Assembly (NCBI GenBank): GCA_964247055.1
Contig: OZ176050.1
Location: forward strand, 7,564,001 to 7,628,000
Direction: 5' to 3'
DNA from: Paragordius varius
Lineage: Eukaryota > Animalia > Nematomorpha
DNA length: 64,000 nt
Within the stretch, counting starts at the first letter, position 1. Every line of letters begins with the position of its first letter. The translations under genes were made by a program, and so were the position numbers. The notes under the pieces were generated by a model, which was not told the origin of the DNA, did no database searches, and saw only the letters and a program-made list of their open reading frames with translations. This document shows positions 1-64,000 of this stretch, piece by piece.

Positions 1-552
1 CAAACTGCAAAAAATGTAAGGAACTTTAAGTAAAGGATAAGTTATAACTTTCAAAGACACCCTTGAAGCGCAAATTGTATAAATTGATTGGGTGAAATTA
101 AAGTTATAAAGGAAAAAATAATTAATATAATAAATAATGCAATTTATGGACAAAATAAATGTTTGAAAATCAATCATACCATCAAATATTATGGTAAAAC
201 AATAAAATCATAATTCAACGCTACAACTTTATTTATATTAAATTAAAATTAAATAAATACTTATTAATCAAATATTTATAAAAAAAATCTTTTTAATTTT
301 AAAAATTTTGTTGTTTTTGCATTGGTTAAACAAATGTTGCGTTTGGATGAAAAAATGTTGCGTTTGCTTGATTGGTTGAAAAAATGTTGCATTTGGTTGA
401 AAAAAATAATGTTTTTGCCTAAAAAATGGTATATAATATAATTCAATGACGCAAAAAAAAATAACTGTATTTTTTGTGAAAAACATATAATTCGAATTTC
501 TGAAGTGATTGATCAGCATCATCGAATTAATTTAAAAAACTTTATTTAAGTA

Positions 553-1747
553 TACTGCATCCAAAATCGATATAAAAAATATCCTGATGAAATATATTTA
601 TTCTGAGAGATGTCCACAAAAAAATATCCTCATGATATATATATTCTGAAAGGAGTATGTATCAGGATTTATATGGCTTTTGGTTTCGGCCCTCACGAGT
701 AATTTAACAAAGTTATCACTTTTGTAGAAACTGATTCATATCATAAAATAACAAAATATGAGCACATTTTAATAAATTTTTTTTGGTGAAAGGTAAATTC
801 TTTACAAAAAATATCCCTAAAATATATCATAAACTATATATAAAAAATAATATTTTTATAAAATTTTAATTTTTAGAAATGGCATAGAAAGTTCCAAATT
901 TCTCGCCCTTCTACAATGGGATAGCTCTCTTATAATAAAAATTGCTGAAATGACAACATTTTTTAAAACATGCAAATTTTGACATAAAAAAAGTTTTATC
1001 CGAAAAAATGGGTATATGCTAAACAAAATTTATAGCGAAATTTTGTGGTGTTCTTCATGCTATTTTAAAGCGTATTGCAATCAGTATAAAAACGTATAGA
1101 TGATATTAATTAACACTTTTTCTATATAATTTGATAATGCTGAGCATTTCAACCTAGAATTTTAATTTAGAGCTTGCTTTTTCAAAATTTCGTAAATTTT
1201 TATACAATCTTTATTTAACATAAGTTAGAAGACGAACAAATAAATAAATTCTGATGTGATAGAATTGACGATCATTGAATTGCAAAAAAAATTGTTTTAT
1301 AATGTCTTGAGGCGTTTTTATACCTTTTCCATCATGCCTCTAACTAGTATGAAGTACCCATCAGCCATATTTTAATAATTTAAGTTTCATCGCGAAATCT
1401 CGACATTTTTGTGTTTATTTTAAGAGAAATAGCTTATTTTAGATGAAGAGAATTTCGGATCCCACATCTTAAAATTTAATTTTTTAAATATTGTTTGCCA
1501 TTTAAATGTAGTTTATGATATATTGCAGTTAAATTTTTTGGAATGAAGCATTTAGCTTTCACCAATATTATTTAAAAAAATGTTCAAAAACCATTTTTAT
1601 ATGGAGAACTATAAATTGAAATTTTTTTTAACTTTTAGGCAAAATAAAAAGCCCCATATCCTGAAACATTTTTCGATCAGAATATATACAAATAAATATA
1701 TAATATATATATTTAACCAGGATTTATCCCAATTTCGGACGCAGTGC
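553..1747. mobile_element. Long-TIR non-autonomous element (MITE/foldback, possibly Tc1/mariner-derived), family copy 1
   Basis: The left end TACTGCATCCAAAATCG...ATATCCTGATG is mirrored by CCAGGATTTATCCCAATTTCGGACGCAGTG near 1720-1747. The internal inverted blocks TTTTGGTGAAAG / GCATTTAGCTTTCACCAA recur in many copies in the window. Boundaries approximate. Confidence 0.6.
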
Positions 1748-3120
1748 ATAGAAAAATGTTTTATGATGTGTTAAAGTTTTTGTATATCGTTTCCAAAACA
1801 TCCTGATAAAATATATATATTCTGATAGGAAAATATATCATGATTAACAAAGTACTTTTGGCTGCCTTTACTAGTGATAAGAAAACTATTATCATTTTTG
1901 TAAAATGGTTAATGCGCCTATTTTGTTAAATAAATATTTTTTGGTGAAAGCAGCGCTTCATTCCAAAAAATAATACTAAATATATAAAAAACTAAACAAA
2001 ATTTCCAAAATTTAATTTTTTCGAAAGTCCCAATTTTTGTGCTCTTCTAAAAAAGCTATTTTTCTTATAACTTAAGCAAAAATAGCCATTGCACGATTAA
2101 AATAAATACAATATCAACTAAATATATTTTTTAAAAAAATGCATTTTTTTCAAAAATTTAATTTTTAGTATATTTTAGAAACGTATTTCATACCATTTTG
2201 AAACATGATAGAAACAGTATAAAAAGGCTTTATATTATTATTATATAAACATTTTTTATATATCAGTAATATTGGACATTTCTATCAACTTAGAATTTCG
2301 ATCAAATATTCCATCGTCTAAATATAAAGTGTTTTAATTAACCACAACATTTTAATTAATTGTAAAGCGACACAAATGTTCAACATCAAGAAAAAGTGTT
2401 TTTATACCGTTTTAATCATGCAGAATAGTATGAATAAGGTGACCAGATTTTTTTAAGGAAAAAGCGGGACAAATCTGAGGGGGGGGGTCATTGGGGGGTA
2501 CAACCAAAAATTTTTATACAAAAAATTTATTGTAATATTTATTAATTTTTAACACAAATACATTATAAATATAAAAAAAATTGTACCTTACAAGTTGTTT
2601 GTACCTTCTTCAATAAATTTACATGTGCACGAACAAAGGGGGAAGTGATTGTAATATTCTGGAAAAAAAACAAAAAGACCAAATCATCACAAAGTGCGCT
2701 GGGTGATGCAAGAAGCGGCACAAAAAATATTTTTAACAATTTAGCGAATAATCTTAATCAAAACATTATTGGCAGATATACAACGCTATTCAAACAGCTA
2801 CTGATTTGTTACCCCTGGATGTAGAAAATATAGATGTTAAAATGCTTGGTTGTAGAACTGTTGGTTAGCTCTTTTGCTAGCGATTGAATTTATAAAAATG
2901 TGATCTCCTAGTATCCTATTTTTTATCACAGGACAAAGGTCAAAATTCCAAGTCAAAAAAGGTTAAAAAATAATTTTATACCATTACCTAATCGCAATAT
3001 TATAAAGCATCCAGAAAACTAGGCTTAATGAATAGCCAGGATATAAAAATGTTTTATACAAACAGAAACGATTATTTGGAAGACAAGACGGTGCACAATG
3101 ACACTTTTTATGAAGTCTCA

Positions 3121-4125
3121 TCTATATATTTATAAAAATGGAAAATGCTGGCTTTGTGATCTGGTACAGGAAAACCGGTAGACCCATTCAAATCCAAACT
3201 TCGAAAAAATATAATCATTAATGAATGCCCCGACAATAGCTTCGCCCTTTTTTTGAAATAGGCCCCCAGTTCGGGCCCACCCCGTGTGAAAAACGGTTTT
3301 TTTTTGAAAACACAAGTCCACAAAAATCGTGTCTTTGAGACAATTTTCCGGAGAACGTGTTGGACCATTCAATTTCAAATATAATTTTTGTTTTCTTATT
3401 TTCGATTGCGCCGAACATAGTCGAGTCACTTTTTTGAATTAGGCCCTCTTTTTACCCGCTACCCCCGTAAAATACCATTTTTTTCAAAAAACAAAGTCCA
3501 CAAAAATAATTTTTTAAATCGATTTTTCGCCCTAGGTATGAGGCCGTAAAAATTCAATAAAGATTCCACGTATTCCCTGTTAAAAGGCAAAAATTTTAGT
3601 TAAGCGTTTCTATGATGATAGCTGCTGGGTAGGGAGCTACCCGCGAAAAACTGATTTCTCATGTAACTTTGTGATCTGTTTCCGGAAAACAGGTGAGCCC
3701 AATCAAATCCAAATATCGAAAAAATATAATCATTAATGAATGCCCCGACAATAGCTTCGCCCTTTTTTGGAATTAGGTCCCCAGTTCGGGCCCACCCCGT
3801 GTGAAAAATGGGTTAAGTCAATTTTTTGGAGAACATGTTGGACCATTCAATTTCAAATATGAATTTTGTTTACTTATTTTTGATCGCGGTGAACATAGTC
3901 GAGTCACATTTTTGATTTAGGCCCTCTTTTTACCCGCTACCCCCGTAAAATGCCATTTTTTTCAAAAAAAACAAAGTCCACAAAAATAATTTTTTGATTG
4001 TATTTTTTTGCCCAAGGTATGAGACTGTAAAAATTCGAGAAGGTTTTTTCGTATTGCCTGTTAAAAGGCAAAAAATTTAGTCAAGCGTTTCTTTGATGAT
4101 AGATACTGAGTAAGGAGTATCTATC
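3121..4125 (+). mobile_element. Non-autonomous Helitron-like element: 5-prime end plus two tandem units of about 460-540 bp
   Basis: Begins A|TCTATATATTTATAAAAATGG like the complete copies at 4179 and 58217. The unit restarts at about 3665 (CTTTGTGATCTG). No CTAG terminus of its own. Confidence 0.75.
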
Positions 4126-4178
4126 ATATGTATAGCATGTTAAAAGATATATGGATATTAATACATTATTTATGGTAA

Positions 4179-4608
4179 TCTATATATTTATAAAAATGGA
4201 AAATGCTGGCTTTGTGATCTGGTACAGGAAAACCGATAGACCCATTCAAATCCAAACTTCGAAAAAATATAATCATTAATGAGTGCCCCGACAATAGCTT
4301 CGCCCTTTTTTTGAAATAGGCCCCCAGTTCGGACCCACCCCGTATGAAAAACGGGTTTTTTTGAAAACAGAAGTCCACTAAAATCGTGTCTTTGAGACAA
4401 TTTTCCGGAGAACGTTTTGGACCATTTGATTTCAAATATGATTTTTGTTTACTTATTTTCGATTGCGCCGAACATAGTCGTCTCGCTTTTTTAATTTAGT
4501 CCCACTTTTTCCCGCTCCCCCCGTAAAATGCCATTCCCCCCCAACCCCCCCCCCCCAGAAGTCCGAAGGACTTCCTCGGGCTGCGTAGCAGCACGTGATT
4601 TACGCTAG
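4179..4608 (+). mobile_element. Complete 430-bp non-autonomous Helitron
   Basis: 5-prime TC after A; 3-prime CTAG followed by T. Subterminal hairpins GAAGTCC-GAA-GGACTTC and GCTGC-GTA-GCAGC. No TSD, as expected for rolling-circle elements. Confidence 0.85.
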
Positions 4609-4959
4609 TTATTAAATAAATATATTGAATGAAAACTTATATTATGGACAACAGAAAAAAATACGTAGGATAGAAATGGTGAAAATAATGATTTTTAAAC
4701 AAATTATGTTCCATACAAAAATATTATTGAATTGCATTATCTTTACCTAAGCCACTGCTATTGAACGCGTTTTTCCACACTAAATTAAGTAAGGACACGG
4801 AATCAAATTTAAACGTTGAATAAAAGCCATTTTATGTGTTCAAATATAATTTGACAAATTATGAAGACTTATACAATATTTTAAGTAATTTTGTTTATTT
4901 TTTAACATAAAAACTTTATAAATATAAGAAAATATTTTATTCTTTGGTATATTTTTTGT

Positions 4960-6704
4960 TTGAGTGAATGCGTTTTAGCAGATTGTCATCATTTTTTAAA
5001 ATATTGTAGAAATCTTCACAAGAATTTGTCAAATTATATTTGACAGATAAAACGGCCTTTAGGTTTCAACATTTAAATTTAATTTTTCCGATGTCCACAC
5101 CTGATTTACTGTGGAAAAAACGCGCTCAGTAGCAGCGTTGGTTCCAGGTAAAGATAGTGCGAATTTCACAATTTTCAAAATATTATTGTATGTAATATAG
5201 TTGGCTTCAAAATGATGAAATATTTCCAACCATTTTTTTTCTACTGTACATTTTTCTTTTGTCCATAATTTAAGTTTTTCATTATTAATATATCTTTTAA
5301 CTAATGATACTTCAGAAAAAAGATCATTTTCTGAAAGATTACTTTTTGAAAATTTTTGGGAGCAGATATAATCAAATGATTTTTGAACATCGCACCAATT
5401 AAATTCTGATTTTAATGTTATCCAATGAATTGATCAATTTCATTGAATTGCGTCGTCCAGTCTTCCAAAGAATCTTTACAGTTTGTATAAAACATTTTAT
5501 ATGGTACAGGATATCTTGGCGATGTATTAAGCCTTGTTTTTCTAAATTATTTATTATATTGCTGATGGTTAATGGTATAAAATTATTTCTAACCGTTCTT
5601 GACATTGGAGTTTTAGGTTACTAACTTCATTGGCTACTTCGATTGCCGAAATTTTGTCACCTTCTATAAATTTAATAACATTTTGAAAGAGAGCAGTTTG
5701 ATTATGTAAGAATTCTAACCATATTTTTGAAGAATAACTTTCAAAAAACTTTTTTAAAGTTGTAGGACATCTGTCCTGTGAAAAAAAGATTTTAAAGGAC
5801 CATACATTTTTAAAATTCTTTCGATAGCTGGCATAAAAGCTAACCAACGAGTTTTACAATATCCAAGCATTTTTTAATCTTGAACTTCTGCATTTTCCCA
5901 GAATTCTTTAAGCGTTTCAATACGTACCGTGTATATAAAAATAGGAATATTCTAACAACTACATTTTCCACATCTAGGGGTAACAAATTAGCAGCTGTTT
6001 GAATAGCGTTGTGTATTATATGCGCTGCACACCCAACGCCAATAATGTTTTGATTAAGATTATCTGTTAAATTTTTGTTCCCCTCCTTGCTTTTCCACCA
6101 AAGTTCGTATTGGTGTTGTCAGCGCAATATGCGATAATTTTGTCTTTTAGATTATTTTTTTCTAGAATATGCATTATTGAAGTAAATATTATTTCGGAAT
6201 TTTCACCAAGAGAAATATAACTATAATTTTAATTTTTACTCCGGTTTCTGGATAAAAATATCTTATTAAAGTGGAAAAATTTTGTTTCATGGTGATTTGA
6301 TGCATCAGAGCATAGAGATAAGAAATTAATTTTCAGCAAATCTTTTTGTATTTCAGAAAATGCATGTGGCGAAAGGGTATTGCACACAATGGCTTCAGCC
6401 TTTGTACTGGCACATGTAACTTTTTTATGGAATAACATGCGAATAACCTGTGAGTACAGTCCATAGATCTAAAGGAATGATTGTGATTAACGGCGTGAAA
6501 AGATAACACGCCCTCAGCTAGTGCCAAATTCTTTTCTTCCTCTCCAAAAGCGGTTTTTCGATAAAAATCGCTCATTTTGTAAGATAATGCCGCCATATCT
6601 AAACATTTTTTATGTTTCTGTGTTTCCATATGCTTTGTAATATCATGCTTGCCGCCATGTGCTAGGGTGAATTCCCCCTCGCATATAAGACATTTGATAT
6701 TCAT
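4960..6704 (-). pseudogene. Frameshifted hAT (Tip100-like) transposase
   Basis: Fragments in shifting frames: N-terminal Zn-finger-like CLICEGEFTLAHGGKHDITKHMETQKH, CSDASNH, the TRW-type motif, LKSFFLSQDRCP-like segment, and the C-terminal dimerisation motif LSLPGTNAATERVFS. Multiple frameshifts and stops. Confidence 0.88.
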
Positions 6705-6790
6705 ACTTCGTTTTTTTGATAAAAGGAAAATCTTTCATTAATTCATCGTTGAATTTACAACCTCTTTTTGGGATCATATTTATAAACTAC

Positions 6791-7210
6791 TATTAGTATA
6801 ATAAATATTATATTACCTTAATTTTCTGGAATAAATGTGTAAGGTACCGATTTATGGTATCAATTTGTCTTTTAAGCTACCGATTTGTGGTATTAATTTG
6901 GCTTTTTAATAATGTTGGCAAGTAATAAAACTAAAATATTAGTATAATAAATATTTTATTACCTTAATTTTCTGGAATAAACGTGTAAGGTACCGATTTG
7001 TGGTATCAATTTGTCTCTTAAGCTACCAATTTGTGGTATTAATTTGGCTTTTTGATTAGCAAGTAATAAAACTAAAATATTAGCATAGTAAATATTATAT
7101 TACCTTAATTTTCTGAAATAAACATGTAAGCTACCGATTTGTGGTATTAATTTGTCTTTTAATCTAGAGATTTGTGGTGTTAACTTGGCTTTTTGATAAT
7201 GATGACAGTA
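6791..7210. repeat. Three tandem units of about 140 bp in the hAT subterminal region, each with two TACCGATTTGTGGTATTAATTTG-like sub-repeats
   Basis: Units start at about 6791, 6938 and 7079. Copy 2 has a single unit at about 30270-30370. Confidence 0.85.
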
Positions 7211-7526
7211 GTAGCAGGAAGCAAAGTGTATAATCATATGATATAAATTCGAAAAAAATAAATATTTTTAATATTAAATTGAATAGATTTTAAAGATATT
7301 TAATGATATAAATTTAAACGGATAAAAAAAATTGTATTAAAAAAATTTTTTTTTATATAATCGTGAAAAAGCAGGACATTTTAAAAACGTAGCGGGACGC
7401 GGGATAAAGTGTGAAAAAGCGGGACGTCTGGTTACCTTAAGTATGAAGCACGCCTCAACAAATTTTTCTAAAATTTAATTTTTTGAAAATCATATTAATT
7501 TTTAAAAATAACTTTTTAGTTGATAT

Positions 7527-7530
<4 letters not shown>

Positions 7531-7570
<40 letters not shown>
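7531..7570. repeat. (TA)n microsatellite; others at about 11875-11892, 12601-12627, 26201-26237 and 27313-27331
   Basis: Directly visible dinucleotide runs. Confidence 0.95.
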
Positions 7571-7574
<4 letters not shown>

Positions 7575-8468
7575 AATTTTTATCGCCTCGGCTTTACTCT
7601 TATTTTGAAACTAGCCCATTTTTTAAATGCAAAAAAATTTGGTACTTTCGGAGTCGTAAAAAATTAAATTTAAAATTATTGCTTTGCTTTTCATATATAA
7701 TTAGTTACATATTGATCTAGCATTTAGCTTTCACCAAAAAATTTTTATATTAATGTGCGGAAATATTCCCATTTCATAGTAACGACTCGTCACAAAAATG
7801 TAAATAACTATCTTAAATTGATCGTAAGAGTCAAATGCAAAGGCAACATGATAATTCTGATACATTCTGCTTGAAGAGATATATCTTATTAGGTCATTTT
7901 TGGACTATCTCCTCGCTTAACTTGATATTTTTTTATTTTAATATCAAATGTTTAGATCGATCCTCTTTTGGAGCTGTCTTAATTTTAAACTCTAATTATT
8001 AAACTGTAAAAATTATAAGCTTTTATCTAATACAGGAGCAATGTTGGATATTTAAATTTAAAAAATAACTTTCAAAATAGTAGCTTATATAAGATATTAA
8101 TTTCTGGGATATATAAAACTAACTCAAAATGTCATCACAGGAAATTTTTTTAAAGAATATAGCAATCGGCATTCACCAAAAAGTTATATTGATTATATTT
8201 AGCAATGAAATAGAGCACATACCGCAAAGGTATATCTCTTATCTTACTCCAAAGTCTGATAGTAATGCATTTTTCTATCTGAAAATATATTTTTTCAATA
8301 TTGGTGTGTCCTAGGTGTATCGAGAAAATGATTGGACCGAAGCATTTAGTTTTCCAATTATTTAAGAAACTATTTCGAAAATTTATTTAACTTATATAAA
8401 ATATATTTTTGTGTTATAAGATTTGTTTTCCAGATTAACCCTTGGATACAACACATTCATTTTAGTCC

Positions 8469-8977
8469 TTCGATTCAAATTAGGGTAAAATACCCCATGC
8501 CTGTTTAAAATTAAATTTTTTAAAAATATGGAAGGAATCGAAACCATGGCAAAATCTTGCACTTATATACCATTAATAAACCAAAATATTAAAAAAATTT
8601 ATTCAAAAATACATAATATAACTTATTTTAAGCTAAAACCGAAATATAAAATTTTAGTCAACGTGACATGTGTGCAATGGTAAAATTGGAAAATAATACA
8701 AAATAAACAGCTTTTTCTATTTCTATCAATGTTAGATGTAATCTAAATAAAAAATAGACAAAATTTTGCAAAAATTTTACAAAATAAAAATGGCGGCGAA
8801 GTAGTTTGACATGGAACTTTTTTTTTCAAATCAAAATTTTATTTAGATTTTGGCATATCTATATAATTTTTATTAGGATAGAAGCATAAATTTGATTGGA
8901 CCGTTTCCTTCAGTAGTTTTCAAAAATCCTAATTCAAATTTAGTCTGGGGTATTTAGATACCCTAATTTAAATCGAA
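8469..8977. mobile_element. MITE/foldback of about 510 bp just upstream of PITPNM
   Basis: TTCGATTCAAATTAGGGTAAAATACCCCA at the left is matched in reverse complement by TGGGGTATTTAGATACCCTAATTTAAATCGAA at the right. Confidence 0.55.
8787..8797 (+). promoter_or_regulatory. YY1-type motif AAAATGGCGGC about 330 bp upstream of the PITPNM ATG
   Basis: Exact match to the YY1 core in otherwise AT-rich DNA; function untested. Confidence 0.3.
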
Positions 8978-9127
8978 GTGTTAATAAAATTTTATATGTA
9001 TTTTGTGTCACCATATATAAATAAAATTTTATATGTATTTTGTATCATCATATAATCTGCTGTCATGCATATGCTAAAATCAATAAAAGAATTTGGAAAA
9101 TCTGAAAAATAATTATATTGGAGCTGG

Positions 9128-12100
9128 ATGTTAATCAAGGAATATCGTATACCGATGCCTCTTTCAGTGGAGGAATATCGAGTTGCTCAATTATATATGA
9201 TTCAGGTATATATATCTATACATTTATTTATGCATATTTAAATATTATCTTTTAGCAACGATTAGTTATATATTTTTGTGGTAGAATCCATATTTAACTT
9301 TATTTATCAATGATTTAAAAAGTATTTTAAATCATTATTTTTTTTAATGCTGTAAAACAATTTAAATTTGTATTTTTATTTTAATTGTTTAGAAAAAGAG
9401 TCGAAAAGAATCTCAAGGTGAGGGTAGTGGCGTAGAAATCTTAGTGAATGAACCGTACAGTTCCGAAGAATCAGATGGATCTCAAATAAATGGCCAATAT
9501 ACTTATAAAATTTATCATATTGGAAAGCATTTACCATGTATGGCATTGATCATATAATTAATCACGTTATATTAAGTGAATAATGTATGTAGTTAAATAT
9601 ATTTTATTAATTTTTATCCATTAATATGATGAATGTTCTTATTCATTTTTATATTTTTTTATTTAAATATTTTAAAATTTCCTTTATTTTATGGGATTTT
9701 GTTTTGACCAATTTTTATTTTTATCAAGTTGTAATATATTAAAATACTATATACAGATTAATTTTATATATAATAAGCTGAATAAATAATATAAATAATA
9801 TCATTTATTTTGGTCTCTTATGATCTTTAAATAATATTTAAAAGACTTTTTTGTTTTGTTTTATAAATTATAAGAAGATTATTATCATTTCGCAAAAAAA
9901 GTTCTACAAATTTTAAACGATAGGAAAATTATTATTCTTTTAAACTTTTATATACTTGGGAAAAAAATTATTTTTGTATATTATCTAATCAATTATACGG
10001 CATATATTTAACAATATCAAATTAAGTATGTTTATAAACAAACAATAGTAATTTGAGTCTGTTGTAATTATAATTATCTCAAAAATCACACTATTTGATT
10101 ATAACGAGCGCACACATACGATTTTCATTTTACTAAAAGATATAATCATCTCATCTCTAGGGAATTCGCAATAATTGGTTTTTTTGCTATTGTTATATTA
10201 TTTATACTATCGATTGTTTTTTTTAATTGCTTTTGTGTATCTTTTGACAATGGTATAGATAACGATTTTTTCTTTTTAGACAATCGCGCGCATTAAAACA
10301 ACTAATTTACTTTATCTATCAAGTTTAAATAGTGGCTCTGAGGATGTTTGTTTGTTATAATAGGCATGTATTACTTTTAACAAATACATTTTAATTAAAT
10401 TTTATTTAATATTACCGTTAGATGTGACTGATTAAAAATTTTTTTGCGTAAAATATCCAAAGAGTTGCTACTGTTACAGTTTATTAAAATTTAATTATTT
10501 TTTATCCAATATTTTTCTAAAACGTCCTTGCAAAACTGCATATATTAACTTTAGTCATACATGATATTTTTTATATTACATCCAAAATGTGTCTTGGCAA
10601 AAATATTTTAATTTATTGAGGTCATTTATGTTTTTATTGAAAGTAATTTCCTAAATTATCTATAAAAAACTTTAAGATTGGCTTTTTTATTTATACCTAT
10701 ATTGAGGAAGTGTAGTACAATATTGTAGTTATATATGAATGAGTTCTCATCGATGTTTTTTACCGATATATTTAGATTTCATTACTTAGTAGCCTCAATC
10801 ATCATGAGCCTTTTTAAACACCTTAAATAATTTATTATAATTATTATTTTTGAGATAGATATCCTAAGATATCTTTAAATATTACTTAGACATAAACAAT
10901 ATAATTTGTATTTTTAATCCATCAATATGAACGGAATTTTAATTATTTTTTACCATTTGTTTCAATATTAGTAGAATTTGTCATTTTCAAAAAATGAATT
11001 TTGAATTCTAAGCAGAGGTAAAAACGTTATTTTTTATGAAAATGTGTCAATGAGCGTTTTTCTTTAAATTGCACACCATTACAAAAATTAACCCAGCTGA
11101 TTTAGTTTATTTCAATACCTACCCATTTACTTTTTTGTAGTAATTAACTTTGATACAAATACTAAATTTAAGTGATTGGTCCATTTTTACAAATCTTTGA
11201 TTAAAATTACGTCATGTTAAATGTTATCCGATAATATCCCCTTAGCCTGGTTCCGTTCCATTATTCCTGAGACGGCTCAAAGGGTCGAAGAGGAGGCTTG
11301 GAATGCTTATCCTTACACAAAAACGCGCTACACATGTCCTTTCATGGAGAAATTTTACATTGAAATCGAGACCAAATACTTCAATGATCCTGGTATTCAA
11401 GACAATGTATTCAACTTATCATCCAGTGAATTGAAACAACGCAGTGTCGGTAAGTTTATAAAACATTTTTTTTTGTGTATATGGGACAAAAAATTTGGGC
11501 TATATTTGCAGTTAATGCTTATTATTAGTCTTTGGGGTTTGTTACCAAAATTTGGGTGATTATGGGTGATTGATTTTATTTTTTCCACTTCTTATGTCGA
11601 GTTTGGAAATTTTTGGGTCTAAAGTAATCAAAAATTATATTGTTTTGTTTGATTTGAAAAGTTTTAATTGCACACCCCTAGTTTTTAATTTTAACCAAAT
11701 ATTTTGGAACAACAATCACATATTTTTAAATTATAAAGGCAGTTAACCATATCACGCTGATAATATATTATAATTTTGATATACACCTACATATGAACAC
11801 TAAAATAAAGAAGTTTTAAGGCCCTTGATATTACGGAAAAGAATGTAAAAAATATGTTTTAGATTGATGATTAATATATATATATATATATATGGATAAT
11901 TAGCTAAAGTCCAATACCAAATGGTCAAATAAAGTTATCAGATTAAAATAGGTGGCATTGTTAACATGTTTATACTGTATGATAGATCGAAAAAATTTCA
12001 ACATAAATTCTTTCTGGTGATTATTTTAGATTTTATCGACATTGTTAAGGACAGCTTGCCTGGGACGAATTCAACTGAAGATCCGACACAATTCGTTTCT

Positions 12101-12596
12101 CAAAAATCTGGCCGTGGACCATTGGATAGAGATTGGTTAAAAGTTTATACTGAGAATTGGAAGAAGGAAAATAAATATTCCGAAAGTCAACTAAAACGAT
12201 CTCCTGTTCAATACCCCCAAGTTTTTCAGTTTTTATTATCAGCGTATAATCAATCTCGCTATTTTTTTTCAATGATATAACTTTTTAATTTTGTGTGATG
12301 AATTAAAATTTTCATTTCTTTTCATTTAAAATCAAATCGCTCTATTTTTAGGGTACTAACTTGAACATTAAATTTGATCCTTGTGTTAAATCTAAAGGTC
12401 TGTTGTTTAAACCAATTTTTTTTAATCATTACAAAAATATATATGAAATAATTATGTATGATTTTTAGGGTTATAATGAAAAACGAGTCATGTGCGCTTA
12501 CAAACTTTGTCGGATCGATTTTAGATATTGGGGAATGCAAAGCAAAGTTGAAAAATTTATAAATGATATTGGTATGAAAAATAATAAATATTTTTT

Positions 12597-12632
<36 letters not shown>

Positions 12633-15600
12633 AAGATAAATGTTTTGACATTATTTGAATTGTATGCCTTTTGCTTTGTAAACTTTAATATAAACGTTAA
12701 AATATTTATGAATCTCTAACTCTTTTAATGTGTTACTAGGATACTTAAAATTCAAACTCGCACCTTATGTGTTTGAGTAGTTGCTGTTTTAATTTTCTAA
12801 ACCATAACTTCTCACTAACATTGTTAGCCCTGTGCAAAGGAGAGTTAAAAACTTTTAACTACTTATTAAAACAATATAATTTATTTCTCCCTTATAAATG
12901 AAAACGGAAAAAGAATATTTTACACCGTACATATTTTTATGTTAACCCAACAGCATTGAGAAAAACTATGGTTACTGCTCACCAACAAGCCTGGTGCTGG
13001 CAAGATGAATGGATAGGCCTTACCATTGATGATATACGACGCTTAGAAAGTGAAACAGCCCAAATCCTCGCAGCTAAAATGGGAACCGAAGTTAACCAGC
13101 TAGAAGAAGGCCAAACAGAACCAAACAAAGAAAATCCTGACTATTCAACTTTTCAATTCTCTGATACAAATAAAAAAAGTGCAGGTGAAAATGGTATTAT
13201 ATATCCTACCAATCAATGTCCCATACAATGCGGTGTGCCACAGGCTGAAACTACTACTGCTGCTACTTATCTTAAAAGGTTTTGTTTTTGTTTAAATATT
13301 ACTTGTAAGGTTAAGTTTATGACAAGTGAACACTGTCAAATATGTAAATATATTTTGTGATTAATTTACGGGAATAAATAATTTAAATATTATTAATATA
13401 GTTAAATATCATTAATATAGTCAATCATATATTCAATGGTTTATTTTGAAATTAAGCAATTATACTATTATCCTACATTATGATAAACAAATGTTAGAAT
13501 TTGGTTATTTAAAAAGCTATCTCACTCTTAAGAATCTATCAGACCCAAACCAAAATTTCCTTATTCTTTAGCCTTTTTACCCTTTAACCTATCGGTCAAA
13601 CATAATTGAAATTTTAAAAACTTTATTGATAATTTTTAGACAATCGTTTTCAACCATAGGCTCTCCTAATGCCGATAGAAGCAGTCTTTTAATGTCCAAA
13701 GTTCCTTCCTTGATAGAACTTTTGGGAACCGAAGATCCAGCTTTGCAAATGACGCCAACAAAATCAAACACACAATATGAGTTAACGCATAATTTTGAGG
13801 ATCCGGACGAAAAGGGTTATCAATCAGACAGTGAAGGTATGAGATAATCATATGTTATTAATTTGGATTAAAAGTATTACCGTATGAATATTATTTTGGT
13901 CGTTTTTTAGTAAATATACCATTTACACATCAAATTCACCCCCGAAAAATTTAATTTTGCCCCTTAGTTTTGACATTTTTAAAAAATGAAACATATTACT
14001 ATACACAATATAATAAACTATGCCACTAAAAATATTTTATACAATAATGAATTACATAAGCCCAAAAACACATAAATTTGAAGTGTTTGGGGGTGAATTT
14101 GAGGTTTAAATGGTATATTGCCAGGTATTATTAACAAAAAAGAGAAATATGTTTTATTATTTTTTATAAAATTAGGTAGTGATCAAACGGGAGACGAATC
14201 TCTTTTCTACGATGCCATGGATGATTATAGTCCACAATCCAAAATATCAAATGGTTTATTGCTTAATTACATTTATATTTTTTTTAAATATAAAATAATT
14301 TTGCTAATTCTAATTATTTTTTTGTTTTAATATGGATTTAGAATCCCATGATCTCTCTTTTCCAAAGATGTTAATTATTGTGATGCATGGTGGCAATTTT
14401 TTGGATGATCTGCGAAATTCTACCATCGATGATTTGCGTAAAAATGATATAGCCACGTTTCAAATGAAATTTTTTAAAGGTATGCTTTATTTTTTTTAAC
14501 TAAAATATCCCATATAAATTTTTAACAGAGAAGGTAAAAATGAAAAATTTATTTGAAAAATACTGGCATATTTGTGTTATGTTTAGTAAATATCTAGCCG
14601 ATATGTACATATTTTGATGAAAATGCCGTAACAAATAATCTAATCAAAGATTGTAATCCTTTTTATTCAAGCATTGCTAATGGGATATTGTAACTTTTTA
14701 AAATTATATGACCGTAAGAAACCAATTTATGGCAATATTAACAACGCATACTTTGAAATTATTTTCGCTATCAAAGTACGTCGTTTGCCAATAAAAATCT
14801 CCAAGTAATAAATAAACTTTAATCCAGGTTAACAAATTATATTAATCTTTAAAATTTCTCTCCTCTTAATTTTCTCGTTTGCCTTTCATATGAAACCGAA
14901 AAATATACACGGCGTTTTATGAACTACATTTATAAAGACTGTATCATAATTATTTGGCCATTTAACAACCAAAAATCACAATTAAAATGAATTAATATAC
15001 CTCTTAATTAATAACCTTTTTCTCATGATACATTTTGGCCACCTACATGCTAAAATATATTATAAAATCACTAGATGTCTATTTCAGTTACTCTTATATG
15101 TTCAACAAATGATCAATGCTTACCCAAATATAATCCTTGATTTTTTAAGCAAATATACTAATATTTTTATTTATGCTGTCCCATTATGTTTTATGTTAAC
15201 TTGAAATAATTTATTATTATAATTTCTTTAATATCGTATTAGTTTTGAATGAACGCTTTCATGAAACAGTAGCTAACAATGTGAGCTTTGAACCAATATA
15301 CCTAAATGATTGCTATTGGGATGTTTTACAATGTGTCAAAAGGTTAAATATTTTTTAAAATAATTTTAAACTCTGTATACGCTTGAATACATAATAGTTA
15401 AAATCTGGAATCAATAAAACGGACAAAAACTATATGTGCAAATTATAAAATTATTTTGGGATATATTTTAATGCTAGTTTTAAGCAATTCAAAATAAAAT
15501 ATAATTGGAATAATTATAATTTTTATTAATTTTTTTCGTGTTATATAGTTGATAATAGATGATCCTTATTATTTTTATTAAAAAAATCTCAACGTGCTAG

Positions 15601-18600
15601 TATAATTTCCATTAATCCGATAAAAATAATATTTTTGTATGGAAAATAATGTAAAAAATTTAACAAAATCTGAACAACAATTTTATGCACCGATTATATT
15701 TTTGTCTTTCAATATATAGCTTACGACCCAATGGATATTACGGAAATCTAAAAAGCATAAATCTTACACCCCTACAGTCAGTAGATGTGAACAATGGTAA
15801 TTGTAATGATAAAAATTTGGAATGCGATATTCCAATCGCTGCATTGCCATTATTAATTTATAATAATCAAGGAATGTACGAAAATGGGTTTGACGACAAT
15901 TTCGTTTCCAAACTGAAAGAAACCATCAATAATTATCCAAAACATCAGGTTTTTACTTGTTTCAAAGCGTTTTCTTTTTACCCATAGCTACACTTATAAG
16001 GATCAATTTTAGTGATAACAAAAATTTTCCCAATAATAAATACCTAAATAATACATTTAAAACTTAAATTCACCTCACTTATTTTAAATGAATTCATTTT
16101 ATCAAATTTTATGAGAGAAAATTTCAAATCTAAAATCACTAAAAAAATCCCTTTTGTATATTTTTGTTTTTTTGGGGGGGAGGGGGGAATGCGAATTATT
16201 TTTTGCGCAAATTTATTTTTTGTATGAATATCTTTATATATATAATTTAAGGTGATTTTGGTAACCGATTCCGTTGCATCAACCGTTCTTATGAATCTCA
16301 TATGTTCGATCTCAAATCACTCCTATCAATCTCCAAAATATAAAACTTTTTTATCCGATATGAAACATATAATGCGACAAATATCACACATATTTTGTTT
16401 GGGGAGTCCAATGGCATTACCACTTTATTACAATATATCAACTTTAAATAAATCTTCCGATTTAAACCATGTTAAAAAAGACAAAGAAATACACAGAATT
16501 AGTTATGTCTTTAAAGAAATTTTTTCACAAACTAAGCTACATAACATGTTTTATGAAACGGATCCATTTGCGTTCAGGATGGAACCGTTGATAAATGAGC
16601 TTTTTGCATACATATCTCCCGTGATAGTCGAAAATTTCTTGAATGAGCACCAGAATTTACCCCATCTTTCGCTCGCCAAAAATGATCAAATAGCATCTCA
16701 GAACCAATCATCCTCCACAACGTTGGGTAAGTTTCTTTATTTTAATATGTAAAATCGTATAATTATCTCATATTTTATATAATTTTATTATAGAAAACAC
16801 TATAAAATCTAACATGATTTTGATACAAAACATCGATCTCAATTTTCCCCATATACTTTCATCGTTTTACACAAAACCAAAGCTTAATGTAAATTTGGAT
16901 GACGAACTGGTTTCCGCAGGTATAATTATAGTTTCTTGTCTTTTATTTTGTTGAAAAAATCAAATTTCAAATTTTGTAATGATTTTATTTTTTTAAAAGC
17001 TAACATTCTTATTAATATTTTAATTTGTGATCATTTTTAGTAAAAAATACATTTATGTTATTAGTCGAAACGAGTTGGTGGACATCACCTTCTCGCATAG
17101 ATTATGTGCTAAAATCCTATCCTGTGAATCTTAATGCTTCCCATTTCCCTGTCTCCATTCTTCCACACATTTTTTATGCCGGATATTGGCAAAGTCGTTC
17201 CATCGTTGAATATATCATATGTGTGGCCATAAGTCCATACATTTCAAACGCTCTTTTTATTAAACCGCGACAGACATCAAAAATAATGTTGGGCAAAAAA
17301 ACTTCCTTATTATCATCATCATCATCATCGCATAACAGGTTTAGTGTGAGTACGTTAAATTCAAAACGCACTTCGGCATTCCTTAAAAATTATTATAAGC
17401 AGCATAAAAAAGAGGATGTAAATGATAAAAATACATTTATCCCAAATTATTACGCCAATAATTCTGAAAGTTTTACCAAAGTTAAAACACCAAAGAGCGG
17501 AAGACCTGGAATCCTAAGTAAAACATTGACCAAAGATTATCTCAATATTCAGCCCAGGTCTACTTTGCGATTCAAACCGAGTTGGACACGTACAAAAACA
17601 AGCTTAATCCAATCTAAGGTAACTACGCTTCTTTTAAGTTGGTTATTTAATTTAAATTGTTAAATGAGTGCAGATGGTTTATTAAAATTATTTAGCTTTT
17701 AAACACGAGTCAATAAATAAAAGCTCCAGTTGATTGCATTTTCATTAACTTTATTATAGATATTTTAGCGATTTTATATACAGTAACCCATGGAGTTTAA
17801 TATAATTTGCTTAAAGATGATAACATAATTTTAATAATAAAGTAGAAACATCTTCAAATTTTGTATTTTTTATTTGTTAAAATATAAAGTATCCATAATG
17901 ACATGTATAGAGTATCAGTACTAATCACCGGGCCAATGACGTTATTGTAAATCCTGATATGACACAAACATTGATAGCTAAATTTTCTTATGGGCCATTG
18001 GATGTTTTTACGTTGGAAGGCGAAAAAGTGGATATCTACTTTCAAAGGGATGAAATTATGAATACAATCTACAAAAATATTTGGCTCAATAAACAACAAC
18101 AACACATGGATGATAATTATAAAGATGAAAAAACAATCAAAATAAACGGTAATCCACAAAGTGTGGAAACAATTCCGAAATCAGAACAAGATGAATGGAC
18201 CTATTTAGCTAGCTCTTATACTGATACTCATGGCCGTATCATATACGATATACCAAATGCTTTAAAGCTTCCCGAAGGAATATGGAAAATTAAAATGGTC
18301 ATACGGTAAAGAAATCTATATGTTTCGTTAATTTCATATTTTGACGTTAAAATTTTTAAAATAAATACTATTTTATTTGGCGACTTAAGGTACGCGGAAA
18401 TCTGGATTTTATACTTTATAAACATATTTTATTTATACATAGATATATAAATTTTTCATAGTAATTTACTACATATATTACGCCCGCGAATTAGAAAACC
18501 AATACAACAAGCAGATGAAATTACTCCAGCCGAAGGTGTCTATAACGAAAATATTTTGTACAAACCACAAAAAGATGACAAATTGAATTTTCATTCACGT

Positions 18601-21600
18601 TTAACAAAGCGTTCTTCCTCTATCATACCTGTGATAATACCTGAAGAAGATCATAATATACATGATCCAGAGATGGACTCTCAAGGCGACATGAATGCTC
18701 GAAAGGAATATTTGACGCTTAAAACGCTCAGCAAAAATGGTCAATTTTTACATTTTTTAATAATCTTGTGTATCTCAAATTTTGAATCGAGTTCACCTAA
18801 AAAGATATATTTGTTATTTTATATATAAAACATTTAACTTATAGGCAATTTGTCGGTATTATATTACCAATTATATATTAATGGGCTCATATTATTATCA
18901 GATCCCATCAATTCAAATCATCAACGGGGCCGAGTTTCATCTTCCAAAGATGAAGGCAATCAAAAATTGGTAAACATTTATAACGATAATAATAATAATT
19001 ACAACACGACCACCTTGAATGATGAACATTTCGTTATTTTCAATTGCGCTGTCGTTGCACCCTGGACCCCGATTATCGTATTTAGTATAGATGGTGCATT
19101 TACCGATAATATAAGTCTCACGGGCAAAGATCCCAAACTCAAACCGGGTGCCATTGATTTAGCCCGACTGTATGTACAGGAAAGGGGATGTTTAGTCCTT
19201 TACCTAACCGCTAGACCAACTTACCAAATGAATAATGTGATGGAATGGTTAGCACTTCGACACTTCCCACGCACTGTACTAATCCATTTTGCTGACCATG
19301 GTGTGGATGAAACATTACGGAAAAAGCTTACAAAAGATGAGGAATCGGATAATAATTATAAGCAAACGATTGGACGAAAATTGGCCCGTCAAAGTTTGGA
19401 TGGTAAAAAGATAGTTTTTGTTTGTTAGTTTACATAGCTGTGTTTTATAAAGTATTGTACATTTGGACCCATTTTATTTTTTTCTTATGGAATTATATAT
19501 GTGAGAAGGGATTTATTGAATTGATGTCTATTTTTTTGAAAACCGTCTAATAATATCATTATGATAGTATTCATCATATCTTTTACTTTATTACTTCAAA
19601 ACAGTTTATTAAATTTAATAAATAATTATTATGGCTTTGTATAAATTCATATCCTCTATAATGTTTAACATACAAATATTATTCTTTGCAGACATCTCAT
19701 CTCAGATTGATGATATATCCCATGATAATTCAATCAAATCATCGTCGAATGTGTTGGCTGACAAAAATGGCCAATCCGGATTCACAAAATTAATAAAATC
19801 TGTATGCCAACAATATAAAAAAATTAATATATAATTTTAATTATTCCATGTATAGTGTTTTTTATGTGTTTGTTTAGGCTTATTCATCTCCACTTAAGCA
19901 TAGCCTAAGTTCTGCTAGTAAATCTTCAGTAAGGCCTGATGATACATCTCTCTTTTCACAAAGTATAGTCGGAATGAAGGATAAAGCTAATTTTCTGGCT
20001 TATTTAGTCGAACAGGTTTTTTATTTTTATAAAAATGCACATTTTTTGCGGGAAAAATACTTTCTTTTGGCTTTAAGGTCATATACATACCATTTATAAT
20101 TCAAATTCACCCTAAAAATATATTATGTTTTCGGCTTATCATTAATATGAAGTATATTTCTACCACATAGTTTATTATTTTTTCAGCATTATATTAATTT
20201 TAAACAAATTTAAAAATATCAAAAATAAGGATAATTTTTAATCTTAAAAAACACATAATTTTTTAGGGTAAATTCGCATTGTTCAAGGGTGAAAAGTTGA
20301 ATTGTGCAAATATAAATTTGAACTGTAAATAGTGTATTAAAACCAAATATTATTTAACATAAAAATTTATTTTGAGATAAGAATCAAATAATTAGTTTGT
20401 TTACAATTTTCAAACTGAATTTTGAACTAAATTTATAATAAAACACATTTTTTATGGAGATAAATATATATAAATATATGTGTGTAGAAAAAATATATTA
20501 TATAATTACGTAAGCATAAATTTTTTTTATTTATTTAAATGATGGATAATATATGCCTTGACCATTACTTTATATTTAATGCTATTTAAGATAAATTCTT
20601 ATATGCGTATAGGTTGGTGTTCACATAACTGTTGCTTATGGTTCTTCCAAAGATATACCAATTTATTGTGCACTAACCAAACCGCCTGAACGAATATACA
20701 GTTTAAGTAAATTATCCAGAAAATATCAGGGAAAAGCTGTGGTATATTTTACAAATGATAACTTTTCTTCATTAATTTTTTGTGAAGCAATATTATACAG
20801 TTTCCTCAAATAGTTTTTATCTCACGGATACCCTCAACATATCAGCGAGTTGCGTCAGGATTATGCTAATGCTATTATCCCGAAAAAAATATCACTCGAG
20901 AGTGCAAACGTGACACAAGTTATTTAAATTATATTTTATGATTAACTTTGCAAAGCAATGTAAAAATATCCACTTCATTGGTTTCGTCATGATTATTATT
21001 TTGCTGCAGGTTGGGGAATGTTTATAAATGTAAATGTCATTGATCGAGTATTGGATAATTAAAGAGTAATATACACTTGTAATAATGGTACAACGAAGAA
21101 AAAGTTATCCATTAATTCCACAACATTTAAAATACCTATTTAAACAATTTTGTAGGAATATTTTTTAATTTTAAAGTATAGACAGAATATCGACTTGGAT
21201 TACATCTGATTTTTGTATTACTAATTTTATTTTTTCCCTATACTTATTCAATTATTAGTAGGTATTACGTTGTTTTGTGGTCCTCGCTTAAAAACTTAAG
21301 ATAAATGCATTTTTACAGTCAGTAATCGACTTACCAGATAAACTTTATTGAATTAGAAATGTTTCGGAATGAAAAAATAAAAAGGAAAAAAAATATTATA
21401 AAAAAATTTCTTATTTTTACCTATGAGAATAAATTTAATTATCGATTTAAATTGTATTATTTTATATACATATAGTGGTATAATCATAAAGGAAGTTTCA
21501 AAGGTTCAAATTCATACAAAAGGGAAAACGTATATGCGGGAGGTGAGTCCCAATTTTCCGCCAATTTCAATAGCCTACCGCGAACAATCGAAAATCCCGA

Positions 21601-21712
21601 CATTAGCAATCAAGTTCAAACGGAATCTTTTGTGCCTAATAGATCAGAAGGGACCAAATCTTCCAATATCGATAATCGAAAATTAAGTTTTGGCCGCATA
21701 TTTAAACGCTAA
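9128..21712 (+). CDS. PITPNM: Membrane-associated phosphatidylinositol transfer protein (PITPNM/RdgB-alpha/Nir): PITP, FFAT, DDHD and LNS2 domains
   Basis: Exons: 9128-9205, 9393-9537, 11246-11449, 12030-(12142 or 12220), 12469-12571, 12954-13278, 13640-13836, 14176-14253, 14342-14479, 15243-15342, 15720-15948, 16252-16726, 16794-16919, 17065-17618, 17911-18305, 18462-18739, 18902-19402, 19692-19801, 19878-20015, 20613-20741, 20814-20918 (or stop at 20927), 21476-21712. All GT-AG and phase-consistent. Motifs: MLIKEYRIPMPLSVEEYRVAQLYMIQKKSR, WNAYPYTKTRY, MCAYKLC, AWCWQDEW, FFAT-like SLFYDAMD, DDHD FCLGSP / DPFAFRMEPL / RIDY, LNS2 VFSIDGAFT. Confidence 0.93.
13913..14119. mobile_element. MITE of about 207 bp in a PITPNM intron
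   Basis: TIRs of about 31 bp: AATATACCATTTACACATCAAATTCACCCCC and GGGGGTGAATTTGAGGTTTAAATGGTATATT. A related decayed copy lies at about 20090-20290. Confidence 0.7.
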
Positions 21713-22039
21713 AATATAATTATTATTATTTTTATATATAGAAGTAAGAAATGGTGTTTAAAAATTAGTCTAAATGCGTGCAATATTGAAAAGCTTTATC
21801 AGTCTATTATTTATATTATTGTATGTTTATACCTAGTTAATTATATGTATCCTAATATTCAATACTCATTTCTATTATTATACCTATACCATAAAAGGTA
21901 AAATGTATCAATAAATAGTAATTATTATAATTTATTCTACAACATAAAGATAAAGTAACTTATAATAGGTAATGAATTATCACATAAAATTTGGTTTTTC
22001 GTGAAAAAAACTAAAAAAAATTTTGTAAATATTTATATT

Positions 22040-23755
22040 TCAATTTGAATCTTGTTTTTTCCATTCTACACATTTCGGACAACAATAAGGATAGAGAGCT
22101 GTACGATTCGTCTCTATTTTCTCACAATCGATTAACTTTGGTCCACATCTATTATTGTTATATAATTTTTTAGATTATTTTAGATGGCTAGTTGCATATT
22201 GTATGCAATAATTCCGTTTAGTTCAATTGATATTTTGTATATGAGTAAAATAATCATTTTTATATGCTAGAAAAGGATTCAAGTTAATCTTTTTATATTT
22301 ATATTAGTTAGTAGTTTTTTTTACTGGATAATTAAACAATAATCCAAATATTGGTTATTAGATTATATAAATTTTAAACGAAATAAATTTTAAACGTTTT
22401 TTGACTATAATCTAAACATTATATGATTATGTTTTAGTTAAAACCGAGTTTATTTAAGGTTGATGGATCAATCAATGTTAAATTTAAAGAACATTTAAGT
22501 TAATAAAGATACGTATATATGGTTAAAAGAGGATAAGTTTTGGGTCCACATTCGGCTCTTAAACAATCTGGTAGATATGCGGTCTCATTTGCGCCAATCG
22601 TCCAATTCAAATAATGACATTCAATGTCTATTAAAATTTAAATGTTTAACATTTACACTTGAAATTGACCCTCAAACGTAAATATATCCTTTCTTATGTT
22701 TTAATCAAATTATTAATTTTTAGCACAGTTTTTATTTTTTTCTGTTTTAACACATCCATCCAATTATATAGAAAAAGTGTTTTTTTGATTTAAAATACCA
22801 TAAAATAAATTTTGATAAATTTTGTCAGAAGAAAATTCAAGTAATATTTAGCTTATATTATAAATTGATTACGTTTTATATTAAAAATTATATCCACTCA
22901 GGTTTATGTGTATATATAAAGTGAGTAAGGAGTATTACGGGCTAGGATATAGGAGCGTGGGAATCCTTTCATAGGTTAATTTTATTTTTGTTTTTTAGCA
23001 ATAGAATTTAAAATAACATTTTCGCTATTGAAAATTTATCGGATAATTATTTAAAATAATAATTCATATTTTTAAAACAATTTATCTTATTTTATTCAAT
23101 CATAAAATATCATAAAAATAATGCTTGATTTTAAGAAAGAATTCAATCGCAAAATGAAATGATAGATATTAGAAAAATTGAAGAGTTTTAAAAATGATTT
23201 TTGTTTACGCCATTAATATAATTGGATTTACGAAACATAAAATATGACTTGTTGGTTGGTTGAATATTTTATGTTATAACATTAATACAAATACCATTTC
23301 TATGAAATATAGAATGTGTCCTCATTGTTCGCGACACTTTTTATTCATAATTAATTATGCCTAGTAAATTTCAATACTTTATATAAAAGAAAGTCAATCT
23401 TTAAAAATTTTCTGATTAATTCTAAAGAACCTCCACAGTCAATTCTAAAATTGGGTATGTTATAATAACCATTAAAGAATTAATCGGATTTTACAATTAT
23501 AATTATATACAATATGGCTAAAATATAAAAAAGTAAAAAAATTAACTAAAAGTCAATACTTCTGTTGTTGCTATTTGGCAATAATATATAACTTTCCAAC
23601 AATGTCTTTACAGTTTATTTGAATTAAACTTACTTTAAACATAAAAATGTAATTATACCATTCGAGCTAGGTTGAATACTAATCACTGCCATATTAACGC
23701 TCATTATTATGCAAAGGAATAATAACCAAGAATAGAGGATTGAGTTTGAATTCAT
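22040..23755 (-). CDS. Secreted single-VWC (SVWC-like) protein A, 106 aa, 8 Cys in the mature chain
   Basis: Exons 23755-23659, 22627-22513, 22148-22040 (intron phases 1 and 2). Protein MNSNSILYSWLLFLCIIMSVNMAVISIQPSSNDIECHYLNWTIGANETAYLPDCLRAECGPKTYPLLTIYTCGPKLIDCEKIETNRTALYPYCCPKCVEWKKQDSN*. Hydrophobic leader, C-x4-C and YPxCCPxC motifs. Confidence 0.85.
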
Positions 23756-24209
23756 TTTTTAATGAATGTGAATGATAATGAAAAAATAATAATGGATAAA
23801 AGGCAAGATATCATTTGGCTTAAATATCGCATAACTAACACGTGCGAAAGTTTTCGCATAATAATAACATCATAGATAGCAACAATAAACCCGCTTGTCA
23901 AAGAGTGACAGAAATGAGTCATGTAAATTTTATTTTAAACGGAAACGAATTCAACTTTACATAAGTTTTTTAATATTATATATAATATTTATATATATAA
24001 ATATATATCTATTATATATTTATAGTGCCCTAGGTTATTTTACTCTGGGTACATTCCATTGCGTTTTAATTGCGCTCAATGTTAATGTGATGAAATAAAA
24101 TTGTAAGAATGTGCAATAGTTACATTTTATTCTTAAACGTAGCAGTTTTGATTATATTTAAGCTTTCAAATCTTATTTCTTAAATTTATGATTTTAATAA
24201 TTATAGTTT

Positions 24210-26056
24210 CAGTGGTACTCAAACCGCGGCCCGCGGCCCGACTAAGAGTACTTTAAAATTGCCCTATGACCATATTGATACTTAAATTATTTTTTTTATT
24301 GATGAATTTTTAAAATACACATAAAAATTTTCGCTTATTTTAATATTATTTTCTTTGGATTTAATTTTGGCACAATTTGAGAAGTAAAATTCCCTACATT
24401 AAAGTGATTATAAAATTTTGGCACACGTTGTTTCTGTTTCTATGTTCTATTTTCTTTTCTATTTTGAAATTTTTATTTCATTCCTTTTTTGTATTTAAGC
24501 CAGCCTTTGAGTCAAACTTGCATATACCTATCTTTTCATGCTATCCTGCACCATTTTTTATAACTCATTCCCATAAAATGTTTTTCAAATCAACATCATT
24601 AAATTTCGACCTGTTTTTTTATAGCATAATTCAAATTGTATTCCTTTTTTAAAAAAAAATTACATAATATTTAAACATAATTCAAAGGATGACATCTAAT
24701 GCTAAAAAACGTAACTTATCCGATGAAAATGGCTCCTTTAAAAAGGAATTGGAATAAAAAAAATTGCCGTTTGCCTTATATGTAAGGACAACATAATAAA
24801 AAAATACATTGAAAGATATTTTTCAATCCATCATTCTCATAAATTACCAGAAAATCATGAGGAAAGAAACGAAATATATAAAAATAATACCAGAAAGAAA
24901 AATCTATTACCAGAAAAATGTTTTAACATTAGTATCGTATGAAATTTTCGCTATTTAGGAAAAAATTGAAACCGTTTTCTGATACCCAAATAAAAGAATC
25001 TTTAATAAATGGTTGCACTTTTTTATTTGATAAATTCCATAATGATCAAATAATGAGGCAAATTTGAAAAACTTCAACTTTCTGATTCAATATTTGCTCG
25101 ACGCATTGAAGATATATTTAATTATTTTTTTAACAATACGTTATTGTCTGTGAAAAACTGCAATTTCAAGTTTGTTATTGATTCTAGCGCTGATATTAGT
25201 TCAACACCCCAATGTGTGCTCTTTGTGAGATTTTGCAACGACATAATCAACGAGGAATATATAAAATTTTTACCAATGAATAATACCACTAAAGGAAGTG
25301 ATTTTCTTGTAATTGGCACTTTTTTTATAATAATGGTATATCTATGAAAAAAATGGTTTCCTGCAAAGATGGCTGGCCCTCTATGATTGAAATAAACATA
25401 GGATTTATTCCTCTTTTAAAAAGCAAATATAATTTGCAGAATATTTTATCCCCTCACTGCTTTATTCATCAGTAAAACTTGGTTTCGCCTGTAAAAGAAT
25501 CATTCAATTCAATAGTTAAAACGGTTTTGGATATAGTTAGCCACATCCGTGGCAGAGAATTCAACCGCCGTAAACTCGAAAACCTTCTGAAAGACATCCA
25601 CAGTGAGTTTGATATTATTTGTGCACCGCTGTGAGATGGCTAGGCCTTAGTAAAGTATTTATCTTTTATTTTAAGACATGAAATTTCATTATTTATAAAA
25701 GATAATAGAAAGCTTTACGAATGAAGTATGCCAAGAATACATGCAGAAATTGCTTAACTGATGATCATATGGACTACGTATTAGATTGGCCTGTCATGAG
25801 TCGAAACCAAATTTGTCAAAAATTGGTTAATATCAAAATAAATGTTATGAAATGTTTTAATTTTTTAAACTAAATGGTGTAAAAGGAATTAACTGGATTT
25901 ACATAAATGCGATCCGCAAAAAATATTGTGCTGATTTAGATAAATATGTGCATATATGTCAAATAGCTATGGAATATTTTCCATTATAAGGTTCATGGCC
26001 CTCTAAAAAAAAATATATTTTATTTGGCCCGTCAAATTTTTTGGTGAGTACCACTG
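24210..26056 (+). mobile_element. Decayed hAT transposon of the Buster/SPIN/Charlie (GTF2IRD2-like transposase) group
   Basis: Perfect 12-bp TIRs CAGTGGTACTCA / TGAGTACCACTG with GCGGCCCGC subterminal motifs. Fragmented transposase: MTSNAKKRNLSDEN...AVCLIC, FVIDSSADISSTPQCVLFVRF (LDESTD-type), NTTKGSDF, HCFIHQ, TAVRWL. No clear TSD. Confidence 0.85.
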
Positions 26057-26198
26057 GCTTAGCTTTTCGCCGGGTGCTTATATAATAAATTAATTATATT
26101 GTAAATATAATTATGTATATTTTAATCAACATTGATTATTAATTATCTGAGCTCAAAAAGCTATGGTATTGAAGAAGAAAGGAATAACCGATTTGGAA

Positions 26199-26244
<46 letters not shown>

Positions 26245-28387
26245 CAGTGATATCTGATGAATGTGGCAACGATAATTCCTCCTGCAACCCCATTATGCGT
26301 TCATACACTCAAAATTCACATAATTATCATAAAGGGCGATAAGCGGTCTAAGAATAATAATCGGTCCCATTAATTTATATATTAAAACCAAATCAACCAA
26401 ATAATTGAGCTTAAATGGTGTTAATAAAACTATTTGGCTTTCTTCATATTTTTCCTTGTTTTATATATAGCTTTTTGTTAAGTAATATACATTGGGAATT
26501 ACAATAAAGTAAGTATGTGATGTTACTCATTGTTTCAATTCCATTAGTTTTTTTTCCTGAAAACCGAAATATTATCTTTACCAGGATATATTGTCAATGC
26601 AAATTTATTACTATTAATGACCATGAGGTATATTCTTAGAAATTTCTTAAGCAAATGATATTTGGTATTGAAACATGCCTTGAATTGTAATAAAAGTATT
26701 TTGCACCCATATTTTGACAAATTCTTAAAATGATAGAAAGCTTTTACCATGAATTTGGGTATTACCGATTTTGGGTCAGTTTGTTTCTACAACGTTTTTG
26801 CTTTTATATCCATGACCTTTTAGAATACAAATAAAAGCCGTTCAAGTAAAATGAGTATATGAGACTGGGGCTTTGAAGCAGGGCCAAAAATGAACCGGAA
26901 CCAGGGTAATTATAGAGAGGTTGTAGGAGCGGGTTCTCAAAATTTGAAGTGAATGTAAATTTTTAGAGGTAAAATCGGGATAATTTTCGAAAATAATACC
27001 GAAACCGATAAAATTCGAAACTAGTTCTGACCATTATTCCTAAGTTGTTTCCAAATATTTTGCTTGTCTAGATAAAGATTAACTTTTACATATAATTTTT
27101 GCAAAAAATATATTGCCTCGATGCAAAAAACCTAATCAATCACCTACATTAACTATAATACCATTATTAAGCATTTATTTATGGAATTTAAAGCAATATA
27201 ATTTATTAGAAGAAATAAAAATGGGTAAATACCCCCAAAAATTTTAATACTTTACTCAAAAGATAATTTTAATGCATATCGTTCGTAAGGGGTTAAAAAT
27301 TAGTTGGTTATATATTATATATATATATATATAATATATACAAATTTGTTTACTCAGATTTTATCATGTAAAAATAGTCTTTACGGTAATAATTATCATT
27401 TTATCAATCCAAAAAAACATATAGACATAAACGTTAGAGACAACGAGAAATTTTTTGTTAAAAATGCAGGCTCTCATCAAAACTTATGGCAAAAATGTTT
27501 AAGTAAAAAAGAATGCATGAAAAATAATATCAGATAGAAGCAGATTTTTAAATTTGTAGAAATAAAAATTTCTTTTTTGTTGTTTTTTAATTTTCGATTA
27601 AATTATAGGTTAAAATTCAAAAATTTCTATTATAGCGATTAAAAATAATTTCTTAGACTTTTTAGCATAAAACATACCGATAACTGTAGATGAACAATCT
27701 ATTTTAAATATGTAATTAAACCGATATGGTTATTTGATTTGGAACAAATAGGGTAGGTTCTCAAAAATTTGAAGTGGCTTTTAAGAAAAAGGGACCAGAA
27801 CATACTATTCCAATCAGAGATCCGTATTATTGTTACGGTGGTTCCGGTAATCAAGTCCTGCAAAACACGGGTAAAAATTATCAATGATTTATTAAAATTT
27901 GGACAAAATCTTTTAACATTTATCTTATCCAAATATCTCAATTCATAAGTAGGGTTTTTTCGCATTCAATATGCCATTATCAAAGAGCTAAGGTTGATAG
28001 TTAAAAATAATATAGACTTACAAGTGCTTCGGATTCGTAAAAAGCTAACCAATGAAATATATATTACACCATGATTTCAGAATTTTGGGATGATTCGTTA
28101 AATTATAAAATAGGTTACGCATAAAAGAAATTCGAAATTACAAAATAAAATATCTAAATATACCATATCAAAACCTAGAAATATAGCAAAAAATCTTAAA
28201 ATTTTTTAATTGATGTCGTAACCATTCAATATAAACTAGAGTTTATAATTTGTTTGGGGCATTTTTTTATTAGTCGCTTATATGGCGTTACGTCCCTATT
28301 ATTTCGAATTTATGCCCAAAGTTTATCTAAAAAAATAGTCTTTTAAAAAGTACACGCTCAACCCCAAAAGTGTAACAATATCATACG

Positions 28388-30639
28388 TAAGGTGACCAGA
28401 TTTTTTGAAGGAAAAAGCGGGACAAATCTGAGAAAGGGGGGAGGGTTATGAGGTGGAGTGTACAACTAAAAATTTTTGTGCAAAAAATTTATTGTAGTAT
28501 TTGTTTAATTTTAACACAAATACATTATAAATATAAAAATTTAATTCCTTGGTATATTTTTTATTTAAGTGAATGCGTTTTAGCAGATTGTTATCATTTC
28601 ATAAAATATTGTAGGTCTTCACAAGAATTTGTCAAATTATATTTGACAGATAAAATGGTAAAGTGATAACATTTAAATTTGATTTTTCCGATGTCCACAT
28701 CTGATTTACTGTGGAAAAACGCGCTCAGTAGCAGCGTTGGTTCCACGTAAAGATAATGCAAATTCTACAATTAAAATATTGTATGGAACATAGTTTGTTT
28801 CAAAATTATAAATTCCAACCATTTCTTTCCTAGTGTATTTTTTTCTGTTCTCAATAATTTAAGTTTTTCATTATTATTATATTTTATAACTAATGATACT
28901 TTAGAAAAAAGATATTTTCTGAAAGGTTACTTTTTGGGAATTTTTGGGAGATTCAGAAATGATTTTTGAACATCGCACCAATTAAATTATGGTTTTAATG
29001 TTATCCAATGAAAATGATCAACTTCATTAAATTGCACCGTCCAGTCTTCCAATAATCTTTACAGTTTGTATAAAACATTTTTAATGGTACAGAATATCTT
29101 GGTGATTTATAAGCCTTGTTTTTCTAAATTATTTATAATATTGCGGATTGTTACTGGTGTAACTTCCTTGGCTACTTCGATTGCCGAAGTTTTGCATTTT
29201 GAAAGAGAGAAGCTTGATTATGTAGGAACTCTAACCATATTGAAGAATCACTTTTAAAATACTTTTCCAAAGTTGTAGGACATTTGTCCTGTGATAAAAA
29301 ATAGGATTTTAAAGGATCATTTTTTACAATTCCTTCGATAGCTGGCAGAAGAGCAAACCAACGAGTTTTACAATATCCATGCATATTTTAATATTGAACT
29401 TCTGCAATTGCACGGAATTTCTTAAGCGTTTCAACGCGTACCATGTACATAAAAATAGGAATATACCTTAACAACTACATTTTCCACATCTAGGGGTAAC
29501 AAATCAGCAGCTGTTTGAATAGCGTTGTGTGTTATATGCGCTACACACCCAACGTCAATAATGTTTTGATTAAGATTATCTGCTAATTAATAATTATTTT
29601 TTTCTCCACTCCTTGCTTTTCCACCGAAGTTCGTATTGGTGTTGTCACCGCAATATGCGATGATTTTGTCTTTTAAATTATTTTTTCCAATATTCATTAT
29701 TGAAGTAAAATTATGTCGGAATTCGCACCGGGTAGATAAATAAAATTTATTTTAATTTTACTCCGGTTTCTGGACCAAAATATTTTATTAACGTCGGAAA
29801 TAATTTTGTTTCCTGATTTGATACATCAGAGTATGGCGATATGAAATTAATTTTCAGCAAATCTTTTTGTATTCAGAAAATACATGTGGCGAAAGGACAT
29901 TCAATGGCTTCAACCTTTGTACGGGCACGAATAACATGTGAGGTACAATCCATAGATCTAAAGGAATGATTGTGATTAACGGCGTGAAAAGATAAAACGC
30001 TTTCGGCTAGTGCCAAATTCTTTTCTTCCTCAAAGCGGTTTTACGATAAAAATCGCTCATTTTGTAAGATGATGCCACCCTATCTTTTTTATGTTTCGGT
30101 GCTTCCATATGCTTTGTAATATCATGCTTACCGCCATGTGGTAGGGTGAACCCCTCACATAAAGCATTTAACAAATGATTCCTTCTTCGTTTTTTCGATA
30201 AAAGGAAATTCTTTCATTAAATCGTCGTTAAATTTACAACCTCTTTTTGTACTCATATTTTAAACTAATATTAATATAAAAAAATATTATATTACCTTAA
30301 TTTTCTGGAGTAAACGTATAAGCTACCGATTTGTGATATTAATTTGTCTTCTTGATAATGTTGGCAGTAGGATTAGGAAGTAAAGTGTATAATCATATGA
30401 TATAAATTTGAAAAAAATAAATATTTTTAATTTAAAAATAAAAAAATTTTTAAAATTGATATAGATTTTAAAGATAACTAATGATAAAAAATTTAAACGG
30501 ATAAAAAAATAAAATTTTTAATAAAAAATTTAAATGTATTTAAAAAATTATTTTATATAATCGTGAAAAAGCGGGACATTTCAAAAACGCAGCGGGACGC
30601 GGGACAAAGTGTGAAAAAGCGGGACGTCTGGTTACCTTA
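28388..30639 (-). mobile_element. hAT (Tip100-like) copy 2, 2252 bp, with decayed transposase
   Basis: Same TIRs as copy 1. Perfect 8-bp TSD ATCATACG at 28380-28387 and 30640-30647. Transposase fragment HGYCKTRWFALLPAIEGI...LKSYFLSQDKCP; colinear with copy 1. Confidence 0.93.
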
Positions 30640-30948
30640 ATCATACGCCTATAATTACTGTTGTATTTAGGTTAGTACAATTTGCCAACGTTAATCCCTT
30701 GATAGCCATTAATTTTATTGGAATATATCAATTTTGATGAAAACAATTTTAGTAAAAAAATATAAAAGCTGTTGTTTTTATCGTAATAACAGCAATATAA
30801 AATAAATCATTGGCGTAAAAAATTTGTTTTAATGAAATATTTATTGACAGATCTAAATATAAAACAAAGTATACAACACCTTGTAACAATATATAGAAAT
30901 AGCAGGATCAAGCATGAACAATTTCATTAACATTCAATCAATCACCTT

Positions 30949-32251
30949 TTAATTCCATTGTTTTTGTTGGGTAAATCTGGATCGTAATCTCTTGGATGTT
31001 CTCTTTCGACCCCGTTTTATATTTTTTACTTCATATTCTGCCGATAAATTTTGACTGTGTACATATACATTGGCAGTACTTTCAAGCGAATCAGTAGTTA
31101 TAGTACTGTAAGAAGAATGTTGCGGGACAAAAAATTTATTTGGACTATATTTTTTTGGCATGATATTAATGCGTGATTTAACAAAGGTTTTGGACGGTGA
31201 AACGTTAAACGAACTTTGAGGTTTGTTTTTCTTAGCATCAATGTTATTTATCTCCTCCTTTTGTTTGTTTAATAATAAATCTTTACAGTCCATGGAAAAA
31301 TTTTCATAGTATTTTTGCTTAATATTTGACGTGTTTTGATTTGTAAGAATGGTTAAATTCGTGAAGGTATCATTAACATTTTTTATTTTTTGCTCTAATG
31401 ATTCGAGCTCCGTTTTTAAAAGAATATCAGCTCTATGATCTCGACTATCTATCAATTCCATTAATTTTAAGTTAAAAATTGATGATATTTGACGTTGACT
31501 TTCTGAAAACTAAAATAAATGAGAAAAATACGAATTTGGAAATGTGAGTTAAGTATCGCTTTTCTTGCAAATTAAATTTTTCATCCATGTAATTAAATAA
31601 TCGTTCAATCAGGCCTGTTTTTTCAGTTTTTTGATTTTTTATATCCATAATTGCTGACATTATTTTGGTGCTTTTATCTTAAATGTTTATAAATTAAATA
31701 ACTTTGATCATGTTTATCAATTATGTGCTGTGTGTTTTTGATTTCACCCTACTACTATATTTTTTAATACTTTTATAGTATTAATTTCCTTTAAAATCTT
31801 TTCTTTATCATTATGATCTTCTTTAAAATATTTGTCGATATTAAAGTTAACTATTATTAGAGTTTATTTTACTTTCATTAATAAGCTTCTCGTTTTTAAT
31901 AAGATCTAATTTATGTTTTTCACAATCTTCAATATGATTTCTTATAAGATACTCAATATGATTTAATTTGTCCCTAAATTTTATTAGTAAATTATAACTT
32001 AATATCTTTGTCCCTTTGTCCCGAATAAAAGCGTTCAAATTTATCAAGTTTTTTATCGATTGATTGTGGAGGTTGTTGAGAGTTAGTTAAATACTTCCCA
32101 AAACCTTTATTGTTATCCTTTAATTAAATTTAATAACAACTGAATTTTTTGAGTAGGATTCCCAAGAATTTTGTGAATATCCTCTTTGCGAATAATCGCT
32201 TATCGAAGAGTTGGCATCTATTCCAGAATCTTGCGTACACTGACTCAACAT
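30949..32251 (-). CDS. Orphan coiled-coil protein, 387 aa, 7 exons separated only by 22-25-nt introns
   Basis: Exons 32251-32141, 32117-31999, 31973-31873, 31850-31771, 31748-31703, 31677-31532, 31509-30949. GT-AG introns of 23, 25, 22, 22, 25 and 22 nt join several short ORFs into one stop-free 1164-nt frame. S/Q-rich N-terminus, long K/E/L/I-rich helical middle, basic C-terminus KRGRKRTSKRLRSR. Confidence 0.8.
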
Positions 32252-32522
32252 ATTTATTTGTTTAGGCAGACAATTTTTACAGTTATCGTCTGCTTATTAC
32301 CATCAACATTGCCATGATTTATTTAATTTTTAGTTAATTATTAATATAACAAATTTTTTTCATAAGTTGGGACAAATACATATATATACAATTAAATATT
32401 GTGTTAAAATCTGTTTTTAGATAAATGTCTGGGAAATCATTAATTTGGTTTCGTATACAATCGATAATAATTATTGAAAATAAGCTTATGCTTTCAAAAT
32501 AGGTAAAAACACTTAACACGAA

Positions 32523-33862
32523 TCAAAGTGTTTTGTTAATTAATTGTGTGGCCAACTTTTTTGATTTACACGGGCAGCATTCTGGATAAGGAAGGGAATT
32601 GTTTTGTAACTTTTCAATATCATCAGTTTCACATATCCCACAACTAAAACGATGAATCAAATATACCGATATAAATAATATGGATTGTATTTAACTATAA
32701 ATATTATTTTCACAATAACCATTGTTTGTGATAAATATATGAATAAATCTGCACATTTTTTCGCACATCATTTTATTTCATTTTAGATTGTCAATTTAAC
32801 TTAAAAATGTGGATTTGTATAAAAACTTAATATATTTTAAATTCAATAAAGTGTGGTCATAATCAAAGGAAACCAGTTGTTTTTAAAAAATATTTGTGTT
32901 AAATATTGGAAAAAATCAATATATTTATATGAGACATTCAAAAAATCTGCATCTTTCAAATTCAAAAAGGGAAAATTTATATATATGGGGATTTTTAAAC
33001 AATATAAGTCCCTAAAGTCTTATCTTTGCGCCATTTTCAGAAAACGTGTGTGCCTTCAGATTCAATCATATACTTTTTAATTTTTCTTTAATGCGCCAAA
33101 AGTCGATCTACTTTTTGATTTAGCCCCAATAGCCGCTCCTTCACAAAATGACTTCTTTAAAATAACAAGTCCCCAAAAATTTTTAAAGTAATTTTTGTCC
33201 CAATTTATGAGTCTGTATAAAATAAATAATAGTTTAAGGCACTGGCTGCATAAAGGGAAATATTTAGCTAACATCTATTTATTAGTGACTGAGTACCATT
33301 TTAAAATACACTACCATATAAAATAGCTTTGAAGGGGCAAAACCTAGGGGAGAAAAGCGATTGATTAACGGCTTTAGTTATTTTTCAAAAAAATGCCAAA
33401 ATTCAAAATATTATTGCTAGATGTTAAATTTACCTATTTATATGAATCGAAATAACATCCTCATCTAGGCTGCAATGAGCTTCAACACAATTATCAACGA
33501 CGGTTTCATTTATTGGGATAGGTTTCGTAAATAGCTCGCTTTGGCATGAGGTGACATTTGCTAAAATAATATGTAACAGATTTTAGTGTATAAACTACAT
33601 TTGTCATATATAAGGGTAAAATTGTGGAAACCTTTACTTTAGAATGTAAATAGCGAATTAAATTATGATACAAAAAAATAAATGCATGAATATTGAGTAT
33701 TAAGCGTGTTTTGGCTAAATGATACCCCAAATTTACAATAGAAATTTTGCATTGATACTTACCTGAAACCGAATCAATTAGTTTATATTTTTCATAAAAT
33801 GTTGCCGCAGATAGTAAATTATATAATAATACATTTAAAATTATGAAATATGGAAATTTCAT
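32523..33862 (-). CDS. Secreted single-VWC (SVWC-like) protein B, 115 aa, 8 Cys
   Basis: Exons 33862-33763, 33560-33434, 32643-32523 (phases 1 and 2). Protein MKFPYFIILNVLLYNLLSAATFYEKYKLIDSVSANVTSCQSELFTKPIPINETVVDNCVEAHCSLDEDVISIHINSCGICETDDIEKLQNNSLPYPECCPCKSKKLATQLINKTL*. Confidence 0.85.
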
Positions 33863-34639
33863 TATATTAATTAAAAATGTTTAGCTGTTAAAAATCAGAA
33901 TTTTTATGTTGTCTATAAAGAATATACATTTATATTTTTGGTAGAGGATTAAAATATAGCCTTAAGAGCAAAATATTTTCCGAATTTTTAAAGAAAACAA
34001 AAAGATATAAATATTTTTGGACACTTACAAAAATAAAAGCATGTGTATTACTCACTAAGAACAAACACAAACAAAAACACTTACGAATAGTTTATCTTTA
34101 GCATTCCCGCTTTATAATTAATAACTACCATATTTTTAATATTATTAAGCAATGATTCTAAGATATTACAAAAAAAGATGATTAATAGTATGAAAAATAA
34201 AATTTAGGTGAAAATATGGCAAACTCTTAATCTTTGCAACAAGGCTGTTTAACAAAATACCTTCACGGGTCATATTTTTTGCTCAAAAAATTTGCTGGGT
34301 CGTATTTTGAAATAAGTCTTAACATGCGCGAAAATTTATATTTTATTGTTGTCTTCAAACATGGGAGGGATAAAAAAATTTTTACCCAACTAATTCATAC
34401 TACTTAGATTTTAGATCATAATATTTTCGCAAATTATATTAATTTTATTTCTTTTTTAAATTTTTCGCGGGCTGCTTAGATTGTTGCAAGGTCAGCATGT
34501 ATGACATGCTGTTTTACCAACAAAATCACATTTAAGTATTAATTGAGTGGTTATCGTTATGATTTTATTTATAAGCGGTGCCTTATAAATCGTCAAAACG
34601 CAACTCTAGTTTAGTATTTAATGCAAACGAAAATCATTC

Positions 34640-35131
34640 TTATTGTTATGTTATTATAGCAAAATCGTTGTCGATTTATTGCTCTTTCGAAGGTATATTT
34701 TCTCCAGTTTATTCGATTATAAGCGAGTGCTGTTAGCTGTTGTAAAGAAAGATTGGTTTCTTTGGTTAGGTTTTCGATCCAGCACATCTTGCAGCGTCCA
34801 CGTTTCCTGTATCCTTCGACCTTGTCTGTCATTAGTTGGAATTCCAAGTCATTAACTCTGGTAATGTGACCAAAGTATGATAATTTCATTTTGAGGCACA
34901 TGCCAATCAGGTGTATCTCGGGATTTATTTTCTCAAGGATTACAGTGTTCTTTATTTTGTCTTTCCAAGTGATTCGAAGTATCTTCCGCCAGCACCAGAT
35001 TTCGAAGGCGTTAATGTATTTTTCGTCATCCTTTTTTATTGTCCAACTTTCTGACGCGTATAGAATGCTAGGGAATTATAGGGATTTAACTAATCGGATT
35101 TTTGTTTTGAGTTTGATGTCGTGTGACGACC
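34640..35131 (-). mobile_element. 5-prime-truncated RTE-clade LINE (3-prime end of the RT ORF)
   Basis: IRLVKSL*FPSILYASESWTIKK...INAFEIWCWRKILRITW...LSYFGHITR...GYRKRGR...W is the typical RTE/BovB-type C-terminal region. One in-frame stop; short TAACA-like tail. Confidence 0.88.
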
Positions 35132-36319
35132 ATAAACTAAGTAAATTTTATCTTTTGTGTTCTTACTACTTAAATCTTTTCGAATTTCCCTTTATTGGCG
35201 GCAAAAATCAGTAATTATTTATTTGATTATGTAACTTATAGATGTTTAATTACCCCGACTTAAAATGGCAATTCGCTACTTTTGAACAATTTTAGGATTA
35301 AAGTAACACATTCTAGAATAGCGTATGATATTGTCATATTTAAATAAACAAAATAACCGTTAAAATATTGGCAAAAAACTTTTAGGTCCCTTAAAAAATG
35401 CATGGTGGCGAAATGTAAGAGCCAGTGTGGTTATAGAATTGAAACAACTAAGCTAGTTTAAAAATCTTATTTCTTTGAAACCAGTTCCTATATAGTATCA
35501 GTTGATTATACTAAAGCAAATATATTTCCATTGCGACCGAAATCGGGGAAATAAAAAATATCCTGATGAAAAAATATTCTGGAAGAAAATTGTACTAGAT
35601 TATCATAGTACATTGCTTTCAACAATTTAACACTTCAACCTTTTCATTCTTTTGCATGCGAATACATTTTGGGATACTTTTCCATCTCTTAGCTTAAATT
35701 AGTAAGCCCACAACTGGGTTGAAAGTTATTTTGGTTAAAATTTTATACACTTCTCTCACGTATTAAGTAAAAAGACTTATATTTTCTACAGTTTCTTGAC
35801 CTAGAATCACAAATTCAGATAGCTCCAAAACACAATCAAAATGACCAATTGATACTATAATACTAGTCGTGAAATTCAAACTTTTGACCACCACCACTGA
35901 AATTTTAATAGACTAATTTCAGTCTAAAACAATCTGAATCCTCCCAATCAGAATTTTGAGATACGTTTAAAATTTTTCAGAAACAAAAAAAAATACACAG
36001 AACATCAATCATAACTTTATAATAAAGTTGCACGCTATTTTTATTTGACAAAATTTTTGCAAAATATCGTGTTTATTTGATTCTATGCGTAAAATTTAGA
36101 TTACTCTTTAATTAAAATCGTATATAATATTGATATAAAGAAAAGTGGTATTATTTCCATTATTTTTATATTTGGCTTATGCGCACATATGTTGGCTGAT
36201 ACTTTATCTTTGAGTTTGCATCTGAAAAGAAAATAATCAAGTTTAAATGATTTTATATTTGGGTTCATTAATGTTTAATTTTGCTATGGTTTCAATTTAT
36301 TCAATATGAAATAACATTC

Positions 36320-37330
36320 CGTCCAAAATCGGGGTATGAAAAAAAACCTGATGTATATATTCTGATAGGAAAATGTATCAGGATTATTATGGTGTTTTGT
36401 TTTTGGATTTTACGAGTGAATAAGAAATATTTACGTGCTCCACACCAGTAAATGGAAAAATCTGCGAACATTTTGTAAACTAAGGCTTCATTTTATGAAT
36501 GTCACTAAAATATATCAGACTCCATATAAAAAACAAAACAAAATTTAAAATAATTTATAGATGTAAGGTCCAAAAGCTCCAATCTTTTGTGCTTATCTAA
36601 ATTAGGCTAAATCGCAAAAATGCTGGGATTGTATAATATAAATTTAAAATATATACCAAATTTTGATATCAAATAATATTTATATTTGAAAATTTAAGCA
36701 AAGTTTTGTTGAAGGGTGATTCAGACTATTATGAGTAATGATGGAAACGGTTTTAAAACACTTTAAGATATCATAAAAACAGTTTTAATATATATCTTCT
36801 AATACAGAATATTTCTAGCACCTCAAAGTTTGGGATAAAGCATTCGTTCTTCATAAAAATTTATGTAAACATTGTGTTTTTACATAAATCAAATTTTTTT
36901 TAGCAAATAAACATTTAAATTAAACTTAGATAGAAATGATTATACCGTTTCCATCATGCCTCAAAATAGTATTAAGGTTTAATAAAATTTTGTTAACCCT
37001 AAATTTCTCAAAAAAAATATCCATTTTTTAAGAAAAAATAAAATATTTTTATTGATATATAAATCTAGATATAATTAAAAAATCACATTCCGGAATTCTT
37101 TCTTTTATTTAAAGAGAACTTCCTACATTTGATAACAAAATAATTTATTATCGGAGCCCACATCTAAAAATTATAATTATAGAAAATATTATTTCGCTTT
37201 TTATATGTAGTCTATCATATTTTAGTGATTATATTTAAAATTAGGCCTCTGGCTTTCACCAAATATTTTTAAAAATTTTTCTATTTCCTGATATGAGGTT
37301 CTTTTAAAAATGATGGTAAATATCACTGGC
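36320..37330. mobile_element. Long-TIR MITE family copy
   Basis: Left arm TCCGTCCAAAATCGGGG...CCTGATGTATATATTCTGATAGG, shared internal blocks, right-arm GCTTTCACCAAAT. Further partial copies at about 35535, 39380-39530, 47100-47290 and 56200-56890. Confidence 0.55.
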
Positions 37331-37994
37331 AAAGGCCGAAATTGATAACACCAACATAATCCTGTTACATTATCTATTATATTAAATTCAGCTTAAACAT
37401 TAGATACTTTTAGAACGTTGAAACTTATTTGGGAAAAAACAATTCCAAAGGCTAACTGAGTGTTAAACAAATATTTTTTGTGGATAAAAGCGTAATTTCT
37501 AAAAATATATTGAAAAAATTTTGTGGAGCATATATGTAGCTAAAGTCGTGGTCGATTTTTAGCTTTTGGTAGGTAAAGATTGGTAAATTTTCTCTGCTGT
37601 AGTTGCTTCAGAAAAACTTTTCTTGGTATAATTTGGTTTATAAATTTTTTAACGCGCAATCTCCGCCTTTTCGCTTTTTGTTTACGAGAACCTGCCGATT
37701 TCTGACGAGTCCAAAAATTTGAGACTTTCGGAATAAGCACTTAAATCTTTGCAATATAATAATGTTTTACATGTAGTTTATGGTTTATTTTAGTTATATT
37801 TAGCGTAAAGCTCAGCTCAAAACCTTTATTTAATGGGCAAATTTTGACATTTTCTGATATGGAACTGTTATTACAAAAATAATAATAACTATCTTATATT
37901 GTTGTAAGGGAGAAATTCAAAAACAGTGTGATAATCCTAATACTCTCCATCAATATAATATATTTCATCAGGAAATTTTTTTGGGCACTGAGTT

Positions 37995-39166
37995 ATGATA
38001 TATTTTATTTTGACACATTTTTCACTCCCTACAACAATAAACACATGTTTATTTTATTTAAATTTTTAAAAATATTTTTTAACTTTTGTTTTTTTATTTA
38101 CTTTTTAGCTTTGCACTATTATTATTCTGTATTGTATAATATAAAAGAATTATGGGAGGCCCCTAAACTCGCTAAGATAACGACAAAGAATAAAAACATT
38201 GTTATAACTGGGGCTACCACTGGCATTGGATTAGAAACTGTAAAACAATTATGTCGACCAAATTACAAAATTATTATTGGTTCAAATATATACGGAGAAG
38301 TGGAATTACTTTTAAAGAAGTCACATTCTATTATTTTTGAACATTTGAATTTAGAAGATTCTCAATCTATATTTAACTTTGTTGATAAAGTTGTAGAATG
38401 TTTTGATGATGTTGATATTATATATAATAATGCCGGCGTCGCATTATATCCCAATTATTCTGATGAAAAAATAGTTACCATAAGTGATATAAAGATAAGT
38501 GATGCAACTTTCATTATAAATTTTTTGGGTCATACACTTTTAACTCTTTATTTGTTATACAGAATCAGGGTAAAAAAGCCAGATAAATATCAATTTACCC
38601 CAATAAGAATCATTAATACATCATCCGTTTTGCATAAAATAGCATGGCTTGATTTATTTAATCTAGATGCATCTACCTATTACTCTCCGCATGCTTTTTA
38701 CGGTCGCTCGAAACTTGCTGTTACAACCTGGACCAAAGCTCTTACGAAAGCTTTTCAGAATTCAAACAGCTACAAATCAATATGTTTATACTCATTTCAT
38801 CCTGGTATTGTTTATAATGAAAGATTGTACGCTCTTTTCCACCCCTTAATTGTTAAAACCGTTATTATAATTCATAAACTTGGACTTTTAAAAACCAATT
38901 TCCGAGCTAGTCAAAATTTATTGTATCTCGGATTCGACGAAATTACAGTTCCGAAATTGCCCGGTGCTTATTTTGAAAATATGGAGCCTGTTAAGCCTAA
39001 TAAATGTGCATTAGATATCCAAAGTCAATATGAAGTTCTGAAATTAACGGTAGATTATGCCAAACAATGTTATCGAATTCACAAAAATACGATTTATGAC
39101 GAAAATGGGCTAACCTTTGATGCCTTTTTGGATGATATTTTTAAAAATTTTCTGTTAAATCCTTAG
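37995..39166 (+). CDS. DHRSX: Short-chain dehydrogenase/reductase, DHRSX-like (RDH11-14/DHRSX group)
   Basis: TGATTGIG Rossmann motif, NNAG, NFLGH, NTSS, catalytic YGRSK within YSPHAFYGRSKLA (human DHRSX has YSPHAAYAQSKLA), HPG. Probable start ATG 37995 with intron 38047-38108; a possible in-frame 21-nt intron at 38474-38494. Orthology is from recalled similarity only. Confidence 0.75.
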
Positions 39167-39784
39167 GTATTTTATGGATTTAATATCATGCATTTATGGA
39201 ATTGTATAAAACCACATTTCTTATTTGCACATATTTAATACCCTATTTATTTCACTATTTTTTTAGGCTGTTCTTTGGAAAATTTCATGTATAGCTTTTT
39301 AAATAAATTAATAAACCGTATTTTCATCTTATCTACAGTGCGATGAAATATAATTTTGATATCACTGCTATTGGGAGTAACCAGAAAAGTGATTTCTTTT
39401 TAAAATGTTCGGAAGCCCCAAAACCAAAAGTACCTTAAAATTACTGTTATATACCTCTATCAGAATATACATTTTATTTGGATATTATTAAAGCCATTTC
39501 TATCAGAATATATTTTTAACCGGTTGTTTATCACCGTTTTGTACACTGTTAGGCAAGGGGTGTATGTCCAAAATGATAAAAATAATGCATAACAGTAAAT
39601 ATATAAAAAGAGTGACTCTTAATGAGACTGTATTATAGCGTTGATTTAGTATACATTTTGTACTTATTTTTTACCTCAAAATGATAAGGTATTTAAATAA
39701 GACATAATTTAAGAATAATTAAAGAGTGTTGAAAATAAACCGTAAATAAAATTAATTTTTTATACATATAATCAAAATTGAATA

Positions 39785-41955
39785 TTAATACGAATATTCA
39801 TAATAATAGTAATCGTAGTTGCTGCCTTGCCCTGTTTTGTTATCGGCTTTGTCAGGGAGATAATCTCCGCTAGAAAAAACATTTTTATTGTCCGTTTTTG
39901 GGACAGGAGTTGTTGATTCAGAAACACATGTCGGACAACATTTTGGATAAGGGTCTGAGGTGGTTTGTTTAATGGTTCCCGGTGGACATGCTATGACCCC
40001 GCATCTTATAAAATATAATTACTTATTTGATCGCTAAATTTTTTATTCATATATTAATTTCTAGCTAGTTTTTTCATAAGTTCATAAAATTTTGTAAAAA
40101 TCCTTTACCAATATTCTACAAGCTCTAATTTTTTGGCTATTATAGAAAAATTAATCACTTAACATAATATTAATTTTTACAGAGAAAATTTATTGAAGAA
40201 AATGTTTGGGATGTTTTATACCCTGGATATCTCGATATTATATTGAGGTAATTTTTTTCTTACCATTATTTAACAACTTAAATTCCCTCACGAATCAAAA
40301 CAAGCTGTTTAGAATTTTAAAATATTATCGATTTGACGGCAATAATGAAATGTATAAAAGTACACATATTATTAACCTGTCTCCGAAATCGGGCGATATA
40401 AAAAATAACCTGATAATATATATTCTGATAGGAATTTCCTGTTTATCTGGTGCTTTTGGTTTTGACTACTAGTGATAGAAAGTTATCACTTTTGTAGTAA
40501 CTGCTCCATACAGAAAATGGCAAAATTTCCACATATTTTTTATATTTTTTTTGTGAAAGCTAAATGCTTCATACCAAAAATTAACACTAAAATATATCAT
40601 AAACTACTTGTAAAAAGCAAAAAAATATTCTAAAAAAATTTAATTCTTAGATGTAAGCTTCAAAAGTCCCAAATATTTTCGTTCTTCTAAAGTGGGCTAG
40701 TTCTTTTAAAATAATCGCAAAAATGCCGGGATTGCGCGATAAAAACTTTAAAAATTGAAAAAATACCTACGTTTTACAAAAATTTAATTTTTAGCAAAAT
40801 TTTGTTGAAGCCTACTTCATACTATTTTTAGGCGTGGTAGAAAAGGTATAAAAACGCTTTTAGATATTATAAAAACACTTTTTCATAATTTGATGATGCT
40901 ACTATCGCTTCAGAATATTAATTAGAAGGTTTACTTTTAAATTTTGGTGAATTTTTTTAAATTTAGCATTTAAATTTTTTATAGCGTAATCCCGGTTTTG
41001 TGTTTATTTTAAGAAAATCCGCCTTTTTTAAAAAAGCGATGCTCACATCTAAAAATTAAAAATGATTTATTATTTTTTGGTAGAAAGCATATAGCTTTCA
41101 CCAAAAAAATTATTAAAATGTGCCCAAATTTTGCCATTTTCTGATATGGAACACTTACCAGTGCAGATAGGTTTCTTATATCACTTATAGAACCAAAACC
41201 AAAAGCACCATAATTATCCTGATACATTTTCAAATCACAATTTATATCTTAACAAGTTATTTTTTTGTGGACACTGTGTAATTAATCATATATTCTTGCA
41301 TATTTTAGGATTTTGAATAAAAACCAAAAATATTTGGCAAATATGTCTGACCAGGATTATATGACGTGTTTTTTTGATTATCACACTTGAAAACCCGTTT
41401 TAATTTTTAAATTATAGTCACTTTATAAAATAATGCTTATTAATTTATAAGGTAGTCAACCACCCAAAATATTGAAATAAAAAAAATTTGAGGATATCTA
41501 TAAATTCGGTTGCGAGATATAAATATAGGTGGTTCACAGAAGAAGAAACTTCTGAATTTTATAGTGAAGGATTAAAGTAGGTTTATAAAAAATTTTGCAT
41601 ATTTTGTCCATATTTTAGAAGAAATCATTTAAAATTGCTCTAATAAATATTTGATTTTGATAAAAGTTTTAAGCGGAATTTAAAAATAAAATTAACCCTT
41701 CGCATTCTCCCATCAAATGAGTTTCATTGAGCCGCTTGCAACTGCATTCTCCACATGGTGATTGGATTAGACCCTTTTCTCCAGGAGATAATGCGATTTT
41801 GTAAGTCGGATTAAAATCACACTCTTAAGAGTTAAATATATATTATGCTTACTTGATCCTGAATATATGCCCATCGATACCCAACCAAATGTCCCATTAA
41901 TATACGCCAATAAAACACAAGGTAAAAGTATGGTAAGTCGTGATGGAAATAACAT
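39785..41955 (-). CDS. Secreted single-VWC protein C, 149 aa, 10 Cys plus a Tyr-rich acidic tail
   Basis: Exons 41955-41853, 41823-41697, 40004-39785 (introns 29 nt phase 1, 1692 nt phase 2). Protein MLFPSRLTILLPCVLLAYINGTFGWVSMGIYSGSKCDFNPTYKIALSPGEKGLIQSPCGECSCKRLNETHLMGECEGCGVIACPPGTIKQTTSDPYPKCCPTCVSESTTPVPKTDNKNVFSSGDYLPDKADNKTGQGSNYDYYYYEYSY*. Confidence 0.87.
40380..41240. mobile_element. Long-TIR MITE family copy inside intron 2 of SVWC gene C
   Basis: The left arm (TCCGAAATCGGG...CCTGATAATATATATTCTGATAGG...GGTGCTTTTGGTTTTG...GTGAAAGCTAAATGC) is mirrored over roughly 200 bp by the right arm (ATAGCTTTCACCAAAA...CCAAAACCAAAAGCACC...CCTGATAC). Confidence 0.7.
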
Positions 41956-42370
41956 TTTACGTTATGATATAGTTAATTTAAATTAATGATTAAATTTTTA
42001 TATCATACGTTGTTTAATTCATTACGTTTTATTTTTCGTTTCAACAAAATTGGATCAAACTGATATTAACTAGTCTCGCCTATTGTTATTGGCAATGGTT
42101 ACACAAGCCTTAAAGCTATTATAAAAGTGATCGAAACAGACATTTAAGACAATTAGCGAATCACATCAAATATTTGCTTTATAATTTCCCTCAAGCAAGT
42201 TTTCCTGACTTTGTTAGAAATAACCTGTTTGTATTCATAAAATATTATATGATCTCATGACTATTTGAATAAAGATAGTCATAAATTTTTATATAGATTT
42301 TTTAAAATTCGATACTACACATTATATATATATATAATTGTGAAATATTTATTGATATGCATATCATTCT

Positions 42371-44550
42371 TTAACAGGGTCGACAGCATTCGGGGTAAAC
42401 ACCACTTGTTGATACACATTGATTCAAATTACATCTATTATAAAGGATATATGAATAATTAACAATGTCAATTTTCGAGACCAGCTTGTACATTTTGAAA
42501 AACTTATTCTTTAGACAGTGTGAAGCAATATCTTTGGTTTTAAAGCCATATAAAAGAAATAAAATGCGAAAAACGAAATGAGGAAAATAGCTAATCATAT
42601 TTAACATATAAGTTCATGCAAAGTATGAGCAAAAATGCATTGCAAGTTTTTACATTAAATTTATAGTAGAGACAAATATTATTGGCGCATAGTCGCTTTT
42701 TCTAGCTATGCTGATAATATGATGAAAAACTATGTATTTAATCATGCTGTACAATGAAAAGTACTTAGTTTTATCTCTTGAGGTTTTACTAAAAAAATTA
42801 AAAGTAAAGTTTTGTGGAAGTTTTCGCTACGTTTGGTATATTTGGCGTAATTTATACTAGTTTCATTTTTTTTAAAAAAATATAAGTAATTATTGGTATT
42901 TTAAATCTTAAAATACAATGAATTTCCACTAAGTATATGTAGTAAAAATATGAAATGGATTCGATTTTGATAATATTTATAATCTGAAATGTTTTTTTAA
43001 TTTAAAATTTTGAGACAAAAATTTTTATATATCTTCTAAATCCAAAGATATCTTAGCTACTGCATATATATTGCCAAAATAGTGAGAATCAGCTTTTTGG
43101 ATCATTTATTTATTGTACTTATGTTTCTAATTTAATGACATCAAATATTTTTTAAATTTTGAAATCCCAAATGCTATAAACATTATAAGCCACTTAGAAA
43201 GGTTAATACTTTTATACACTACAGTTATTTAAAGTACGTTTATTAATTTTTAAATAATTCTTATTTGTTCTAAATTATATAAATCTGAAAAGATAGATTT
43301 TTAATTGGCATATTTTTTTTCGCATTTTAATTGCTTATGCGAATGTAACCGCTTCGTCTGAAATGCACATCTTGTGTTATTTAATATATTTTTGCACTCA
43401 TTTAATTTATTTTAAATTAATCAATTTTCCATCCTTGAATTCCCCTTTTTAACTTAAAGTCAATTAAAAAACAAATTGATGATAAATCATTAGTAAACTA
43501 CATGATCATTAGCTAAATAATCTTTAACAGTTTTCTAAGCTGATAATCAAAATAGCACGACCGTTTATAATAATCATCTCTGAGAACCATCTAATTTAAA
43601 GCCGGACTAAAGCAGTTAACCAGTTCCGGTTCTGATTGTTAAGCAGTCCTTTTTAACGAGAATATGCCAGGATCTGGTTTTTGATACTTGGTCCCTGAGA
43701 TATCAATAAAGTCAATTAAAAAATAAATTGATGATAAATCATAAGTAAACTACATGATCATTAGCTAAATAATCTTTAACAGTTTTCTAAGCTGATAATC
43801 AAAATAGCACGACCGTTTATAATAATCATCTCTGAGAACCATCTAATTTAAAGCCGGACTAAAGCAGTTAACCAGTTCCGGTTCTGATTGTTAAGCAGTC
43901 CTTTTATACGAGAATATCCCAGGATCTGGTTTTTGATACCTGGTCCCTGATTTGATATCAATGTATATATATGAATTTTAAAATAATTTGTATCTAACAA
44001 CATATTTACCCAAGGCATTCCAACGTCACATAATCCGTTATATATTTGCAAATACATTTTGTGCAATCAAAATATATTGTTTGATTTACTTTGATACTGA
44101 TGTTATTTTCTGGTACTAAGCAATCTATTTAACAGAAAATGCACAATTCACAAATTCAAAAATAAATTTAATATTTTATTTTATTCTAAACTTAAACAAA
44201 GCAATGAAACGTTAGAAGTATCTTTTTCTTTTTGACAAATTATTTGATACAAAATAATATATTTATTTAATTTTATCAAATATACCACTAGCAATGTAAC
44301 ATTTTTATCAATCCATTTTATATAAATGTGTTAAAAAAATTAAGTTTTATTTATTGGTATAGCATAAATTAATATGTGACTAATTGATAATTTCTAAAAC
44401 TTATATTTTTAGAGTAAACTTGAATTTAACAAGAATTAATATTATACCTGGTATCAGGATATTCGTTATATTATGGATTGGATGAATCGAATAGTTTATG
44501 ATACTGTAATAGCTATTAAATGCAAAAATAATTAGAAAAAATATATTCAT
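42371..44550 (-). CDS. Secreted single-VWC protein D, 93 aa, 10 Cys
   Basis: Exons 44550-44448, 44124-44010, 42434-42371 (phases 1 and 2; exon 1 is 103 nt as in gene C, exon 2 is 115 nt as in gene A). Protein MNIFFLIIFAFNSYYSIINYSIHPIHNITNILIPDCLVPENNISIKVNQTIYFDCTKCICKYITDYVTLECLGCNLNQCVSTSGVYPECCRPC*. Confidence 0.83.
43456..43962. repeat. Near-identical tandem duplication of a 252-bp unit in intron 2 of SVWC gene D
   Basis: The unit AAAGTCAATTAAAAAA...GGTCCCTGAGATATCAAT (43456-43707) is repeated at 43708-43962 with only a handful of differences. Confidence 0.95.
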
Positions 44551-45889
44551 ATTGTAAAAGTTTAATAAAAAAATTAGCCCCCAAAATGTCTAATAAAAAC
44601 AACAATGACCTGAAGCAGTTGAATAAATTAGATTTATATTAAGATATGCTAAAAATAAGTGTTATGAAAAATGGTTTGAATAATTTTTTGGTTTATAACA
44701 TGTAATGTTAAATATATGATAAAATGATAAATCACTTTAAATAAAATAATATATATTAATAATTCAAATTTCAATGAAATAGGCCATTTACTCAGATTTT
44801 AAGTGGTCCAATACCTTTAAGGTGTATACCCAGAGCGATTTAATTAAAAATTAATCATAGCATTTAAGCGCGCTTAAATAGAGAATTAAAAAACCTTAAC
44901 GGTTTTTGGGCGATTTTGAAGCGCGATTTAGCAAAGGTTTATTTAAATAGGATTGAAAGTTGACTGTGCACTCCTATGTATGTTTCTCCCTATCCATAAA
45001 TAAAGTGTGCCATCTGCGGGGTATCAAACCGGAAAAATTCCTAACCAAAGAACTGTTGGCTCCGGATTTCGACTATACGAAGCCGTTTTAGCAGGTTTAC
45101 ACACTAAGGAATAATAAAGTAGAATTCCGTTCAAAAGTAATTATTCCAAGAAATGCTTATTGTTGCATATAACTATTCATACATGTATAACATAAAAAAA
45201 GATTTAAGGTTTAATCCCTGTCTGAATAATCAGTGTAAAAATTACAAGAGCTGGAAAATTGTAAATTTGAATCAATATTATCTGTAAGTATAAATTGGCC
45301 ACAAATCTTGTCTTAAAGACTTCTGGCGTTTTGCTATAAAAAACTGAAATGGCATTGAACGGTTAACGTAGTGATATAAAGTACCCAATTTGGGGCATGA
45401 TCCGCAGTGTGTTTCGAAGGTATAATCTTAGTTAATTAATATATTAAAATTAATTAATTACATATAATAATGCATATAATTGTATAAATATTTTAAACTT
45501 CGTTGGTAAATCAATTTTAAATTCATACGTTCCTGTATTTTAGCGGGCCATAAATAATATCTTTAAGCAATAAAAACAGGGCCTCAATATAAAACGAGTG
45601 CTGCTTTTTAGCTTTGGAATCGAATATATAAAAGTTAACTGCTCCATTTAAAAGAAGTACCTAAAATATAAATCACCAGTTTCGTAAGCGAAAAAGTAAT
45701 TATGGAATTTACCCTTAACTAAAATTTTATAATGGAAAATTTGATAATAAATATTTTTGAAAACGAAAAAATATTAACGAGTATTGATAAAATACTTGAG
45801 ATGTGTGTTTATTGTTCATATCGAAAAATCGTTTAATTGTCTCATTCAAATTATAATAAATTTAATTTTTGGTATAAACTTCAAGGTGT

Positions 45890-46160
45890 GCCCATCACAA
45901 ATAGCTTCACGTGCCGCATCCACTCAAAAAACGGCGGGCCGCATTCGAAAAATTATGTTTAAAAACTATTTTAATATTTTAATATAAGGGTATATAAATA
46001 ATCTGGATCACAATTTACTACTTATGTAAGCAGTTTGGCAAAATATGGGACTCTTTCAAAATATTTGATTAAAAAATAGAGCTTGTTTTATCATTTAAAT
46101 CTATTTTAGTAATTCGAATATTTCCAAAATAATTTGAAAGGCCGCATGTTGAACACCCTG
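45890..46160. mobile_element. Buster/SPIN-type hAT MITE end fragment; inverted relative at about 62660-62960
   Basis: CACAAATAGCTTCACG...ACTCAAAAAACGGCGGGCCGCATTCGA and a terminal GGCCGCATGTTGAACACCCTG. The same block appears reverse-complemented at about 62915-62975. Confidence 0.45.
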
Positions 46161-48132
46161 GAGCTATACTTTATTCTGCGAAATATTAATAAATCTATCA
46201 ATTTACATTCAAAAAAGTAATATTTATATCATATTTTAAGTGTGGTATATCAAGTCTCAAATTTTCACACCGCACAAAAAAGGGCGAGTTATCTTAAGAT
46301 AGACGTAAAGCTTTCTTTAGCTTATTTGGCTCATGATACAATATTTTTCTAAAAAGTGTAAAAAGGTAAAAATTCATTTCAAACTTTTTCGCCGCCCTTT
46401 TTACTTTATGTTTGTAAATCATGAATAACGAAATATATATTATAGTAGAAAATATAAAAAAATTAGCAGCCAATTATTGATATTTATTGATTTTATTATT
46501 CAGCTATTGTGGTTTTAAAACTATTGAAATTCTTGGTTGAAAACTCTAAAAATTCTATGTTTGTTTATCTAATTGAGGAGAAAGGGGTTTCATAATTAAA
46601 ATTTTACCAAAACTTTCAAAACAGTGGTTTGTTTACAATTTTAAGCTCTGAGATTAAAAACTACCGCAAAATGTCTTCGCATACAAAAAAGTAAAATTGT
46701 AGTGAATTATTAAAACACAACTTATATATCCTAAAATTTTTGGAAGAACACCTCTTTTAATCAAATATTTGGCGTAGTGGAAATGTTCAGCATCATCTAA
46801 CAATAAATATAGAAAAAGAGTTTTTTTACCGTGTCCACCTAGCTTCGAAAAATGTAAGTCGCTTTACCAAAAATAACTTATAAATTATATTTTAAGCATA
46901 ACACCAAATTTTTCGGGAAAATATCTTTTGCTTGAGCACATATTTATGGTTTTTATTGCGCAATACCGGCATTGCGTTCAGATTAAGGTAATTAGTTGAT
47001 TTTGGGGGGATTTAAATTTTTGGAGCCCACAGCAGAATTAAAAATTTTTAAAAATAATGTTTACCCTTAAAAAAATATATATAATGTCATATTTTAATAA
47101 TATTTTTTGGAATGGAGCATTTAGCTTTCACCAAAAATATTTTATTTGGTACTTGTGCACAAAATTTGCTATATCATACGCAGCAGTTGCCACAAATGTG
47201 GTAATAATTCTTATATCAATCGTAATTAAAAAAGCCCTATGTGAAATGTGATACATTTATCATTCTGAATATATGTCTTACATCTGTTTTCTTAGTGTAT
47301 ATTAAAAATTCTTATCAAGCAGCGTCAGCATTTTTACGTTTAGTTTTGTAAAACCGATATAGGGATTTAAAAATTTGTTTTATGCTCACATATTAATATA
47401 AATATTGCATAATTGGGTTTTTTTGTTAATATTTTTTGCAAAAGCTTTTACCATTTTCCATATCGAGCCAAAAGCTTAAAAGTGAATATTATTATAAGAG
47501 GATCGTGAGTCCATGGTCAAATACTATATGGAATCTTATATTATCTTTCAGAATATCAACATCATTTTATATTACGATTTTCGGCAGTATCTTAGACTAG
47601 CTTTAACAGTTTAATGTAAATCTACTTAAAGTTTATTTGCACCCAAGACCTTACACATAAAGCTAAGTATATTAACTATTATAAAATTTTCTGCCAAAAT
47701 ATAAACTAAATTTATTTAAAATATAATTATATTTATATATATATATACATTCGTTTCGAATCAGTTTTAAAAGGGACTCCAAAAAATTGGACTCAAAGTT
47801 TGAAAGGATTTTTTTCATAGGATATTTTTGAAAATATTTTCTTCGTAAATGCCCGCTTCATGTATTTCTTCAAAATATTATTTTTAATCACCCTACAAAT
47901 GAAAATAAAATCTTAAATGTATTAATAAATTTTGACAGTATTTTCATTATTTTTATGTTTTGATAATTGGGAGTTTGTTTTGGTGCATAAGGCGAAATTT
48001 GATTTTATGTTAAAAACATTTTGCTCCCTTATATGGCATATATACCATATATGATATATATTTTTCCTTACAAATATACATGATATTTTTTTTATATATT
48101 CCAATCTAGACATAAAATTTGTTTGTTACCAC

Positions 48133-48795
48133 ATGGGTGCATATCGTTATATTCAGGAGATATGGAGGAAGAAGCAATCCGATGTTATGCGATTTTTATT
48201 AAGAATACGTTGTTGGCAATACCGTCAATTAAACACTATTCATAAAGTTCCACATCCATCTAGGCCCGAAAAAGCTCGTAGGTTGGGATATAAAGCCAAG
48301 CAAGGTTTAAATTAATATCTATTAAAGGTTTTGTCATATATCGTGTGCGTATAAGACGCGGTGGTCGAAAAAGACAAGTACCAAAGGGCAACACCAATGG
48401 TAAACCTGCAAATCAAGGTGTTAATCAACTTAAATGGCAGAGAAATCACCAATCTTTGGCTGAGGTATTATATGCATTATTATTTTAAGGAACGAGCTGG
48501 ACGAAAATGTGGCGCTCTTAGAGTTCTTAATTCTTATTGGGTTGGTCAAGATTCAACTTTTAAATTTTACGAAGTTATTTTAGTAGACCCGATGCACAAA
48601 ACTATTCGTCGTGATCCTAAGATGAACTGGATAGTCAAACCTGTTCATAAACACCGAGAAATGCGCGGTCTTACTTCAGTTGGTAGAAAATCAAGAGGTC
48701 TGGGTAAAGGTCATAGATACAACAAAACGATTGGTGGTTCTCGTAGTGCTAACTGGAAACGACGCAACACTCTACAATTGCGAAGATTTAGATAA
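48133..48795 (+). CDS. RPL15: 60S ribosomal protein L15 (eL15), 204 aa
   Basis: Exons 48133-48304, 48328-48464, 48490-48795 with 23-nt and 25-nt GT-AG introns. The spliced product has the canonical 204-aa length: [31 protein letters not shown]...[23 protein letters not shown]...[19 protein letters not shown]...LRRFR. Confidence 0.98.
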
Positions 48796-48811
48796 ATTAA
48801 AATTATTAATA

Positions 48812-48823
48812 AATAAATTTATT
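48812..48823. terminator. Palindromic AATAAATTTATT: back-to-back poly(A) signals between convergent RPL15 and CPT2
   Basis: AATAAA on + (48812-48817) abuts AATAAA on - (48818-48823) inside the 77-bp gap between the two stop codons. A second minus-strand signal lies at 48857-48862. Confidence 0.45.
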
Positions 48824-48872
48824 ACATTTATATATCACCACACAAATTAGGACTAATTTATTATATATTGCA

Positions 48873-51800
48873 TTATTTTTCATTTAAGATTCCTCTAATA
48901 TCCTCTAAGCTTTCCATGACTTTGTCCACAAACGATTTAGAATTTAGGGAAGAATTCGCGCTTTTATAAGATGTTGAAAATACGCCAACATGTTCAGGGT
49001 TCATCCCATAACTAATTCCTGTTGATATAAAATACAATATAGAAATAGTACAAACGGACAATGTGTCTGAAATTAATACGATGTTTTTATCCTTTGCCGT
49101 GACCGATTATATCCCTTTTTAGTGCTATCATTTTTAAAGGTCACAAAAATTATGATCTGATTTTTAGTTTCTTAATTTGGTACAAATTCCGAAAAATTGC
49201 AGTTCTAATTTTCTGTTTATTTCTGAAATCCTAGTGTCAAAGAGTTTCAATATATTAAAACTGGACTTTAAAGTTTAGTTTAATAGAATTTTGAGATAGC
49301 TTTATCACTTTACTCAATATAATGGACTTATATGGGCGTTAAATTATTATTAAAACAAAGTAAAATGATACAATTAATTAAAAATCGTAATATCCATAAT
49401 TCTAATTCGACAAAGGTTAGTAGGATTAATATAATAAGTTGTGATTTGTTAACAAAATTTAGGGATTATACAATTTAAAATGATGTTTTAATTTCAAATG
49501 AATAAAAGCATACCAAATTCAAGATATCCCATTAGTTACTTTTTCTATTTCTCCATTCATGTTTAATATATTAAACAACAATTGATTTAACTCTATTTGT
49601 TTAACTAATGTTAGGCTTAAGTTTTAGATACTTTAAATCCTAATATATGATGTGGCTTAGACCGAAACCGCTAAAATTATTTTTTCAAGCTTTCTAGGGA
49701 CAGGACAGGTCCATTATATAAAAGCACCAACCTTACCTAAACCATTGTGTACGACGGGTCCGAATCCTCCCATCTCAATCATTGGATTATCGACGGTCGA
49801 TGTAGAGAGCGTATTTTGGTTTATATGAATATATTCGGGATCAGTAAAAATCTTTGGTAAAGGTTCATCAGGCCAATTTTTTGCAGCCATGTGCCGCAAA
49901 GCAAAAAGGTGACGATCAAATCCTTGCCCTATAATCATATAATATGAAAAATATTGTGTGTCACCTTTTATATTGGTCAATTGTGCAATCATAAAATATT
50001 CACTATCAAGAAAAGAAGGTAGTTTACTATTAGAATAGATAAATTTGTAACCAGAATAAACCAATATTAAATATGTGAATACGGATTTTATCAACAGATG
50101 TAAAGTAAAAAGTATTAAAAACAAATAAATATATTTTTAATATTTATCAATATAATTTTGGAGCGAAAGTTATTTTCCGTAAAAAGTAATTTAAAATTAT
50201 AAATAATAGAAAAATGGATAAAAAAAACTTAAAATTAGGTAAATATCAATAATATAATGAATGACCCATCAAGGCCTCCCTTGTTAACTTGGAATGTTTG
50301 ATTGAACATTTGTTTAATAGCTGCCATAAATTTTCGTTCCCGATTCTATAAATATATGTAAAAATATAGACAGCAATAATGATAAACATATTATCAATAC
50401 TTTTTACAGCCAACTATTGCATAAAAAAATTTAAAACTCAAACCTTTTATCCACCAAAGATTGACAAAATTCTTTTGTTTCTAGTGTGGCTGGCCGCACT
50501 GTTTCCGTTCGGCCTGCACGGAAGGCAGCCGTTGAACAACTTTCATATGTCGAGGACACGCGTTTTAGAATTTTGTAATTTGCTACCTATAAATATCCAA
50601 TTATATAGGAGTTAAACCAATTATGATATCCTTCATCTAATACATTCTTAAATAATTAAAAAAAACCTGTCAGCACAAAAATAAATAAAGAATATCGCGT
50701 AAAAAATATAATATTGATACTTTATTATTAACAATTTAAAAGATATTTAACATTGCTCATATATTTAAACGCATAAATTGAAAATTGAGTGATTCGCCAT
50801 TATAATTTATAAAAATGTAAAATAATGGTGTTAAAGCTATTCCAGAAAACGTGTACGCCCATTCAATTTAAAAAATTAATATCATTTATTTTTAATAACC
50901 ATTTTTCGAGTCATCCCTGTGTTCATTTCCCCCCTATCATAGGGTTGAAAAAAGTACAGAAATATCATTACTTAAATTAGGAAAAGAGTAGTACTTTTAA
51001 ATAATGGTATTTACTTGCCTTTATATACAGGAAGGAAGGCTATATCCTGTTAAATTAGTTATTTACTGTGTCTAAATCGCACATCATACGCTTAATTTAG
51101 CGATAAGAATAATTTTTGCATTTGTCATGTTTTTTAGATTAGAAATTTAATTTTGAGAAAGGCTAAAAAATAATATAGGCGAACCAATTAAACACGAAGA
51201 AAAATGATTAAAGATATTTCGTCCGTATATTTATGTTCGAACTATAAATCTTTTCATATACCATGCGACGCATGAGAGCACGCAGCTAAATTGTTATATT
51301 ATAATAAATATTCTAATACTAAAAAGGGCCAATGCTAAAATATTTATTTTATTTTGATAATAATTTAGGGAAAAAATGATTTTAAAATATCAAGCTAGAA
51401 ATGAATTTGTTAATTATTTTTAATTTGATTTATGAACTCATACCTGAAAAGCCAATTGTATAATAGCATCAGGACTTAATCCTTTCCTTTTAATGACATT
51501 TTTTCCCAATTCTTTATAAATGCCTCCATGTATCTGCAAATCGTCATTAATCTCTTGCAATTTTCTGCTTTTTGCTTCCAATTTCTCCATCATACTCTGA
51601 TTTAGGCTAAATTCTGAAAAAATAAAAAATTAAGTTAATGTAAATATTCGTCGCAACCCACACGATTGTAAGATTATATTTTTTCGTTATTTTTTAAGTT
51701 AATCACTTACAGTAAAAATCATACCTTATTATACGACTCGGTATTTGTATTGAGTTTAATTATTAACTTTTCATTGGAAATTAAGGATTAATATATAAAA

Positions 51801-54800
51801 CAACACACTATTGCTAAGTTGACACGACTCCGATAAGTGAATAGCCAAGCAATAATTTTATAATACATCAAAACGTCAATGACATAATTAACTCTTTCAT
51901 TGTTTTTAACGCTATTACTATATATTTCCCAGATGAAAAATACCTTTAATCAATTAAAACGATTTCCTATTTGAATGGACTAAAGAAACATTTTGATTGA
52001 CTGGAAAGTTTTAGAAAGAAAATCATCCATTAAAACAATATAATTTACATTTTTTTTGTGACAAAAAATGAAAATATAAGCATAAATCGTAAAAGTAAAG
52101 TACTTATGGGTGTAATATAGCTCTCAAAATTAACGCGACAAAGTTGAGCCGAAGGAGGATCAATGGCAGGACGGGTTACACTATCATAATAGATGTCGGA
52201 CATGAATCGTACAACACTAACACCATCGCCCCAAGCATGTTCCATATTTACGGCTGTTTTGCCTTCCGAATCAATTATTAATTGGAAGCTTTTATCGAAC
52301 CAGCTATAGATATAGCACATAAAATAATTTTGGTTCATTTATAGGAGTAATGATTTGGTACAATGTAAATTTTTACTGTGCAATAAATTTTATGATAAAA
52401 AATACAGTTTAGAGAGTCTCTTTTTTCCTTTTTTTATTGAATAGTAAGAACTTAAATTATATATGGACATGTGAAGGCTTTAACACTCGCCTGCCCAGGG
52501 CTAACTGTGATGATGGTAAAATTGCGTGGTTTCGGGGTTCGAACTCTGGCACGCAAGGTCAGAGTCCGGCGTCTTACCTACTACCATATCATCACGCCTC
52601 TAAAATCAAATTTCATAATACCTGTAAAATTAATATTAAACTTTTTCTATGCCAAATGTAACGATATTTTTTTAAAACATTATTTCCACTAATTTTGTAT
52701 ATAATGTGATCATTTTTTTCCACAAATTTTTAACATTTTAGGAATTCTTTAATTTTCTATTACAATATTTAAAATATTTTTATATAAATTACCGGTTAAA
52801 AGTAATCGCTTCCTGTGGGGCAAACAAAAATTGTCGGGCTAAGCTTAAGGCATTATCGAAATCCTTGTGTTTATTAACGTCAACATTCCTACAAGTCATT
52901 ATAAATAATTTTATTTAGAATTTAAAAAAGGGTTTTTACAATATATTATACATACATTGACTTTTTATCCAAACATAATACATAGAGTGAAGAATCAATC
53001 AAATTCAGCATTACACCATTTGTATGGCTGTGCGCAATCAAATCGTCTCGAAAAGCTGCCCATTCATTCCTATCACCTAATTATATTTATTATTGAGAAA
53101 TAAAATGATTATTTAAATTAAATACCATTTTTATCATATATATATACCCAATCCGGTCATTAAATTAACCAGGGGGGTCTTATCAACAGCCATATTTTCC
53201 TGTTCTTTGGTTGCCACACGTTGCAGGAGTGAATATATTACATGGATTGGTAAAAGTCTACCTAACAAGTTGTAAAAAATATGGTAAAATTTTAAATATG
53301 ATAGTGCTTTATGACCTGGTTTTTTCAAATATCAATTTTTTTCTTACATTGTTAAATTTTAATATACAAATAATTGGCTAAATTCGATATCATTTTCTCT
53401 CAATATATTTGATTATATTATTTACAAATTGGATTTTTATAAATCAGTGATTTTAAATAATGGTTTTAATTATTTATTATTCACTTATATACAAATAAAA
53501 TCTAATATCTTTATTTAAATATTTTTTTCGCTTTTAATAATACTTTTTATAGGACAAGCATATATGTATATATACAAACATTGACGTTTAATTAAATGGC
53601 TCACTATTATGATTTACACTATAAATTTTAAAAAGAGCAAGTTTCAATATGTAGATTATTGCAGAATACTTAGCCATGCAATACCCTATATATGACAGTT
53701 TCACGGCGTAAATATATTTGAAAAATCTGTAATATTTTAATTTTTTAATAATACATAATAATGAGCTCACTATAACGAACAAAATCATTTAAATTTTTAA
53801 ATAAAATGATATAAACCATCATTGTCATGCAGTTTGATGTGATAGAAATAACCGGGACTCACACCCACCAACAATGATGGGCGATTGAAATTTGTGGGAA
53901 AACTTTTAAGGCAATCTTTACCCAATTTGGGGATACGGGTACTGCAAAAGAGATTTTTATACTGGGACATATCCAATGGATAAGCGTTAAAGAGATAAGA
54001 TGTATAAAAGCTCATAAACTTTGGCGTCATTCTAATGGATGGAAAAGAAGAAAGGGTTTAATTAAAGTTGAGACTTTATTTGATTGGTATCACAAAATGA
54101 TAATAACCAATTCATGGTTATAAACAGTCATCATTACCACAAATGCGAAATATATATTTGGTAAATAAACTAAACAAATTAATGTTTGCCGTTGATAATG
54201 ATTCATAATGTTTGAATAAAATATTGACAACAATTATTGGAAACTTATTTAATTTTAAACGAACAGAATTTTTAAAATCACTAATTTTTTACACCATTAT
54301 ATCTAAATTTTAATCGGGTAAATGTTTGACATTTAGTCATAAATGCATTCTTAACCGGGCAGATCCCATACTATGGGTATTTAAAATAAAGTCTATGAAA
54401 AGGATTAGTACCACATCAAATATAATTTATTTCAGATTACAATATTTTTATCCTATAGAACACATTAACATAACACAAAAGATATGAAACAAACAATATT
54501 TTGCGCAATTTCTTATAGCTACATATAGTATTAAAAATGCATGTAGCAATGAAAATCACATATTCTGGGTTATTTATTAATTATACAAATTAACTTAAGT
54601 TACATATTATGCCTTATATGGATGTTCTTACTAATTATATATACTTTATATATAAAATATTTTTTAAACATCAAATCCTTATATATTAAATATGATTTAA
54701 ACATAATAACGTAAATATCCGCTATTATGGAAAGGTATTTGAATAACGTTTGAGGATTATTGTCTCTCATAGGCGCTAAAAACATACGACCTTAAAATAA

Positions 54801-55539
54801 ATGGCCTTTATTTAGAATAGAACAAAAAATATTTTTTGATGAAAAAAATGGTTGTTTAATACATAGGTAAGAAATCAACACGCGAATTTACTTATAATTA
54901 AATTAAAGCTTACCTACAAAGGTAATGATATAGTTTGGTGTCGCTATTTTGCGGTTTCATGTGAAATATATCAGGTTCCAAAGTTTTTTCATTGTATGAG
55001 TTCAATAATCTTAATGATGACATTACTAAATTAGCGGCCCTTACAATCTTACATTTAGTAAAAAATACTTGATGATTGTATGTTAATTTTTTATCATCTT
55101 TCATGCTAATAAACGGATTAGTATTCAAGGCCAACGGCCTTCTATCTTTCAAATAATAGGAAAACCATATATCTTTAATATAAAAGAGATGGTACCAGAT
55201 ATATAACTGCTATTTTTGCGTCTTTTATCATAATCATTTAAGAGTTGTTGGAGTCCTAAATATCAAATTTTTAAAACTTGGGCCACTGTCTTTCAAAAAA
55301 TCTGCAACAAAATTTTTCGTAGCATCGTGAACCTCCTGATTAGGTGCTAGAGCTTCTTGAGATTTCAAATATCTACTACAGGTTTTTTCTAAATCTGGAA
55401 CGGGTAAACGTGGGAGACTCGATTGAAAATGCAATGTAGGTATAATACTTCGTTTTAGATAATCAAAACGCAAATCAGGCTGACTATCCTGAATATATTT
55501 GCGCACAGAGGTCCTACAGAACCCTTTTACAGAAAGCAT
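48873..55539 (-). CDS. CPT2: Carnitine O-palmitoyltransferase 2, mitochondrial, 678 aa, 14 exons
   Basis: Exons 55539-55278, 55255-55196, 55172-55069, 55047-54914, 54031-53817, 53261-53148, 53076-52956, 52888-52793, 52303-52104, 51613-51444, 50586-50444, 50345-50266, 49928-49737, 49018-48873 (2037 nt, phase-consistent). Motifs [26 protein letters not shown], catalytic [49 protein letters not shown]. Basic N-terminal transit-like peptide. Confidence 0.95.
52465..52597 (-). mobile_element. tRNA-derived SINE-like element in a CPT2 intron
   Basis: The minus strand reads GCGTGAT...TGGTAGTAGGTAAG (A-box-like)...CTCTGAC...GAGTTCGAACCC (B-box)...ACCACGCA, a decayed cloverleaf followed by a non-tRNA body GTTAGCCCTGGGCAGGCGAGTGTTAAAGCC. 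A similar body motif occurs at about 12820-12850. Confidence 0.5.
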
Positions 55540-58216
55540 GGTTAACACATGCTAGAAATCAGCCGAATTTGCATAATACACTGCATGGGATGAGACCAAA
55601 TAATTTTTTTGACATTCATGTCAGCAATACTAATCTAAAGTTTTAAATTTGGTTATAATTTTATACTATACCTGTATTTATATAACAGAATAAAATTCAA
55701 ATTTTTTGTTTTTAAATATTTTTTATCTATATTATATTTATATATTTATATGATCTCTCGAAAGAGCGAAATATAATGTATTATATATGGAATCGTTGTG
55801 AAGATACATTGGGTATATTTTCGCCTTGCTCATGACATTTTAAACATAAGGGTCTTTCTTATTACGCTTATACAGGCATTTATAGCGCAAAATTTAAAAC
55901 GAGAGCGCATGATTTTACCTTAATATAACTAAGAGTTTAAATTATTTCAGCATAATTCTTGTAATATTATATTAATTAACAAGGATACGGTATTTTCGTA
56001 CCCCATCTAAGCTTTTAAACAATATTAACAAAGATGTTTTAGTCAATATTTTATTAACATTGTTTTTCTGTATCAGATAAAAGACTCATATTTTTGACAG
56101 TCTTTTGATTCATTGAGATAGCTAGAAATATCGGAAAAAAGTTGCCGTCATTTGCACTAGCCACCATTTATGAATTCATATTAATGCGCTTAAGAATTTG
56201 ATCAAGATAATTTATGGGTGGTCTACTACGTATTTTTCCATCGAATATCCAAAAAGTATGGAGGATTTGAAAAGACATTTTTTAAGATGTGGCTCAAAAG
56301 ACCCATTTAATCTATATATTATATTGTGTAGGCACATTTTTATTTTGTCCATAAGTTTGGTGTTCGAGACTTTATCAGTCCAATATTCATAATATAGCGA
56401 TAAAATTTTTAAGGCATTAATGTAGTTTATTTTCGATTGTCCAATTTTCAGGACCAATTTTACTAGGATTACATACATTTTACAATATGAAATCTTGTTG
56501 TAAGACAAGGAATATAAATAATGCGCGCAGTAAAAATTTTTTAAAAGCACAATTTATATTTATTTCGATTTGAAGTCCATATAAAATCAAAAGAAATTTT
56601 CAGCAGCTTCAAGAATAGGCGTTTTCAAAATATCTAAAAGAATTTGAACGTTTCCCCCTCGCCTAATGTCATAAAAACGCTTTAACGTTATTTTGCTAAA
56701 ATTTAAATATAAATATATGAATTTAATAATTATCAATGATATAAAATATTAAGCTTCCCTAGCCCATTTTTAAAAATTTGAGATTTTTAAAACCCATATC
56801 TTAATTTTTTTATAATATTAATATTGTTTTACTCTTAAATATAATCTTAATAATAATGTTTTTTGGACGAAGCATTTAGCGTTTACAAAAAAAAATATAT
56901 TTAATAATACTCTATACGCTAATTTCAGTTGGGTATGGAGCAATAATAAATCTCTTAAATGTACGTAAAAACCTTAACCAAACGCACTATAACAATCCTC
57001 CTTACATTTGTCCGTCATAGTAAATAGATTTCATCACAATATTTTTTAGCGAGTTTTATATTATACTTATTTTAATTGTATTAGGCGATGATAGAATTTT
57101 CAAAGTTGTGATATTTTTATCCATAATATTTTTTTATAGACGACTTAATATTTTGTAGTTTTTGAATTTTTAAATACATAGATTATCCATACCGAATATA
57201 TATTTAAATACGGGTTTTTTCTCTTCGATTTTATTAAATTTTTTACAAGCCATTTTGAGTTTTTTGTCATATAACGGATTCTGATATATTGACACAAATT
57301 TTTATAAAATAATAAATTATACATGAGGAAAACAAGTGTTGGCGGTAAAAAAAGGAAGGCGCAAATAATATATATTTATGCGCGCTATAAATTTTTTACC
57401 AATCGTTTCGCGCTTCAAACAAATTTTTTTGATAGATTAATATTTTTTATATAATATTATTTAAGCCCGCTTGTGGACAAATATATGCCGACAGATAATT
57501 TTAAAGCATTGAATTTGTCGGGAAGAAAATAATTAATAATCTAGAACTAAAAATTTTTATTGTAGCAACAAAATCAGATAAATGGCTTTGGGATATTAAA
57601 ATTAAATGCATTTTAAAAATGTAGTTTGTATACATTTAATCAATAAGTATAAAAATATTTCACGCTAAATTGTATGGTGTTTTTTAAAAACACGCCGCCG
57701 CCTGGTTATTGAATTACAGAGAAGCTTAACACAAATTCAATAAAGTTGTCCCAGGAGAGGAAACCTTATATATAGATTTTTTTGGTGTACATACATATAA
57801 ATGTTATATTTTGTGCAGTAATTACTTAAATGTTTCAAAAAATTCTTTTAGTAATCGAAGCAAAAGTAATAATATATATATATATATATAAATATTAACT
57901 AATTTTATATCAAATTCGTTAAATGCTGAATATTGGGAATTTACCTGAGATGCTAGTTTTGTATAAGGGAAGAGATCACCGGGCTTCTTTTTCTCTATCC
58001 AAGCGGCTGCTTATATAATTAGGAATATTCTAACAAATTAGATCAGTTTAATATAAATAAAAAATGTAATTTGTTTGACCCTATAGTCCAAAGAACTAAT
58101 TTTGTAATTTGCTCTTTCTGTCTCTCTTTAAAATAGATTGTTAAAATATTGTAAATTTACCCTTTTCTCTGCTTATAAACAATAGATATAGCCTTTGTAT
58201 GATGCCATTTTTATAA

Positions 58217-58797
58217 TCTAATATTTATAAAAATGGAAAATGCTGGCTTTGATCAGTTTCCGGAAAACCGGTAAACCCATTCATATCCAAATGTAAAAAA
58301 TAATCATTAATAAATGCCCCGACAATAGCTTCGCCCTTTTTTTGAATTAGGCCCCCAATTCGGGCCCACTCCGTGTAAAAAACGAGTTTTTTGAAAAAGA
58401 AGTCCACAAAAATCGCGTCTTTGAGATAATTTTCCGGAGAACGTGTTGGACCATTCAATTTCAAATATGATTTTTGTTTAGTTATTTTCGATTGCGCCGA
58501 ACATAGTCATCTCGCTTTTTTGATTTAGGCCCTCTTTTTACCTGCTCCCCCCGTAACATGCCATTTTTTTCAAAAAACAAAGTCCACAAAATAATTTTTT
58601 GGATCTATTTTTCGCCCGAGTAAACAATATATTAGTATGAATGCAGCGTTTTGAAATTCCTATGGATCATAGCTATTAAATAATGTTTAAAAATAATATA
58701 CATATGTGAATCATTTTATTGTCCCTTTTTTCAAATTGCCCCCCCAGAAGTCCGAAGGACTTCCTCGGGCTGCGTAGCAACACTAGATTTACGCTAG
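58217..58797 (+). mobile_element. Complete 581-bp non-autonomous Helitron, same family as 4179-4608
   Basis: A|TC start, CTAG|T end, the same GAAGTCC-GAA-GGACTTC hairpin. It carries an extra segment of about 120 bp (58620-58735) not seen in the other copies. Confidence 0.85.
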
Positions 58798-61398
58798 TTA
58801 TAAATATATATCAAACTGATTTTTTTTTCATTTTTCTGCATACAAAGTATAATACTATGATATTTCAAACTTTAAAAAACTTTTTATAATTGCCGATAAA
58901 ACCTACTATTAATAAATTATAAAGATTAAACAGTGAGAAGATATTAATGTTGTTGAAGCACACACGTTTTTAGCGTCAGAAGAGTCGATCTGGATTTTTT
59001 CTGTACATCCTAAATATCTTTTTGGACAAATTTTTTATGCGTTTTTGAAGATTAAAACTGTTAAAACTATAATTTTAAAAAATAAATTTGCGAGGTTGCA
59101 TGTTTATTATAAAGAGACATATGCCTTATTAGATCTCGGCCAAATATATATGAAATAAACTTTTATCGAAATTTACCGTGGAACCGAAATATTTTGGTAG
59201 GTCTGGATTCGGCATTTTGTAAAAAAGTTAAATTTAGGTTTTAAAAAAATATTTGCAAAAATTTCGATTTGATTTCGTTTTTTGAAATAATAATTCCAAT
59301 TTTGATTTTTTGATTTTAAAGGCTTAAACAACTAAAATATACTAACGATTCAATAAAATTAAATACCGGAACCTTCCGTATGGCGCGGTTAAAATAATAA
59401 TTTTATATTTTTTACATTTTTTACACAGTTTTAATCTTAGTTATACTAATATTACTTTCTATTTTATTTCTAGTCATATTAGCATTTATTTTTAAATTTT
59501 TTAGAGAAAAGTAGCATTAAATGAATTTGGTAGTTTATATGTTTATGTTTTTATAGCTGACCCTCATGATTATAAACATAGATTCGAAATCCAAACCACA
59601 CCGAACCAAAAAAATGATGGAACCTAACTCTTTAAAGAAAGTTTGATCAAAACAATTATGTGAAACCAAAAAGTTACGCCTCCAATCCCTATTTAGATAT
59701 TTTAGAATTATATAGCCACGTACAATAGTATTATTGTGGACAAGTAAATTTTGTTCTTTGAAAAATATATACTTATAATATTTGATTATATTAGATATAA
59801 ACTTTGAAAATATTAATTTGCATAAGTCGAGCGTGTGATATTTATTTACCGTTCTTCTTTTCTATATATAAGGGAAATACTTGATTTTAGAATAAATTAA
59901 AACCGTCGCACTATATCGATTTTTAATCGGCTGGGTTGTATTAATTATATTTTCAACTTTATTCAATCCATAAAAATAATTTAATTTCTTTGTCAAAATT
60001 TCAATTTTATTGTGTCATTGCAATCACCTATTGCTACAGACCTACTTTTTACCATGTTCTTTTCCAATGTGTAATGAATTTTATACATAATATGGTATCA
60101 GCAGAGCTTCTGGCTTTCATCAACCAGACATACCAGAAATATATTAATTATTTATGGTTCAGAGATATTTGTTGTGCTAACATTTTGTCTAAACATTAAA
60201 TTTTAGAAAATTTTTCAACAATTAAATCTCCTGTATATGTATGTGATATAGGTAATTGAATTTTATCAATATCAAAATGATTTTGAATCTAAAATCACCA
60301 AATCACTTTTGTTTTTTAATTAAGTCCATGTCAATAAAACTTTTTGAGAAAATATTTTTTAATGTCAGGTTCTTCCTAAAAAATAAACACAAAAACATAT
60401 TTAAAATTTATTAGTCTATTTTAGAGTAATATTAAATGCCAATTTTAATATTATTTAAATTTATTGAAATACAAAAGTGCTTGTTCGTTCATTCGATTGT
60501 GTATAATCGAAGCTTTTTACATAAACATTATTTAAATTTGCAATTAATATTTGTCAAAATTATTAAGATAAGTCAAGTCATTCTTTTCAAATGGGCTATT
60601 ACACCATATTTAATTTCATAAAAACTTGAATATAGAATGATACGTCCTATTCAATTTATATATTATAAATTAATTATTGGATGAAATACATGTTGATTTT
60701 CCTAATTAATTTGTGCTATTTGTCATTTCTGTTGATTTGTTTGTCACTTCTAATATCCATATATTATTTTGTAAATGGATTTCCCCCATTCACAATCCCC
60801 CTATGCATATATATACTAAATGCACAAAGGTATTAAAAAGATATTTATGTAGCTATTAGGTAGATAACACTAAATGGTACTTAGTTTTAGCCTAGGAGTA
60901 GGCATACACAGGTTTTCAGTTTTATTTTTCACGAATAATATATTGGATTTCTCTTTATGTATGTTTTAAACGTACGTATTTATTTTTGTAAATATTGAAA
61001 TTAATTTAAACATATCACATTTTTAGCCATTAAAATTTAACAAATTTATAAAGACATCTATTCATCATCCGTGTTTGTTTTTAATTTAATTTGTTTCGGT
61101 GATTTTTTGGAAGTTTTTTTTTGCACAATAATATTTACAATTTTTTTTTCATGAGTGGTGATTTTTGTTGCGTGTGATAGCAGACACACCATAAATTTTT
61201 ATGATTCATTAAATTTAATTATGTTTTAGCTGTAACTACTATCGAAAATAATAATAATACGCAGTGTTCTTTCTAACTTTGTAGCCTTATACATCAGCCA
61301 CACTATATAAATTTCTATTTAAACTAATCTAAAATCAAAAAAACCAAAATACAAATTTGTTTGTTGAAATTTTTGTGGACCCGCATTCCAACCAGACC

Positions 61399-61776
61399 AT
61401 GGGTAAGGGACAAAGTAAACTCAAACCAGAAGTGATTGAAGATTTGAAAGAAACAACTGAATTCTCCGACAATGAAATTCGTGAATGGTACCGAGGATTC
61501 TTGAAAGATTGTCCACAAGGTAATTTAACGGTGGACGAATTCAAAAAGATTTATGGAAATTTTTTCCCGTATGGAGATGCCTCAAAATTTGCTGAGCATG
61601 TCTTCAGAACTTTTGATTCCAATGGGGATGGAACGATTGATTTTCGTGAATTCCTAACAGCTTTGAGTGTTACATCCCGCGGTCGCTTGGAAGACAAACT
61701 TTCATGGGCATTCAGCATGTATGATTTGGACAAGGATGGTTTCATCTCTAAGCAGGAGATGTTGGAGATTGTTACG
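61399..61776 (+). CDS. Neuronal calcium sensor, neurocalcin/hippocalcin type: first coding exon (126 codons); the remainder was not found in the window
   Basis: [16 protein letters not shown] (myristoylation G2/S6), [67 protein letters not shown] followed by donor GTAATT at the family-typical position after codon 126. Confidence 0.93.
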
Positions 61777-64000
61777 GTAATTATATCAAAACGTTAACTT
61801 TATTATGATGGCATTTGTAACTTTTGACTTTTTAATATTATTAAAATTGTTTATTACCATATAGGTGAGATCTTTGGATTTTAGTCAAGTTTAAACATTG
61901 TGTTAACAATTTATTAAATGCCATGATTGATCAATAATAAAACTCATTTTAAACAACTTTTTGATCCATTAAATTGGATATCGGATTATTCTAGTCTTAA
62001 CAATTGATATTAGCCCATGTACCTCCTAAGTCTTACTGTTATTCTAAGTTTAATTAGGATTTTCACACTACTATTTAATGAAACTATAAAATAATTCCGA
62101 CTCACCCCTAAAACGGCTAGCCTTGCTTTTTTATAATAATTAGATATGATGATAAACTTTTTACAGTTTACAAGATTTAAAGAATCAAATTACAAATTTT
62201 TTTATAAAATATGTTGTTGTTCCCTGGAGACAAACCTAAAAAAGAGGCATGCAGGTTACTAAAATAATTATGTTCTAAAGTATGAAGAATTTACACTATC
62301 TCTTCCCATCAATCTTAATTATTGCGTTTAGTTAACATTACATAAAAAATTTACGGCATAATTTTGACATACTTGAACGAAGACCATTTTTTAATTTTTG
62401 AAAAACTGACTGATAATAATAAATCAAAAAAACTATGTTTGTTCTATATTTATGAGTTTCTGCGTTTGTGCATTACAACGATTCGTGACAAAATAAGATA
62501 TATATTTATGAAATGGCTCATGTGAATTTTTTTTCTCTAATTTCATATTTACAAATTACGAAAAATTTCAATTTTATTAATTCATAGGCAACTTTTTATA
62601 TTGGCTGGCTGTTTTAAACTTTAATGTACGAAATTAATTCCCCCACCAAAAAACAAGGGCTGTACAGCATGCGGCCCGCTAAAAAATCGGAAAATTACTA
62701 AATATATACCAAACTCCATAATTAAAAAAATTTTCTATTTACAATATCTTAGTAAAATTGCTACTTACAAATTTTTTGAATAATATTTCCAAATTTTGGC
62801 AGCGAACTAGCTAAAAGTTGTTAAATAAATAGTAGATATTATGTCTTCATAAATTCTTTTACAGTTTTATGTTTGAATTTAAATGAGATGTTTATTAATG
62901 CCGATATATATCTCGAATGCCGCCCGCCGCTTTTTTGAGTCAAAAATGCGTGAGAAGCGATTTGTGTTGGATAGCCTGGAACATACAACATTTATTCTTC
63001 AAAAAATTTTATTATCCAGAATTCAACATTTTCAGTTTTTACACATCAATCCTATTGCACATTATTTTTTTATTTTTGACGGCTTTCAGTCATTAACTAT
63101 AAAATTGGTCTATAGCGGTTACCCCTTTATAAGAATTATATAAAATTTTAATTTAAGAGAGTATGTTTGTTTGTTTTTCACCTAATTATACATATAATAT
63201 GGATAAAATATTCATGATGCATATACTAGTAGCAAGGAGGATTAAACTAAAAATTTAATATAACCAAAAATAATTTATCGATTTTTTATTAATGGATTTT
63301 TTTACGTTTTGTTTTGTTTTAATGAAGAAAGTTTAAATGTAAATTGTATGAAGTTCTATTTTGAAAGATCTACTACACACATTTAAAATATTATTGATTC
63401 TCTGTTTATATCATAATCCAAAATTTTGGGTAGGTGAGAGGGAGACTTATTAATTTTTTTCGCATTAATTTATAAATCTTTTAAAATCTTTTCACTTATA
63501 CTAATATGGATATTGCTTAAATTTTATAGAGTCATTCATGTATAATTTTTTTACAAGCTTATTAATAATTAATTTCGATTGAAGCCAATAAAATAAATAT
63601 CTTGATATTAGCAGTCAATGCCAATTTTAATTTCATCATATTATATCTGTTGCTATATTTTGTCAGCCAAAGGCCAAATGCAAAATTAAAAATAAATAAT
63701 TAATGAACACTAGTATACTAAATTTTAATCAGTTGTTCACGTAATAAGTATCAAAATGATCACCCATCTTTTTTTTGGAGCGAGATTAAAAAAGTTTACG
63801 ATTGTAGTAAAAGTATATTTTTTACGGAATTATTGATCAGGTAATAAAAATAATATTTTTGTATGCTGACTTATTTAAGGTGTACCAACTGAATGTCAAA
63901 TAGTCTGCATTTTTATCTTTTTGCTCATTTGACAAAATAATTAAACTAAGCCATTTTTACGAAACAGAAACAACTATAAAAGTAAGGAAAAATCAATCAA

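What the first reader, a model, noticed from the sequence alone, without database searches (positions are those of the whole stretch)
22040..44550. Cluster of four co-oriented secreted single-VWC (SVWC-like) genes hidden from the ORF track
Seen: four minus-strand genes (23755-22040, 33862-32523, 41955-39785, 44550-42371) share one architecture. Exon 1 is a signal peptide of 97-103 nt, followed by a phase-1 intron. Exon 2 is 115 or 127 nt with C...C-x4-C, followed by a phase-2 intron just before a Cys. Exon 3 carries YPxCC(x1-2)C. Outside the Cys scaffold they are barely alignable, yet all frames are intact, and each has several N-glycosylation sequons; an N-E/Q-T sequon just before the second Cys is shared by A, B and D. 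Known: single-domain VWC proteins (Pfam SVWC; Drosophila Vago, scorpion La1, tick salivary proteins, snail granularin) act as cytokine-like, immune or venom components. Inference: this is a rapidly diversifying, lineage-specific family of secreted effectors. If the organism is a parasite, these are candidate host-modulating or invasion proteins, and automated annotation has probably missed them.
Basis: partly seen in the sequence, partly recalled or inferred. Interest (0 to 1): 0.82.

Follow-up and report, generated by a model that had tools for sequence, protein, structure and literature searches.

The report
Hidden secreted single-VWC gene family
Four small three-exon genes in this AT-rich, hairworm-like genome very probably encode secreted, disulfide-rich proteins made of one von Willebrand type C domain. 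The family is known mainly from arthropods, and neither expression nor function could be tested here.

Summary
All four minus-strand models reproduce exactly: exon sizes 97-103 / 115-127 / 64-220 nt, GT-AG introns, phases 1 and 2.

- **Chance:** the exon-3 motif [YF]PxCCx(1-2)C occurs four times in the window against 0.01 expected.
- **Family:** exon 3 of A, B and C, and of two further paralogs, hits only Pfam SVWC (C-terminal half, E 0.018-0.1). Ten control Cys-rich open frames gave no such hit.
- **Fold:** the exon-2 model matches fibronectin-I and VWF C4/C6 modules best. The exon-3 model matches only tick CirpT1 in the PDB, and an arthropod SVWC cluster ranks first in the ESM Atlas.
- **More members:** I found three paralogs elsewhere in the genome (E and G on contig 7, F on contig 4) with the same phase-2 intron just before a Cys.
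C and D (and E-G) are 10-12-Cys canonical VWC types with CxxCxC. Only A and B are 8-Cys SVWC types, and they lack C3 and C5 together.

Not shown: expression. No relatives were found in other species.

The parasite-effector idea stays speculative. Verdict: real, a new member of a known kind, moderate interest. Earlier notes s1-326769 and s1-261389 may be further members; I did not check them.

The parts
23659..23755 (-). Gene A exon 1 (97 nt): ATG plus signal-peptide-like hydrophobic N-terminus; phase-1 donor GTATAA
   Evidence: joint hydrophobicity and uncharged-run percentile 0.011 of null ATG ORFs
22513..22627 (-). Gene A exon 2 (115 nt): VWC subdomain 1, C1...C2-x4-C4, NET sequon; 8-Cys type (no C3, no C5)
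22040..22148 (-). Gene A exon 3 (109 nt including stop): VWC subdomain 2, C-x6-C...YPYCCPKC
   Evidence: (Pfam SVWC positions 42-64 of 66, E 0.053)
33763..33862 (-). Gene B exon 1 (100 nt): signal-peptide-like N-terminus, donor GTAAGT, phase 1
33434..33560 (-). Gene B exon 2 (127 nt): C1...C2-x4-C4, NET sequon; 8-Cys type
32523..32643 (-). Gene B exon 3 (121 nt including stop): YPECCPC
   Evidence: Pfam SVWC E 0.1; own-genome SVWC scan hit
41853..41955 (-). Gene C exon 1 (103 nt): signal-peptide-like N-terminus, donor GTAAGC, phase 1
41824..41852 (-). Gene C intron 1: 29-nt GT-AG micro-intron. It is needed to keep C1 and the family's C1-C2 spacing.
   Evidence: the alternative acceptor gives an 82-nt exon without C1; C1-C2 spacing 21, within the family's range; earlier notes on 20-32-nt introns in this genome
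41697..41823 (-). Gene C exon 2 (127 nt): VWC subdomain 1 with C1, C2xxC3xC4 and C5
   Evidence: AlphaFold model pLDDT 68.6: beta-hairpin plus three-stranded sheet. Best structural matches are FnI modules (Z 4.1) and VWF C4/C6 (Z 3.4).
39785..40004 (-). Gene C exon 3 (220 nt including stop): VWC subdomain 2 (C6-x4-C7...YPKCCPTC) plus a 46-aa low-complexity, Tyr-rich tail
   Evidence: (SVWC E 0.04). Model pLDDT 79.6. The only PDB matches are CirpT1. The top Atlas match is an arthropod SVWC cluster, TM 0.63.
44448..44550 (-). Gene D exon 1 (103 nt): signal-peptide-like N-terminus, donor GTATAA, phase 1
44010..44124 (-). Gene D exon 2 (115 nt): C1, NQT sequon, C2xxC3xC4, C5
42371..42434 (-). Gene D exon 3 (64 nt including stop): C6-x4-C7...YPECCRPC, with the stop directly after the last Cys

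Best explanation
**What it is.** Genes A-D are four separately transcribed three-exon genes. They belong to a dispersed family of at least seven members, in a genome whose closest database relative is a horsehair worm. [quoted passage not shown]

**How it is built.**
- Exon 1 supplies the ER signal peptide.
- Exon 2 supplies VWC subdomain 1, a beta-hairpin plus a three-stranded sheet that resembles a fibronectin type I module.
- Exon 3 supplies the flat, disulfide-stapled subdomain 2, which ends in YPxCCxxC.
- C and D keep all ten canonical cysteines. A and B have lost C3 and C5 together, which gives the eight-Cys pattern typical of arthropod SVWC proteins.

**How it most likely works (inferred, not shown).** After secretion, with N-glycosylation at the conserved sequon before C2, the proteins act as soluble binding modules for extracellular protein or microbial ligands. 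Documented SVWC-type proteins work this way: Vago-like cytokines, MdSVWC1 as a pattern-recognition receptor, and tick CirpT1, which clamps complement C5 mainly through its C-terminal subdomain.

**My split for the biological role:**
- the worm's own immune or extracellular signalling, about 50%;
- host-directed secreted effector, about 30%;
- something else, about 20%.
For: **Shown.**
- The exon-intron architecture is exact and conserved in four window genes and three paralogs elsewhere.
- The motif is enriched 4 against 0.01 expected.
- The Cys spacing in the 10-Cys members is strictly regular: [n,2,1,10-12,2,4-7,9-15,0,2].
- C3 and C5 are present together in five members and absent together in two. 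Two extra Cys are gained together in E and G.
- Pfam SVWC is the only recurrent family hit: 5 of 7 exon-3 peptides, E 0.018-0.1, always the C-terminal half of the profile. None of 10 control Cys-rich open frames hit it.
- The PDB sequence search returns only tick CirpT1, and not significantly.
- The exon-2 model is all-beta. Its top matches are FnI modules and VWF C4/C6, with CirpT1 and CCN3 VWC lower in the list.
- The exon-3 model matches only CirpT1 in the PDB (TM 0.63-0.65, rmsd 2.2-2.4 Å). Its top ESM Atlas match is an arthropod PF15430 cluster (TM 0.63, rmsd 1.9 Å), and a BMPER VWC cluster is also listed.
- The exon-1 peptides look like signal peptides, and exon GC exceeds intron GC.

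**From the literature.**
- SVWC proteins are a signal peptide plus one VWC domain with 8 Cys, against 10 in canonical VWC. The published consensus ends X-P-X-C-C-(1,5)-C (PMC11515477).
- Shrimp Vago genes have three exons, with the ATG in exon 1 and the stop in exon 3 (PMC11226982).
- CirpT1 has a VWC-like fold and binds C5 (PMC6955305).
- VWC has SD1 and SD2 subdomains held by ten Cys (PMC10326224).
Against: - There is no RNA evidence.
- The putative RNA runs of the same species label hold next to none of the words of the C+D stretch.
- No homolog was found in 1.84 billion representative proteins or by word search. The probe was only a ~30-residue profile.
- Every Pfam hit is below the gathering score (13-16 bits against 27). 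Exon 2 alone hits no family.
- All structural scores are individually non-significant, as expected for 32-41-residue models.
- Signal peptides were judged by a home-made hydrophobicity test, not by SignalP.
- Gene A misses the published fly spacing consensus by one residue. Gene B misses it at two spacings.
Confidence: 0.77

Rival explanations
1. The loci are unexpressed relics: dead or dying copies of a once-functional VWC family that still look intact.
For: No RNA support was obtained. Putative RNA runs of the same species label hold 0.00 of the sampled words of the C+D stretch. No annotated or transcript-derived protein with these exons exists in the large protein library.
Against: Seven copies have diverged to 19-34% identity, yet all keep open frames, every scaffold Cys, GT-AG sites and both intron phases. 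Cys are lost or gained only in pairs. That pattern requires long-term purifying selection. The RNA runs are few, their kind is only guessed, and their life stage is unknown.
Confidence: 0.1
2. The units are not separate genes. They are VWC-repeat exons of one or two large co-oriented multi-VWC genes of the chordin, kielin or BMPER type.
For: All four units lie on the same strand within 22.5 kb. Multi-VWC proteins exist, and a BMPER cluster appears among the structural matches.
Against: Each unit starts with its own ATG and hydrophobic exon, and each ends in a stop 0-46 codons after the last Cys. Unrelated genes lie between the units: an SDR on the plus strand at 37928-39166, and a minus-strand ORF at 30949-31461 that an earlier unchecked note reads as part of a coiled-coil gene spanning 30949-32251. 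Solitary members with the same terminal stop occur on contigs 4 and 7.
Confidence: 0.04
3. They are real secreted Cys-rich genes of a different fold (TIL, antistasin, FnI-only or a novel knot) that merely share a CC-x-x-C ending with VWC.
For: Exon 2 gives no Pfam hit. Its model scores slightly higher against FnI modules (Z 4.1) than against VWF C domains (Z 3.4). All scores are weak.
Against: FnI-likeness of VWC subdomain 1 is expected (my recollection of the collagen IIA VWC structure paper, not checked here). The full 10-Cys signature is present: C1, C2xxC3xC4, C5, C6, C7, C8C9xxC10. Three independent searches with exon 3 return only SVWC-type proteins at the top.
Confidence: 0.04
4. The family was acquired by horizontal transfer of an SVWC gene from an arthropod host.
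For: SVWC is reported as predominantly arthropod with a few molluscs (PMC11515477). Hairworms develop inside arthropods. The three-exon layout is the same as in shrimp Vago genes (PMC11226982).
Against: Composition and introns are native, including a 29-nt micro-intron of the class typical for this genome. No arthropod protein was similar enough to be found. Most members keep the ancestral 10-Cys form, which arthropod SVWCs lack. The paralogs are dispersed and deeply diverged.
Confidence: 0.04

Closest known systems
Arthropod SVWC proteins (Pfam PF15430: Drosophila Vago, Musca MdSVWC1, shrimp Vagos)
   Same: - Small secreted proteins: a signal peptide plus one VWC domain and nothing else.
- The same C-terminal X-P-X-C-C-x-C motif.
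- A and B have the 8-Cys pattern with C-x4-C.
- Three-exon genes of 1-3 kb.
- Tandem or loose clustering.
- Exon 3 hits the PF15430 profile, and the top Atlas structural match is a PF15430 cluster.
   Different: - Five of the seven members keep 10-12 Cys (canonical VWC, CxxCxC).
- Sequence similarity to arthropod members is too low for any database hit.
- The organism is a hairworm relative, a phylum not listed among the 407 species with SVWC genes in PMC11515477.
- Cytokine or pattern-recognition function was not tested.
Tick 8.9 kDa / CirpT family (PDB 6RPT, 6RQJ)
   Same: - It is the only PDB match, by both sequence and Foldseek, for the exon-3 subdomain (YPxCCP; TM 0.63-0.65, 35-36% identity over about 30 residues).
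- It is a parasite-secreted, disulfide-rich, two-subdomain VWC-like protein.
   Different: - CirpT1 has an enlarged N-terminal beta-sandwich.
- CirpT1 ends ...CCPKxxC with different spacing.
- Its target, vertebrate complement C5, has no obvious counterpart in an insect host.
- All matches are statistically non-significant.
Canonical VWC / chordin-like cysteine-rich repeats (Pfam PF00093; VWF C domains, CCN3, collagen IIA, crossveinless-2/BMPER)
   Same: - C, D, E, F and G show the ten-Cys signature with CxxCxC and CCxxC.
- The exon-2 model has the SD1 topology (hairpin plus three-stranded sheet) and aligns to VWF C4/C6 (Z 3.4).
- The intron falls at the SD1/SD2 boundary.
   Different: - Here the domain stands alone behind a signal peptide, instead of repeating inside a large matrix or BMP-regulating protein.
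- The C5-C6 spacing is 2 residues.
- There was no PF00093 hit at exon level.
Snail granularin and scorpion La1-like peptides (other single-VWC secreted proteins)
   Same: A single VWC domain behind a signal peptide, used in immunity or venom. This shows that the format occurs outside insects.
   Different: They are known to me only from the literature (granularin is cited in PMC11515477).

Membership tests
SVWC (Pfam PF15430; single-domain VWC proteins) | N-terminal secretion signal peptide | tested here: met
   This is a heuristic only; SignalP was not available. All four exon-1 peptides have a hydrophobic core and an uncharged run of at least 21 residues. They fall in the joint top 1.1-3.2% of 283 null ATG ORFs from the same window.
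SVWC (Pfam PF15430; single-domain VWC proteins) | One VWC-type domain and no other domain; mature size about 65-163 aa (PMC11515477) | tested here: met
   The spliced products are 93-149 aa (local script). No other recurrent Pfam family appears on any exon. Only C carries a 46-aa low-complexity tail.
SVWC (Pfam PF15430; single-domain VWC proteins) | Eight-Cys consensus C-(18,23)-C-(4)-C-(10,16)-C-(6,23)-C-(8,13)-X-P-X-C-C-(1,5)-C | tested here: inconclusive
   A has 8 Cys with all spacings in range except C1-C2 (17 against 18-23). B has 8 Cys with two spacings out of range. C and F match the expression but carry 10 Cys. D, E and G do not match it strictly.
SVWC (Pfam PF15430; single-domain VWC proteins) | Profile HMM score at or above the gathering cut-off (27 bits) on the whole protein | not testable with these tools
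   Exon 3 alone gives 13.3-15.7 bits on profile positions 37-66 for A, B, C, E and F. Exon 2 alone gives nothing.
SVWC (Pfam PF15430; single-domain VWC proteins) | SVWC/VWC subdomain-2 fold | tested here: met
   The evidence is weak but specific. For the exon-3 model (pLDDT 79.6), the only Foldseek PDB matches are CirpT1. The first Atlas row is an arthropod PF15430 cluster, TM 0.63 and rmsd 1.9 Å over 30 residues. VIA-align found nothing with Z of 2 or more.
Canonical VWC (Pfam PF00093) | Ten cysteines with C2-x2-C3-x-C4 and C8-C9-x2-C10 | tested here: met
   Met for C and D, and for E, F and G outside the window. Not met for A and B, which lack C3 and C5.
Canonical VWC (Pfam PF00093) | Subdomain-1 fold: beta-hairpin plus three-stranded antiparallel sheet (PMC10326224) | tested here: met
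   The exon-2 model of C has strands at 2-3, 9-10, 16-18, 25-30 and 36-40. The nine best of 48,161 chains are FnI modules or VWF C4/C6, Z 4.1-2.8. The Z values are low in absolute terms.
Canonical VWC (Pfam PF00093) | Profile HMM match to PF00093 | tested here: not met
   No PF00093 hit appeared at E of 10 or less for any exon peptide. The whole protein was not testable.
Vago-type antiviral cytokine / SVWC pattern-recognition receptor (function) | Infection-inducible expression, receptor or microbe binding, and JAK-STAT or Toll activation | not testable with these tools
   No expression or binding data are available. This is a functional analogy only.

The most novel reading that the evidence does not exclude
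The hairworm secretes these single-VWC proteins into its arthropod host as mimics or antagonists of the host's own SVWC/Vago-type cytokines and pattern-recognition proteins. They would damp or redirect host immunity during the months-long parasitic phase. This would parallel how tick SVWC-like CirpT proteins neutralise host complement.
Probability: 0.12. Interest if true: 0.8.

Novelty: new member of a known kind. Interest (0 to 1): 0.42.

Why it matters
- **Wider range for the family.** This would extend the single-VWC (SVWC) secreted-protein family, so far described as essentially arthropod with a few molluscs, to a nematomorph-like lineage.
- **A transition caught in one family.** One family holds both the ancestral 10-Cys VWC form and the derived 8-Cys form, which lost one Cys pair. 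That is a small natural experiment on how SVWC arose from VWC.
- **Annotation.** Short-exon, Cys-rich secreted genes are invisible to ORF tracks and probably to standard annotation in this genome. One of them depends on a 29-nt micro-intron.
- **Candidates for parasite biology.** If the proteins are expressed in the parasitic stage, they are concrete, testable candidates for host-parasite interface molecules. The secretome of hairworms is almost unknown.

Tried and rejected
1. **RNA evidence.** The look-up of sequencing runs listed only DNA-like holders. The putative RNA runs X6-X10 held 0.00 of the words of 39400-45200. Nothing was laid.
2. **Large protein searches.** The profile of exon 3 (A3) against 1.84 billion representatives gave one spurious repeat protein, P0001. 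The word search with A3 gave nothing. The ESM Atlas feature search with exon 3 of C gave no usable hit.
3. **Synteny.**
   - The SDR gene between B and C has no close homolog; the best hit is 28% to a sponge DHRSX-like protein.
   - The RPL15 ortholog in Gordionus was fetched with 10-kb flanks. It holds no CC-x-C or CxxCxC open frame.
4. **PDB with the exon-2 profile.** No hit.
5. **VIA-align with the exon-3 model.** No Z of 2 or more.
6. **Further pattern scans of the genome.**
   - The B-type motif gave only chance-like hits.
   - PxCCPxC gave one unrelated Cys-rich frame on contig 6.
7. **Exon 1 of paralogs E, F and G.** It could not be fixed. Several candidates exist.
8. I did not submit joined (spliced) proteins to Pfam, structure prediction or any search. 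The joined sequences were built only inside local scripts, for lengths, Cys spacing and hydrophobicity.
9. **Intron position in fly MdSVWC1.** Its exons of 209 + 139 bp imply a phase-2 intron at nearly the same CDS position as in gene A (212 nt). I could not check this against its sequence, because no supplement is held.
10. **Chance explanation.** Rejected on the motif statistics.


Full report
**1. Observation**

The window is AT-rich animal DNA, with GC 0.23-0.32. The four minus-strand models reproduce exactly.

| Gene | Exon 1 | Exon 2 | Exon 3 |
|---|---|---|---|
| A | 23755-23659 | 22627-22513 | 22148-22040 |
| B | 33862-33763 | 33560-33434 | 32643-32523 |
| C | 41955-41853 | 41823-41697 | 40004-39785 |
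| D | 44550-44448 | 44124-44010 | 42434-42371 |

- All eight introns are GT-AG. Intron 1 is phase 1. Intron 2 is phase 2, and it ends one base before a Cys codon.
- Intron 1 of C is only 29 nt. The next acceptor would give an 82-nt exon that lacks the first Cys.
- Earlier notes on this genome describe a class of 20-32-nt introns near gene starts. The family-wide C1-C2 spacing favours the 29-nt model.

**2. More than chance**

- The motif [YF]PxCCx1-2C occurs four times in the six-frame translation of the window. All four are on the minus strand at the claimed exon 3. The mean in 200 second-order Markov simulations is 0.01.
- Exons 2 and 3 have GC 0.30-0.43, against 0.17-0.26 for their introns.
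- The exon-1 peptides lie in the top 1-3% of 283 null ATG-initiated open frames of the window for hydrophobic core plus uncharged run.
  - About four such frames occur per 2 kb of strand, so finding one upstream of all four units by chance is unlikely.
  - This is a home-made test, not SignalP.

**3. What family**

Exon-by-exon Pfam scans put only one family on these peptides repeatedly. That family is SVWC (PF15430), and the match is always to its C-terminal half.

| Exon 3 of | E-value |
|---|---|
| A | 0.053 |
| B | 0.1 |
| C | 0.04 |
| E | 0.018 |
| F | 0.021 |

- These hits score 13-16 bits, against a 27-bit cut-off for the whole domain.
- Ten other open frames of the window with at least 4 Cys gave no SVWC hit.
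- A six-frame scan of the whole 110.5-Mb assembly with PF15430 returned just three places: exon 3 of C, exon 3 of B, and a locus on contig 7.

**4. Further members**

The contig-7 locus (E) has the same layout: exon 2 of 103 nt, then a phase-2 intron just before a Cys, then exon 3 ending FPNCCPKC.

A genome-wide scan with the back-translated motif gave 14 matches against 6 for the reversed control. Reading their frames showed two more genuine members:
- F on contig 4;
- G on contig 7.

Each has a CxxCxC exon followed by a phase-2 intron just before a Cys. Exon 1 of E, F and G could not be fixed. The family therefore has at least seven members, of which four form this loose cluster. Unrelated genes are interspersed in the cluster:
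- the SDR gene at 37928-39166 (+);

**5. Cysteine logic**

Joined only inside a local script, the domains have these Cys spacings.

| Members | Cys count | Spacings |
|---|---|---|
| C, D, F | 10 | [18-22, 2, 1, 10-11, 2, 4-7, 9-15, 0, 2] |
| E, G | 12 | the same, plus two extra Cys at the same two places |
| A | 8 | [17, 4, 12, 6, 13, 0, 2] |
| B | 8 | [18, 4, 13, 2, 17, 0, 1] |

- C, D, E, F and G carry the canonical VWC signature: C1, C2xxC3xC4, C5, C6, C7, C8C9xxC10.
- A and B lack C3 and C5, and only those two.
- From my own knowledge of the collagen IIA and crossveinless-2 VWC structures, C3 pairs with C5. I did not verify this in a paper here. If so, A and B lost one whole disulfide.
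- The literature states that arthropod SVWC has eight Cys where VWC has ten, and gives the consensus C-(18,23)-C-(4)-C-(10,16)-C-(6,23)-C-(8,13)-X-P-X-C-C-(1,5)-C (PMC11515477). A misses it by one residue in one spacing. B misses two spacings. C and F satisfy the expression.
- Paralogs have diverged to 19-34% identity, and Cys are lost or gained only in pairs. This argues for proteins that fold and have been under selection, not for decaying DNA.

**6. Fold, exon by exon**

*Exon 2 of C, with the seven-member alignment*
- The model has pLDDT 68.6 and is all-beta, with a hairpin plus a three-stranded sheet. This is the topology described for VWC subdomain 1 (PMC10326224).
- Foldseek found nothing significant; fibronectin type I modules ranked first.
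- VIA-align against 48,161 chains ranked FnI modules first (Z 4.1, rmsd 1.8 Å, 38 residues), then VWF C4 and C6 (Z 3.4). CirpT1 (Z 2.6) and CCN3 VWC (Z 2.1) came further down.

*Exon 3 of C, first 32 residues*
- The model has pLDDT 79.6 and almost no regular secondary structure.
- VIA-align found nothing.
- Foldseek returned only two of 350,542 chains, both tick CirpT1 (TM 0.63-0.65, rmsd 2.2-2.4 Å, 35-36% identity, E 2.5-2.9).
- The ESM Atlas shape search put an arthropod cluster carrying PF15430 first (TM 0.63, rmsd 1.9 Å, 30 residues). A BMPER cluster carrying PF00093 was also listed.

The profile search of the PDB by sequence likewise returned only CirpT1, at E 0.43. CirpT1 is a tick salivary protein with a VWC-like fold. 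It binds complement C5 mainly through its C-terminal subdomain (PMC6955305).

Each score is weak, as it must be for 32-41 residues. The agreement of HMM, PDB and Atlas on SVWC-type proteins is the argument.

**7. Organism and relatives**

- The RPL15 exon at 48361-48792 is most similar (83%) to RPL15 of Gordionus sp. m RMFG-2023, a horsehair worm. This agrees with earlier notes that the genome is hairworm-like.
- The window's other genes are ordinary animal genes: PITPNM/rdgB, SDR, carnitine acyltransferase and an EF-hand sensor.
- No relative of the VWC genes was found outside this genome:
  - profile search of 1.84 billion proteins;
  - word search;
  - Atlas feature search;
  - the Gordionus RPL15 neighbourhood.
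- The probe was a ~30-residue profile, and nematomorph genomes could not be searched as DNA. This absence is therefore weak evidence.
[quoted passage not shown] My paper searches found none that mentions both SVWC-type terms and hairworms.

**8. Gene structure compared**

- Shrimp Vago genes have three exons, with the ATG in exon 1 and the stop in exon 3, and span 1.8-2.8 kb (PMC11226982). This is the same layout and size as here.
- Fly MdSVWC1 has exons of 209 + 139 bp. That implies a phase-2 intron at a CDS position close to that of gene A (97 + 115 = 212 nt).
- This could reflect a shared ancient intron, but I could not place it on the fly sequence.

**9. What was not shown**

- **Expression.** I sent nothing from those places to any search tool afterwards. 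Putative RNA runs of the species hold next to none of the C+D words. That is weak evidence against expression in those unknown samples.
- **Whole-protein tests.** hmmscan, SignalP and structure prediction on the spliced proteins were left out, because joined models have no reference.
- **Selection.** No dN/dS or polymorphism test was possible.

**10. Mechanism and verdict**

- *Shown:* a conserved three-exon family that encodes signal-like N-termini and a single Cys scaffold of VWC/SVWC type.
- *Inferred:* secretion, N-glycosylation at the sequon before C2 (present in five of seven members), a two-subdomain fold with 4-6 disulfides, and action as soluble binders of extracellular ligands.
- *Speculative:* whether the target is the worm's own, as with arthropod SVWC cytokine or pattern-recognition roles, or the host's, as with tick CirpT.

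The 'rapidly diversifying parasite effector' reading is untested. I classify the finding as a new member of a known kind and rate its interest as moderate.

Noticed in passing
window 41824-41852 (-): Intron 1 of gene C is a 29-nt GT-AG micro-intron. Only this splice keeps the first Cys and the family's C1-C2 spacing. It adds a lineage-specific, non-housekeeping gene to the micro-intron class noted elsewhere in this genome.
   Followed up: partly
L002 (G000:C7:6842234-6845326, minus strand), L029 (G000:C7:1661742-1664765), L022 (G000:C4:858246-861269): Three further family members (E, G, F) lie outside the window with the same phase-2 intron before a Cys. E and G share two extra Cys, giving 12 in all. 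Their exon 1 is unresolved.
   Followed up: partly
window 37928-39166 (+): A single-exon short-chain dehydrogenase (adh_short, E 7e-18) has a long hydrophobic N-terminal extension. Its best database relative is only 28% identical (a sponge DHRSX-like protein), so it is an unusually isolated SDR.
   Followed up: partly
window 12956-19428 (+): Exons of a PITPNM/rdgB-type gene: the end of the PI-transfer domain, then DDHD and LNS2 domains.
   Followed up: partly
window 48361-48795 (+), 49714-50124 (-), 61357-61797 (+): An RPL15 exon (83% identical to Gordionus RPL15, the best hit of all), a carnitine/choline acyltransferase exon, and an EF-hand protein exon (my reading: NCS-1/frequenin-like). These confirm an ordinary animal gene neighbourhood.
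   Followed up: partly
window 4906-5040 vs 28409-28663, and 6583-6738 vs 30068-30175 (+): Pairs of similar Cys-containing open frames recur about 23.5 kb apart in the same order. This suggests two copies of a repeat or transposable element.
   Followed up: no
L050 (G000:C7:1658700-1662300), offsets about 2323 and 3342: Two near-identical copies, about 1 kb apart, of an ATG-initiated open frame upstream of paralog G. This looks like a local repeat.
   Followed up: no
L048 (G000:C6:7632850-7635870, minus strand, offset about 1485): An open frame with CNGPDCCPTCC continues without a nearby stop. It is a Cys-rich sequence and not obviously of this family.
   Followed up: no
Nothing was laid, and I did not use these letters again.
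   Followed up: no
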